From Eledone cirrhosa (taxonomy: Eukaryota): a stretch of DNA of 64,000 nucleotides. Location of the stretch: assembly GCA_964016885.1 (NCBI GenBank), contig OZ024742.1, positions 137,578,001 through 137,642,000 of the forward strand, read 5' to 3'. The position numbers and the translations under genes are program-made. How positions within the stretch are numbered: the first letter of the stretch is position 1; every line of letters begins with the position of its first letter. Below, one piece after another: positions 1 through 64,000 of the stretch. Under the pieces are notes generated by a model, which did not search any database, had not been told where the DNA came from, and saw only the letters and a list, made by a program, of their open reading frames with translations.

Positions 1-1132
1 GGATCGTGGCTTTGTTGCCACGACGCGCCTCCGCCACTCGGGCCCATTGAACGGCTTTCGTCCCCTCGTGTCTGAGAGCACGCACCCTAGCTCTGACAAC
101 GCAGCCTTCGTGCTTTGCATTGAAGAATTGGTCAAGGGCCAATTTCGCCGCAAGTACGTCGGTCGCGATGCCTTTGCTAAGCGCCTCATCTAATTTTCTA
201 CCTAATTCTCCCTCTGCTCTATTTTTCTCTATTGCTAAAGTCTTACTAAACCTAATGGACTCTATTCTAATTGCTCTTTTCAGAGCAAACCACCACTTGT
301 TCTTGACGATGGCCCCCGTCAACGCCCGCTTAACTAGTTCGCTAATCCGGTCTCTGTAGGCCTTGCGCGCTGGTAAGGACGCGTTTAACTTCCAGTAGCC
401 GGGTCCTCGTCTATGAAGCCTATCTAAGTCAAGCACACAGATCACGAATTTGTGGTCCGTGTAGCTGACTATCTTGAATTGTGGACAGCCTATGCTAGAC
501 CTATCTATTTCCCTACAAAATACTCTATCTAGATATGATCTGGATGACCCTATGCGATTTGTCCAAGTCCACATTGGTACATTCGGGAAATCCATTCGGT
601 ACCTCTCAGACAGTTCAAAACGTCTGAGCAGGTTGGTGAGACTCTTGCACCCTCCTTCCCTATCCACTAATCCCACACAATCCCAGCGTGCATCTAAGAT
701 CCCGTTCCAGTCGCCCACTAACACTAAAGAGCGGGACGTTCCAAGAAAGGTCTCCAGACGCCGGAAGAAATCAGGCCGCCCTGCTCCTGTCGGGGCATAG
801 ACGGCCACTAACCTGAAAGCTTGCCCGTCTCCGCTGGTCACGTCCAGCACCACCAACTTACCTTCTGGGTCCAGGAAGATGGCCCGTATGGCAAGATCCA
901 AACCTCTCCGAAAAAGCACAGCAACTCCTCCCCCCGATCCCGGACGGCTGGGAGATGCGTACACATCGTAGCCGCCGAAGATCGGTGCGAAAGCCTGTGC
1001 TTCGGAGATTCTGGTCTCGCTGATGGCCACTACATCTATGTTTAGTGACCTGAGGTCGTTGAGCAGGTGGCCCTGCTTCCATGACGACCCCAAGCCACGC
1101 GCATTTATGCTGCCTATTCTGAGTGAGGTCAT
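1..1132 (-). CDS. Tx1-type ORF2 N-terminus (APE endonuclease), open to the window edge
   Basis: ATG at 1132 gives MTSLRIGSINARGL..AISET..SGGGVAVLF..VYAPT..GDWN..YLDRVF..TDH..GPGYWKLN. The 6-G run keeps the frame here, unlike copies T-C and T-D. Confidence 0.88.
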   Translation of the reverse strand, partial: MTSLRIGSINARGLGSSWKQGHLLNDLRSLNIDVVAISETRISEAQAFAPIFGGYDVYASPSRPGSGGGVAVLFRRGLDLAIRAIFLDPEGKLVVLDVTSGDGQAFRLVAVYAPTGAGRPDFFRRLETFLGTSRSLVLVGDWNGILDARWDCVGLVDREGGCKSLTNLLRRFELSERYRMDFPNVPMWTWTNRIGSSRSYLDRVFCREIDRSSIGCPQFKIVSYTDHKFVICVLDLDRLHRRGPGYWKLNASLPARKAYRDRISELVKRALTGAIVKNKWWFALKRAIRIESIRFSKTLAIEKNRAEGELGRKLDEALSKGIATDVLAAKLALDQFFNAKHEGCVVRARVRALRHEGTKAVQWARVAEARRGNKATI

Positions 1133-1166
1133 GTTGAAAAGGAGTGGAAAAGATGGGAAAGACCAC

Positions 1167-3122
1167 TTACCTTACTTCTCGTAGGGGAAGGACGGCTTTT
1201 CCATCCTTTTCACTGCTTGTGGCCTCCTCAGGAAGGATGTCCTTATAAATCCTCCTGGAGAGTGCTTGTCGGAAGTCTCCGATGTCTTTGGGGAATTTTT
1301 GTTTTAGTGTCATGTACGTTTTCTGTGTGATGCGAGTGATTTGTATGTGTGGAGGTGGTGTGAATTTTGGGGTTGTTGTGTAGTCTTTTTCTGTGATGCT
1401 GGTGTTGTGTTGGATGTAGTGTAATAATTGCTTGTTGTTCAAATTTAATGCTGTGTAGTGTGTATCGTTTTGGTTGTTTTGTTTTGTTTGCGTTTGTTGT
1501 GGGTTTGTTTCTGTTTCGCATTTTGGTGACTTTTGTGGTGTAGGTGATTGTGGTGCTGGGGATAATGATGGTGATGGTGTTGGTGTTTGGGTTGATGGGG
1601 TTGGTGATGCTGGTGTGGATGGTGGCATATCTGTCCTAACTTTTTTGTTTCTTAGTTTATTTGTTTCCCTCTGTATTTTGTTTTTGGAGGGGGAAGGAAG
1701 AGAATTTTTTCTTTTTTGGTTTCTTTTTTTTTTTCCGGATATCGTTTCCCACTCCTCGTCGTCACAATCTGTCTCCAGTTGTGATAGGCCGGGGAGTGGA
1801 AAATCCTCCACAGCCGTTAGTTTTGGTTGTGGTGTGGTGGATGGTGTAGGCGCTGGTGCTAGTTCTGGCACGTTGGGTGGTGGTGGTGTTGGTTTTGCTG
1901 GTGGTGGTAGTGGTGTTGGTTTTGCTACTGTTGCTGGGGTTGTTGTTGTTATAGTTGCTTCTGTTGTTGCTGCTACAGTTGTTGCTGGCATCTCTGCTAC
2001 TGGTGGTGTTGATGGTTGTGTCACTGGGGTGGGTAGGAGAGGTGGCCTCAACCTTTTAGCCTGAGGGCAGAAAGCCCTTAGGTGGGTTCCTTCACCACAA
2101 ACGACACACCTAGGTTTTCTGCCCTCGACAATTACCGTGAGGTGGCTGCCGTCAGTGAGGTCTATTACCTCTGGGATCTCCTCAATGCTTTTTTGGTCCG
2201 CTTGGATCAGGAGCTCCATCCCAGATCCGGACCAGTTTTCCTGCTTTTCTTTTGCTACTGCTATTATTTTCGTGTTGGCTTTGATGCCGGCGAGGACAGC
2301 CGCTATTAGCCAGGGAATTTCGATGGCCGGTGGAACGTGGGTCACCCTGATCTTTACGAGTCTCTGGCCACAATAGCTTGGGACGAGTGTGAGGTCGTCA
2401 CTTTTTAATGGGGCCATGGAGTGTTCTCTAGCCTCCTCTGGTGTTTCAAAGAACACATCCACGGTTCCATACTTTTGCCCACGTCTGATGTGGGTTTTTC
2501 TTGCCCACACATGTCCCAAAGCTTTTTGGATTTGGGACTCGGATGCCCGTTCCACTCGGCGCGATTTTACATTTATTGTTCTATACGACACGGTGCACAG
2601 GCGCCGATGCTCCATTTTATTAGGTGGGGGGGTGAGGCTGACCCTGTACCCATCTTTCTTTACCATTTGTTTGGCATTTTCTAAATCTTCTTGAGTTACC
2701 GTGAACGCTTCGAATTGTTTTGCTACGATGGCGAAACTGAGGGTCGGTTTTATAATGTCATTGTTGTTGTTGTTGCTATCGTTAATATTAATTTTATTTT
2801 CAGTTGTGGTGGTGGTGACATCAGTCGTCTTTGGTGGGGAAGAGTCCATTTTGCTTGATTTCATTTCGACGTCACGAGTTAATTTATTTTTTTCTTCTTT
2901 TGTTTCTGTTGTCGCGGTGGTGGTGGTGGAGGGTTTAACACCTGCAGTCATTGGTAATGGCGGGAAATGAATGTCTGCCTGAGACAAATTTAAAATATTG
3001 CTACTGCTTATATTTTTTTTTGTGTTGGCAAACGTAGTAACATTTACAATGGTGGTGTCGGTGTGAGGTGTTATTTTGTGAGGAAGGCTTTCAGCTGCTT
3101 CGTGCAGAGGGGAATTAGCCAT
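1167..3122 (-). CDS. Tx1-type ORF1 (gag-like RNA-binding protein), intact 651 aa
   Basis: CCHC knuckle CVVCGEGTHLRAFC, probable RRM-like region upstream, Pro/Thr-rich linker and basic KKKRNQKRK tract. Lies directly upstream of ORF2. Confidence 0.9.
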   Translation of the reverse strand: MANSPLHEAAESLPHKITPHTDTTIVNVTTFANTKKNISSSNILNLSQADIHFPPLPMTAGVKPSTTTTATTETKEEKNKLTRDVEMKSSKMDSSPPKTTDVTTTTTENKININDSNNNNNDIIKPTLSFAIVAKQFEAFTVTQEDLENAKQMVKKDGYRVSLTPPPNKMEHRRLCTVSYRTINVKSRRVERASESQIQKALGHVWARKTHIRRGQKYGTVDVFFETPEEAREHSMAPLKSDDLTLVPSYCGQRLVKIRVTHVPPAIEIPWLIAAVLAGIKANTKIIAVAKEKQENWSGSGMELLIQADQKSIEEIPEVIDLTDGSHLTVIVEGRKPRCVVCGEGTHLRAFCPQAKRLRPPLLPTPVTQPSTPPVAEMPATTVAATTEATITTTTPATVAKPTPLPPPAKPTPPPPNVPELAPAPTPSTTPQPKLTAVEDFPLPGLSQLETDCDDEEWETISGKKKRNQKRKNSLPSPSKNKIQRETNKLRNKKVRTDMPPSTPASPTPSTQTPTPSPSLSPAPQSPTPQKSPKCETETNPQQTQTKQNNQNDTHYTALNLNNKQLLHYIQHNTSITEKDYTTTPKFTPPPHIQITRITQKTYMTLKQKFPKDIGDFRQALSRRIYKDILPEEATSSEKDGKAVLPLREVR

Positions 3123-3331
3123 TTTTTTTCAAAGAAATTTTTGGATAATAATAAAAGTTAAAATTTTGGGCACAAGGCCCCAATCTTTTTGGGTGTCCTT
3201 TTCGGAAAACAATGTATGTGTGCTTATAAACAGTTTACAATAAAATTTTCCATAAATGGCAATTTTTAAACAAACGGATATAACAAACCTTTGCGGAGCT
3301 CACGATAATACGATTTCCTACGTAGGTCGCC

Positions 3332-3375
<44 letters not shown>
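3332..3375. repeat. (AAT)n microsatellite between two Tx1 copies
   Basis: Pure AAT repeats between the 5' end of T-A and the 3' end of T-B. Confidence 0.95.
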
Positions 3376-3376
<1 letters not shown>

Positions 3377-4640
3377 GATTTCATTTATTGGCCACAAGGG
3401 CCGACATGTAGGGGACAATACAAAGACAGTGACAGTGGGGGTTTACAAAAAGGTCGAGTATAAGTACATAATGGCAAGACTAATTTAACAATGAAGATAT
3501 AAACGTATAAAATAAACTGTGCATAAATATAACAAGATAAATTCCCTATAGGGGAAGGACGACCCAAGGATCACTCAGATACCCCACCTGAACTACCCTG
3601 CGTTTCTAGAGAACCCAGGCAGACCACCCCTCTCCTCAAATTAGCTAGCCTATAGGCGCATTGTCAGAGTAGGCCCATTAACACGGGCCATTCTCGCCAC
3701 ATTCATCCACCTTTTAGCAGATGTACTGGGAGGCAGCACTTCTCGCTCCACCCTCACATACCTTTCCCGGGGAAACTTGAAAAAGTTGATGAGGGATTGG
3801 CCGAAGAGAAAAGTGTCTGGTCCACCATATAGCCTCTTTTGCAACTGCCACCAGACAGAGAAGAACTGCCTGCTCTTCCTGGCCAAAGGAAGCCGGCGGA
3901 TCGATCTTAACTATGGACTCGGCCGATAGCCGGATCCGTTCTACACGCGACAGTAGCTGTTCGACATAAATCAGTAATGCACGGACATTGGACAAATACG
4001 TGCAGAACGGTTTCGTCGCTCTGTGCGCATCTCGGGCGGGTCCGTGCCTGTAGAGTTTGTCCCGAACCAGCAGTGCCCCCCGGTAGCACTGCCAAGCGAG
4101 GGATTTCTGGAAATTGTCTATCGTCCCCGACTCGAAAATCCTCCGGCACAAACTGGTGAGTTCCACTTCGTCGATGCTTAGAGCCTCTCCGAGTCCGTCG
4201 TCACTCTTCCCACCACTAATCCTCCATAGAACTCGAGAGTGGAAGTTCCACTGATCGCATTGCCCGCTTGGTAGAGGGCAGTGAGTGCCTAGCAACATTC
4301 CAGATGCCAGTAATCCAGTCTCGGTCTCTTCTTGACCCAGGACTGCAGCTCAGCCAAAGAGACGAGCTGCGGAAAGGCCCGTCTGACAAACGGTGACCAC
4401 ACCTGTTCACGGTTTAGGCAGAATATCTGGAGATGCTGCAGTCTCATCGCATGTCTGCGCGTCATTAGCCACGGCATGCCCAATCCTCCGCGTAGAGGGT
4501 GCTGGCAGCAGATGGACCGTCTCACCAACGGAACCTGTCCCACCCACAAGAAGTTGAAGAGGAGCCGTTCCAACTTGGCGAGGCACGGACGGGGTACAAG
4601 GCGCCTCATTGGTGGCGCTATATTCGTAAATTCATCCATA
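3376..4640 (-). mobile_element. 5'-truncated, frameshifted Tx1-type element T-B (ORF2 C-terminus plus 3' UTR; second subfamily)
   Basis: Fragments LERLLFNFLW..GGLGMP, NFQKSLAWQCYRGAL and RVNGPTLTMRL. The 3' UTR matches 55286-55512 and contains AATAAA. Confidence 0.88.
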
Positions 4641-4782
4641 ATATTGAAAGGTCATGTCTAATTTGACATTACACAGCTAATTATAGGAAAACAATTAGTA
4701 CTTGGGATCTCATTGTTGTTGTGGCAATAACAGTATCCGAAATTTCAGCATGGTTATCTATCCCTTTTCCACATCTGTCTCT

Positions 4783-4896
<114 letters not shown>

Positions 4897-5145
4897 TTTT
4901 TTTTCTTTGAAGTTTGATGATTCACCACTGGATCGCCATCGAGGCAATTTTTTTTCATCTGATTTCTCTCCTTGTAACGTCTAGGATTGTGTTTACCATT
5001 ATTCCTTTATTGTGTAAATATTATACAATCTACACCTAATCTACACCAGGATTCTACGTAATCTCTCCACTAAAATTAATAGAGTGTTTGTAGAAATAAG
5101 TTTGGAAGGAATTTCACCTGTCTGGTATCCTTTCATTTTATTCAA

Positions 5146-5251
<106 letters not shown>

Positions 5252-5294
5252 GTGGCGGGTATTTTACCCGCCCTATATAGAGAATATATGTATA

Positions 5295-5856
5295 TCTTTA
5301 TATATATAAAAGCGAAGATGTGTGTGTGTCTGTGTACAAGTTGGCATGCATAAGGCTTTCACAATTACCAACTGAATTTGACAAAATTGTATGTGCACGT
5401 TGCATAGGTCACTAACATTGTTACATCACAAACATTTTTCAAATCGACTCACGTTTAGCAATAAAAAATCGATATCAAAATTATCGATAGAAAAATTGAT
5501 GTAAGGGTGATAACAAACTTTATTAACAATCCTTATAAGAAAGGGAGATAACCTTTTCACCAAATATGCCCGTATTAACTTTTTGTACTTTAGCAAAACT
5601 GCCTGTTTTTTTTACAGATTTGCAACGTGTATTGTCTTTAATCATTTGTATAACTACATCCTGTTCAGTTTTTTCCTTCATTATCAGCATAGTTTTATGT
5701 GTACAGAGATTGCACTAAATATTCGTTTGCATTAATTATTGAAGACCTTCTGCTTATTTTGACAGGTTGGCGCCAAATAATGTTCTTCTTTTACTTCCTA
5801 GCTGTATATTCTTAGCATAATATCAAACCCCAAGCAACGCCGGGTAAATCTGCTAG
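5295..5856 (+). mobile_element. Non-autonomous Helitron
   Basis: 5' TC preceded by A (TCTTTATATATATAAAAG..GTGTGTGTCTG). 3' hairpin-like CCCCAAGCAACGCCGGG then CTAG followed by T. No TSD. Confidence 0.75.
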
Positions 5857-5916
<60 letters not shown>

Positions 5917-6054
5917 TGAAAATCAACGAACAAAACACAGGAGGCAATTGTACACATATACATATGTTCATATATTTGTTACATTATTACAACTGTAATA
6001 TTCTTGAACCACTGGTAAAGTTTTATACTCATCTTACTTCCATCCTTTTTTTTC

Positions 6055-6640
6055 CAGAACAACGAAATCAAAATGTTTTTATTTTGATGTGTATTTTGAT
6101 ATACTGCCCTATATTTAGGGTTGACTGCTCTAATTGCATTACTTGATGACCACTTTGTAACTCATTATTCAACTTCATTGCTGTCCACGTGACACCAAAT
6201 CATCACATGTAGTCAGCTTTTATTCCAGCGTGGTATCATTCGCTGATATATCGCATCTACGGTGACGAGTCAGCTTTTTAATTGATCTACTAATAAAAAC
6301 AATTATATTTTGTGGTGCTAGTTCAAACACAATTCCTACTGACTAAAATCTCTGCCTCGTATTCCATTAGTTCTGCTTTGTTTATTTTAACCATGGTAGT
6401 TCGTACTTTCTTCTTTGAAATTTGAAACATCTGTATAGGACTAATTTTGGTATGATAAATAATATAATGTATTTTTTTAATGTTCTGATGTCTTTTGTAC
6501 CTGTAATATATAACATTTTATAATTATTTCGTTTTGTGGAATATTCGCGTATAAGTGAACTCTGGAATGGATTTTTCTAATCTTACTTCTATTGAGCTTT
6601 TACAGAACAACGAAATCAAGATGTTTTCATTTTGATGTAT
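6055..6640. repeat. ~40-bp direct repeats (6055-6095 and 6603-6640) in an unclassified element
   Basis: CAGAACAACGAAATCAA(A/G)ATGTTTT.ATTTTGATGT present twice. Confidence 0.6.
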
Positions 6641-6649
6641 ATATATATA

Positions 6650-6842
6650 TATGAACATTTTTAACCCCGACGGTAGAGCTCAAGCCGTTTCGACAGCTAT
6701 TTCTGGACTGGAGTAGCCCTCGAAACGGCTTGAGCTCCGCCGTCGGGGTTAAACATTTTCATATTACCCACTCTATTGCCCTAAGTATTGAGTACTCTGG
6801 TGCATTATGGTCTATCTGGTTCCTTACCACACCTCCTTCGTT
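6650..6842 (+). mobile_element. Short Penelope-like (pLTR-type) element with a fold-back palindrome, family P1
   Basis: Palindrome 6650-6762 carrying the hammerhead 3' half GAAACGGC..GCCGTC. Homologues at 16945-17129 and 18098-18294. All three sit in (TA)n. Confidence 0.65.
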
Positions 6843-6865
6843 ATATATATATATATATATATATA

Positions 6866-7680
6866 GAAGTACTTCACAGCAGTTAGTTCACAACTACCGA
6901 GAACGATTGTTTCACCTTATTCGGATCATCAGCTCGGTCTAAATGAAGTTGTATGGAAAAGGAAAAACAACTGTACGAATACGCATGTGCTGTAACAATC
7001 ACTTCTCCTGGGGGAGGTAAACCCACAATAGATTGATGTAAGGGAGATAAATGTGGATGCTCAAAATAAATTATTCATGTTATTCAGAATATCATAGATT
7101 GTTCATGTTAGTCAATCTGGAGCTTTGTAATTATACAATCGGTATTATTAGACGTGTGGACAACATGAACAAATTTCACTCCTTGAATTTAGACAAACGC
7201 TATTACGTAATCTTCTCAGGATATTTACGCTTTTTTCAATGCAGAACCCACAGTTTAGACTATCATGGCTTAGTCTAATCCATAAGTAAATTTTTGATAA
7301 TTAGTAGTTAGTAATAAGACTTAAAAACAAAGTAATGTGGATTTTAAGAATATATAATTATGGTTTCTTAAATGAGGTTTTAAACTACAAGTAACGTAGT
7401 GCGGCATTTCAACATGAAAAGGTTCTCTACATTAAATATATGGTTATCTGTTTACCATGTGCAACTGTAGCAGATGCAATGCACAAATCCCAATAGCATC
7501 CCAAAACTAGCTAGCTGATCCTTCACTGCAAAGTTTCTGTCGTTACAGTGTTGACATTGATAATGAACTAATGAACTCTTCTCCTGAACCGAGTAGTAAA
7601 TGAATGTTTCGCTAATGTTTTTTAAGAATGCTACATGTCTGAGGTGTTCAATGTCCACTCCCTGCTGGATGGTTTAATTC
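6866..7680 (-). mobile_element. Decayed Penelope-like element 3' end (GIY-YIG-like remnant plus hammerhead-bearing terminus)
   Basis: Remnant peptides KSSLVHYQCQHCN and TDNHIFNVENLFML resemble PLE endonuclease motifs. A hammerhead lies downstream on the same strand. Confidence 0.45.
6896..6938 (-). ncRNA. Minimal type I hammerhead ribozyme motif
   Basis: ACCGAG-CTGATGA-TCCGAATAAGGT-GAAAC-AATC-GTT-CTCGGT. Helix I is a perfect 6 bp; helix II is short and imperfect. Confidence 0.75.
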
Positions 7681-7687
7681 AATATCA

Positions 7688-7719
<32 letters not shown>

Positions 7720-8346
7720 ACACACACACACATACACACACACACACACTCACACACATATATATATATATATATATATAGTGTGTGTGTATTTATTTGT
7801 GTATTTGTGAGTTCGCAGGTGAAAGTATATAGACGGACACACATACCCAAATGTAATCTTCGTTATATGCAGGAAAGCAGACATGTATGCGTGTATGTCT
7901 ATTCATTCTTTGTATGCTTGCCTTATTGCGAATATGCTCTTGATAGATATATTCTACTTTATAGTATTTGTCGCTTACTTAACAGTGAAAGTTGAAAGAG
8001 AATATTTCAACTAGAAGCTTATGTTTAAACCGTCGGCCATGTCGTTTGATAGTGGGTAGTATGTGGGAGAGTCCTAGTGATATGAGCAGTTTACTGTGAG
8101 TTTGCTTCAGACGATCAAAAGAAAACGTAACGTTGAGAAACAGAAGAAAGAGAATAATCTTATAATTATACTGTGGTTAAACGTACACAGACTTACACAG
8201 AGATACATAGATGTACACAGACTTAAACAGGCTTTCACACACACGTATACAAATACACATGTGACTATGTGTGTATGTATGTATCTATGTATGCATGCAT
8301 GTATGTATGTTTGCATGTATATGTGTATAAATATAAATACACACAC

Positions 8347-8401
<55 letters not shown>

Positions 8402-8502
8402 GAAGGGGAGAGAGGGAGAGAGACATAATATATATATATAAATGAAAGTATGCATACGTACACACCTATATACATACACAGGGTGAGAAATAAAATTCTA
8501 AT

Positions 8503-8572
<70 letters not shown>

Positions 8573-8630
8573 GTGTGATGAAAAAAAACGTTATCTCTGA
8601 TCGAGACGAAGCAAAAATGCCTTTGAATAA

Positions 8631-10584
8631 CACTGGTCAACAGCCAAAGTGGTTCTTACATGTGGATATGTGCATCTTACTAATTTCATAGCACTAAATT
8701 CAGTTTTGATATTCATTTTTTGCTATCGGACCAGAATGCCTTAATATGAGATCGAAAATATGTTCCTCGTATTGCATTATTTATCCATTGTGATAAACAT
8801 ATTAACTTATTAATAAAAATATATAAACATATTTTTATTTATTTTTTTAACACTTAGTATATTAACAAAACATTTCTGAACAACGTTCTGAACGTAACAA
8901 AATATTTCAAAACATTTCTAAACAAATTTCTGGATTTTGCTTTTACGCTTGTTTTTCTGACTCTCCTCGCGTTGCAGTGTCCAGCAGTAGTCACCCATCA
9001 TGTTGGGATTGAACTGACCCTGAAACCTACTCTCCACTATGAAACCTGGTGAAACCTCTCTCTCCATGTTCATAACTGATGTCTCCTAGATTACTTGGGA
9101 AGAAATCCAGATGAGAATGGAAGAAATAAAGCTTCAACGACATTCGTGAACCCAGAGCGCGATAATTTTGTATCATGGTTTCAACAATTTCTTTATAGTT
9201 GTCTGCACGGTGGTTTCCAAGAAGGTTCTGTGTCACATCTACAAATGATTTCCATGCATTAGTCTCCAAAGGGTTTAGTGTTTTCGTAAACTCACTATCA
9301 TTAACCAGCATACGAATCTGAGGACCATTCAAAACCCCTGCTTTTAACTTTGCTTCAGATACCACTCTACCCAATTTCTTACACAAGTACTGAAACCTAT
9401 TACCTGTATGATCCATGCTTTTAATAAAGTTTTTGGCCAAGCCTAATTTGAGATGTAATGGAGGGGGGAATACTTTTTCTGGATCCACGGAAGGTTTGTA
9501 CAAACAGTTGAATCTACCGGGTGCATCCTTTGGTCTTGTTGGCCAATTCTTCTTCATGTAGTGCTCCGCATCTGCTCTACTATTCCACAAACATAGAAAA
9601 CACATGCTTTGTGTAACCAGTCTGAAGACCTAGAAGTAGACCATTGTTTATGACGATGACGAGCGGTTGTAATGCGGACGCCAGGTTCCAGCAGGTTTCG
9701 TTGCTTCAGTCTTGATCCCAGGAGCTCTGCCTTTTCTTTAGACAAATGTAGGTCTCTAATGAGATCGTGAAGAGCTTCCTGGTTAAATGGTATGGGTTCA
9801 CTTGTCTCATGTTTGTCTTGATAGTCATCATCAATAGGGGTGCTACTGGAATCAGAGATTAGCTCGTGTTCAGCAGGTGGAACTGGAACAGGTAATTCGT
9901 CCCTGTGAGGTACAGGTCGGATTGCTGACGAGATATCGGGGTAATGAAGTGTAGTTCGTGTCTTCACAGTTATTCCTTGGCTGTTTATATAGCAGAAGTA
10001 GCAATCGTTATTGTGGTCTTTTGGTTCTCGCCACACCATTGGTACAGCAAATGGCAAATCAGAGCTTCGTTTCCCATTCTTCCATTCACTTAGTTGATTA
10101 ACACATGACCTACACGCTATATGAGGCGCCCATTTCTTGTCCTGGTCTCCTAATGGACATTTGAAGTAGCATTTATAGTTTACTCGAACTGCTTTTGTGA
10201 TTGGTTTCTTTATGCTTTCTGGGGTAAAGAGTCCACAAATATAGCAAAATCGGTCCGGGTCATTTACACATTTCCGGCGTTCCATCTCTCCCACTAGTCA
10301 AAGTTGTTGTGAATTATTCAAAAATAGCTGAGGATAGTTACAATTCTGTGATCTAAAACAAAAGCAGTAAATATAAATTAGTTAACTAAATATAGTGGAT
10401 ACAATTAGATGAAGTAATATGAGCCACATAGCTATGGGTCATAAACATGGATATGCCGGTTCTTGAAAACTATACCCGATACAGCTTAACCGTTGTCATG
10501 TTCAGATTCTGCAAACTTGGTTACCCTAGAGTCATACTAAATTATACCAGAACCATGAAAGGAATATTTTTTTGTTGACCAGTG
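8631..10584 (-). mobile_element. Chapaev3-like (CMC superfamily) DNA transposon, defective
   Basis: TIRs CACTGGTCAACA (8631) and TGTTGACCAGTG (10584). 3-bp TSD TAA at 8628-8630 and 10585-10587. Transposase inside. Confidence 0.85.
8935..10285 (-). pseudogene. Chapaev3-like transposase, frameshifted and probably internally deleted
   Basis: N-terminal CYICG..GDQDKKWAPHIAC..C and WREPKDH..DCYFC; PPLHLKLGL; HSHLDFFP.NLGD.S.EHGER; C-terminal MMGDYCWTL. Confidence 0.8.
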
Positions 10585-10587
10585 TAA

Positions 10588-11050
10588 TATAAATATAAGA
10601 AAACTCATCGCTAGAAGAGCCGTTTAAAAAGCTAAATAGTGTCAAAGACAGCGATGGCTAAAACCTCTTAAGAGGACAGAGATCAAGAACCACTGGCCAA
10701 CAGAGAGACAACCCATAATGTGGATGACAGGCAGTTGATATACAGAAAAGATTGAGAGAGGGGGAGAACAAGGTGTAGTGTATGGCGCAGAGAGGTGTCT
10801 GGAAGAAGGAAATAAAGAAAGGCGAGATACAAGACGCGTTTACACACACATCTTCAAACTCATCAGCTCTCAAACCAGCAAATTGCACTCGCACGATTTA
10901 ATTGTGAGTACCATTTTAAAATATTGGTCCGTGCAGCCGAAAAATCAATCTTTCTATTGGAATTATGTGTGTGTGTGTGATAAAACAAACAACACAGATA
11001 AAAGAACGAAAGAAAATAATGGCATAGTGGGCCCAAGCTTGCTTTGTATT
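10588..11050 (+). repeat. Unclassified interspersed repeat; continues at 8590-8630 across the Chapaev insertion; homologous segments at 60900-61420
   Basis: Shared TCATCGCTAGAA and CAGCTCTCA.ACC..GAGTACCATTTTAAAAT blocks. Confidence 0.6.
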
Positions 11051-11196
11051 ATCTGTAGATGGAAAAACTTGTGTGCATGTGTGTATTTATGTTTGGGTAT
11101 ATCAGTGAGTATGCGTCTGTGTGTAATGTGACTTTTTTCTATTTTTTCTATGTATGTGCGTGTGTTTTTCAACGTGTGCATCGAATGAATGGGGTG

Positions 11197-11245
<49 letters not shown>

Positions 11246-11658
11246 TTTCTTGTGTTTTGTCGGATGAGTGTGTATATGTCAATCCACGTGTACAGTCTGT
11301 CTATGTTTATTTTCAATAGCGGAAAGTTTCTGCGTGCACCTATGTGAGCATAAATGTGATTATGCTTATGTATGTGTATGTCTGCGTTTGCGCGTGTGTG
11401 TGTCGGAATATCCACGTGTAATCCGGTCTAGAGAGATGTTGTCGAGAGAGAAGTACGCTCTCCGGAGGAGGTCGTGTGGACAGAGCGGAAGTGGGGAATG
11501 GGCAGGATAAAGGTGGAAGTTAGAGGTGGTGTCACACGCAGAAAGGAAGTGATTTAGAAAAGAGCTGTGGTCGTAGCGTATGTTTATGTGTGTATGTCTA
11601 GTAGGTACAGATGAGAAGGTAGTAGTGGAGATTGTTCATAGCTGGGGGGCTGCGTATG

Positions 11659-11709
<51 letters not shown>

Positions 11710-11984
11710 GGGGATTATGAGTGTGTTTGCTTTTTTTATATCAGGAAACGCTTGACCGCTACTGGTAGCAATGTAAGGATTGCAGCCTGCTGCATGCTCG
11801 AGTCGTCTCATTCCAAACCAGCAATATCAACGAGGCCGACGTTGGGGTCGGGTCCCATGCTTTCATAGGTGTCCTTAAACCAATCATCTGCGAAACGTGC
11901 GTCCGTTGTACATACTGAATAAAAACTTGAAAACATGTAACCGAACGTTCATAGATTTTAATTATTATATATATATCTACATCT

Positions 11985-12295
11985 AAGGCCGGTAAAATTC
12001 CCGAGATCCATGGACGAGTTGTCTCCAGCGGTCACTGTCCCTCATTATCTCTGCCATGTCCTGCGTCTCCAACAAACCAGTGTCTGTCCTTAGGGCATCA
12101 ACATACGTTAACCCTGGTCTTCCTCTTCTAGTGTGTGGATGGGTGCTACACGAGAATGTTGAGGATGGCTCTGAACATTAATCAGTATACACTGAGGATG
12201 AAAACTCAGAGCTGTATGGGAGCATCCCAAAAGTCAGCTCAAAAGTGACACAGAGGAGATTGAGGTTAGCTGGACATGGTCACCGACATCCAGAG
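11985..12295 (-). mobile_element. RTE-type LINE 3' fragment with an inverted 5' segment
   Basis: Minus strand 11985-12140 encodes RRGRPGLTYVDALRTDTGL. Plus strand 12141-12295 encodes GCYTRMLRMALNI..RRLRLAGHGHRHPE. Confidence 0.7.
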
Positions 12296-12310
12296 TATAT
12301 ATATATACGA

Positions 12311-12380
<70 letters not shown>

Positions 12381-12522
12381 GTGTTAAACGATATTCAATG
12401 ATTATTTCAAAGAATGAGTTTTACAGTAGATTGAAAGCACTCTACGATAAAAATAATTTTTCCGGAGTTATTAATATTAAAATATATATATTAATAAAAT
12501 AGATGTTCTTTTGATCAATTAC

Positions 12523-12575
12523 ATTTTATTATACATATTTCGGATGTACAACAGTACGTCCTCATTAGACAAAAT
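12523..12575 (-). ncRNA. Minimal hammerhead motif (core mutated to CTAATGA)
   Basis: ATTTTGT-CTAATGA-GGACGTAC tgtt GTACATCC-GAAA-TATGTA-TA-ATAAAAT. Confidence 0.6.
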
Positions 12576-12877
12576 ATAATGATACATGACATACCCTGAT
12601 ATCTTAAATGGTTAAGATTTAATCAAGGTAGTGATTAACCCGAGAAAACATTTTACTTATATAGCCTTATTATGAGAAAATGCGAAAACGTAATAAATTC
12701 ATTAGAACAGTTACAGTAAGCAACGTTTTGTCTTACTCATACATTCTTGAATGAATTTATTACATTTTCGCATTTTCTCATAATTAGGCTATATAAGTAA
12801 AATTTTCTCTCGGGTTAATCACTACCTTGATTAAATCTTAACCATTTAACATCTCAGGGTATGTCATGTATCATTAT

Positions 12878-12929
12878 ATTTTGTCTGATGAGGACGTACT
12901 GTTGTACATCCAAATATGTATAATAAAAT
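12878..12929 (+). ncRNA. Minimal hammerhead motif (G of GAAA lost)
   Basis: ATTTTGT-CTGATGA-GGACGTAC tgtt GTACATCC-AAA-TATGTA-TA-ATAAAAT. Confidence 0.6.
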
Positions 12930-13141
12930 GTAATTGATCAAAAGAACATCTATTTTATTAATATATATATTTTAATATATATATATATTAAAATAAATAT
13001 ATATTAATATATATATAAGTTTATCCCGGGTTCAATTGGGGGTAACCACTGTAAGTAAGATACTCAACAATACATTGCAGAGTATAAATATTTAATATAG
13101 AAATGGCTTCTACAGGACTAGAACTGTTTCATTCGGGAACA

Positions 13142-13207
<66 letters not shown>

Positions 13208-13605
13208 ACAAGTATGTATGTATGTATGTATGTATGTATGTATGTATAAATTAACGGAGTCATAGACTGGCGTTAATCCCTGTAAATTATGTGTTCAAAG
13301 GAAAAAGGAATCCTGAGCTCTTCAAATATAATATGTAAAAAAGTTAACACACGAGCGAGAGCGAGTTTGTGTGTGTTTATCAATATACAGGGAAAACTAC
13401 CAGTGTATGGAATCTATAAACTACGAAAGGTGAGGTAAACGCATAATAATTAAAAATATAAACCAAAATGAATTTACCCACGTTTAAACTATACATCACA
13501 CACGTACAAACCCAAAGAAATTTGTTTCGCCAAAAGTTTTGTGAATGGAATGATAACACTCAGGTTCATCAGCGTTCGTTAAGCGAATACATTCCAGAGG
13601 ACACT

Positions 13606-13856
13606 AAGAAAAACCTATGATAACTGCCTTGCAACCCGTGGTAGAGAGAAGTGAATGCGTGCAGGAGACAGTAAACTAGTGGCCAGGGTGAAATGAGCGG
13701 CTAGAAATGGCAGCTCAAAACCACTCAAAGAAGAGTGCTCTACCAAGCTGCGATTTCTAGCTGCTCATTCCACCCAGGCCATTAGTTTAATGTCTCTTGC
13801 ACGCATTCACTTCTCTCCACCACGTGTTGCAAGGCAGTTATCTTAAGTTTTTCTTT
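13606..13856. repeat. Imperfect inverted repeat (~110-bp arms) immediately 5' of a hammerhead motif
   Basis: GATAACTGCCTTGCAAC..GCAGCT versus AGCTGC..GTTGCAAGGCAGTTATC. Confidence 0.85.
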
Positions 13857-13863
13857 TCATGTA

Positions 13864-13925
13864 TTTTATCTGACGAGGACGTACTGAAAAAACAGCACAG
13901 TACCTACGAAATATATATAATAAAA
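13864..13925 (+). ncRNA. Minimal hammerhead motif (P2-related)
   Basis: TTTTAT-CTGACGA-GGACGTACTG..CAGTACCTAC-GAAA-TATATA-TA-ATAAAA. The base of helix II is imperfect. Confidence 0.6.
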
Positions 13926-14019
13926 CATATATTTTGATTATTTATTAATATTTTGACTAATATTTTGACTAATATATATATATATATATATATATATTTA
14001 CATACCTGTCCGTATAAAG

Positions 14020-14053
<34 letters not shown>

Positions 14054-14167
14054 AAAATTCTGCAGTTCTGTTTACAGGCCAACACAAAAGCAAGAATAAA
14101 GGGTTCATTCTACTGATATGGCTATAAATATGAGGCGTGTTTGTATAAATGCAAACGAATCGAATAA

Positions 14168-14240
14168 CGGGTCGATAGAATAAAGTACCTGAAATACACT
14201 GGGATAATTGCTGGCCTTGTGCCAAAAGTAGAAACAATTA
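14168..14240 (+). mobile_element. SINE family S, 3' fragment inserted in another repeat
   Basis: GGGTCGATA..AAAGTACC..CTGGCCTTGTGCCAAAAGTAGAAACAATTA. Confidence 0.8.
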
Positions 14241-14362
14241 ATAATATTCGAAAAACTCATATTACATTTATTATATATATATATATATATAATATGTATA
14301 TATATCGACTGTCGATATATATACATATATACATAATACACATACCACACAAATACACACGC

Positions 14363-14411
<49 letters not shown>

Positions 14412-14802
14412 TGTATATATTTCGTTTTGAATTTATTTTGCAAGATTTCTTATCTGAAAAAGTGTGTTGAAAAAGATATTGTTATAATTTGGGGGAGAGG
14501 GGGGGTGTCATACTGTCAATAAAAACAATTGCCACTTTTGGTTTTCACTTCAATTTAATATAAATGTCCTTCGCCATGTTTGTGTATGACAGGTAAAGGA
14601 GAGACACAAAATAATAAATCAATTAAGAAGGTCACAGTATGTGTGACGAAAGAGCTATAACAATACACACACAACCAACCGGTTATTGAATCAACCAACC
14701 GGAAATTTATAATAAATGAAGTGAAAATCATGGGTGTGTGTGTTTTTATTTCCAGCATGACCCTCACAAAATATAGCAATATATATATACATACATACAT
14801 AA

Positions 14803-14863
<61 letters not shown>

Positions 14864-14981
14864 TTCAGACGGTAGTTTTCGTCGGAGTAAATAAGATAGA
14901 CGAGAGTACAACAATAAGCAATAAGAAACGGAAAAATTCATTTCATTCACATGAGGTAAGCCCGTGTGTCAGACATTTTGC

Positions 14982-15022
<41 letters not shown>

Positions 15023-15032
15023 TATATATACA

Positions 15033-15064
<32 letters not shown>

Positions 15065-15370
15065 AATATACATATATATACATATATATACATATATATA
15101 TATATATATGTATAATATATATATTATATATATATATATATTACATACATATATATATATATAAATATATATGTTGTGTGTTTGTTATGTGCGTGTGTGT
15201 ATGTGTATGTGTGTGTGTGTGTGTGTGTCTGGAGCGGAGATGTTCTGGTTTATGTTATACATAAAACTTTGCATCCTCGAAGTATATATATAATGAAAAA
15301 ATAGAGATAATATAAAGTATATATCTTCCGTTTATTACTATTCTTATTATTTTACACACACACACACACA

Positions 15371-15407
<37 letters not shown>

Positions 15408-15739
15408 CGTCAAAAAGAGAGGGGAGCATGTACCATGCGTGTGTTTTTGCCAGCCAGTCAGCTAAGCTTGGATTTATATCTTTATCCGCATATTCATCGA
15501 TTTATTCATTCATTTATCGAGGAATATTTTTTTATTCTTCATCACTGAATCTTCTGTCCGTATGCATATAAGTAAGGATGTATAGGCAGCTCACAATTTT
15601 TTGGTTTATATATTTAGTTCCTTTCCACTTCTGTCACGTACCCGCCGTCCTTTACAGACATATAGACACACCACAGACATGTATAGATATATATATATGT
15701 TTGTATATATATATATATAGGTTTATATTTGTCTCTCTC

Positions 15740-15794
<55 letters not shown>

Positions 15795-15825
15795 CTGTCT
15801 CTCTATATATATATACATATACATG

Positions 15826-15863
<38 letters not shown>

Positions 15864-15870
15864 CAAATAC

Positions 15871-15960
<90 letters not shown>

Positions 15961-16031
15961 GCACGCACGCACGCACACACAGACACATACGCAGACACGC
16001 AAATATATATATATATAAATATATACACATA

Positions 16032-16081
<50 letters not shown>

Positions 16082-16580
16082 ATTATATGTGCGTGTGTGT
16101 TAAAAATTTAAGGAATCATGTGATTATGTTTATTACTAATATTAACGATTGCATTATGTATATTTTTTTATTACTTTCGCTTAACGCTTCACGGTGTTTC
16201 CATCAAATGATGCCTCTTCTACGTTTTCTGATCGGCTTTGCCTTTGAGCAATATTGCGATACAAAATTCTTCCATTTTGAACACGGACTGCATCCTTTGA
16301 TGAAGGAAATCAATTGCGTTGATCAATTTATTTTCAGTCTTATCCTGTCTTCCGTCGAACTCCGGAAAGAAATATAAATATTCTCATGATATTTTCTAAG
16401 GGATCAAATGGAAAAGCAATTCCAAATTTCAAGTCGTTTTCTATTTTCCTTTCTTCATATATCTTATACTTTATTTCATGCACACACGTACAAACAGTAA
16501 TATATATATATACACATAAGCAAGCAAATACGTATACTTGTACACGTTTGTGTGTGGGTGGGTGAGTGAGTGTGTGTACT

Positions 16581-16644
<64 letters not shown>

Positions 16645-16685
16645 AGTGTGTGTATATATACATATATATCTATATATCATTATAT

Positions 16686-16810
16686 CGGTGGATTGGGATC
16701 AAATCCCGCCAAGCTTAACTTTGCCATTCATCCTTACGAGGACGATAAAATAAAGTACCAGTAATGTACTGGGTGTTTGCTGGCCTTGTGCCGAAAGTAG
16801 AAACAATTAT
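16686..16810 (+). mobile_element. SINE family S, partial copy
   Basis: B-box-like TCAAATCCC, body CATCCTTACG..AAAGTACCAG, and the family 3' end. Confidence 0.8.
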
Positions 16811-16870
16811 ATATATATATATATGTAGATAAATCTACCAAGAGTTTACGGTAGTGTCCAATCCGTATGA

Positions 16871-16944
<74 letters not shown>

Positions 16945-16946
<2 letters not shown>

Positions 16947-17129
16947 CGAAGGATATGTGGTAAGGAACCAGGTGGACCATAACGCACCAAAGTACTCAAT
17001 ACTTAGGGTAGTAGAGTGGGTAATAGGAACCAGTAAGACCCCGACGGCTGAGCTCAAGCCATTTCGACGGCTAATTCTGGTCCGTCGAAACGGCTTGAGC
17101 TCAGCCGTCGGGGTCTTACTGGTTCCTAT
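16945..17129 (-). mobile_element. Family P1 fold-back element
   Basis: Homologous to 6650-6842. Palindrome 17023-17129. Confidence 0.7.
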
Positions 17130-17156
17130 ATATATATATATATATATATATATGTT

Positions 17157-17213
<57 letters not shown>

Positions 17214-17215
17214 GC

Positions 17216-17272
<57 letters not shown>

Positions 17273-17609
17273 GGTATTTTCTAACAAATATATATATTTA
17301 CGTATGTGTGTGTGTTGGTGATTGTATCGTGATGCAGTTTGTGTCCGTAAGTGTTAGAAGATTATGTGTCTTCTTCGGGAAGTAACTGCATTCATATCCT
17401 TGAAAACACTAATGACTTCTCTGTGAATGTTTGTCGAATGCTGTGTGAAAATGCATCGTAAATGTTTAGATATATATCCGAGTGTATATAAATATATGTG
17501 CTCAGCCACCTATACTTTCATTTTACAAGCAGGCAGTTATGTCGATTGAATCAACTGGAGCACACTTCCTCGACAACGAAGAGATGCCGACACACACAGA
17601 AGTACCGCC

Positions 17610-17725
<116 letters not shown>

Positions 17726-17726
17726 T

Positions 17727-17757
<31 letters not shown>

Positions 17758-17760
17758 TTA

Positions 17761-17850
<90 letters not shown>

Positions 17851-17852
<2 letters not shown>

Positions 17853-18057
17853 TATTGAAGTTTCCGTTGGAAATTGAAAAAGTCATAGGAGTGAAGAGTG
17901 CTCTATGTAAGTTACAGAGGTAAATTTAATGTATAATAAACAATACAATATAATTACCTCATTACCAGAGGTTTCCCGAATAAGACGAATGAGGACGTTT
18001 CTTGTATTCGTCTTATTCGGGAAACCTCTGGTAATGAGGTAATTATATTGTATTGTT

Positions 18058-18064
<7 letters not shown>
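17851..18064 (-). mobile_element. Fold-back element with hammerhead 3' half, family P3
   Basis: Palindrome 17932-18064 containing GAAACC-TCT-GGTA-ATGAGG; embedded in (TA)n. Confidence 0.55.
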
Positions 18065-18097
<33 letters not shown>

Positions 18098-18099
<2 letters not shown>

Positions 18100-18294
18100 C
18101 GAAGGAAGTGTGGTAAGGAACCAGGTGGACCATAAAGCACCAGAGTACTCAATCCTTTGGGTAGTAGAGTTGATAAAAGAAAAATGTTCAAGACCCCGAC
18201 GGCAGAGATCAAGCCGTTTCGACAGCTATGTCTGGAGTCCATAAATAGCCATCGAATCGACTTGAGCTCTGCCGTAGGGGTGTTGAACATTTTC
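18098..18294 (-). mobile_element. Family P1 fold-back element
   Basis: Homologous to 6650-6842. Palindrome 18179-18294. Confidence 0.7.
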
Positions 18295-18352
18295 ATATAT
18301 ATATATGTGTGTGTGTGTGTATATATATATACATATATATATATATATGAAA

Positions 18353-18389
<37 letters not shown>

Positions 18390-19020
18390 AAAGTTCTATT
18401 TAAAATTGTTGGGATACAACAAGTAATTATTTTTATAACTGATATAAAGCACTCGACAACAAATTTTAGTATATTGATCTCAAGTTTTAAACTAAACATA
18501 TAATCATTATTAAACAATGTTTAATTTCTCATATTATATATTTATGTCCCATTCATGAATATTAATATTTATATTTTTATTATTCATTTCATATAAATTG
18601 TTAACTCAACTTAATATGACATGACGTAAAGTTTTCATTATCTCCCCCTCTCTCTATATATTATTTCTCTCTCTTGAGTTTTTCTATCTGTCTGATGACT
18701 TGATATCTCTCTGTTGCTTTCCTCTGTTTTTCTTATTTCTTCCTTTTTTCTTTTCTTTTTTCTTTCATTCCTCCTGTCTTTATTTATCTCTCTCTTTTTT
18801 CTCCATGCATTTCTCTCTCTCCGATATTTCTCCACGTTTTTTTCTTTTTCTTTTTCTCTCTCTCCGTCTTTTTTCTTTCTCTCCGTCTTTTTCTAATTGT
18901 CCTTAACACTAAGACTTATTAAAATAATATAAACAATTCACTATCCAGATGGCTTCCAAAAATAATGGTTGCATTTTAAAAGGGGACGTCAAAGCTTATT
19001 TGTAAAACTGCTATATATTG

Positions 19021-19085
19021 TATTTTGTCTGATGAAGGCATACCATAATTTAATTTGGTATCCCTGAAATATGTATAATGAAATA
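19021..19085 (+). ncRNA. Minimal type I hammerhead ribozyme motif, core intact
   Basis: TATTTTGT-CTGATGA-AGGcATACCA..TGGTATcCCT-GAAA-TATGTA-TA-ATGAAATA. Helix I is 8 bp with G-U pairs; helix II is 9 bp. Confidence 0.75.
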
Positions 19086-19124
19086 AATATGGTTTTATAA
19101 ATATAGTTTCCATTTATTAATATC

Positions 19125-19196
<72 letters not shown>

Positions 19197-20241
19197 AAAT
19201 ATTAGAAAGGAAAGAGATTATTTCAGTAGAAAATGTGGAAGAGATATTTTTAGTGAAATTTGAAAGCATTAATTTATTTACAATATCGGTTTCAGCATTA
19301 AATACATTGTCAATTGCCGATATGCAGAATATTGTTCAGTTGCATATTTATACAAATAGTGAAAATAATGATAATAACAAAAAAATATAGAGTGGGGGAA
19401 GTAAAATTAATTTTCACATACATTTTCCTTCGGAGGAGAAAGTCAATTTGTCTGTCCATCCTTCTCTGCTAATGGCTTGGTTGTGATTGGAGAGGGTAGA
19501 AGCAGGAGGGGAGAGAAGAAGAAGAAGTAGGGGGAGGAGGTAGGGGATGGTTGGTGAGGCTGCAGTCTGCTATGTGGGACCTGTTGAATAGTGGATACAA
19601 GGTTTAGCTGGGATTGGATTGAAAGGTTAGGTGACCTTAGAGTTGACCAGGGAAGTGGGGTTGTTTCTAAAAATATCTATCTTGGTATTTTTTCTTAGAA
19701 GAAATCATCAACATTGATCTTGTTTTTGTTTGCCACAAAGATGATTCAGTGTTATTGATATATTAATTCCATCGGTAGCAGGAATTTTAAATTTAGGGGC
19801 ATGGAGAAAATTTTGTTAGAAAGAGAGGTTCAGAGCCACTACAATACCCATTCTATCTTCAGCAGAATCTTGCAAATTCAGGGGAATGTAAAGCATTTAG
19901 TTTGACACCTGAATGTTTCCATTTATACGATTATCCTCCTGGAGGTCCCCCAGGACTTACTGATGTGGGTGTTACTATGTGGTTACTTGGTCTGATTGTT
20001 ATATAGTTGTCAGAGATTGCTGGAATCTAAATCGCTAAAAGGTTAGTTTGTCTAGAGTGTTGATTTTAAAGTGTGCCAGTTTTATATATAAATTTATATA
20101 TTTCTCTCAAAAGCTAACATTTGTACTGCCTCTCTGTTTTTTTGTTCCTGTCTAATATTTAACTATATATATATAAACATATATATGCATATATATATTT
20201 ATATATATATATTTATATATATATAGGGATATATATATATG

Positions 20242-20421
20242 TAATTGTTTCTATTTTAGGCACAAGGCCAGCAATTACCCAGTACATTACTGGTACTTTC
20301 TTTTATCGACCCCGTAGGATGAAAAGCAAAGTTAACCTCAGCGGGATTTAAACTCAGATCATAAAGGGACGTAACTCTATGCTTCAAAGCATGGTATCCG
20401 ACTCTCTACCGATACTGCCAA
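20242..20421 (-). mobile_element. tRNA-derived SINE family S, near full length
   Basis: A-box TGGCAGTATCGG, B-box GTTTAAATCC, family body and 3' end. Confidence 0.88.
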
Positions 20422-20563
20422 GAAAAACACACTCTTCTGTGTCTTTCCCCTCTATATACATATATATGGATATAGATATATATATATATATGGATATATA
20501 TATGAATATATATGCATATATATATATATACTGTATACACCTATATATGCATATATATATATA

Positions 20564-21018
<455 letters not shown>

Positions 21019-21204
21019 AAAATGCTCGGACTTACTCGTTAGAATCTTAGAGCTTATTTTGCGGGTGATATGGTGCATGTCTTTATGGCATGACACCCAT
21101 AATTTTGATTTAGATTAAATTCATTTGATGTATCTTAATTTTGGATATATATATATATATATATATATGCATATATATATAAAATTTCGCTCTACATGGC
21201 TAAA

Positions 21205-21470
21205 TACAATAAATGTAATCTGATGTTTACGAATATTAATAATTGTTTCTACGTTAGGCACAAGGCCAGCAATTACCCAGTGCATTACTGGTACTTTATA
21301 TTAATAATACTATTCGATTGGTTTGCAATTATGCAAAGAAGCCTCAATTTTAAAGCCAGAATGAGGGGCTCATTCTACTGACATGGCTTTAAAAATGAGG
21401 CTTGTTTGCATAATTGCAAACGAATCGAATATTATTATTAATATTCGAAAAACTCTGATTACGTTTATAC
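21205..21470. repeat. Inverted-repeat element (homologue at 14100-14270) with a SINE S fragment in the left arm only (21240-21300, -)
   Basis: Arms TTCGATTGGTTTGCAATTATGCAAA..AAAGCCA and TGGCTTT..TTTGCATAATTGCAAACGAATCGAA. Confidence 0.8.
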
Positions 21471-21701
21471 TGTATATATAAATATATATATAAGAAAAGA
21501 AAGAAAGACACTATTACATATTCACCATATTTTCTTTGTGCCATATATAAACTGATGTCGAATATGTGATTCCGTCCCGCATCCCATTTCTTTACCTTTA
21601 TACTGCGTCTAATATGTAATACTTAATGGTAGCCAAGACCTGGAATGCTTCCGCCGTATTACAACGTAGTTGGCGTAGAATAATTAACACTGTTTATCGT
21701 A

Positions 21702-21821
<120 letters not shown>

Positions 21822-22129
21822 ACACACACACACACACCAATCACCTTTAAGAGGCCTTGAAATTAGTGATGTTTTTGCTCAAGAATTGATAAAGGAAATA
21901 ATTATATCATCTGTTTCAAATCCAAACTATTTAAGTTGCTATATCTTTCTTTTTTTAGATGCCAAACTTGTATCATATCAGTTATGTCAGACCATGCTCT
22001 CACCTTAAAGAATGTTATTTGCAGATGAACACATAGATCACGTACATTTTACAAGAAGTGAATATGCAGAGGTTTATCTGAACAGTAAAAAATTAAGGAA
22101 ATTTCCAGCGGTCACCTAAAAATTTATAT

Positions 22130-22200
22130 AATATTGTTTCTTCTTTTGGCACAAGGTCAGCAATTACTCAGTGCATTACTGGTACTTTATTTTATCGACA
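22130..22200 (-). mobile_element. SINE family S 3' fragment
   Basis: GGCACAAGGTCAGCAATT..CTGGTACTTTATTTTATCGAC. Confidence 0.8.
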
Positions 22201-23439
22201 ATATATTTACCTAACAATATATATAATAGAAGTGATTTTTGCGTCGGCCACGTCTTTCGGACGGCCTGAGGTAGCTTACTTACTGTTCATTTCTTCATTA
22301 GAAGAGCTACTCCGTCCTTGTATCTATCCTCTCTAACAAGCAAATATCCCAGCAACATAATATGTTCGTCGGTCTATATCTCTATGTTGCTGACCTTTAA
22401 CATTGAAACGTTCCTTCAATTGATGTGAATCAAATTCTTCGAGTACTCTGGGATTGGTTTACCTTTTGTCACGGCTACGTATTCCCTCAGAAAGAGGCCG
22501 AACATGTGCACTTTTCTGATGTCGGACAGCATTACGTTGAGGAAGACCGCATGAATCAAATATCTCTTATAAGTTTCAAATCGAAGTAGATGCTTCTTTA
22601 AAACTTATGCTTGTGTTGTAGTGGCTCGATATTTAGTATACAAACACGAGATGAGAGAACGTAGCGTCTTATCTAAACGGTTCCAAATGGTAATCATTTT
22701 GTTTGACGACAAAACCAAATGCTATTGCTCTTTGATGAGATATAGAGCGAAACAGAGCTAACGCTGTCAGTTCAGAAAAATCAGCTACGTTACCCATTCT
22801 CCATCCGATGTGATTCAGGTAGAGATCAGTGTGTGATTGCAAAAGCTTGCGCTTTTTCATAATAGTATTGATGTCAACATGATTGCTAAATCTTTAGCAA
22901 AACTTCAGTAGGCCTATGAAACTGTTCTTATCAATAGCATCCCATATTATTGCCTTTTTTCTGCAAAGTTACTTCTTCCTGCTCTGCAACACTCGGATTT
23001 CTCTCGTCTTGCTTCCAGCACCGATACACCGATTCTCGGTAGATGTAGACCGATATCATGCATGCTCAACAATCTGGAACAAGTACTTCAAAGGCGATTT
23101 GCATCTGGCATAACATTTTATCAGCTGAAAGAACAGACGAAATACCGGATGTATCTTCCTAGAATTGTGTATCACACACTGGTTGCTGTCCATCAAAATG
23201 TGAAGTGTATCGTTCTTACTAGAGCCAATCGAACGTCTCTCGTTCCTTCATATATAACAGCATACGATCTACCTCTAAAAACACAACCTTCGAATTTCGC
23301 ATTGAAGAATTATTTGAAGGCCAATCTTCAGTTGAATCGGTTGCGAAACCTTTTATAATTAGCTCTTCTGATTTGCACAATAGATCTCCCTTAATCCATT
23401 TCTTTATATTGTTATATACTCTTCTGATGAATGGTATTA

Positions 23440-23520
23440 TTAATAAAGTACCAGTCACGCACTGGGGTCGATTTAATCGACGCCAAAATAGCTGGCCATG
23501 TCCTTAAATCTGAAACCATT
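23440..23520 (+). mobile_element. SINE family S-related 3' fragment (diverged)
   Basis: TAAAGTACCAGTCACGCACTGGGGTCGAT..CTGGCCATGTCCTTAAATCTGAAACCATTA. Confidence 0.65.
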
Positions 23521-24196
23521 ATGCATATGTATTTCATAGATCAACCAGCTTTTGTCTGTACGATACCGTAAAACATGGCTATATGTTTCAAAGCTCGACA
23601 CACTTATCATGACGTTGTGCAACGTGTCCAAGGAATGTTTATCTGCTATCAGAGCCGTCTATTTGTGCAATAAACGTCACTTTAAACGCAACCAAATAAT
23701 TTTGTTTATCTATTACTCCGCCTGATATCGAACTGTATATCATAGTTGCTGTCACTAAAATATTGAATGAAGATATGAAGAAGGACATATATCAATAAAA
23801 TGACTTATACAAATAAATTTATAAGAGAAAAACAGTTAAAACATGGTTACAACATATAACGATTATGAAACAAATGTATCTTCGGCAAATATTACTTTGC
23901 TACCAATGATATGCTTTTTAGCAGGGGTAAATTTCGTTGCGTGGTTATTGTCGTTACCAACCATATCTCCCTATGCTCATATTTTAGTATTTATCTCTTT
24001 TCTTTAGTAGGTATTGCTGTTTGTAATGTTGTTGATCTTGTTGCCTATGTTTACTGTTTTAATAACATTTTTTTCAAATATTCATGTAGATGAAATCCGT
24101 ATTTAATATATTCTCGACTGCCTTTATTCACACACTTACTACTATCTATGTATACCTTCTACTTTCTTTTATCTATAGAAACTTTTCTCTCTCTCT

Positions 24197-24293
<97 letters not shown>

Positions 24294-24549
24294 TGTACGT
24301 CTCTTTGTCTTTCTCTACCTCCTTCTTATTCCTCTCTTTATCTATCTAATTCCTTCACTTCAAAACTCTCTCACTTTCCCAACATTATCACTACCAATGT
24401 CGTTATCTTCGGAAACAGAAAGAAGGAAAATAGCAACAACGGAGAAGGAATGATGAATACTGTATTTGATCAGCGGCAGTAGTAACTACATGTTCAGTGA
24501 AAATAGCAACAACAGCAACAATATCATTATCTATATTAGCAATAGCATT

Positions 24550-25100
24550 TCCACGTTGATTTATGTTTTACCTGCAAGACATAATTTTTTTTTATCTTCT
24601 GCAGTTGTTGAAAATGAAATATTTACAGTAAAACATCAATAGAGCCGCAAATGGCAATCTCAAATGTCTTTAACGCACACAACGACTTTCCGAAGTGAAG
24701 GAGGATTTGGTTTTATATTGAATGTTAGATTTCGTTGTTATTTGGTAGCAGGTCATCCTTGATCTACAGATTTGGTACATTTTAGAGTTATCTAGAGCCA
24801 TACAACTTACTAGGTTTTTCAGTTGCCAAGTGTGAAGCAGATTTGGCAGATATTGAAAATAAGATTGAGTGTCGTAGATGTTCTATTAGAAAATAGATAA
24901 TCAACGGTAAAAAACGAAAAAGAAAGTGCTATCTACAACAAGAATAACAGATGTTATTTGTGCCCCATGTCGTCCACATTACAAATGTGCCATAGATTTG
25001 TTGCAATAGAGCAAAGCTGAATATACGAAACAAAAACAAACGAGGGAGCCTGTAAACGTTCACTTGGCATCTTAAAAAATAACCGGCACAGGAAAGATGT
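24550..25100 (-). pseudogene. Highly decayed piggyBac-like transposase relic
   Basis: Colinear remnants MPSERL, TVDYLFS, KPSKLYG and TVNISFST..LCLAGKT resemble the piggyBac motifs MSRxRF, TVDEQL, KPxKYG and TxDNFFTS..LVGT. Confidence 0.45.
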
Positions 25101-25868
25101 TTGATAATGTCATAGCAGATACGCTATGCTGGAAATCACGCTACTTTCCTGATAACTGCCTCTGTAATAAGCAAGAACAAAACATCGTGTTGATGATTAT
25201 TTTTACAATCTAGTTTGTTGATCTGTTTCTCTTCTTGATGCTAATTTTCAAGCTAATTTTACTTTATCAGACTCAAATTCAAAATATTTCATATGTAATC
25301 AACATGTTTTGTTTAGGAATGTTAGGATTAAGTAATGCCACGCAAGAGGAGCAGAAATCGTTAAAGATGTTCTGAAATCTGCTTCCAGGATGCATTGAAC
25401 GCTTTCGATGGTTAAAGGATGTTTATATTGTTATATAACTGTGCATCCCAGTCACCGCCGACAGAGTTGATGTTATTAATGGCTTCACCTTTGAGAACGC
25501 TTTCAATCTCTTCATACAATGCGTTTCACTCAGCTTCATCGGCTTCCTACGTTTCAACATGTACAGCACGATCAGAAGCGTAGGTAGAAAACCTGTCAAG
25601 AACTGAAATGCTGCAATTATGTTACTGACATCCCAGTGTCATGACAGTGACACGACAGCTTCTAAAATTTTTATTCTACAGGCACTATATCATTTCAATG
25701 ACCTGTGAGATTGCAGTTACATCATCAGGTGCATTGCATAACAGTTATAAAGAAAACATGGTGAACAGAGGTTGTGTACACGGATGAAAAATTAAAAATT
25801 AAAATATTTGAAAGGAGGGAAGCGTACGTCCATTCCTTTAGACTTGCTGCCTCCCAATGTGTGCATAC

Positions 25869-25981
<113 letters not shown>

Positions 25982-26744
25982 AGTGTATGTGTGTGTATGT
26001 GTGTGTGTGTGTGTGTATGTGTGTGTGAGAGAGAGAGAGAGAGAGAGCAGAGGGAGAGCGAGAGAGAGAGATAACTTTGGCTTGGTGTAATCCGAAAGAG
26101 GATGTAGTGCTATTGTAATGATCTGTTAGTAGTTTGATGTAAGCAGTGTCCGCTCATGGGTTCTCCAGTACCGTGCATAGTTGGTGAACTTGATGAAGTG
26201 AAATGCCTTTGCAGTCAACAAAGGTGAAGCAGAGAAAGATGTTGTATTTCTTACCCTTATCTTGTAGTTGACTAACAACCTGGATGTTGTCTATTGATGA
26301 GAATCTTGACCTCCACCTTCGAGAGTGAGTGTGTGTGTAGGTTTCTCTCTCGACGGTTACAAGTAAGGTTGAGCAAGGTGATTAGAGAATGTTGGGTTTG
26401 GACGAGTAAGTTTACTTCGAACGTATGGGGATATTCAAATAAAATTTCAAACGCAAAATGCAAGAAAATCTTTAACAATAACCAACAGGTTGAGGTCTCA
26501 TTCTAATTCAGTATGGGATAGTGGTAAGTTCATTTTGTTGCCTGCTCTTTAATAGATTTTCTTTAGTCCAAATCGACTAACTAAAACCGCTACCTGAAAT
26601 GTGAGAAATGTTTATCAATATGGGTATATAGCGGGCATGCGTGTATTTGATTACTGATTATACTGAAATTATGTAGAATGCATTACTCCATGTAAATGTG
26701 GTTGTTCGTCTCTTCTCTTCTTATAAGACCTTCCGTTTTCCAGT

Positions 26745-26840
26745 CTAAGGCGTTAGCCCCCAGGTGTTTGCATAGCTACGTCTTCCTAAAACCGTATTTC
26801 TTTGGAGATACGAAATATTTATACATATTGAAAAAAAAGC

Positions 26841-26881
<41 letters not shown>

Positions 26882-27425
26882 TTATACTTTGGGAGGGTCA
26901 TGTTACCAATAAGAAACAGACGCACCACTTATATATATATAGGATTTTACTTCAATCATAGATTTATACAAATATGTATAGAAATTTCGTATTTCTAAAG
27001 AAAGACGGTTTTAGGAAGCCGTAGCTGTGCAAACAGCGGTGCTAACACCCTCTGGTGGTGTCCAACAGAAGCTAGATGGACAACCGTCTATGCATTTCAG
27101 GCTTGACTGGCCTTCGTCATTACGGTCCCTCCAACCACTTGCTGGACTTGAAAACAGTCGAGAATATATAGTTCTCTCGTCTGTGTAAACGGGGTGATTA
27201 ATCTCATTTGCATATCAAGCTGCATAAGTTGGTTCAACTTATAATAGAATAGAAATAGGATTTCGCTTCAAGCATAGCTTATACAAATAGGTATACAAAT
27301 TTCGTATTTCTAAAGAAACACAGTTTTAGGAAGCCGTAACTATGCAAACACCGGGGCTAATTCCCTCTGGTGGTGTCCAGCAGAAGCAAGGGGGACAACC
27401 GTCTATACATTTCAGGCTTGACACC
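26745..27425. repeat. Repeat with two direct copies (about 26965-27110 and 27285-27425) and one inverted copy (26745-26825)
   Basis: TTTCGTATTTCTAAAGAAA..GTTTTAGGAAGCCGTA..TGCAAACA..GCTAA present twice, plus its reverse complement. Confidence 0.8.
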
Positions 27426-28973
27426 CGTTCGTGCGGTTAAACCACTGGGAGTGAAGGATACCTAGCCTTTGTCAGGAAACTGGGATAACTCCGATATAAA
27501 AGATGCGGCTCAGTAGTTACCGATGATGATGATCTTTTCTTCTTTTCGGGTTATAGCTACTGTCACCCCAGAGAGTGGGATTGGCTCAGTACACAGTCTT
27601 TCCTCACTTAAAAAAATATCTTCGTGCACAGGCATTGCACCATAGAATTAATTAATAACTATTAATAATGGTATATCGTGCAATGGCCATACTCGATAAC
27701 GAGGGGGCAGCCATGATACATAGTATGAATATATACACATAACTAATTTTTAGGTTCCTAAAGATGTCGGCAAATTGTATCTTCTAGCATGATTATATGC
27801 CTAAAAATTAGATATGTGCATATATTTATACACATTGGTTTAGAATCTGTTACACACTGTATTTATACTGATGTAACTTTATTACATATATATGTGTGTG
27901 TATATGTGTGTACATATTGATGTATATATATATATGCACACACACACACGTACACAAACACATACATATATATATGTATATATATATTTATATATATGCG
28001 CGCGTGTGTGTGGTGTATATTTCCAATAAGGATGTGTCATGTAAAATGCCTAATGAAGAAATAGGGAACCTAAACGTTGTTGACGATATCGTTCAAAGGA
28101 ATCTCCCTATTATAATTATATATCCAGCCATAGTGCAGCCATCCCTTCTTTATTACATGTAATTGTTTTTTAGTGATGTTTGGCAGGAATTTGTCATGTA
28201 TTTAATTACTATTTCTCATAGTTTGAGCGACCGTGTAACGCCTTAAAGAAAGTGTTATTAATAAAACAAATTATCTCATTAGATGTCACCTGCATTTATT
28301 TATCACTAACTCTTCTGTTCATTCATATTGTATCAAACATGGCGGTGACATAAGCAAAACTTCACTAGTTTATACACACAGAGAAAAGCATTTAAAGTAA
28401 TGTGAACATATATGAGTGAATTAATCTTCTTCAGTACCTAGATTGTTGAAGAAATTAACAGAATTACTAAAGAAAATGACACTGCATATATACGTAGTAA
28501 CGCTACATTAGCGTGAAGAAGGTCGGTAAAATAAGAATTGCAATGTACAGCTAAACGCAAATTAAATTAACATCGAGATAATGACATAAAGACATAAAAG
28601 AAAAGAAAACTGGATCAACATAGTGAAAAGTAGCTTCAACAAATAACGGGCATAGATTTATAAAAATGTCGGCCATATCAGATCAATGTTCAACATAATA
28701 TTAAACTCATGTAAAGAAGAACGTACTTTAACTAATGAATTACACTAATAGATATTTGCACTGTAATTAACAGCAAGATAACAGTATTCACACTTCATCA
28801 TAGAAAATGAAAACAAGATAAATATTAGAAAACAAGAAAGATAAATACAAGAACATGTTTTAGATAGGAAATAACTTGAGAATATAGAGAAATGTATATG
28901 ATATCTACAAATGTATACGTAATATCATAAAATGATATAGGTATGTGATGTTGTGTAAACGTGTACTATAAAC

Positions 28974-29240
28974 GGAGAGGTACGTGGCCCAGTGGTAAAT
29001 GTATTGGATGTATGATCATAATGTCATGGGTTCAATTCCTGGACTGAGTTATTTGTTGTATTGTTGAGCAAAATATTTCATTTCACGTTTCAGTATACTC
29101 AGATGAAAATGAGTACCAGCAAGAGATGGGGGGTTTAAAACGGCGATGGACTGGCGTTCCCTCCAGGAGGATGTCGTGCACTCTCAATAGCTTATCTCCC
29201 CGGAGAACGGGATAAGCACAGCCTTAATAAGGCTCCAGGC
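28974..29240 (+). mobile_element. tRNA-derived SINE of a second family
   Basis: A-box TGGCCCAGTGG, B-box GGTTCAATTCC, central TTGAGCAAAA..CTCAG..AAAATGAGTACC, tail GCGATGGACTGGCGT.CC.TCCAGG. Confidence 0.8.
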
Positions 29241-29545
29241 TCCAGACTTTCGACTTTTTCTGGTATAAACGAGAGTACTGGATAAACGTTTTCATTTACA
29301 TTTGTTGTTTCTTAACCTGTTGGGTTCATATTTGCTCTTTTTATCCTTCTGTGGTCAAGAGCGATATATATATATTTGTCATAATCTAGATCCATTCAAT
29401 GAGCCATACTATTTCAAGCCATGTTATTATATAAACACATGCATATCATTATTGAAAATGATGATACACATTCTTCAAGATCAACAAATCATTCTGTATC
29501 AATATTAAAACAAATGAAAAGCGTTTTCATAAAGACATATGCATA

Positions 29546-29644
<99 letters not shown>

Positions 29645-29876
29645 GAAACACACAGATACATGCGGACACTCACATATATACATGAATGCATCCGCACCCA
29701 ACTGTGAGTTAAGGGTGCCAACTTCACCGATGTTGCTCAATGAATGACTGGGACAGACACAATTCAGTTTGAACCAGACTGAACCAGTATCAGAGTTAAA
29801 AATACATTATGAAGAGAGAAGAAACATTTAGATATAATTAGTAATAAAATGTATCATACCTAAACTGTTCCTAAAT

Positions 29877-29964
29877 TCCTCGACTACGTAGTTTCGTGGC
29901 ATAAACAAAAACAATATATCAAAGATATAGAGTCCTTGCGAGGTCTGCCGACTTATCAAGAGGA
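29877..29964 (-). ncRNA. Hammerhead variant with a long helix II insert
   Basis: Reverse complement of 30523-30610. Confidence 0.65.
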
Positions 29965-30522
29965 TACCTCATTTGACTAGTCTCAAGAACGCGTCTACAC
30001 GACGTGAGAAAGAATCCCAAAAGGCGGAGGGGGAGATAGTCACGCGATATAACGGTCGAGAAACAGAGCTAAGCCTCTTATAACCACGAAGAAAATACCA
30101 CGGAGGCGGAGGGGGTATTCATATCGAGGCCGTAGAAGAGGTAGTGAAGAAGGCGAGAAGTATGAGTAATGGAAGCTTTCCAGTTGTCCCCACACTTCAA
30201 AGATTGCTCGACCAGAGGGAGTTATTAATATATTTAGAAACACACAGATACATGCGGACACTCACATATATACATGAATGCATCCGCACCCAACTGTGAG
30301 TTAAGGGTGCCAACTTCACCGATGTTGCTCAATGAATGACTGGGACAGACACAATTCAGTTTGAACCAGACTGAACCAGTATCAGAGTTAAAAATACATT
30401 ATGAAGAGAGAGGCTTAGCTCTGTTTCTCGACCGTTATATCGCGTGACTATCTCCCCCTCCGCCTTTTGGGATTCTTTCTCACGTCGTGTAGACGCGTTC
30501 TTGAGACTAGTCAAATGAGGTA

Positions 30523-30610
30523 TCCTCTTGATAAGTCGGCAGACCTCGCAAGGACTCTATATCTTTGATATATTGTTTTTGTTTATGCCACGAAACTACG
30601 TAGTCGAGGA
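30523..30610 (+). ncRNA. Hammerhead variant with a long helix II insert
   Basis: TCCTC-TTGATAA-GTcGGCA..TGCCAC-GAAA-CTACGTAG-TC-GAGGA. Helix III is palindromic and the predicted cleavage site is GUC. Confidence 0.65.
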
Positions 30611-33600
30611 ATTTAGGAACAGTTTAGGTATGATACATTTTATTACTAATTATATCTAAATGTTTCTTCTCTCTTCATAATGTATATATATATATATATA
30701 TATATACAGATATATGCAGTCTAACGAATTCATTAATTCAATAAAATTAGAAATATATAATTACAGAACAAAAGTAAATCATACATATAATCAAGGCTAA
30801 ATTGTAACAATCCCTCCGTATAGTAAGACCGATGGAATTCATGACGAAGTTAACAGGCGCTAGGACGACTTTGAATATAGCATTAACATTCTTCAATCGC
30901 AATTTCATCAAGATTTATCATTCCTGTGGCCCGTCTATGAAATTGAAAATTGCCGCAAAGAATAAAACCGACGTAAATCCATGTTTCTCTTGTAGGACTA
31001 ATGAGAGCTGTCCTCTTCTACAGAAATATATCCAATTGATTGTGTATGAGGCAGAGATTACATACAACACAGAATCCTCTAAAGTTAGAGAAGGATATGT
31101 GGCTATGAAACGATGATCAATAGTATTGCTATTTTCTTATTTTTATTACTCTTCTCTTATTCTCTTCGGAATTAAGAAACTCCATGTACCACCAAAACCT
31201 TCTCCTTGGGACGCAGATTTTGAAAATCAAATCATTTTTCTTTCTAGGTCGCACCGTTTCGGAGCATTTCAGTGACATGCAAATATACATACAATTATAC
31301 ATACACACAATAATTAGTTAGACGCAATAATTTATTGACAAATATACATTTTATAGCATCTTAATGTATTGATCATTCTTGATGAGTTATGAATGTAACA
31401 TCAAATCATATACAGTATTTGAATATATTTTACTCACCAAACACATTTGAGCACGTTTGACGGAATGGTATCTTGGAGATTTCTGTGTTATGAAAATGAA
31501 TTGAAAATATTCATAGGTATTTTCAGGGTAAGAATTTAAATTTAGAATCGTTAACTAAAGAAACGCTTTTCGAGTTAAAAAGTATTCTACGATCTTCTCT
31601 CGTGAAGAGGCCTCTGTCAAATGCGTTGGTCACTGAACAAATGCAGTGGAGGTGATTGTATACAAAAAACCTGAATCTCATGATTGACTGCCTTTACTTT
31701 TATTTCTTCGGCTCGCTGCACTCCGACAATTAATATACGACGTCCAAACACGCCTAAATCCAATGTTATTATATAAGCGATTACTCCCTGGTGGTGTAAT
31801 AAACCGTTTGCATATTATAGAATACAAATGAAATTACGATTATTTTTCTTTGGTATAATTTTTGTTATTCTTTCATGTTTTCGTTTTGAAATTTCTAAAT
31901 CGAATTCTAAATCAGCCCTAGATAATAATTTATATTGTCCTTAGAATTTCCGAATGTTTTACTTCCAATTTTAATTTGTTGCTGTGATTACCCGCTGTTA
32001 CCTGCAATCAAGCACTAGTCAAAATAAGATTCCACAACTCTTTCTTTTTACGTTTTTTCACAGTAGACCACTTTTAATCCTTCACTTTCTTTTCTTTTCT
32101 TCCTACTGCCTCGTATTTCACTCTTTTTTTATTCAATGACAAATTCTTTTGAGACTAAAGTATATTCATGTAGCTTAAACTTTGGAAGATGCCTCATTAT
32201 TGAAACTTAAAAAACAAATGTTTACACGTAAGTCAGTCGTAGTTTTCCTTTTTAAGAGAGGGCTCTTTCAAAATAAAATGATTACCAGACTATTTGTCAA
32301 ATAATAATCATTACAGGTTTCCGAGCATGACCATGTGAGATTAATTGTACCCAAGTGAGAATTCAAATCACGGCCTTCGCGTTCATATTATCTTATTTCA
32401 ATTTATGATCTATTTGAATATAAACTGTGGCCTCTTGTTCACAATTGTTGTGTGCTAACTGGTCCATAATAACTGTATGGCCGATGTGTGGTTCTATGAT
32501 GTGAGGTAGAAGAACCTGAGGAAACAATCAAGCCTCTCGTTCGTCATTGATGTGATAATTGTCTATAGTGATTACTACATTATGTTCATACTTATTTCAG
32601 AATTCAATTGTCTGGATTAACTCAAACTCTGACACTTATATCGACTTTCTCTATTGTCTATTATTGATTGAAAACAAACTGCAGAAACGTAGCCAGTCAA
32701 TTCTGTGAAGTAAACGTTCTATCATCATCATCGTCACGTTTTCAACAACTGAGGTCCGTTTCAAATTGTAGTCAGAACTGGTCAATTAATAAACACATTA
32801 CAAACAATTTTGTCACATAATTGTTTTCTTCGAAATTTCCGTATTAATTTAAAACTTTGATTGAAAGTTCTCATACATGATTTTTAGTGTAACGTTTTTG
32901 TGCTATAAGAGATTTCCATATATAAATCTCAATGCACGCAAATATATTCTATATAAAAGAATAATATTTCACTATGATATAACAAAATAGTTTAATTGAA
33001 TAGGCTTGCGTTCAGTAAGCGGTTTGTTACTCGTTGCATCAAATGTTGAATAAAGTATAGAGATTCAGGAATAATTTAATATATGATAATTATGAAAACC
33101 ACCGATGTGTGTAAAGACATCATTTTATTATAATATTTTTTCATGGAAGCTACGAAATATTTGATGAAAATAAGTTGAAAATTCCTTCAAGTTTAATGAA
33201 GTTAGAATCGAATGTCTATATTTTCTTACTCTTTTGCATTGTCCTATATCTTTTCTCTTTCGCATCTATAATTCTATCTTCCGACGTATGTGTAATCTTC
33301 GAATCTCTAAGCCAACTTATCTACTACATTGAGCTGTAAATTAAATATATCATCCTTGTATTATGTTCTTCTTCCGTGCTTTTCATTGTTGTTCTTATAT
33401 ATAATGGTACTTATTTTTTTAGAAGAATCATATTTTAAGAGCTCTACCATTTTTCTAACTTGCTGATTATCATTTCTTTGAAGATAATGGATGATATACA
33501 TCAATCTGATTGTTGCGGTAAAGGCAGAAGACAATGTTTCAGACATTGCTTGCTTCCTGATCAGTCATACACCGGCAACTTTGATAGTTCTGACAGTTGT

Positions 33601-34359
33601 GTGCAATGAGGTAGATGTCATGCATCCTCACTTCACTGAAGACTTAAAGGTCTATGCTGCTGACTATACGGAGGAGGGGGGGGGGCGTGGTTTGAGAGCG
33701 GGAGAAGAGGAACATGAGCCACCTACCAATAAGACTCTCTGCTGTCTCATAAGACCACGTCGATCAACATATAGATGAGATACAATCGCCACGATAATGT
33801 CCCCCAAAATACAAGTCCTTCTAACTCTCCAAATATGAATCCATTGGACTACAATGCATGGGATGTAATCTGAAGAGAAGTCAATCAACTTCCTCGTGGA
33901 ACCATGAAATATTTGAAGTTTGCTATAACTTGCAAAATATCAAAGGTAGATAAAGTTCATCTTATTCGAGCATGACAAAGTTTCAGACATCGTACAATCT
34001 AATTAGGTTACAAAAACGCGAAGACAGAATAAGTGTTATTCTTACATTGACTCCGAGTTTTTACAAGCCATATATGGTTTCATTTGTTGCATCAAAACTC
34101 ATCAAAATTTATCGTTAATTACCATCGGCAAATGGTGAATCCAAGAGCTGCAATCATCAGTAGACAACACGATATATTAGAAAAATAATAGTTTACTAAA
34201 AGCCGAGAGACCAGCCATTGCTCAGACCTCTTGTAGAATAAAAATAATATTATAACGTTCGAGAGGATGAAAATGGTATGTGCTGAACGCTAGAAATAAC
34301 TTACACTCTAAAACACAAAACGCTTTTCGACTAAGAAGTATATATATATAAAAGTAGAT

Positions 34360-34409
<50 letters not shown>

Positions 34410-34413
<4 letters not shown>

Positions 34414-34480
34414 TCACCGTTTTACGTTCGTTCTTCCACGCTAGCATGGGTTAGACGGGTTGTCCTGTTGTGGGCCGTGT
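34410..34480 (-). mobile_element. Short retroposon 3' tail (RTE-like or SINE)
   Basis: TCATCACCGTTTTACGTTCGTTCTTCCACGCTAGCATGGGTTAGACG resembles RTE-related (ATG)n-tailed ends; from recall only. Confidence 0.4.
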
Positions 34481-34900
34481 CCGGTCGGCTGACGTTGTCT
34501 TGCTCGGACTGATATATATACATATATTGGCGGTGTGTGTGAATAATCTGTGTTGATTTATCCAAGCAATCAACTACATTGTAATCAAGCATAAGAACAT
34601 CATGTCATGAGTATCCGTAATGTATTACGTACATAGTATCAGACGGAGTATCAATATTAAGAAAGAAACGAGAGAGACTGTCTTACATATTCATCTTCGG
34701 TTTATTGTCTTACATCCCGATCGTTATGTTTATTTCAAAGTCATCAAATTGACCTTCTGTAATAGTCATTTCATGCCATGTCGTCCGAGAGGTGCAGAAA
34801 ATATAAACAATGTTGTGATTTGTTTATTATTTATTGTTTTTGATATGCCCGTTGTCTAAGTATTGTTCATTCGACTTACAGCAGACATGTATATATATAA

Positions 34901-34965
<65 letters not shown>

Positions 34966-35059
34966 TATACATATATATATATATATAAAGAAAAAGGGAT
35001 GAAATCGAAAATGCAACTGAAGTCTTATTTTTTTTTTAAATATATATATTTATTTGGTT

Positions 35060-35097
35060 CCTTTACCGGTTTCGCAGTTCTTCTGCTTTTCAAAAGG
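35060..35097 (-). ncRNA. Minimal hammerhead variant
   Basis: Reverse complement of 35170-35207. Confidence 0.6.
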
Positions 35098-35169
35098 TGA
35101 GTTGAGATGGAGGGTCTGTGGTTTTTCTCACATCTGTGAGAAAAACCACAGACCCTCCATCTCAACTCA

Positions 35170-35207
35170 CCTTTTGAAAAGCAGAAGAACTGCGAAACCG
35201 GTAAAGG
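35170..35207 (+). ncRNA. Minimal hammerhead variant (UUGAAAA core)
   Basis: CCTT-TTGAAAA-GCAG aagaa CTGC-GAAA-CCGG-TA-AAGG. The palindromic CCGG helix III is typical of Penelope-type minimal hammerheads. Confidence 0.6.
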
Positions 35208-35338
35208 AACCAAATAAATATATATATTTTTTTTAAAAATAAGACTTCAGTTGCATTTTCGATTTCATCCCTTTTTCTTTATACTTCCACTCGTGTAGGA
35301 CACCTCGGTTATTTTTCATTTTGTAAAAAAAACCTCAC

Positions 35339-35392
<54 letters not shown>

Positions 35393-35444
35393 ATATATTA
35401 TAAGTTTGAAAAACGGTCAGATGAAATTTAACCAATTTTACTTT

Positions 35445-35640
35445 TTAGTCCGTAGAAATTAACCAGATAAATAATCATTTAAACGGAGCAAAGTTTAAAA
35501 TGTAAATTTGAAGAAATAACATATAAATCTTATCGATATTCTTTTATGAGGAACAGTTAGATAACATTTACCTACTCTTTCCTCTTAGTCCGTAGAAATT
35601 AACTAGATAAATAATCATTTAAACAGAGCTAAGTTTGAAG
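35445..35640. repeat. ~55-bp direct repeat pair
   Basis: TTAGTCCGTAGAAATTAAC.AGATAAATAATCATTTAAAC.GAGC.AAGTTT at about 35446 and 35585. Confidence 0.8.
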
Positions 35641-35731
35641 AAAAAATAGACAAATGTTACCAAAAATTCCTCTAGTCCCGAATGTCGATGGTTTCACTCG
35701 TACTTTGTGGAAATGTCTAGTAGTTCCATTT

Positions 35732-35795
<64 letters not shown>

Positions 35796-36522
35796 TGTAT
35801 GTGTATGGGTGTGTGTGTGGGCGTGTGTGTGTGTGTGGGGGGTGTCTGTCTCTCTGTCTGTCTGTGCCTGTGTCTGTGTCAGTGTGTGCGAAAATCAAGT
35901 AGATAAACAAAACTGCAAAACACTACAGTACAATGGAAATATGTTAGTTTACCGTTTAATATATGAGTCTTAACATTTTGTCAAAAAATACAACGAAAAA
36001 TATTAGAAGAAAGATATATATAACAGTGAGAAGAGAAAGAAGCAGAAAAATGTTTTGGGAGAAAAAGCACGTTGTGTTAGTAATATTGGGAATATATTTA
36101 TATATCTATATAGATTCCCCAAATTATTGATATCATGAAAGAAATCTCTCTACTTCATCTTCATATATTCCAGTAAAGTGGCGAAGTACAATAGAAACAG
36201 TGACTGCAAACAGATGTAATAACGAAAAGTAAACTTCTTAAAACATACATGATCATCAAAGGAGTTACGTTATCAACAAATACAGAAATACACATTGGAC
36301 CTGAATATTATGATGACGCTAACACAATATTTCACACACATACATACACATACATATATACGTACACATACATATATATATATATGTGTGCATTCGTTCG
36401 TGTGTGTTTGTGCACTTGTAAGAGATGAATAGTTAGATAGAAATATATATACACATATATACTTAAATATATATACCTATGTGTGTGTGTGCGCTAGCGT
36501 GTGTGTGTGTGCTTTCGCGCAA

Positions 36523-36575
<53 letters not shown>

Positions 36576-37162
36576 ATTTATATCTTCAGACCTAGGATTA
36601 CGTACGAACGGAAATAAAACCCTTCTTTCGCTAGCAAAAGGATGTATATATAAAAGCAGCAAATATTGTTACACATTTTCTATAGCGTCAATGAGAGACA
36701 GATTGAAAGATAAGAACAAAACTAAATGATATATCTAAAATAATAAAAAATATATATATGATAATAATGATACTAATAATAAATAAATAAATAAAACATA
36801 GTATCGGCAAGAAAGAAAAACTGATAAGATGGAAGATGAGAGAAGTAATAAATAATTTTAAAATAAAGTATATACAAAATAGGAAACAGTTATTTTCCAT
36901 AATATAATCTCCAAAGCGTTATATGAAGAGGAAAATGGAAAATATAGGGTAACACAAACGGAACAGAAAAAAAATCACTTATAACAATAAATAGAAAGAA
37001 AATTTTAAAAAATTACATAGAAATGAAATATAAATCCATATATATCAGTAAATATGTGAATACACACTTGCACAGACAAAGCCAAACACACACGCAAACA
37101 CACACCATAGACACACACACACATACATACATGCATACATACAACCATACACATATATGTAA

Positions 37163-37227
<65 letters not shown>

Positions 37228-37244
37228 AATCTATACATACATAC

Positions 37245-37296
<52 letters not shown>

Positions 37297-37297
37297 T

Positions 37298-37350
<53 letters not shown>

Positions 37351-37383
37351 ATACACATATCTATAATATATATATATATATAT

Positions 37384-37484
<101 letters not shown>

Positions 37485-37798
37485 TAGATATATTACACAT
37501 ATGAGGTATTAGATTGCTGCTTAGTTTTTGATGACACCTGATCCCAGAGAACAATGCTTCATCGTGAAATCAATGCAACTATTGATGAATTATTTGTTGC
37601 TAAAAGAGATAAACATGAGGCCATGTATTTAGCACTTTGTAGTTGTAGGTTTTTTTAGTTTTTTTTCTTTTCTGATTGATCTTTGTTGTACAATTGTCTA
37701 TGTTTATAAGTTGAGTGTTATTTAAAATAAAAAAATACATACTCTATTAGTTGTGTAATTCAACAATAATGAAAACCACAATAACAGCAACAACGAAA

Positions 37799-37877
<79 letters not shown>

Positions 37878-37923
37878 TACCACTACTACTACTACTACTA
37901 CTACTAATACTACTACTACTACT

Positions 37924-37965
<42 letters not shown>
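37799..37965. repeat. Compound (TAC)n(TAA)n microsatellite; left boundary of the retroelement nest
   Basis: Direct reading. Confidence 0.95.
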
Positions 37966-40219
37966 CCAGGCAGGGTGGATTGAGACAGTACAGAGGGAGA
38001 TCGGTGAGCAGGCACACCAACAAACTGATTTGAGTATCACAGTTGAAACTCTTAAGGGGCAGGCCAAAAAACTAACCAACTGGAAATCACCAGGCCCAGA
38101 TGGTGTGCAGGGGTATTGGATTAACATTTTAACATCCCTCCACCCGAAGCTGACGGCCATGTTCAATGACTGCTTGGTGTCGGGTGAGGTGCCAGAGTGG
38201 TTGACAAAAGGTACCACAGTTCTGATAATGAAAGACCGAATCAAGGGTAATGATGTTACCAACTATAGACCTATCACATGTCTGTCCGTAATGTGGAAAC
38301 TGTTGACGAGCATTATGTCTGAGGAAATCTACCATCACCTCCACACAAACAACTTGTTACCGGACGAACAGAAAGGATGCCGAAAGAAGTCACGTGGTAC
38401 AAAGGACCAGTTGCTTATTGATAAGATGGTAATGGGGAATTGCAGGAGGAGACACACTGATCTTGCCATGGGATGGATAGACTACAGAAAGGCATTTGAC
38501 ATGGTGCCTCATTCTTGGATCACCAAAAGCCTGGAGATCTTCAGGGTGGCAGATAACATCAGACAGTTGCTGGGCAGGAGTATGGGGTCCTGGGAGACAG
38601 AGTTGACATCAACTGGAGTATCCTTGGGAAGCGTGAAGATCAAGAGAGGTATCTTCCAGGGAGATAGCCTGTCCCCTCTGTTGTTTGTCCTTGCCCTGAT
38701 GCCCTTGATCATTATGCTGCGAAAAGTGAGAGCAGGATACAAGTTGGGAAAGGGAGAGCTTACCATCAATCACCTCCTCTTCATGGACGATCTTAAGCTC
38801 TTCGGGAAAAGTGAGAAGGAGTTGGATGTGCTTGTTGACACTGTCCGTATTTTCAGCAGTGATATATGTATGCAGTTTGGTATTAGTAAATGTGGAGTCA
38901 TTGTGATGAAGAGGGGTAGGTTGAGCAGAAGTAACGGGATCCAGATACCAACAGGTGAGATGATAAAGGAAATTGACTCTGAGGAAGGATACAAGTATTC
39001 GGGCGTTCTGGAGGCTGATGGCATAAAGAACAAAAAAATGAAGGAATTGTTAAGAACTGAATACATTCGGAGAGTAAGGAGCGTATTGAAGTCACATCTG
39101 AACAGCAGAAATGCCATAAGCGCAGTAAATTCCCGAGCTGTGTCTATTATTAGGTACAGTGCGGGAATTCTGAGATGGAATGTTGCTGAATAAAAAGAAA
39201 TGGATAGGAAGACTAGAAAGCTATTGACTATCTACAACATGTTCCACAAGAGGAGTGATGTCGATAGACTCTACCTAAGGAGATCTGAGGGTGGAAGAGG
39301 TCTTATCAGCATAGAGGACTGTGTTCAGATGGAGAAAAACAACCTATACAAATACGTGACCTATAGTAAGGAGCCAATGCTCATAACTGTACTGAAGGAG
39401 GGGACAGTAGGCCAGGGGATGTCCAAGGAGGAAATAACATCAAGGAGGAAGAGCAGCCTTAAGGGAAAATCCCTTCATAGTACCTTCTTTGAGAAAACTG
39501 AATTTAGAGATCCACAGACATGGAACTGGTTGAGAAGAGGTGACCTCAAAAAGGCTACAGAAGGAATGCTAATGGCTGCGCAGGAGCAGGCCCTCAAAAC
39601 GAAGTGGTTGAAGCACCATATTTACAAGGAGGAGGCTAGCCCACTGTGCAGGATCTGTGGAGAGAGAGAGGAGACTGTGGCTCACATTGTATCTGAGTTT
39701 AAACACCTAGCCCAGACCCACTATAAGGGCTGGAGACATGATGTGATGGGGAGGGTGATCCACTGGCACCTGTGCAAAGTGAACAATTTACCACATTCTG
39801 AGAAGTGGTATGAGCATAGGCCAGAGGCGGTGACGGAGAACGATCAGGTGAAGGTGCTGTGGGATTTTAGGATACAGACGGACAAGAAACTGGAACACAA
39901 TAGACCTGACCTGGTGGTTGTGGACAAAGAAAAAAGATCGTGTCTGATTGTGGATGTGGCCTGCCCATTCGACACGAGAGTGCAAGAGAAGGAGAGGGAG
40001 AAAATTAACCGATACCAGGACCTAAAGTGGGAGGTGAAAAGGATTTGGAACTGCCATGAAGTCAAAGTGATCCCGATTGTCATAGGCGCACTGGGGACTA
40101 TCTCCAAAAGTTTCCAGGGATGGTTAAAGAAAATCGGCCCCGTCACGCTTTTTGGAACGCTTCAAAAGGCATGCTTGCTTGGAACAGCAAGAACCCTCCG
40201 ATACGTCCTGAATATCTGA
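37966..40219 (+). pseudogene. RT plus RLE polyprotein with one in-frame stop at 39191-39193
   Basis: KSPGPDG, YRPITCL, DYRKAFDMV, GIFQGDSLSP, LFMDDLK; CRIC..ETVAHIVSE, RHD, RPDLVVVD..IVDVACP..K..RY. Confidence 0.88.
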
Positions 40220-40293
40220 GGCTGCAGGTAGTGGCTTGATATTAATTCCAACGGACTTTCCAGTTAACCAACATCAATGACTGAGATTCAAGG
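37966..40293 (+). mobile_element. R4/Dong-like non-LTR retrotransposon D1, 5'-truncated
   Basis: Contains RT, a CCHC motif and a restriction-like endonuclease, then a short 3' UTR ending in (AAT)n. Confidence 0.88.
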
Positions 40294-40334
40294 AATAACA
40301 ACAATAATAATAATAATAATAATAATACTAAATA

Positions 40335-41107
40335 GAACTGGTTGAAAAGAGGAGATCTTAAAAAGGCTACAGAAGGAATGTTAATAGCTGCGCAAGAGCA
40401 GGCCCTTAAAACGAAGTGGTTGAAACACCATATTTACAAGGAGAAGGCTGGCCCACTGTGCAGGATCTGTGGAGAGAGAGAGGAGACTGTGGCTCACATT
40501 GTATCCGAGTGCAAACACCTAGCCCAGACTCACTATAAGGGCTGGAGACATGATGTGATGGGCAGGGTGATCCACTGGCACCTATGCAAAGTAAACAATT
40601 TACCACATTCTGAGAAGTGGTATGAGCATAAGCCAGAGTCGGTGATAGAAAACGATCAGGTGAATATGCAGTGGGATTTTAGGATACAGACGGACAAGAA
40701 ACTGGAACACAATAGACCTGACCAGGTGGTTTTGGACAAAGAAAAAAATCGTGCCTGATTGTGGATGTGGCCTGCCCATTCGACACGAGAGTGCAAGAGA
40801 AGGAGAGGGAGAAAATTAACCGATACCAGGACTTAAAGTGGGAGGTAAAAAGGATTTGGAAGTGCCATGAAGTCGAAGTGGTCCCGATTGTCATAGACGC
40901 ACTAGGTACTATCTCAAAAAATTTCCAGGGTTGGTTAAAGAAATTTGGCCCTTTCACGCTTTTTGGAACGCTTCAAAAGGCATGATTGCTGGGAACAGCA
41001 AGAACCCTCCGATACGCCCTGAATATCTGAGGCTGCAGGTAGTGGCTTGATATTCATTTCAACAAACTTTCCAGTTAACTAACATCAATGACTGAGACTC
41101 AAAGAAC
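40335..41107 (+). mobile_element. R4/Dong-like copy D2 (3' 0.8 kb, frameshifted)
   Basis: Homologous to the D1 3' end; (AAT)n on both sides. Confidence 0.9.
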
Positions 41108-41143
41108 AATAATAATATTAATAATAACAATAATAATAATAAT

Positions 41144-42247
41144 TGAACAAAAAGAAATGGATAGGAAGACTAGGAAGCTATTGACTATCTACAACATGTT
41201 CCACAAGAGGAGTAATGTCGATAGACTCTACTTAAGGAGATCTGAAAGTGGAAGAGGTCTTATCAGCATAGAGGACTGTGTTCAGATGGAGAAAAACAAC
41301 CTACACAAATACGTGACTGATAGTAAGGAGCCAATGCTCAGAATTGTACTGAAGGAGAGGACAATAGACCAGGGGATGTCCAAGGAGGAAATATCAACGA
41401 GGAGAAAGAGCAGCCTTCATGAAAAATCCCTTCATAGTACCTTCTTTGAGAAAACTGAATTAAGAGATCCACAGACATGGAACTGGTTGAAAAGAAGAGT
41501 CCTTAAAAAGGCTACTGAAGGAATGCTAATGGCTGCGCAAGAGCAGGCCCTCAAAACGAAGTGGTTGAAATACCATATTTATAAGAAGGAGGCTAGCCCA
41601 CTCTGCAGGATCTGTAGAGAGAGGAGAGTGTGGCTCACATTGTATCCGTGTGTAAACACCTAGCCCAGACACATTATAAGGGCTGGCGCCATGATGTGAT
41701 GGGCAGGGTGATCCACTGGCACCTATGCGAAGTGAACAATTTACCACATTCTGAGAAGTGGTATGAGCATAAGCCAGAGTCGGTGATAGAAAACGTCACG
41801 TGAAGGTGCTGTGGGATTTTAGGATACAGACGGACAAGAAACTGGAACACAATAGACTTGACCTGGTGGTTTTGGACAAGGAAAAAAGATTGTGCCTGAT
41901 GTTGATGTGGCCTGCCCGTTCGACACGAGAGTGCAAGAGAAGGAGAGGGAGAAAATTAACCGATACCAGGACTTAAAGTGGGAGGTAGAAAGGATTTGGA
42001 ACTGCCATGAAGTCAAAGTGGTCCCTATTGTCATAGGCGCACTAGGTACTATCTCAAAAGGTTTCCAGGGATGGTTAAAGAAAATTGGCCCCGCCACGCT
42101 TTTTGGAACGCTTCAAAAGGCATGCTTGCTGGGAACAACAAGCACCCTCCGATAAGTCCTGAATATCTGAGGCCGCAGGTAGTGGCTTGATATTCATTTC
42201 AACAAACTTTCCAGTTAACTAACATCAATGACAGAGACTCAAAGAAC
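41144..42247 (+). mobile_element. R4/Dong-like copy D3 (3' 1.1 kb, frameshifted)
   Basis: Homologous to the D1 3' end; (AAT)n on both sides. Confidence 0.9.
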
Positions 42248-42523
42248 AATAATAATAATAATAATAATGATAATAATAATGTTTTCTTTATTAACCACAA
42301 GGGTTCACATAAAGTAGACATTAAGAACAGTACAGGACAATACAGGACGGTACAAATGGGCATTTCTGCGTGTAAAAAAACAGAGGTTGAAATAAAATAA
42401 CAAAGAAAAATTCCCCAATAGGGGGGAGACTTCCAAGGGACATTTGTGGAGAAAGCCCATTAAAAGACCACAGTGGCCCTGACCACCAGGGCAAGTGCCC
42501 TCTCCCAGTTTTCCACCTTTAAT

Positions 42524-45500
42524 TTACAGACACATACTCAGAGAAGGCCCATTCATTCGGGCCATACTTGCTTCTCTCACCCATCTTTCAACAAAATGCT
42601 GGGAAGAGAGCACTTCCCTCTCTACCCTGATTTTCCTTTTCAAATGAAATTTGAAAAAGTTAATCAGGGCATCACCGAAGAGGTAAGTGCTCGTCTTCAG
42701 CCCTTTCAAACGTGTCCACCATACTATCTCTTTCGCCATGGCCACCAGACAGATAAAAACTGCCTGCCCTTCCAGGCTAAAGGAAGGGGGCGGGGCAATC
42801 CTCACGATGGACTCAGCTGATAGCTGGATAGGTCCTACACGTGACAGCAGGTGTTCGACATAAACCCACAAGTCAGCAAGGCTCGGACACTGGACGAGTG
42901 CGTGCAGGACGGTTTCGTCGCCCTGCGCTCATCTCGGACATGCCCGGCTGACGGCACCTCCATGCCTGTAGAGTTTATCCCGAACTGGCAAAGCTCCTCG
43001 GTAGCACTGCCAGGGATTTCTGGAAGTTGTCCATAGGCCCCGGCCCGAAAGTCCTTCCGAAGAGATTGGCTAGTTGATTTTCGTCGACGCCTAGAGTTTC
43101 TCCAAGTACGTCGTCGCTCTTCCCCTCCACTAATCCCCTATAGAACGCCAAGGTGGAGTTTCCACCGATCACATTGCCCGATTGGTCGAGGGCTGTGAGC
43201 GCCTGAAGACATTCCAGTCTCCAAGCGCTCCCTCTCGGTCTTCGCTTGACCCAGGACTGCAGCTCCGTCAAGGAGACGAGCTGGGGAAAAACGTGTCTTG
43301 CAAACGGCGACCACACCTGATCACCGTCGAGGAAGAGGTGGAGATGTCGTAGCCTGAGCGCGTGTCTGCGCATCATCAGCCACGGCATGCCCAGCCCTCC
43401 ACGTAGCGGGTGTTGACAGCAGATGGACCGCCTGACCATCGGAGCGCGTCCCTTCCACAAGAAGCGAAAGAGCAAACGCTCCAGCGCAGTCAGGCGGGGC
43501 TTAGGACAAGGTACGACGGTCAGGCGGTAGTAGATGACGGATGCGATGTACGCATTCGCCACCTCCGCTCGACCTTTCAGGGATAGCTTCCTCTCGGCCC
43601 ATTTCTGGGTGAGAGAAGCCACCCTGCTCGTCACCTCGTCCCAGTTTTTGTCCGTCTGGAGGTCTGGACCGAACCAGACCCCTAGCAATTTAACCGGTCC
43701 GTCCGTCCAGCGCCCGACGACGCTGTTGGACGGCATGGACCTGCCTCTCCAGGTGCCGAGCTGCAGGCCCACTGACTTTTCCTGGTTGATCATTGCTACT
43801 GTCACCGCTTCGTATTCTCTTAGTGTAGTGCCGATCGCCTCGATGTGTTTGGCGTTCGACACCACTACGGTGACATCGTCGGCATATGCTGACACGGATC
43901 TTCCGCATCCTAGTTCGCGCGGGACCCCCCCCCCCTCAACGTCTCCAGTTTGTGCAGTAATGGCTCGAGAGTCAATACGTACAATAGGGACGAGAGGGGA
44001 CATCCTTGGCGGAACGAGCGCATGATGTTGAACGGTTCCGAAAGGTAACCGTTCACTCTCACTACAGAGCAGATGTCGCTGTGCATGGCAGCGATCCAGC
44101 CTCTGAAGACGGGCCCAAAGCCAACCGCCCTCAGGACTGCCGTTAGGTAACGATGGTCGACCCTATCGAAGGCTTTCGACAGATCTAAATTGATCAAAGA
44201 CCCACCCGTGCCAGGTTCCCTAGCTACCCTCTCTACGATGTATCGCATGAGGTGGAGGTTGTCGTGGATGGATCTGTCGGGAATGGCGCATGTCTGTGCC
44301 TCTCCCACCAGACCACCAACGACAAGCGCCAACCTCTTTGCTAGCACCTTGGCCAAAATCTTGAACTCTGTGTTTAGCAGAGTTATGGGCCTAAAATTAT
44401 CTATGTTATCCCCCTTGTTCGGATCCTTTCTCAGCAGCGCCACCGCTCCTCGGCTCACAGAGCTGGGAATTCTCCCGTTCTGTTGCCAGTTGCAGTAGAC
44501 GTCCGCCAAGAGGCCTCCGAACAAGTTTGGCATTTGTACGTAAAGTTCATAGGGCAGACCATCCAAACCAGGCGATTTACCCCTTATGCAACTAGTCATT
44601 GCATCCCGTACTTCAGCGGTTGTTATCGGCTTTTCGCAACACTCCGCCTCAGTGGCCGAAAGCCGCGGCAGTCCGTCGAGGTAGACACTAAAGTCCATCC
44701 CTCGATCCGGCCCGCCACTGCCCCCGAACAGTTGAGCGAAGTGTCGCTGAAAAGCTTCACACATTTGCCCGGGATCGAGTAGCATGCGCCCGTCGTGGTC
44801 CACCAAAGACCGGATCGTGGCTTTGTTGCCACGACGCGCCTCCGCCACTTGGGCCCATTGAACGGCTTTCGTCCCCTGGTGTCTGAGAGCACGCACCCTA
44901 GCTCTGACAACGCAGCCTTCGTGCTTTGCATTGAAGAATTGGTCAAGGGCCAATTTCGCCGCAAGTACGTCGGTCGCGATGCCTTTGCTAAGCGCCTCAT
45001 CTAATTTTCTAACTAATTCTCCCTCTGCTCTATTTTTCTCTATTGCTAAAGTCTTACTAAACCTAATGGACTCTATTCTAATTGCTCTTTTCAGAGCAAA
45101 CCACCACTTGTTGTTGACGATGGCCCCCGTCAACGCCCGCTTAACTAGTTCGCTAATCCGGTCTCTGTAGGCCTTGCGCGCTGGTAAGGACGCGTTTAGC
45201 TTCCAGTAGCCGGGTCCTCGTCTATGAAGCCTATCTAAGTCAAGCACACAGATCACGAATTTGTGGTCCGTGTAGCTGACTATCTTGAATTGTGGACAGC
45301 CTATGCTAGACCTATCTATTTCCCTACAAAATACTCTATCTAGATATGATCTGGATGACCCTATGCGATTTGTCCAAGTCCACATTGGTACATTCGGGAA
45401 ATCCATTCCGTACCTGTCAGACAGTTCAAAACGTCTGAGCAGGTTGGTGAGACTCTTGCACCCTCCTTCCCTATCCACTAATCCCACACAATCCCAGCGT

Positions 45501-45944
45501 GCATCTAAGATCCCGTTCCAGTCGCCCACTAACACTAAAGTGCGGGACGTTCCAAGAAAGGTCTCCAGACGCCGGAAGAAATCAGGCCGCCCTGCTCCTG
45601 TCGGGGCATAGACGGCCACTAACCTGGAAGCTTGCCCGTCTCCGCTGGTCACGTCCAGCACCACCAACTTACCTTCTGGGTCCAGGAAGATGGCCCGTAT
45701 GGCAAGATCCAAACCTCTCCGAAAAAGCACAGCAACTCCTCCCCCCCGATCCCGGACGGCTGGGAGATGCGTACACATCGTAGCCGCCGAAGATCGGTGC
45801 GAAAGCCTGTGCTTCGGAGATTCTGGTCTCGCTGATGGCCACTACATCTATGTTTAGTGACCTGAGGTCGTTGAGCAGGTGGCCCTGCTTCCATGACGAC
45901 CCCAAGCCACGCGCATTTATGCTGCCTATTCTGAGTGAGGTCAT
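42524..45944 (-). pseudogene. Tx1 ORF2 (APE + RT + C-terminal Cys/His motif), frameshifted
   Basis: GDWN, TDH, SPGLDG, FRPITLLN, KAFDRV, QGCPLS and YADD motifs. Shifts near 45745, 43930 and 43010. Confidence 0.9.
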
Positions 45945-45978
45945 GTTGAAAAGGAGTGGAAAAGATGGGAAAGACCAC

Positions 45979-47944
45979 TTACCTTACTTCTCGTAGGGGA
46001 AGTACGGTTTTTCCATCCTTTTCACTGCTTGTGGCCTCCTCAGGAAGGATGTCCTTATAAATCCTCCTGGAGAGTTCTTGTCGGAAGTCTCCGATGTCTT
46101 TTGGGAATTTTTGTTTTAGTGTCATGTACGTTTTCTGTGTGATGCGAGTGATTTGTATGTGTGGAGGTGGTGTGAATTTTGGGGTTGTTGTGTAGTCTTT
46201 TTCTGTGATGCTGGTGTTGTGTTGGATGTAGTGTAATAATTGCTTGTTGTTCAAATTTAATGCTGTGTAGTGTGTTTCGTTTTGGTTGTTTTGTTTTGTT
46301 TGCGTTTGTTGTGGGTTTGTTTCTGTTTCGCATTTTGGTGACTTTTGTGGTGTAGGTGATGGTGGTGTTGGAGTTAATGATGGTGATGGTGTTGGTGTTT
46401 GGGTTGATGGGGTTGGTGATGCTGGTGTGGATGGTGGCATATCTGTCCTAACTTTTTTGTTTCTTAGTTTATTTGTTTCCCTCTGTGTTTTGTTTTTGGA
46501 GGGAGAAGGAAGAGAATTTTTTCTTTTTTGGTTTCTTTTTTTTTTTCCGGATATCGTTTCCCACTCCTCGTCGTCACAATCTGTCTCCAGTTGTGATAGG
46601 CCGGGGAGTGGAAAATCCTCCACAGCCGTTAGTTTTGGTTGTGGTGTGGTGGATGGTGTAGGCGCTGGTGCTAGTTCTGAAGCGTTGGGTGGTGGTGGTG
46701 TTGATTTTGCTGGTGGTGGTAGTGGTGTTGGTTTTGCTACTGTTGCTGGGGTTGTTGCTGTTATAGTTGCTTCTGTTGTTGCTGCTACAGTTGTTGCTGG
46801 CATCTCTGCTACTGGTGGTGTTGATGGTTGTGTCACTGGGGTGGGTAGGAGAGGTGGCCTCAACCTTTTAGCCTGAGGGCAGAAAGCCCTTAGGTGGGTT
46901 CCTTCACCACAAACGACACACCTAGGTCTTCTGCCCTCGACAATTACCGTGAGGTGGCTGCCGTCAGTGAGGTCTATTACCTCTGGGATCTCCTCAATGC
47001 TTTTTTGGTCCGCTTGGATCAGGAGCTCCATCCCAGATCCGGACCAGTTTTCCTGCTTTTCTTTTGCTATTGTTATTATTTTCGTGTTGGCCTCGATGCC
47101 GGCGAGGACAGCCGCTATTAGCCAGGGAATTTCGATGGCCGGTGGAACGTGGGTTACCCTGATCTTTACGAGTCTCTGGCCACAATAGCTTGGGACGAGT
47201 GTGAAGTCGTCACTTTTTAATGGGGCCATGGAGTGTTCTCTAGCCTCCTCTGTTGTTTCAAAGAACACATCCACGGTTCCATACTTTTGCCCACGTCTGA
47301 TGTGGGTTTTTCTTGCCCACACATGTCCCAAAGCTTTTTGGATTTGGGACTCGGATGCCCGTTCCACTCGGCGCGATTTTACATTTATTGTTCTATACGA
47401 CACGGTGCATAGGCGCCGATGCTCCATTTTATTAGGTGGGGGGAAGGGGGGTGAGGCTGACCCTCTACCCATCTTTCTTTACCATTTGTTTGGCATTTTA
47501 TAAATCTTCTTGAGTTACGGTAAATGCTTCGAATTGTTTTGCTAATCTGGCGAAACTGAGGGGGGGGGGGGTTTATAATGTCATTGTTGTTGTTGTTGCT
47601 ATCGTTAATATTAATTTTAGTTTCAGTTGTGGTGGTGACGTCAGTCGTCTTTGGTGGGGAAGAGTCCATTTTGCTTGATTTCATTTCGACATCACGAGTT
47701 AATTTATTTTTTTCTTCTTTTGTTTCTGTTGTCGCGGTGGTGGTGGTGGTGGAGGCTTTAACACCTGCAGTCATTGGTAATGGCGGGAAATGAATGTCTG
47801 CCTGAGACAAATTTAAAATATTGCTACTGCTTATATTTTTTTTTGTGTTGGCAAACGTAGTAACATTTACAATGGTGGTGTCGGTGTGAGGTGTTATTTT
47901 GTGAGGAGTCTTTCAGCTGCTTCGTGCAGAGGTGAAGTAGCCAT
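45979..47944 (-). pseudogene. Tx1 ORF1, frameshifted in G/C runs
   Basis: Near-identical to 1167-3122; indels at about 47440-47570. Confidence 0.9.
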
Positions 47945-48431
47945 TTTTTTTTAAAGAAATTTTTTGATAATAATAAAAGTTAAAATTTTGGGCACAAGGC
48001 CCCAATCTTTTTAGGTGTCCTTTTCGGAAAACAATGTATGTGTGCTTATAAACAGTTAACAATAAAATTTTCCATAAATGGCAATTTTTAGACAAACGGA
48101 AATAACAAACCTTTGCGGAGCTCACGATAATACGATTTCCTACGTAGGTCGCCAATAATAATAATAATAATAATAATAATGATTTCTTTATTAACCACAA
48201 GGGTTTACATAAAGTAGACATTAAGGACAGTGCAGGACAATACAGGACGGTAGTAATGGGCACTTCTGCGTGTAAAAAAAAAAAACAGAGGATGTAACAA
48301 AAAAATAACAATGAAAAATTCCCCAATAGGGGGGTGACTTCCGAGGAACATTTGTGGAGAAAGCCCAGTAAAAGGCCAAAGTGACCCTGACCACCAAGGC
48401 AAGTGCCCTCTCCCAGTTTTCCAGCTTTAGT

Positions 48432-51400
48432 TTATATATACGTACTCAGAGTAGGCCCATTCACTCGGGCCATTCTTGCTTCTCTCACCCATCTTTCAAC
48501 AAAATGCTGGGAAGAGAACACTTCCCTCTCTACTCTGATTTTCCTTTTCAAATGAAATTTGAAAAAGTCAATCAGGGCATCACCGAAGAGGTACGTGCTC
48601 GTCTTCAGCCCTTTCAAACGAGTCCACCATACTATCTCTTTCGCCATGGCCACCAGACAGATAAAAACTCCCTGCCCTTCCCTGCTAAAGGAAGAGGGCG
48701 GGGCAATCCTCACGATGGACTCAGATGATAGCCGGATCCGTCCTACACGCGACAGCAGGTGTTCGACATAAACCCACAAGTCAGCAATTTTCGGACACTG
48801 GACGAGTGAGTGCAGGACGGTTTCGTTTCCCTGCGCGCATCTCGGACATGCCCGGCTGACGGCACCTCCATGCCTGTAGAGTTTATCCCGAACTGGCAAG
48901 GCTCCTCGGTAGCACTGCCAGGCCAGAGATTTCTGGAAGTTGTCCATAGGTCCCGGCCCGAAAGTTCTTCCGAAGAGATTGGCTAGTTGATTTTCGTCGA
49001 CGCCTAGAGTTTTCCCCAAGGACGCGTCGCTCTTCCCCTCCAATAATCCTCTATACAACGCCGAGGTGGAGTTTCCACCGATCACATTGCCCGATTGGTC
49101 GAGGGCTGAGAGCGCCTGAAGACATTCCAGTCTCCAGGCGCTCCCTCTCGGTCTTCGCTTGACCCAGGACTGCAGCTCCGTCAAGGAAACGAGCTGGGGA
49201 AATACGTGTCTAGCAAACGGTAACCACACCTGATCACCGTCGAGGAAGAGGTGGAGATGTCGTAGCCTGAGCGCGTGTCTGCGCATCATCAGCCACGGCA
49301 TTCCCAGCCCTCCACGTAGCGCGTTTTGACAGCAGATGGACAGCCTGACCATCGGAGCGCGTCCCTTCCACAAAAAGCGAAAGAGCAAACGCTCCAGCCC
49401 AGTCAGGCGGGGCTTAGGACAAGGTACGACGGTCAGGCGGTAGCAGATGACAGACGCGATGTACCCGTTAGCCACCTCCGCTCGACGTTTCAGGGATAGC
49501 TTCCTCTCCGCCCATTTTTGGGTGAGAGAAGCCACCCTGCTCGTCACCTCGTCCCAGTTTTTGTCCGTCTGGAGGTCCGGACCGAACCAGACCCCTAGCA
49601 ATTTAACCGGTCCGTCCGTCCAGCGTCTGACGACGCTGTTGGACGGCATGGACCTGCCTCTCCAGGTGCCGAGCTGCAGGCCCACTGACTTTTCCTGGTT
49701 GATCATTGCTCCTGTCACCGCTTCGTATTCTCTTAGTGTATTGCCGATCGTCTCGATTTGTTTGGCGTTCGACACCACTACGGTGACATCGTCGGCATAT
49801 GCTGACACGGATCTTCCGCATCCTAGTTCGCGCGGGACGCCCCTCAACGTCTCCAATTTGTGCAGTAATGGCTCGAGAGTCAATACGTACAAGAGGGACG
49901 AGAGGTGACATCCTTGGCGGACTGAGCACATGATGTTGAACGGTTCCGACAGGTGACCGTTCACTCTCACCACAGAGCAGATGTCGCTGTGCATGGCAGC
50001 GATCCAGCCTCTGAAGACGGGCCCAAAGCCGGCCGCCCTCAGGACTGCCGCTAGGTAACGATGGTCGACCCATCGAGCGCTTTCGACTGATCTAAATTGA
50101 TCAAGGACCCACCCGTGCCAGGTTCCCTAGCTACCCTCTCTACGATGTATCGCATGAGGTGGAGGTTGTCGTGGATGGATCTGTCGGGAATGGCGCATGT
50201 CTGCGCCTCTCTCACCAGACCACAAACGACAAGCGCCAACCTCTTTGCTAGCACCTTCGCCAAAATCTTGAACTCTGTGTTTAGCAGAGTTATGGGCCTG
50301 AAATTATCTATGTTATCCCCCTTGTTCGGATCCTTTCTCAGCAGTTCCACCGCTCCTCGGCTCACAGAGCTGGGAATTCTCCCGTTCTGTTGCCAGTTGC
50401 AGTAGACGTCCGCCAAGAGGCCTCCGAACAAGTCTGGCATCTGTAAGTAAAGTTCATAGGGCAGACCATCCAAACCAGGCGATTTACCCCTTGTGCAGCC
50501 AGTCATTGCCTCCCGTACTTCAGCCGCTGTTATCGGATTTTCGCAACAATCCGCCTCAGTGGCCGAGGTAGACACTAAAGTCCATCCCTCGATCCGGCCC
50601 ACTGCTGCCCCCGAACAGCTGAGCGAAGTGTCGCTGAAAAGCTTCACACATTTGCCCGGGATCGAGTAGCATGCGCCCGTCGTGGTCCACCAAAGATTGC
50701 ATCGTGGCTTTGTTGCCACGACGCTCCTCCGCCACTCGGGCCCATTGAACTGCTTTCGTTCCCTCGTGTCTGAGAGCACGCACCCTAGTTCTGACAACCA
50801 GCCTTCGTGCTTTTCATTGAAGAATTGGTCAAGGGCCAATTTCGCCGCAAGCACGTCGGTCGCGTCCCTTTGCTAAGCGCCTCCTCTAATTTTCTAACTA
50901 GTTTTCCCTCTGCTCTATTTTTCTCTATTGCTAAAGCCTTACTAAACCTAATGGATTCTATTCTAATCGCACTTTTCAGAGCAAACCACCACTTGTTGTT
51001 GACGATGGCCCCCGTAAACGACCGCTTAACTAATTCGCTAATCCGCTCTCTGTAGGCCTTGCGCGCTGGTAAGGACGCGTTTAGCTTCCAGTAGCCGGGT
51101 CCTCGTCTATGAAGCCTATCTAAGTGAAGCACACAGATCACGAATTTGTGGTCCGTGTAGCTGACTATCTTGAATTGTGGACAGCCTATGCTAGAACCTA
51201 TCTATTTCCCTACAAAATACTCTATCTAGATATGATCTGGTTGACCCTATGCGATTTGTCCAAGTCCACATTGGCACATTCGGGAAATCCAATCGGTACC
51301 TGTCAGACAGTTCAAAACGTCTGAGCAGGTTGGTGAGACTCTTGCACCCTCCTTCCCTATCCACTAATCCCACACAATCCCAGCGTGCATCTAAGATCCC

Positions 51401-51828
51401 GTTCCAGTCGCCCACTAACACTAAAGAGCGGGCCGTTCCAAGAAAGGTCTCCAGACGCCGGAAGAAATCAGGCCGACCTGCTCCTGTCGTGGCATAGACG
51501 GCCACTAGCCTGAAAGCTTACCCGTCTCCGCTGGTCACGTGCAGCACCACCAACTTACCCTCTGGGTCCAAGAAGATGGCCCGTATGGTGAGATCCAAAC
51601 CTCTCCGAAAAAGCACAGCAACTCCTCCCCCGATCCAGGACAGCTGGGAGATGCGTACACATCGTAGCCGCCGAAGATCAGTGCGAAGGCCCGTGCTTCG
51701 GAGATTCTGGTCTCGCTGATGGCCACTACATCTATGTTTAGTGACCTGAGGTCGTTGAGCAGGTGACCCTGCTTCCATGACGACCCCAAGCCACGCGCAT
51801 TTATGCTGCCTATTCTGAGTGAGGTCAT
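48432..51828 (-). pseudogene. Tx1 ORF2, multiple frameshifts
   Basis: MTSLRIGSINARGL start, RT YADD, and CPRC..ETVLH..VQC. Confidence 0.9.
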
Positions 51829-51830
51829 GT

Positions 51831-54006
51831 TTAAAATAGAGTGGAAAAGATGGGAAAGACCACATACCGTACTTTTCGTAGAGGAAGGATGGTTTTTCCA
51901 TCCCTTTTCACTTGATCGTCTGGTGAAGGGACCGTTGAATCGTCCCTTCGGCTGGTCGTCGGCTCTTCTATGAATATGTCGGAATATACTCTCCGGTTGA
52001 GAGTCCCTCCTAGGTCTCTGAAATCACCAACTGCGTTGGGGAATTTCGTTTTAATGTTTGTGTATTGTTTCTGTGCTATTTTTAGCAGTCTTATGTTAGT
52101 TGGCGTTTTGATTGGTGCTGGTATTATGTAGTCGTGCTGTGAAATGTATGTGTGTTCAATTATGTAAGTCATTAGTTTCTTTTTGTGTGAATTTATTGCC
52201 GTGCATTTGTTTTTCTGGTGGTGGGGTACGGTTCTGCAATTTTCTTGTCGTTGTTGCTGGGTGTGTGTGTTTTGTCGTTGTGTTTGCGATGTTGGTGCTT
52301 GTGGTGGTGGTGCTGAAGGTGTTGTTGTTGTTGGCGGTGGGGTGGTCGCCGGTGGTGATGGTGGTGCTAGTGTGGGTGGTGATGGTGTTGGTGGTGTTGC
52401 TGCTGTGAGTCTCTTTGCAGTAGCCTTTACCCTTTTTTCATTTCTTTCCTCCCTTTTCGAAGGCGACGATGCGCTGCTTCTGCGTTTGTGCCTTCTTACG
52501 ACTTTTGACATACCTCTTCCAACTCACACTCCATGTCTGATTTTGTGAGGTCGGGGAGGGGTACCAGTTCCACTCTTTCACTTGTTGTTGTTGGTGATGT
52601 TTGCACTCGAGTCTCTGTTGCAGCTGCATTTGGTATTACTGTTGTTATTGTTAATACTTCCACTGCTGCTGCTGTTTTTGATTTCCGTGGCGTGGGTATG
52701 GGTTCCACGGACCTATCGTTCCTGGTTGCCGCTTGTCCTGTTGCTGGTAGCCGTGGAGCCGGTTTCGGAAGGAGGGGGGTTTTCTCCTTTCTCAGGGTCT
52801 TCTCGTTGCAGAAGGCCCTGATGTGAGTCTTCGATCCACAGCGAAAGCATTTCGGGCGTTTGCCCTCAACACTTATGGGCAGTTGAGTGCCGTTATCGAA
52901 GTCTATCACATCCGGGATAGCTTCGATGCACTCCTGGTTGGTTTGGATTAACATCTCAATGGAGGTGCCGACCCAATCTTCTCTTACTTTTTTCTGTACT
53001 TGCAGTACAGTTGTTTTGTCCTCGATTCCGACGAAGACAGACGCGGCAGCCAAGAAGAGGCCATCCCGGGGGTGGACGTGGGTCAGTTTGATCCTCACAA
53101 TTTTTTGCCCGCAGTAGGAGGGCACCAACACCATTTCCTCGCTCCTTAGGGCCACTAAGGATTGAGCCTTTGCCTCTTGGGGTGTGGCAAAAACACGTCT
53201 ACGGTGGCATATTTCTTGCCTCGGGTGATGTGCGTTTTCCGCTGCCACACACACCCTAAGGCTTTTTGTATTTTAGCCTTTGTGGCTCTTTCAACCCTAC
53301 GGGATTTTGTGCTTACTGTTTGGTACGTGACCGTACAGTGCTGTTGGGTTTCGAAAAATTTTTCGGCTGCCTTGCAGATTGCTCGGTGTCCGGTTTTCGT
53401 CACTATCTTCTTCGCTTCCTCTAATTCCTCATTTGTTATAAGGATGGTTTCCAGGTTCTTTGCGATACCTGCAAACGAGATTGGTTTTTCTTTGCTGCTG
53501 CTGTTGTTGTTGTTGTTGTCGTCAGAGCTGCTGTTACTTTTGTTGTTCCTGCAGGTACTACGACTACTGCCGCCGCCGCTGTTGCTGTGGTTGTTGTTGT
53601 TGTTGCTGCTGCTGCTGTTGTTGTTGCTGTTGCTGCTAATGCTGTTGTTGTTTATGCTGCTGTTGATGCTGTTACGGCTGCTACTGTTGTTTTCCTTGTC
53701 ACTGTTGCTGCTGCTGCTGTTATTACGGCTACTACTGCTATTATTCCTGACGTCAGCCGAATGAAATGGGTTTTCGTATTTCCCGCACACCTTTTTCGTC
53801 GTTGTCGTCGTCGTCGTGGAGAAATCTTGCACGCTTTGCACGTGATTCTTCTTTTCTGGCGTCGCTTGCGAAAGAGAAGGGAAGGGGAGAGACACATTTA
53901 GAGAAGGGAGGGATAGAGACAATTTTCTCTCTGCTGTAGTGACGATTGAGGAAGAAGAAGACGGAATGAGTGGGAGTGACTTATGAAAATTCTTTTTCGT
54001 AGCCAT
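51831..54006 (-). pseudogene. Tx1 ORF1 of a second type, frameshifted
   Basis: Three fragments (53155-54006, 52496-53254, 51831-52511) colinear with T-A ORF1; Asn/Ser-rich N-terminus. Confidence 0.85.
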
Positions 54007-54223
54007 ATTTTTTTTTTTTGTTTAAAATAAATATTTGGCACAAAACCCCAATAAGCGGTTATTTAACCCCGAAGGGCCAAATAACGGGCAGAAAGACCCC
54101 TCTCACGAGGAGGAGGGTGTTTTTGTCTACAAGTTGGTTAAAGTTTTAAACAATTTACAATTGTTATAGCGCTCAAAATTTACAATACCTTACAGAGCCG
54201 AGCCTCCGTCAACCATAGCATTC

Positions 54224-54252
<29 letters not shown>

Positions 54253-54256
<4 letters not shown>

Positions 54257-54436
54257 TGTTTCTACTTTAGGCACAAGGCCAGCAATTATCCAGTGCATTA
54301 CTGGTACTTTATTTTATCGACCCCGTAAGGATGAAAGGCAAAGTCAACCTCGGCGGGATTTGAACTAAGATCGTAAAGGGACGTAACTATGCTGGAAAGC
54401 ATGGCGTCCGACCCTCTACTGATACTGCCAATCCAC
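54253..54436 (-). mobile_element. tRNA-derived SINE family S, full length
   Basis: A-box TGGCAGTATCAG, B-box GTTCAAATCC, body GACTTTGCCTTTCATCCTTACGGGGTCGATAAAATAAAGTACCAG, and 3' CCTTGTGCCTAAAGTAGAAACA(ATT)n. Confidence 0.92.
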
Positions 54437-54445
54437 AACAACAAT

Positions 54446-55265
54446 GAGAAAGAACAACCTTCATGAAAAATCCCTTCATCGTACCTTCTTTGAGAAAACT
54501 GAATTTAGAGATACACAGACATGGAACTGGTTGAACAGAGGAGACCTTAAAAAGTCTACAGAAGGAATGCTAAGGGCTGCGCAAGAGCAGGCCCTCAAAA
54601 CGAAGTGCCTGAAACACCAAGGATCTGTGGAGAGAGAGAGGAGACTGTGGCTCACATTGTATCCGAGTGCAAACACCTAGCCCAGACTCACTATAAAGGC
54701 TGGAGACATGATGTGATGGGCAGGGTGATCCACTGGCACCTATGCAAAGTAAACAATATACCACATTCTGAGAAGTGGTATGAGCATAAGCCAGAGTCGG
54801 TGATAGAAAACGATCAGGTGAATGTGCTGTGGGATTTTAGGATACAGACGGACAAGAAACTGGAACACAATAGACCTGACCTGGTGGTTTTAGACAAGGA
54901 AAAAAGATCGTGCCTGATTGTGGATGTGGCTTGCCCATTCGACACGAGAGTGCAAGAGAAGGAGAGCGAGAAAATTAACCGATACCAGGACTTAAAGTGG
55001 GAGGTAAAAAGGATTTGGAACTGCCATGAAGTCAAAGTGGTCCCGATTGTCATAGGCGCACTAGGTACTATCTCAAAAAGTTCCCAGGGATGGTTAAAGA
55101 AAATTGGCCCCGCCCCGCTTTATGGAACACTTCAAAAGACATGCTTGCTGGGAACAGCAAGAACCCTCCTGAATATCTGAGGCTGCAGGTAGTGGCTTGA
55201 TATTCATTTCAACAAACTTTCCAGTTTCCAACTTATTTTCATCATTGACTGAGACACAAAGAACA
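54446..55265 (+). mobile_element. R4/Dong-like copy D4 (3' 0.8 kb)
   Basis: Homologous to D1-D3, with small deletions. Confidence 0.9.
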
Positions 55266-55285
55266 ATATTAATAATAATAATAAT

Positions 55286-58200
55286 TGTTTCTACTATTAG
55301 CCACAAGGGGAGACATGTAGGGGACAGTGGGGGTTTACAATAGGGTCGCGTAAAAGTGCACAATGGCAATACATATTTAACAATGAAGATATAAAACTAT
55401 AAAATAAACTATGCATAAATATAACAAAATAAATTCCCCGATAGGGTTGGATGAACCATCCTGCGCTTCTAGGACACCCAGGGAGAGCACCACTCTCCTC
55501 AAGTTAGCTAGCCTATAGGCGCATGGTCAGAGTAGGCCCATTCATACGAGCCATTCTCGCCACATTCATCCACCTTTTAGCAAATGTACTGGGGGGCAGC
55601 ATTTCTCTCTCCACCCTCACCTTCCTTTCCAGGTGAAACTTGAAGAAGTTGATGAGGGATTTGCCGAAGAGAAAAGTGTCTGTCTTCAGTCCTTTTAACC
55701 TGGTCCACCATATAACCTCTTTCGCAACTGCCACCAGACATAGCAAAATTTCCTGCCTAAGGAAGGCGGCGGGTCGATCTTCACTATGGACTCGGCTGAT
55801 AGCTGTTCGACATAACTCCACAAGTCAGTAATGCACGGACATTGGACAAGTGCGTGCAGAACGGTTTCGTCGTTCTGTGCGCATCTTGGGCAGGTCCGTC
55901 TGACAGCATTTCCGTGCCTGTAGAGTTTATCCCGAATCGATAGTGCCCCCCGGTAGCACTGCCAAACGAGGGATTTCTGGAAATTGTCCATAGTCCCCGG
56001 CTCAAAAGTCCTCCGGTACAGACTGGTCAGTTCGACTTCGTTGAGGCCCAACGCTTCTCCGAGCGCATGATCGCATTTACCCACCACTAATCCTCTATAG
56101 AACTCGAGAGTGGAAGTTCCACTGATCGCATTGCCTGCTTGGTAGAGGGCAGTGAGTACCTGGCATCATTCCAGGTGCCAATCATCCCGTCTCGGTCTCT
56201 TCTTGACCCAGGTCTGCAGCTCAGTCAAAGAAATGAGCTGCGGAAAGGCCCCTCTGTTAAACGGTGACCACATCTGTTCACCGTTGAGGCAGAATATCGG
56301 GAGATGTCGCAGCCTCAACGCATGTCTCCGCATCATTAGACACGGCATGCCCAGCCCTCCGCGTAGATGGTGCTGGCAGCAGATGGACCGCCTCACCAAC
56401 GGAACTTGTCTCCTACACAAGAATTTGAAGAGGTGCCGTTCCAACTTGACGAGGCGTGGACGGTGGCAAGGCACGACGGTCAGGTGGTAGTAGATGAAGG
56501 ACGCGATGTACGCATTCGGCACCTACGCGCGTCCTTTCAGTGATAGCTTCCTCCCAGCCCATTTTTGGGTGAGACAGGCTACTCTGTTCGTTACCTCGTC
56601 CCAATTATTTTCCATCTGGAGGTCTGGTAAAGCAACTTTACCGATCACTCCGTCCAGCGCCCCACGACGCTGTTGGACGTCATGGGCCTGTCTCTCCATG
56701 TTTCGAGTTGCAACCCCACTGACTTATCCGGGTTAAGTTTGGCTCCTGTCAACCTTTCATATTCCTTTAATAAGGTGCCTACCACCTCAATTTCTGAGGT
56801 GTTCGACACCATCACGGTGATGTTGTCCGCATAAGGCGACACTGCCTCTCCACGTCCCGGTTCGAGCGGGATGCCCTGCAACAGCTCCAGCTTCCGCAGT
56901 AAAGGCTCGAAAGTCAATACGTACAGAATTGAAGAGAGAGGCACCCTTGACCGACCTATCGGGAGAGCCGAAATGGTTCCGAGAGGTGGCCATTAACGTT
57001 GATCACCGAGCGTATGCCGCTGTGCTTTGCAGCGATCCAGCTTCTGAAGAGATGGCTGAAGCCAGCTGCTTTGACGCCAAACTTCAGATACCGATGGCCG
57101 ACCTTATCGAATGCTTTCGATTGATCTAAATTGATCAGTGCCCCCCTGAAGCCAGGTTTACACCCTACCCTCTCTATGATGTATCGCATGAGGTGGAGAT
57201 TGTCGTGTATGGACCTGGCTAGGATTGCGGAAGTTTGTGGCTCCCCAACCAAATTCTCGACGACAAGCGCCAATCTCTTTGCTAACACCTTGGCCAAAAT
57301 CTTAAACTCTGTGTTGAGCAGAGTTATGGGCCTGAAGTTGCCTAATGTATCCCTCTTGTTCTCGTCTTTCCTTATCAGCGTCACCACTTCCCTGCTCACA
57401 GAACTGGGAATACTCCCATTCTGCTGCCTGTTGCAGTAGATTGCTTCGAGGAGATCGGAGAACAAGTCTGGCATATTTACGCAAAGCTCATAGGGCAGGC
57501 CATCCAAACCAGGTGTCTTGCGCCTCATGCAGCCCACAAGGGCGTCCTGAATTTCGGCTGAAGTAATCGGCCTTTCACAGCGCTCAGCGTCGACCGTCGA
57601 GAAGCGCGGCAAGCCGTGAAGGTAGGGACTGAAATCCGCTACTATCTCTGACTCGCCACTCTCCCCGAACAACTGAGCAAAGTGTTGGCGAAAGGCGTCA
57701 CACATCCGCTTGGAATCGCTTATCTTGTGCCCGTCTCGGTTCGGCAAAGACCGAATTGTGGTTTTATTACCACGCTGCGTATCCGCCACGCGGGCCCATC
57801 GAACAGCTTTGGTTCCCTCGTTTCTCAGCGCACGCGCCTTAGCTCTGACAATGCAGCCTTCGTGTTTCGCATTGAAGAAATGGTCTAATGCCATTCCCGC
57901 CGCTAGCACGCCACTTGCAATGCCACTACAAATAGCCTCATCTAACTTATTTACCAGCTCCCCCTCCTTTCTATTTTTCTCTAACGCTAGTTCTTTGCTG
58001 AACTCTATCGAAGTTACTCTAATCTCTCTTTTGAGATCCCCCACCATCTGTTGTTGATGATCCCCCCTGTCAACGTTTGCTTAAATAAATTGTTGACTCG
58101 GTCCCTGTAAGCCTTAAGTTCCGGAAATGACATGTTCAGCTTCCAGTAACCCGGTCCTAACCTTCGCGTTTTATCTAGGTCGACCGTACATATCACAAAT

Positions 58201-60201
58201 TTGTGATCTGAATAGGAGACCGTTTTAAAAAGTGGGCCGCCTACACTATTTCTATCTATTTTCCTAATGAAGATCCTGTCTATATACGATCTAGATGTCC
58301 CCATTCGGTTGGTCCATGTCCATACTGGCACATTGGGGAATCTAGTCGATACCTGTTAGACAGTTGGAACTGGCTGAGTAGGTGCTTGAGGCTTTTGCAC
58401 ACCCCTCTCCTATCGGTTACTCCCACACAATCCCAGCGTGCGTCTAAGATGCCATTCCAGTCCCCCGCTAACAGTAAAGGGCGAGACGTACCCAGAAAGG
58501 TCTCCAGGAGCCTAAAGAAGTCCGGTCGTCCGGTCCCTGTAGGGGCGTAGATGCCCAGCAGTCTAAAGGCACCACCTTCGCTACTGCTCACATCCAAGAC
58601 CACCAACTTAGTGTCCGGGTCCTGGAAGATCGACCTTACCTCGAGATTCATTCCTTTCATAAACAGCACTGCCCCCCCCCCCATTCCCGGCCTGCTAACA
58701 GATGTGAAGATCTGATAGTCGTCGAAAATGTGGGCTAGTGCGAGCGTGTCGGAAAATCTGGTCTCGCTGACGGCAAATATCCATTTCCAGTGACCTTAGG
58801 TCATTGAGCAGGCGACCATGTTTCCAGGGTGACCCTAGGCCGCGAACATTTAAACTTCCTACTCTTAATATGGCCATGTTGGTAAGCTAAGAGAGAGAGA
58901 GAGAGGGAAGGTTTACTTACCTCCCGGGGTCTTGTGAATATCGGGTGGTTCGACCTCCATAGTTGGTGGGGTTTCTTTTGGGAACCCCTTTAAAAGTCTC
59001 GATGTGGGTTTCACATTCGGGGTTCCCACGTCTTGAGGAAAGCTCTCTGGAATTTCTTTGAATGAATTGAGTGACATTCGGACCAGAAGCAAATCTCCTG
59101 GAACGCAAAATGTGCTCATTTCAAAAATCTCCCCCTCTCTTTCACTATCCTCGCTTCGTGCTAAGAGGGCCATCAGTTTACTGTTGGCCATTCTGACAAG
59201 CACGAAGTTATTAACATTTTGTTGGTGTGGTTTTATTTGTTTTCGTTTTGGTGACTATGGTGGTGATGGTTTTGGTGGTGTTGTTTCGGGTATGTCTGTG
59301 TTTGTTGTAGGTGTGGTGTCTGCAATTTCAAGTATTTGTGTGTTTATTTGTACCTGTGTTTGTTTAGGTTGTTTGCGTTTCGGGGATTGTGGAGGTGGTG
59401 TCGATGTTGCTGTTGGTGCTGATGTTATTGGGGAAGTGTTTGCGTTTGTGGTGTCTGTATTTTTTGTTGTGTATGTTTTTGTGTTTTGTTGGGGCTCTTT
59501 TTGGTGAGTTTTCTCTGGGTTTTTTTTGCACCTTTCGGTTTTCCTTCATCTTCGCTGTTGGAAGACAAAGGGTCTGTGGCTGTGAGTGTCTCTGTGTCTG
59601 TGTGTGCGTTTATTGTTTTGTCTATGTGTATAATTGGGCGGGTTAGGATTGGGAGAGCTTTCCTCATTTTCCCCTTGGATTGGTTTTGGTGTTGGTGGTG
59701 ATCTGGCTATTTTTGGTGTTGGTGTCCGTGTCTTTGTTGGTGTTGTTTTTGGTGGTGGTGGTGCAGCTTTCCGTGCTGACACTGGCGTTGGCAACAAAGG
59801 AGGTTTGCGGCCCCTGCATTTTTGAGCTGAGGGCAGAGGCCTGCAGATGCGTTGCTTCCCCGCAGACGAAGCAGCGTGGCCTTCTTCCGTCAGTGATTAG
59901 TTGGATTGTTGTCCCGTCCTGCAGGCGGGCAGAATCCGGTATGTTGTTCATGTCCTCCAGTTTCATTTGGAGAAGAATCTTCAAATCCATTCCGCACCAG
60001 TCCTCTCTCTCTGTCCTTTTAATATCCATGAGGGTAGTGTCTGTCTCCTCCTCGATTACGCATCCCAGCAGCCACCATATGTTCATTCCTGGTGGGATGC
60101 TGGGAATGCGGACCTTTACTGTCCTTTTACCAATGTAGGACGGATGCATGATAATGCGTTTACTTCTGCAGGGGGTCACTGAGTGCTTAATAGCGAGGGC
60201 C
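55286..60201 (-). mobile_element. Older Tx1-type element T-E (same subfamily as T-B), 5'-truncated within ORF1
   Basis: ORF2 remnants 55513-58877 (MAILRVGSLNVRGL, GDWN, YSDH, KAFDKV, YADN). ORF1 remnants 58913-60201 (CFVCGEATHLQA). (AAT)n on both sides. Confidence 0.9.
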
Positions 60202-60220
60202 TAATAATAATAATAATAAT

Positions 60221-60405
60221 GATTTCTACTTTTGGCACAAGCCCAGCAATTATCCCAGTTCATTACTGGTACTTTATTTTATCGACCCCGTAAGGATGAA
60301 AAGCAAAGTTAACCTCGGCGGGATTTAAACTCAGACCATAAAGGGACGTAACTCTATGCGTCAAAGCATGGCGTCCGACCCTCTACTGATACTGCCAATC
60401 CGCCG
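60221..60405 (-). mobile_element. SINE family S, full length
   Basis: Same structure as 54253-54436. Confidence 0.92.
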
Positions 60406-60422
60406 ATAATGATGATAATAAT

Positions 60423-60527
60423 GATTTCTAGTATAGGCACAAAGCCAGTAATTTGGGGGAGGGGAAAGTCGAATAAATCGACCCCAGTACGTTACTGGTG
60501 CTTTATTTTATCGACCCCGTAAGGATG
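60423..60527 (-). mobile_element. SINE S-related subfamily, 3' fragment
   Basis: CATCCTTACGGGGTCGATAAAATAAAGCACCAG..GGCTTTGTGCCTATACTAGAAATCATT. Confidence 0.8.
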
Positions 60528-60565
<38 letters not shown>

Positions 60566-60584
60566 TACTACTACTACTACTGTT

Positions 60585-60712
60585 GTGGAGTTCAAATCCC
60601 GCCAAAGTTAACTTTGCATATCATCCTTACGGGGTCGATAAAATAAAGTACCAGTAATGCACTGGGTAATATATGGCCTTGTGCTAAACGTAGAAACATT
60701 TATTATTATTAT
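60585..60712 (+). mobile_element. SINE family S, 5'-truncated
   Basis: B-box GTTCAAATCC through GGCCTTGTGCTAAACGTAGAAACA(TTA)n. Confidence 0.88.
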
Positions 60713-61469
60713 TATAAATAAAGTTTTATCGAAGAACAAGATCGAATACGAGTGTATGGTAATTCATAGAATAATGAGAAAAACTCAACCAAAGAGCAAA
60801 ACTCAATAAAAGAGCAAAATGCCGTCAATGACAGCGTCGAGTAAAGATTTCCTCAACGAAAGAAATCAGTGGCTAGAAATCATAGGAAGAAAATGAACGA
60901 GATCACACACACGCCCCTACAGCTCTCAGACCGGTTGTGACTCTGCATGATTTAATTTAAGAGTACCATTTTAAAATGCCGAATTGTGCAACCGAAAATA
61001 AGTCTTTCTTCTTGTATGATGTCTGTGTGTGTGATAAAAACAAAACCCAGCAGAGACAGAAGGACGATAGAAGACAAAGAAAATCAAACAATGGGAGAGT
61101 GAACCTCAAGTTATTGTGTCTGTCCTAAATAGCTGAGATAAAGTTAACTGAATAAATATTGCTGTCTCTGACCGAGTCGAAACGATGGTATGTTTGAATT
61201 CATTTAAAAACGAGAAAATTCATCGCTAGAACAGCCTGTCACTATTTCATGGATAGTTTGCTCTGTCGACCACTGGCCACTGGTCTCTGTCCACTGAGGC
61301 ATTGTTGCCCATTGCTGGCCTTACAGCATTTGGCTGTTTTGGCAGCTATTCTAGCGATGAGGTTTCTTATTTTCATATGAATTCAAATATACTCCTGCCT
61401 TGTCTCGATCAACGTCAACAATGTTTATTCATATACACTTACGCACAAGCACTCACAAACCCACACACA

Positions 61470-61520
<51 letters not shown>

Positions 61521-61526
<6 letters not shown>

Positions 61527-61654
61527 AAAAAAAGATGAAATCGAAAATGCAACTGGAGTCTTATTTTTTTTTAAATATATATATTTATTTGGTTCCTTTA
61601 CCGGTTTCGCAGTTCTTCTGCTTTTCAAAAGTAGAGTTGAGATGGAGGGTCTGT
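61521..61654 (-). mobile_element. Family P5 single-arm copy with hammerhead variant (61595-61632)
   Basis: Homologous to 34984-35118; sits in (TA)n. Confidence 0.8.
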
Positions 61655-61863
61655 ATATATATTTCGTATTTGTATCATGTTTTGCAAGTACGTCGGAGAG
61701 ACGGAAAATAACAACATCATTAGTCACTGAGAAGGTCACTGAATGTGACGAAAGAGGTTTGGCACGCAAAAACAATCAATATGACTAACATTCAGTTATG
61801 AAACTAACCGACTGGGACCCGTTAAGGGTGAGAGCAGCGAGTCGTTGCTTAAACTTTAATCTG

Positions 61864-61927
<64 letters not shown>

Positions 61928-61989
61928 GTGCGTGTGTGTGTGTGTGTGTATAAAATAAAGTAAATATATACATACACAGAAAAATGTGG

Positions 61990-62182
61990 GTGTTGGCAAT
62001 TTAAAGGAGAGAAAAAATCGATTAAATCGACTCCAGTGAATTACTGGTGCTTTATTTCATCGACCCCCGTAAGAATGAATGGCAAAGTTAATGACGACGG
62101 GATTTGAAATCAGAACGTAAAGTGACATAACTTTATGCTGCAAAGCATGGTGTCTGACGTTCTTGCTATTTTGTCAATCCAC
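61990..62182 (-). mobile_element. Diverged SINE S-related copy
   Basis: GTGGATTGACAAAATAG..TTCAAATCCCG..CATTCTTACGGGGGTCGATG. Confidence 0.75.
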
Positions 62183-62409
62183 GGCTGGTTGGATCGCCCG
62201 AATTGACTGCTATATCTAGCGGATTTTTGGCTCGTCCTTTTGTCCGTATTTGCAAATAGTTACCTGTTAATTGATTGACGCATGCCTGCAATGGTATTAT
62301 TTTTAATTGTATTTATTATCATAGTAGTGCTGCGCCCATAGTTTCTGTATTGACATAGCATCCGTGAAGCGTTGTTGTCCATCAACGAATCTCACAGGAG
62401 ATATCGCTG

Positions 62410-63450
62410 TTGTTCTAGGACCTCTTTATATATGAAAAGAAGACTCGAGTATTTGTGGTCGGGAGCTGCTTGGCTTCCTTGGCTTCCTGTTGCCACCAAT
62501 CATCCTTCATTTGCCGAATACTGCTATGAATCTTTGATTTCATAGCCTTAAACATTATTTTTGTTGGCATTATCGGACTTTCCCTGGATGTTTTTGCACA
62601 ACTTTTGTTTTTTACGCACACATCTGGACACATATCAACTATCAGCCAACTTCTTAGATTTGAAACCCAAAGTGCTTGATGTGTCTTTATAGACTTGAGA
62701 TTTGAAACTCTCCCAAAGGTTATCTCCAACGAAAGTAATGCTCATAAGCCCACATTGAAAGCTTTTCAACATCATATTGAATATGAAGCTTGCAGTGTAT
62801 GTTCTCTTTGGTATTTTAGACCACACGATCTGAATGTTTGCTTGATTGGGAAATTGAATTTCCTCCTAACAAGCCTATGATCCGTCCAACATTCTGAACT
62901 TCACATTACTAATATACTAGGGACATCACTCAAAGCTGCTTTGCGAAATGTTATATAGTCAAGAAGGTGATATATAGTCAAGACATAGGGTGCATCCATG
63001 TGTGTTATGCTTCTATTTTTGCTTGAAGAAAGTATTTGATATAGCTAGTTGGCTTTCGGTATAAAATGTGAGATGGAATAGTCCATTTTCGTTGCATTTT
63101 CCTGTATCATACTACCCCAGAACAGGCCACGTTGCCTGCTCTACGCACACTCTAGCATTAATGTCACCCATGATGACTAGCTTCTCTTCCCTTGAAACTT
63201 TTCACACAAGAATCCCAAGATCCAGAAACAATTTTTCAATGCTCTTAATTAAATGTGGCATTGTCGGTGCGTAAATCCTCACAATTCTCAATAATCGATC
63301 TTTTAGCTGGAGCCGGAAAGATATCATGCATTCAGATATACCGCTTAGAAAGTCATGGATACAGTTTAGGACTGAGTTTTTAATTATTAAACAAAACCTG
63401 AATCCTTTCTTTTCTTTTCAGGCAATCCCTTCCATAAGAAAGTGAAACTT
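62410..63450 (-). mobile_element. Decayed RTE-clade LINE, APE endonuclease region
   Basis: FTFLWKGLPE, GISECMISFRLQL..IYAPT, VIMGDINARV and HLLDYITFRK..ECWTDHRLV. Confidence 0.75.
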
Positions 63451-64000
63451 AATGGCTTTCAGGCAAACCCTTCCATAAGAAAGTGTAACCTAATGGCTTT
63501 CGGGCAAACCCTTCCATAAGAAAGTGTTACCTAATGGCTTTCAGGCAAACCCTTCCATAAGAAAGTGAAACCTAATGGCTTTCAGGCAAACCCTTCCATA
63601 GAAAGTGAAACCTAATGGCTTTCAGGCAAACCCTTCCATAAGAAAGTGCAACCTAATGGCTTTCAGGCAAACCCTTCCATAAGAAAGTGAAACCTAATGG
63701 CTTTTAGGCAAACCCTTCCATAAGAAAGTGTAACCTAATGACTTTCAGGCAAACCCTTCCATAAGAAAGTGTAACCTAATGGCTTTCGGGCAAACCCTTC
63801 CATAAGAAAGTGTTACCTAATGGCTTTCAGGCAAACCCTTCCATAAGAAAGTGTAACCTAATGGCTTTCGGGCAAACCCTTCCATAAGAACGTGTTACCT
63901 AATGGCTTTCAGGCAAACCCTTCCATAAGAAAGTGAAACCTAATGGCTTTCAGGCAAACCCTTCCATAGAAAGTGAAACCTAATGGCTTTCAGGCAAAGC
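63418..64000. repeat. 41-bp tandem repeat (about 14 units, runs off the window edge)
   Basis: Unit CTAATGGCTTTCAGGCAAACCCTTCCATAAGAAAGTG(A/T/C)(A/T)AC, head to tail with no spacers. Confidence 0.95.

What the first reader, a model, noticed from the sequence alone, without database searches (positions are those of the whole stretch)
37799..60580. 22.6-kb nest of TAA-microsatellite-associated retroelements with strict, opposite strand polarity
Seen: between two (TAC)n tracts lie four R4/Dong-like copies, three Tx1 elements and three SINEs. None interrupts another; junctions are (AAT)n or a short AAC/GAT-containing variant of it. All RLE elements read with (AAT)n on the sense strand, while all Tx1 and SINE copies read with (ATT)n. 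The same holds at 3332-3375, and for the + strand SINE at 60585, which is followed by (TTA)n. Established: Dong (R4 clade) targets TAA repeats, and the Tx1 group contains microsatellite-specific families. Inference: an APE-type and an RLE-type endonuclease have converged on the same microsatellite and nick opposite strands. Each insertion regenerates target, producing a self-extending safe-haven array.
Basis: partly seen in the sequence, partly recalled or inferred. Interest (0 to 1): 0.7.

Follow-up and report, generated by a model that had tools for sequence, protein, structure and literature searches.

The report
Two retrotransposon clades share one microsatellite
Ten jumping-gene copies of three kinds are stacked in one short AAT repeat, and across this genome the two long kinds sit in such repeats facing opposite ways, likely because their unrelated enzymes cut opposite strands, while the short kind lands mostly outside such repeats and likely borrows the enzyme of one long kind.

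Summary
Observation confirmed: four 5'-truncated RLE (Dong/R4-like) copies on +, three Tx1-like LINEs and three SINEs on -, joined by AAT-type tracts, none split. It generalises: 579 of 621 exact Tx1-A 5' ends genome-wide follow (ATT)3 in phase; 12 of 15 position-sampled RLE truncation junctions follow (AAT)n; all 21 close Tx1/RLE pairs in 44.7 Mb face opposite ways. Nest copies resemble copies elsewhere more than each other, so they inserted independently. Correction: the SINE is not microsatellite-specific (at most 2,465 of 37,790 heads follow (ATT)3); it makes 14-19 bp duplications starting ATTAT and shares a covarying 3' hairpin with the Tx1 families, so it is probably Tx1-driven. Truncated Tx1 copies are less strict (7 of 22). 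Opposite-strand nicking is inferred from TPRT, not assayed; 'safe haven' is untested. Dong on (TAA)n is known; a Tx1 lineage on (ATT)n was not found in the papers searched. The scan has reported this system many times elsewhere in this genome; added here are genome-wide counts and a possible shared 5' leader between the two clades. New variant of a known kind.

The parts
37799..37924 (.). (ACT)n tract, left bound of the nest
37926..37965 (+). (TAA)13 tract, 5' flank of RLE copy 1
37966..40293 (+). RLE (Dong/R4-like) copy 1, 5'-truncated; RT, zinc knuckle region and PD..D..K nuclease; one in-frame stop
40294..40331 (+). element terminus plus (AAT)8
40332..41107 (+). RLE copy 2, 5'-truncated
41108..41143 (+). 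imperfect (AAT)n
41144..42247 (+). RLE copy 3, 5'-truncated
42248..42280 (+). (AAT)n with one GAT; tail-to-tail junction of RLE copy 3 and Tx1-A
42281..48153 (-). Tx1-A, full length (5.87 kb): 5' UTR, ORF1 with CCHC knuckle, ORF2 APE-RT-zf, frameshifted in this copy; 3' hairpin at about 42293-42305
48154..48180 (+). (AAT)9; reads (ATT)9 before the Tx1-A 5' end and after the Tx1-B 3' end
48181..54223 (-). Tx1-B, full length (6.04 kb): ORF2 close to Tx1-A (96% aa between intact copies), different 5' UTR and ORF1; frameshifted in this copy
54224..54256 (+). (AAT)11
54257..54436 (-). SINE 1, near full length, with 3' hairpin
54437..54445 (+). AACAACAAT linker, head-to-head junction of SINE 1 and RLE copy 4
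54446..55264 (+). RLE copy 4, 5'-truncated
55265..55285 (+). imperfect (AAT)n
55286..60201 (-). Tx1-C, older family (about 72% DNA identity to A/B), 5'-truncated inside ORF1
   Evidence: L292 continues further 5'
60202..60220 (+). (TAA)6
60221..60404 (-). SINE 2
60405..60422 (+). GAT/AAT linker
60423..60527 (-). SINE 3, 5'-truncated, related subtype with a different 3' part but the same kind of hairpin
60528..60581 (.). (ACT)n tract, right bound of the nest
60585..60699 (+). SINE 4, 5'-truncated, outside the ACT bound, followed by (TTA)5 at 60700-60715
1..3331 (-). second Tx1-A copy (97.7% to the nest copy), cut by the window edge
3332..3375 (+). (AAT)14 between the Tx1-A 5' end and a Tx1-C-like 3' end
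3376..4602 (-). Tx1-C-like 3' fragment

Best explanation
The nest is ten separately related retroelement copies stacked in one AAT repeat, with the Dong/R4-like LINE always reading (AAT)n and the Tx1-like LINEs and SINE reading (ATT)n, likely because each inserted by target-primed reverse transcription from a nick on the opposite strand. Shown: anatomy, flanks on both sides, polarity, closer kinship of each copy to copies elsewhere, SINE duplications of 14-19 bp starting ATTAT, and a shared 3' hairpin (loop CUUGU) in Tx1 families and SINE. Inferred: the RLE protein nicks the (ATT)n strand, probably guided by its N-terminal Myb/SANT-like domain, and primes on its own AAU-ending RNA. The Tx1 APE protein nicks the (AAT)n strand at a short AT-rich word and primes on RNA ending in AUU repeats after recognising the 3' hairpin. 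Each insertion leaves repeat on both sides, so both kinds keep finding target beside earlier copies. The SINE is a passenger of the Tx1 machinery with a much looser target; it enters nests only as a minority, always in Tx1 orientation. The strong preference of full-length Tx1 copies for tracts of seven or more units probably needs more than the nick site (tail-primer pairing and 5' joining to the repeat).
For: Tx1-A 5' ends: 579 of 621 exact 21-mers genome-wide are preceded by ATTATTATT in phase; 30 of 30 best hits and 30 of 30 first places on C1. Tx1-B 5' ends 30 of 30 (the best-hit sets include the window's own copy). In 29 full-length copies with both flanks, none has a non-repeat duplication, so they sit inside existing tracts (one hit was pure repeat). 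RLE: 3' flank AAT-type in 30 of 30 best hits and 29 of 30 positional copies; true 5'-truncation junctions on (AAT)n in 14 of 17 and 12 of 15, at many different truncation points. Polarity: in the first 44.66 Mb of C1 (100 Tx1 and 78 RLE ends), 21 Tx1 ends have an RLE end within 250 bp, 21 of 21 opposite (random placement 0.08); within 7 kb 32 of 34 opposite, Tx1-Tx1 19 of 20 same, RLE-RLE 17 of 17 same. Independence: 9 of 9 nest copies tested match a copy elsewhere better than a nest neighbour. SINE: at most 2,465 of 37,790 heads follow (ATT)3; 13 of 17 measurable positional copies have 14-19 bp duplications; 11 heads after (ATT)3 and 0 after (AAT)3 among 63 in fetched loci. Hairpin: 82% of cells paired, 3 of 4 pairs change on both sides, 0 of 500 shuffles reach it, slid partners score lower. 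Enzymes: APE-RT-zf with L1 ORF2p as nearest solved relative; RT-CCHC-PD..D..K with R2 nearest; Myb/SANT-like N-terminal fold. Recent activity: ORF2 open for 1,152 codons in 4 of 18 Tx1-A copies.
Against: 5'-truncated Tx1-A/B copies are loose: of 22 scorable (read by eye, 2 of 24 dropped because their 5' end was not reached) 7 follow three or more ATT, 6 follow a short ATTA-type site, 8 follow unrelated sequence and 1 follows (AAT)n. 42 of 621 full-length 5' ends lack the exact nine-base prefix. 3 of 17 and 3 of 15 RLE junctions are not on the repeat. Elements do interrupt each other elsewhere (SINE inside Tx1-A ORF1 in L125). The hairpin is only 4 bp, single sequences fold no better than z -2.5 and the SINE ends do not beat shuffles; the ends were collected with a pattern that fixes the loop and two of five covariation measures are not above shuffles. 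The SINE count is inflated by tandem arrays of heads. No nicking or mobilisation assay exists.
Confidence: 0.75

Rival explanations
1. Targeting by RNA, not by nuclease: both enzymes nick AT-rich DNA loosely, and each element survives only where its own repeat tail pairs with the freed 3' end, so polarity reflects the tail sequence rather than convergent endonuclease specificity.
For: The SINE with a tail of one or two ATT units uses short ATTAT sites while LINEs with long tails use long tracts. Truncated Tx1 copies occur at short sites with duplications (L099, L311). An earlier scan note reports close relatives with a TCTA tail in TCTA repeats (e1-9574888, not checked here).
Against: It still needs a nick on the strand that pairs with the tail, so the opposite-strand priming stands. 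The 5' junction phase of full-length copies is fixed and the upstream run has a sharp lower edge at seven units (116 of 127), which tail pairing alone does not explain. The SINE may be moved by another, looser Tx1 family.
Confidence: 0.35
2. The (ATT)n before full-length Tx1 copies is carried by the RNA (transcript starts in the upstream repeat), and the elements insert at short sites like the SINE.
For: Full-length copies are nearly always preceded by the repeat, truncated ones often are not.
Against: 0 of 29 full-length copies show the non-repeat duplication that insertion at a short site would leave; many upstream tracts are the tail or 5' flank of another element.
Confidence: 0.08
3. The array grew by local tandem duplication or unequal crossing-over at the repeats, or is an assembly artefact.
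For: Head-to-tail order of like elements; identical imperfect tracts on both sides of L298.
Against: Nest neighbours are 72-93% alike while copies elsewhere are 86-99% alike; RLE copies have four different truncation points; the pattern recurs on many chromosomes; a short-read contig supports the right edge 60645-61298.
Confidence: 0.04
4. Random insertion followed by selection or passive accumulation in repeat-rich, gene-poor DNA.
For: The window is rich in microsatellites and no host gene was recognised in it.
Against: The far more abundant (TA)n and (CA)n tracts of the window hold no such LINE ends; junction phase is fixed; young intact copies already show the rule; selection cannot set orientation.
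Confidence: 0.03

Closest known systems
Dong (R4 clade; Bombyx, Anopheles, Biomphalaria, Darwinula)
   Same: RT plus C-terminal restriction-like nuclease, N-terminal Myb/SANT-like domain without zinc fingers, (TAA)n on both flanks (PMC7998251, PMC3812793, PMC3774820 passages). Dong-R4 and L1-Tx1 are both listed as recently active in Octopus vulgaris (PMC13282606 Table 1).
   Different: No HDV-like ribozyme was found at the 5' end, whereas B. mori Dong has one. Full-length copies carry a 780-1,100 nt leader whose first 220 nt resemble the Tx1 5' UTRs. At least two RLE families share the tracts with an APE lineage. No named Dong sequence was available for a tree.
Microsatellite-targeting Tx1-clade LINEs: Kibi (TC)n, Koshi (TTC)n, crocodilian families on (TTCC)n/(TTTC)n
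   Same: Two ORFs, APE-RT-zf ORF2, insertion inside a simple repeat, tandem pile-ups (PMC4494074, PMC3812793 passages).
   Different: Target is (ATT)n, not a pyrimidine repeat; ends in a hairpin plus (ATT)n; nearest unnamed relatives are 39-45% identical, named fish LINEs about 30%; the tract is shared with an RLE clade in reverse orientation.
SINEU / Tx1-Mar pair of crocodilians
   Same: A SINE inferred to ride on Tx1 proteins from shared target preference (PMC4494074 passages).
   Different: SINEU ends in poly(A) and has snRNA heads; here the link is a shared 3' hairpin and ATT end, and the SINE's target is much looser than the LINE's.
Stringent SINE-LINE pairs with a 3' stem-loop (UnaL2 type; maize ZmSINE2/3 with LINE1-1_ZM)
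   Same: Short shared 3' end, conserved loop, compensatory stem changes (PMC3747384 passages).
   Different: That review counts only three SINEs with L1-clade tails, all from plants or algae in the passages read; here the partner is an animal Tx1-like LINE and the shared part is about 28 nt.

Membership tests
R4/Dong clade | one ORF with RT, then CCHC knuckle and PD..D..K restriction-like nuclease | tested here: met
   997-codon open frame in L138 shows RT, CxxC..H..C and RPD..D..K (motif reading from recall of R2-type proteins); Pfam RVT_1 and weak zf-RVT; nearest solved proteins are R2
R4/Dong clade | N-terminal Myb/SANT-like domain, no N-terminal zinc finger | tested here: met
   Helical domain at pLDDT about 90; most top matches are Myb/SANT/trihelix domains, but at middling Z 5.0-5.8, rmsd 2-4 A over 50-65 residues; Foldseek and Pfam found nothing; feature taken from PMC7998251
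R4/Dong clade | (TAA)n on both flanks (Dong lineage) | tested here: met
R4/Dong clade | RT phylogeny with named R4, Dong and Rex6 | not testable with these tools
   no named reference among the 120 listed homologues
R4/Dong clade | HDV-like ribozyme at the 5' end (shown for B. mori Dong and Ascaris R4) | tested here: inconclusive
   no Rfam ribozyme match of this kind at E <= 1 and no convincing hit of a rough descriptor; both can miss divergent ribozymes
Tx1 clade | ORF2 with APE endonuclease, RT and C-terminal zinc motif, L1 group | tested here: met
   Pfam Exo_endo_phos, RVT_1, zf-RVT; APE catalytic motifs kept across 13 aligned proteins; nearest solved protein L1 ORF2p
Tx1 clade | ORF1 with RNA-binding domains and a CCHC knuckle | tested here: met
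   CxxCx4Hx4C in all three ORF1s; Atlas look-alikes at 0.90-0.93 are CCHC and ZCCHC3-type RBD clusters (a lead); Pfam itself gave no such hit
Tx1 clade | sequence-specific insertion into a multicopy target | tested here: met
   weaker for truncated copies
Tx1 clade | RT phylogeny with named Tx1, Keno, Kibi, Koshi, Dewa | tested here: inconclusive
   quick ML tree (51 rows): Tx1-A/B plus 7 unnamed relatives form a 100% clade inside a 96% clade with fish LINEs, one with a ZCCHC3-type ORF1, apart from plant L1; no named Tx1 reference and no mammalian L1 in the tree
stringent SINE-LINE pair | shared 3' end with conserved stem-loop | tested here: met
   with the caveats given in the Against line
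stringent SINE-LINE pair | mobilisation in trans by the LINE protein | not testable with these tools
   needs a retrotransposition assay
tRNA-derived SINE superfamilies (CORE, Deu, Meta, Ceph) | tRNA head and superfamily central domain | not tested
   no reference sequences at hand; Rfam found nothing in the window at gathering thresholds

The most novel reading that the evidence does not exclude
Two unrelated retrotransposon clades do not just share one microsatellite on opposite strands, they have exchanged parts: the Dong-like family swapped its ancestral ribozyme 5' end for a Tx1-type 5' leader (about 200 nt colinear, ending at the same AAAATGGC start), and one Tx1 enzyme serves both a strict long-repeat LINE and a loose, very abundant SINE, so target strictness is set by the RNA. 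The genome would then hold a natural experiment with thousands of young copies on how site specificity is built.
Probability: 0.25. Interest if true: 0.72.

Novelty: new variant of a known kind. Interest (0 to 1): 0.5.

Why it matters
Microsatellite-targeting LINEs are known, and so is Dong on (TAA)n. What this adds is an APE-type lineage on the same repeat in the other orientation, with over 9,000 Tx1-A/B ends and over 8,000 RLE ends in one genome and copies with open ORF2. That makes an old question testable side by side: does the endonuclease or the RNA tail choose a microsatellite target? It also names a likely carrier for a very abundant SINE (29 hits in 200 kb of random DNA) through a 3' hairpin, a kind of pairing reported as rare in the L1 group. 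If the shared 5' leader is real, it is a module swap between RLE and APE clades.

Tried and rejected
Empty allele or polymorphism: no relatives are held; three contig sets of one sample and RAD-seq reads were listed, no RNA holder was listed; laying four runs on 59900-61400 was swamped by SINE copies and gave no verdict. HDV-like ribozyme: not found. ORF1 remnant in the RLE leader: only 15-30 nt low-complexity matches, rejected. Foldseek on the N-terminal domain: nothing at E <= 0.001. TSD length of full-length Tx1: hidden in the repeat; only the seven-unit lower edge hints at about 21 bp. First long-tail count for SINEs was off by one base and was redone. The careful tree did not finish; the quick tree is quoted. 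Literature: Kojima and Fujiwara 2004 and Xiong and Eickbush 1993 are not held; supplements of PMC4494074, which list Tx1 targets, could not be read; Repbase is not searchable, and any of these could already hold an (ATT)n Tx1 family. Searches listed no paper on Tx1 in ATT/TAA repeats or on opposite polarity.
Full report
What is there. The window lies at G000:C3:137578001-137642000 in a 3.0-Gb animal genome. I take it to be an octopod cephalopod from recall of the SINE and the (TA)n-rich background; this was not tested. Self-comparison and reading of the junctions give ten elements between two (ACT)n tracts: four 5'-truncated copies of one RT-plus-RLE element on +, and on - two full-length two-ORF LINEs (Tx1-A, Tx1-B), one truncated older relative (Tx1-C) and three SINEs. 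Each junction is an AAT tract or a short variant, and no element is split. All ten tracts of four or more units in the window touch these elements.

Proteins. The minus-strand LINEs encode APE-RT-zf and an ORF1 with a CCHC knuckle whose Atlas look-alikes include ZCCHC3-type RNA-binding clusters. ORF2 is open for 1,152 codons in 4 of 18 complete Tx1-A copies, and one Tx1-B copy has both frames open. A quick tree puts Tx1-A/B and seven unnamed relatives in a 96% clade with fish LINEs, away from plant L1, but holds no named Tx1. The plus-strand element has RT, a CCHC knuckle and an RPD..D..K motif, with R2 as nearest solved relative. Its N-terminal domain folds like Myb/SANT domains at middling Z, the feature described for R4/Dong in PMC7998251.

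Target or tail? For Tx1-A, 579 of 621 exact 5' ends in the genome follow ATTATTATT in phase. Tx1-B gave 30 of 30 best hits. In 40 copies picked by position from the first 100 listed of 9,314 3' ends, all 16 full-length ones follow (ATT)n. None of 29 full-length copies with both flanks has a non-repeat duplication, so the 5' repeat is target and not cargo. The upstream run is seven units or more in 116 of 127 junctions, with modes at seven and eight. For the RLE family (8,198 exact 3' UTR words), true truncation junctions lie on (AAT)n in 14 of 17 best hits (11 ran off the locus, 2 were internal deletions) and 12 of 15 positional copies (12 ran off, 3 internal deletions). Against strictness: truncated Tx1-A/B copies follow three or more ATT in only 7 of 22, a short ATTA-type site in 6, unrelated DNA in 8 and (AAT)n in 1 (read by eye, 2 of 24 dropped).

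Polarity and nesting. In the first 44.66 Mb of C1, 21 of 100 Tx1 ends have an RLE end within 250 bp, all opposite (0.08 expected); within 7 kb 32 of 34 pairs are opposite, Tx1 pairs 19 of 20 alike, RLE pairs 17 of 17 alike. A second RLE family, 34-43% identical in protein, uses the same (AAT)n polarity, and a fourth Tx1 5' end follows (ATT)n. Nine nest copies tested are each closer to a copy elsewhere than to a neighbour, so the nest grew by separate insertions. One of 20 fixed 10-kb samples held another such nest. Nests are therefore common; this one is large, not unique.

The SINE. It is not a microsatellite specialist. At most 2,465 of 37,790 exact heads have (ATT)3 within five bases upstream (numerator double-counts, denominator includes tandem arrays). 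Of 20 positional copies, 17 were measurable: 13 have duplications of 14-19 bp (one mismatch allowed), nearly all starting ATTAT, and 2 sit in four or more units. Where it does meet the repeat it takes the Tx1 orientation (11 versus 0 among 63 heads). Its last 28 bases match the Tx1 ends: a 4-bp stem around CUUGU, an A-rich spacer, GAAA and ATT. Over 14 family-level ends, 3 of 4 pairs change on both sides and 0 of 500 shuffles reach the covariation score; two other measures are not above shuffles, the loop was fixed by my collection pattern, and folding energies alone are weak. Its own end recreates the ATTAT site, and many copies sit behind another SINE.

Mechanism. In TPRT the primer is the nicked strand complementary to the element's sense flank (established). 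Sense (AAT)n thus implies a nick on the ATT strand for the RLE element, and sense (ATT)n a nick on the AAT strand for Tx1 (inferred). Both leave repeat on each side, which explains stacking. Whether the APE domain reads the long repeat is open: the SINE and some truncated copies show a short-word preference, which suggests that RNA tail pairing or 5' joining adds the long-tract strictness. 'Safe haven' was not tested; no host gene was recognised in the window.

A further lead. Full-length RLE copies have a leader of 780-1,100 nt. Its first 220 nt align colinearly with Tx1 5' UTRs and end at the same AAAATGGC. For 14 of 16 leaders the best score against three Tx1 UTRs (56-92) is above the 99th percentile (54) of 1,800 background pieces, within the range of Tx1 against Tx1 (53-105); the other two score 53 and 46. 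A Tx1 UTR profile finds one leader at E 6e-5 and the next at 0.02, the rest at background level. The DNA is AT-rich and no ORF1 remnant was found, so capture of a Tx1 5' end and convergent promoters both remain. No HDV-like ribozyme, which B. mori Dong has (PMC3774820), was found there.

What is known. Read as passages only: PMC4640811, PMC4494074, PMC3812793, PMC3747384, PMC13282606 with Table 1 (29), PMC4758252, PMC4824008, PMC3774820, PMC7998251, PMC9004415, PMC8967140. They give Dong on (TAA)n in insects, molluscs and cnidarians; Tx1-clade Kibi, Koshi and crocodilian families on pyrimidine repeats; a Tx1-driven SINE in crocodilians; active Dong-R4 and L1-Tx1 in Octopus vulgaris without target data in the passages seen. 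Eight searches listed no report of Tx1 on (ATT)n or of opposite polarity, but the key 2004 paper, the PMC4494074 supplements and Repbase were out of reach. Earlier notes of this scan describe the same system at many other places in this genome (68 notes fit); they were consulted after my own reading was set and are not independent support.

Verdict. Real, genome-wide and mechanistically coherent; half of it (Dong) is known, the other half is a new target and a likely new SINE partner for a known class. New variant of a known kind, interest 0.5.

Noticed in passing
L015, L016, L041, L043, L138, L193 (5' leaders of full-length RLE copies): First 220 nt of the RLE leader align colinearly with Tx1 5' UTRs and end at the same AAAATGGC start, followed by a short broken S/T/P-rich frame; possible 5'-end capture between clades.
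   Followed up: partly
window about 47985-48000 (- strand, Tx1-A 5' UTR): A hairpin nearly identical to the SINE/Tx1 3' hairpin (loop CUUGU) sits about 45 nt before the ORF1 start; Tx1-B and a fourth family have a hairpin at the same place with other loops. It could be a second protein-binding site or a captured 3' end.
   Followed up: partly
L093, L170, L304, L313 and about 25 other loci: A second RLE family, 34-43% identical in protein, also reads (AAT)n; its 3' UTR has a hairpin at the same place as in the nest's family with different paired bases.
   Followed up: partly
L295, L300, L316, L095: A fourth Tx1 5' end follows (ATT)n; Tx1-A and Tx1-B share ORF2 but differ in 5' UTR and ORF1, and some copies are A/B mosaics (L129, L281, L292).
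   Followed up: no
L300:about 6090-6345: One truncated Tx1 copy follows the (AAT)n tail of an RLE copy in the same orientation, the only clear polarity exception at a junction among the 40 sampled.
   Followed up: no
L068; G000:C1:10316000-10353000: Long tandem arrays of the SINE head (units of 41-45 bp) form a satellite.
   Followed up: no
window 63416-64000: Tandem repeat of about 82 bp made of two 41-bp halves, running off the window end.
   Followed up: no
window 8107-11427: Four minus-strand open frames of 154-247 codons with no Pfam match; pieces near 10600-11000 resemble 60920-61430.
   Followed up: no
L324 and L338 (metagenome loci): Distant Tx1-like relatives lie next to what I recall as U1 (L324, 5' head) and U2 (L338) snRNA sequence, as described for other Tx1 families; not checked with Rfam.
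   Followed up: no
L125: A SINE sits inside ORF1 of a Tx1-A copy whose ORF2 is intact, so nesting inside elements does occur.
   Followed up: no

Follow-up and report, generated by a model that had tools for sequence, protein, structure and literature searches.

A conserved 5' splice-site motif at the end of ORF1 in L1/Tx1-type LINEs of Eledone cirrhosa

Organization and classification of the elements

The window, i.e. the whole stretch of 64,000 nucleotides of Eledone cirrhosa DNA that we analysed, contains several L1/Tx1-type LINE copies, all of them decayed, on the minus strand and stacked within (ATT)n tails. Elements are arranged head-to-tail in arrays. The copy T-C (42281..48153) belongs to lineage C, is full-length but frameshifted, and is followed by an (ATT)n tail (42248-42280). 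Its ORF1 (45979..47944, start set by alignment with T-A) is broken near the 5' end, encodes a CX2CX4HX4C knuckle, and stops with a TAA that lies inside a conserved 5' splice-site motif, AAG/GTAAGT (45977..45985; the slash marks the splice junction and intron position +1 is 45982). A pyrimidine-rich spacer (45945..45976) ends in CAAC just before the ATG of ORF2; the C/T content of this spacer is 74-81% in every lineage. ORF2 (42524..45944), frameshifted in T-C, encodes an APE endonuclease and a reverse transcriptase (RT). Downstream lie a CCCCTATTGGGG hairpin (42413..42424), found in variant forms in all lineages and falling within the proposed intron, and a candidate acceptor of the type seen in lineages C, D and G, a T-tract followed by TTTTACACGCAG (42366..42390, last intron base 42366). 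The candidate terminal exon (42281..42365) has 19 codons followed by TGA (42305-42307) and contains an AATAAA (42287-42292).

Four other copies are present. T-D (48181..54223), of lineage D, joins a different ORF1 to a C-like junction and ORF2, with donor +1 at 51867, hairpin at 48321-48332 and acceptor at 48266. T-E (55270..60200) is a 5' truncated copy of lineage E1 with the donor GAG/GTAAGT (+1 at 58920) and its ORF2 ATG at 58874. T-A (1..3331) also belongs to lineage C; truncated at the edge of the window, it retains an open ORF1 of 651 codons and has its donor +1 at 1170. T-B (3376..4602) is an old, 5' truncated, E-like 3' fragment. Junction blocks have been exchanged between lineages through recombination.

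The class assignment is based on both ORFs. ORF2 matches PF03372, PF00078 and PF13966 (APE endonuclease, RT and C-terminal zinc-binding region), as in the L1/Tx1 group, and Atlas clusters carry the same three families. Its best PDB match is human L1 ORF2p (E 1e-55 vs 1e-22 for R2). There is a separate ORF1, another trait of this group, with a CCHC knuckle, CVVCGEGTHLRAFC, in T-A. A Pfam search with ORF1 gave no match above the cut-off, and its relatives are named CCHC-type domain proteins of Octopus. Copies are flanked by (ATT)n, or by (TCTA)n in lineage H, as judged by eye on printed ends with no null count, which fits the microsatellite preference of Tx1. Our tree comprises copies of this genome only, and placement in Tx1 rather than L1 proper is tentative. 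The Tx1 clade is described as including the microsatellite-targeting Kibi/Koshi-type non-LTR retrotransposons (PMC4494074), and a list of recently active families in Octopus vulgaris includes L1-Tx1 (PMC13282606).

Conservation of the donor motif

The initial annotation placed donors on the minus strand at 1170, 45982 and 58920 (AG/GTAAGT) and at 51867 (CG/GTATGT), and we find them exactly there. It counted them as four copies spanning three ORF1 types. The sites are real, but the window represents two independent lineages rather than four cases, since T-A and T-C are 97.7% identical and T-D shares with T-C the last 45 nt of ORF1 and ORF2 (94% identity). The GTATGT of T-D is private decay: C/D copies have GTAAGT in 20 of 20 cases.

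In the wider genome, each of the seven lineages sampled (7/7) has the motif (A, C or G)AG/GTAA(G or T)T where ORF1 ends (ACG/GTAAGT in D), in spite of ORF2 identities between donor-bearing lineages down to 72% (72-76%). We scored donors with the 9-mer complementary to U1. A match of at least 8/9 marks the junction in representatives of C, E1, E2, F, G and H, and the score is 7/9 in D and in one E1 variant copy. Matches of at least 8/9 occur in only 6 of 1328 background windows of 95 nt, and the donor is thus more frequent than expected by chance. It is also well kept within lineages, in tallies that exclude loci chosen for a mutant donor: besides C/D, GTAAGT is present in 33/34 copies of E1, 10/11 of E2 and 17/19 of F, G has GTAATT in 17/20, and H retains the hexamer in 3/4 copies and in 28/30 of a further set. 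We found no such donor at 62 distant L1/Tx1-like loci (0/62).

Could the motif be a by-product of the coding sequence, lacking any function in the RNA? It would then have been inherited through its overlap with the ORF1 stop or with a Gly-Lys end, and the acceptor would be an AG that happens to lie in a U-rich UTR. The TAA of GTAAG is indeed the stop in 4/7 lineages, codons for D-P-E-G-K in ORF2 yield similar 9-mers, and the exchange of junction blocks lowers the independence of the lineages. Donors of equal strength within ORF2 of C and G (around +309) are likewise attributable to codon usage. However, the donor lies in three phases and the stop codon does not account for it: C, D, G and H have it in phase 2, with the stop within the donor, while F, E2 and one variant of E1 have it in phase 1 (G-K-stop) and another E1 variant in phase 0. 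Identity among C, E2, F, G and H reaches 95% (76/80) in the core (-2..+6), against 28% (48/170) for the flank on the exon side; the intron side stands at 89/200. Given that H, C, E2 and F agree at 88/272 four-fold sites, drift would keep the eight bases with a probability of about 1e-4, or 3.5e-3 if five bases are counted. Finally, lineage G has changed position +5 and the entire spacer, but gained a C at -3 and so holds an 8/9 match. These observations make an account by coding overlap improbable.

An ORF1 relative of Argonauta hians, available as protein only, aligns to the E2 end and terminates in PPEGKS, which fits G/GT AAG TCN. The presence of the donor in seven lineages, in three phases and between unrelated flanks supports its maintenance by selection. 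Its retention between lineages that are 72-76% identical indicates an RNA-level signal useful to this LINE clade.

Acceptors, terminal exon and the search for spliced copies

The initial annotation proposed that the donor is joined to a 3' UTR acceptor, making ORF2 an intron and adding a conserved exon to ORF1. Its starting points are correct: the T-tract with TTTTACACGCAG/A has its last intron base at 42366 in T-C and 48266 in T-D, and the 19-residue tail is in frame in both. The expectation that donor and acceptor would both be conserved holds for the donor in seven lineages and fails for the acceptor, which is lacking in H and has moved in F, E1 and E2. When YAGs are ranked by T content or by AG-free distance, one in the 3' UTR comes first among 116-124 in C, D, G, E1 and F, and in C/D/G, E1 and F one top-ranking YAG lies 17-132 nt before the AATAAA end. 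This ranking says little, since a U-rich UTR will bring any YAG near the top and GA is as scarce there as AG. The scarcity of GA also led us to reject AG depletion as an acceptor signal. The location of the acceptor differs between C/D/G, E1, E2 and F, which departs from splicing of the copia/EVD type; F has CAC where C has CAG, and E2 has a single AG with a poor tract. Lineage H (886 copies) has a U-rich 3' tract with no AG between hairpin and AATAAA in 10/10 readable 3' ends from 20 regions and in 2/2 examined earlier. A mini-intron ending at the AG directly before the ORF2 ATG (G, E1) was also rejected, as this AG is not kept in C, E2, F and H.

The terminal exon itself varies. Among 69 copies, 48 have 79 nt and 21 other lengths, with +1 and +/-10 nt variants recurring in several copies, and frameshifting variants of the 19 codons are common to several copies. 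Hence, the absence of indels between T-C and T-D does not extend to the family, and a conserved C-terminal exon finds no confirmation. The differences between the two exons, once read as codon-level evidence, include several private changes, and the D representative L283 encodes a tail identical to that of C.

The donor might instead use sites within ORF2, the stop of ORF2 itself (CTRTAG in H, E1, E2 and F), or sequence further downstream, in the host or in a tandem array. There are 28 YAGs within ORF2 common to five lineages, the stop is TAG in E1, E2, F and H, and the head-to-tail arrays would provide downstream sites. Yet the best eight of these 28 YAGs fit coding constraint and have modest tracts, and the stop is TAA in C, D and G. 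Moreover, we found no copy in the genome with the donor fused to an AG, and the sole deletion starting at the donor (locus L028) ends after ACG. We regard such pairings as improbable.

A spliced RNA could leave genomic copies, and ORF1-only copies had been predicted; we found none. Exactly spliced copies are absent among about 2,760 C/D ORF1 ends and in the other lineages, in a search by exact-match patterns that is blind to decayed copies. No spliced case occurs among 60 C/D ends with a non-G donor (vs 2698 with G), two of D type (vs 1947), eight of E1, or 11 of H among 886. About 100 nt of cDNA from a spliced RNA would suffice to show its junction. Acceptor-side searches gave 204 and 120 matches, of which 100 each were listed, and 60 search loci and nine regions were read. 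Four TAAG/AAATG matches were among those listed, and none is a spliced copy: one reflects a 5' truncation that follows an ATT tail, and the other three are point mutants. A junction proximity pattern had three matches, none within an element, vs six for its control. Of 47 internal deletions, two fit GT..AG by sliding, neither starting at the main donor.

A protein search with the ORF1 C-terminus had no match, and the predicted tail ends none of the listed ORF1 relatives of at least 215 aa. Comparing T-C with contigs of four runs, of unrecorded kind and in a format that drops rare forms, revealed no donor-to-exon joint among the 15 of 533 joints listed. Locus L059 is a natural copy in which 1 kb separates the donor from the 3' exon; contigs of three runs, with the same properties, showed no such joint against it among all three joints and the 18 of 70 loose ends listed. 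Given these properties, the two comparisons weigh neither for nor against splicing. Depth in X4 is high at the 3' end.

Interpretation and comparison with known systems

The missing spliced copies fit a role of the donor as a U1 snRNP site without productive splicing, which would aid transcription, restrain early cleavage or steer RNA export, the AGs of the 3' UTR being incidental. Acceptors at non-homologous positions, and a lineage H that keeps the donor without a terminal acceptor, point the same way, and in EVD donor-bound U1 is reported also to block premature termination (PMC5580714). Still, we found no AATAAA or ATTAAA common to the lineages between donor and 3' UTR, ORF2 included, so there is no shared canonical signal to suppress, nor a canonical early poly(A) site as in copia/EVD. 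The exonic AG is kept as well as the intronic bases. A full donor, a strong acceptor and a nearby AATAAA form the normal layout of a last exon and are expected to splice; C, D and G have this layout, with the AATAAA 79 nt on. We regard a U1 site alone as the main alternative, though a less likely one. Evasion of HUSH through a lone donor was dropped, as that protection is described as independent of the 5' splice site (PMC8770142).

The explanation we tentatively prefer, judging from the genomic sequence, is that a selected U1-pairing donor allows ORF2 to be removed by splicing to a 3' UTR acceptor. The elements would be transcribed by Pol II, and the donor would be used in part of the transcripts, with an acceptor that turns over between lineages; lineage H would need a different one, e.g. 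CTGTAG/G at the ORF2 stop. Removal of ORF2 would give an ORF1-only mRNA whose benefit may be an excess of ORF1p, and the added C-terminal tail would be dispensable rather than a functional exon. In two-ORF LINEs, ORF1p largely exceeds ORF2p, usually ascribed to weak ORF2 translation. The spliced RNA would presumably not be re-inserted, as it would have no ORF2p in cis and the conserved 3' hairpin would be gone. That it retains the 3' recognition end, as once suggested, is doubtful with a CCCCTATTGGGG-type hairpin inside the proposed intron; we infer a role for this hairpin in recognition by ORF2p. It is conceivable, if more speculative, that an octopod L1/Tx1 clade independently evolved a copia-like strategy, in which the 3.6-kb ORF2 is a regulated intron with its donor over the ORF1 end. 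Splicing would delete the hairpin needed for reverse transcription, and the short RNA would make excess ORF1p and be unable to parasitise ORF2p. If so, the loss of the hairpin together with ORF2 would explain the lack of any spliced form among thousands of copies. With the strong donor, acceptor and AATAAA present in several thousand copies, transcripts of the host may be affected as well.

A search of titles and abstract openings found no report of a conserved ORF1-end donor in such LINEs; Repbase reports, most subscription papers and supplements fall outside its scope, and a prior note is possible. Like Kibi/Koshi, these elements have two ORFs, an APE-RT-zf-RVT ORF2, a zinc-knuckle ORF1 and microsatellite insertion; the donor, which did not come up for such elements in the literature searched, is absent from 62/62 distant L1/Tx1-like loci. 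Splice sites within L1-group LINEs are known from human SpIREs (PMC5860796) and SpORF2 (PMC2896524), whose donors are in the 5' UTR and whose splicing removes UTR or ORF1, whereas here ORF2 would be removed. Human L1 is reported to keep functional splice sites that most transcripts evade, and its splicing is interpreted as harmful to the element (PMC5860796). Spliced human copies do occur as genomic insertions, at about 1.8% for one class, and are seen as dead ends (PMC5860796, PMC2896524), unlike here, where we found none. HAL1 (half-L1) elements, non-autonomous derivatives with ORF1 and without ORF2, resemble the proposed RNA; they are genomic families (PMC5753468), while no ORF1-only spliced family was found here. 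The other parallel is the short GAG RNA of Arabidopsis EVD and other plant Ty1/Copia elements. These are LTR elements in which a short intron spans the protease and its splicing is linked to early poly(A), as documented by RNA and mutants (PMC5580714); here a putative 3.6-kb intron would run to the element's own terminal AATAAA, with a non-conserved acceptor. In both cases, a U1-matching donor is conserved at the end of the structural gene and an excess of structural over catalytic protein is proposed, and in EVD splicing tracks donor quality (PMC5580714).

LINE copies and lineages

Five LINE copies of L1/Tx1 type (T-A to T-E) lie head-to-tail on the minus strand of the window within (ATT)n tracts, and every one of them is broken or cut off. 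Their ORF2 pieces match APE endonuclease, RT and zf-RVT in Pfam. An intact relative (locus L286, 1147 aa) has human L1 ORF2p as its nearest solved structure, and the named relatives of ORF1 come from Octopus and Argonauta, so the host is probably an octopod. The element fits the description of microsatellite-targeting Tx1 elements in PMC4494074.

The donor strings, acceptor strings and 19-residue tail occur in the window exactly where the initial annotation placed them. The four donor strings are not four independent cases: T-A and T-C are 97.7% identical, and T-D ORF1 is unlike T-C ORF1 except in its last 45 nt, common to both, with ORF2, at 94%. Since only T-E (73%) is independent, we sampled more lineages genome-wide with a distant endonuclease query and follow-up searches. 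This gave seven (C, D, G, F, E1, E2 and H), among which ORF2 identity falls as low as 71-76%; the C-to-E tree distance is near 0.45 per site.

ORF1 modules are exchanged between lineages (window 51868-54223 versus 45983-48153; loci L183 and L202). T-D combines an F-type ORF1 with a junction and ORF2 of C type, the seam lying 45 nt upstream of the donor. In lineage G an ORF2 93% like that of C accompanies an ORF1 and spacer peculiar to G. Lineage H has (TCTA)n at its end and as insertion target (loci L285, L286, L288 and L448-L464) where the other lineages have (ATT)n, a target switch inside the clade. Further TCTA-type lineages differ in their 3' UTR, L286 being one with a strong acceptor, TTATTCAG/G (slash at the splice junction). 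Copies L001-L180 very often carry internal deletions, 60 nt to 2.7 kb in length (47 seen, mostly with short microhomology).

A second RT-encoding LINE, presumably RTE-like, lies on the plus strand (37751-42250 and 54551-55250). Several 3' fragments of it terminate in (AAT)n tails, and the Tx1-type copies are found in the antisense of those. A short SINE-like repeat (60200-60420, 54238-54434 and at least eight further places) resembles the LINE 3' end in its last 25 nt (CTTGTGCC..AAGTAGAAATC + ATT) and is possibly the partner SINE of the LINE. The window also holds a tandem repeat (63375-63998; 41-nt unit, 14 copies, 94% matches), a MITE-like inverted repeat (29797-30690; 282-nt arms, 99% complementary, 330 nt between) and two minus-strand open frames whose start is Cys-rich (9030-10297; 200-247 codons), probably a decayed transposon gene; the one tested had no Pfam match.

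The donor at the end of ORF1

The junction reads AAG/GTAAGT in C, E2, F and H, ACG/GTAAGT in D, GAG/GTAAGT in E1 and CAG/GTAATT in G. It lies 37-54 nt from the ORF2 ATG, and the spacer after it is 74-81% pyrimidine. The donor hexamer is present in 20/20 C/D, 33/34 E1, 10/11 E2, 17/19 F, 17/20 G and 3/4 H loci, tallies that omit loci chosen for a mutant donor; a further H set has it in 28/30. C, D, G and H have their ORF1 stop within the donor. In F, E2 and one variant of E1, by contrast, Gly-Lys is read from the donor ahead of the stop, and a different E1 variant has the donor in phase 0. Across five lineages the donor core (-2..+6) is identical at 76/80, against 48/170 upstream and 89/200 downstream. 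Four-fold sites are identical in H, C, E2 and F at 88/272; the corresponding chance estimate, ~1e-4 for eight bases or 3.5e-3 with three excused as a stop codon, is rough because junction blocks recombine. Beside these figures, a motif without any function is improbable. Judged by sequence comparison, the donor is kept beyond coding need, and the splice-donor motif of this octopod L1/Tx1 clade is real and selected.

At the protein level only, two ends fit the donor motif: PPEGKS in an Argonauta protein that aligns with the E2 end, and PDQGK in an unnamed protein. Among 77 distant L1/Tx1-like metagenome loci, 62 had sufficient upstream sequence for scoring; none had an 8/9 match to the U1-complementary 9-mer and one had 7/9, with 6/1328 background windows scoring 8. 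The donor is therefore not general to the L1/Tx1 group. C and G also carry an 8/9 site within ORF2, a product of D-P-E-G-K codons that is absent from some lineages. P0005, an Octopus sinensis tectonic-3-like model, starts with a stretch of this endonuclease ending IFLDPE, precisely where the internal donor-like site near +309 lies; this may be only a prediction artefact.

Acceptors, 3' exon and genomic copies

A 3' UTR acceptor is plausible from its sequence, but it is not kept across lineages. In C, D and G, ACGCAG, 79 nt upstream of the AATAAA end, ranks top of the 116-124 YAGs in T content or AG-free distance. Exactly one AG lies downstream of the hairpin common to all lineages (~47 nt within the proposed intron in T-C) in 58 of 70 C/D/G-type 3' ends. 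F has ACGCAC at this spot and TGATGTCAG instead, 17 nt from the end; E1 has two YAGs (95 and 132 nt) and E2 one with a poor tract (44 nt), a pattern only suggestive of loss and gain in F and E2. In H the acceptor is absent from 10/10 readable 3' ends (20 regions fetched), and this lineage is the main problem for ORF2 removal. Use of the donor with other acceptors seems very unlikely. The scarcity of AG in the 3' U-rich tract was ruled out as a splice signal, since GA is equally scarce.

The 19-codon exon, initially read as a conserved coding tail, is 79 nt long in 48 of 69 copies, a sample enriched for older ones; the other 21 differ by -10, -9, -1, +1, +3 or +11. The +1 and 10-nt-unit variants turn up in several copies, suggesting that source elements already had them. 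For the remaining lineages the predicted tails are unrelated and vary from 15 residues to a frame without a stop within 50, and the exon is, by these comparisons, not under coding constraint.

The suggestion that spliced RNA gives rise to ORF1-only copies is refuted: no spliced genomic copy was found in any lineage searched. With the C/D pattern, 2698 ORF1 ends continue with G and 60 otherwise; these 60 are point changes or deletions, none fused to the 3' exon (one deletion begins at the donor and ends after ACG rather than AG), bounding C/D spliced copies at ~0.1% (3/2758). ORF1 end plus G plus two non-matching bases gave two matches, both small indels. D-type ends gave 2 non-matching versus 1947, and non-donor matches numbered 8 in E1, 5 in E2, 1 in G, 9 in F and 11 in H, none spliced; exact-match patterns overlook decayed copies, and those for D, E2, G, F and H also exons with first base G or second base T. 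This absence does not refute splicing, because L1 proteins work mainly in cis (PMC5860796). If the hairpin is the ORF2p recognition signal, as we infer, the spliced RNA would not be copyable.

Possible mechanism and known systems

Established are the anatomy, donor conservation, acceptor turnover, a tail without constraint and the lack of spliced copies. Reading ORF2 as an intron is plausible as a hypothesis, and two of its corollaries fail. U1 would pair with the donor, and in a fraction of transcripts ORF2 would be removed to the 3' UTR acceptor; the short RNA would supply excess ORF1p, and the unspliced RNA ORF2p and the template. We hold such splicing as the source of excess ORF1p tentatively, at a little short of an even chance. 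U1 might instead bind without splicing, which is rather unlikely; its main problem is that internal poly(A) signals are missing. No poly(A) hexamer common to the lineages was found within ORF2, so the terminal AATAAA is the sole common one.

We met no account of this arrangement in the literature covered, whose scope excluded Repbase reports, most subscription papers and supplements. Human L1 splicing takes out UTR or ORF1 (PMC5860796, PMC2896524), whereas here it would be ORF2; TART introns sit in antisense RNA (PMC1636488), and HAL1 comprises genomic ORF1-only families (PMC5753468). The short GAG RNA of EVD copia, as described in PMC5580714, has a fixed acceptor and early poly(A), both missing in the octopod LINE, but follows the same working principle as that proposed here.
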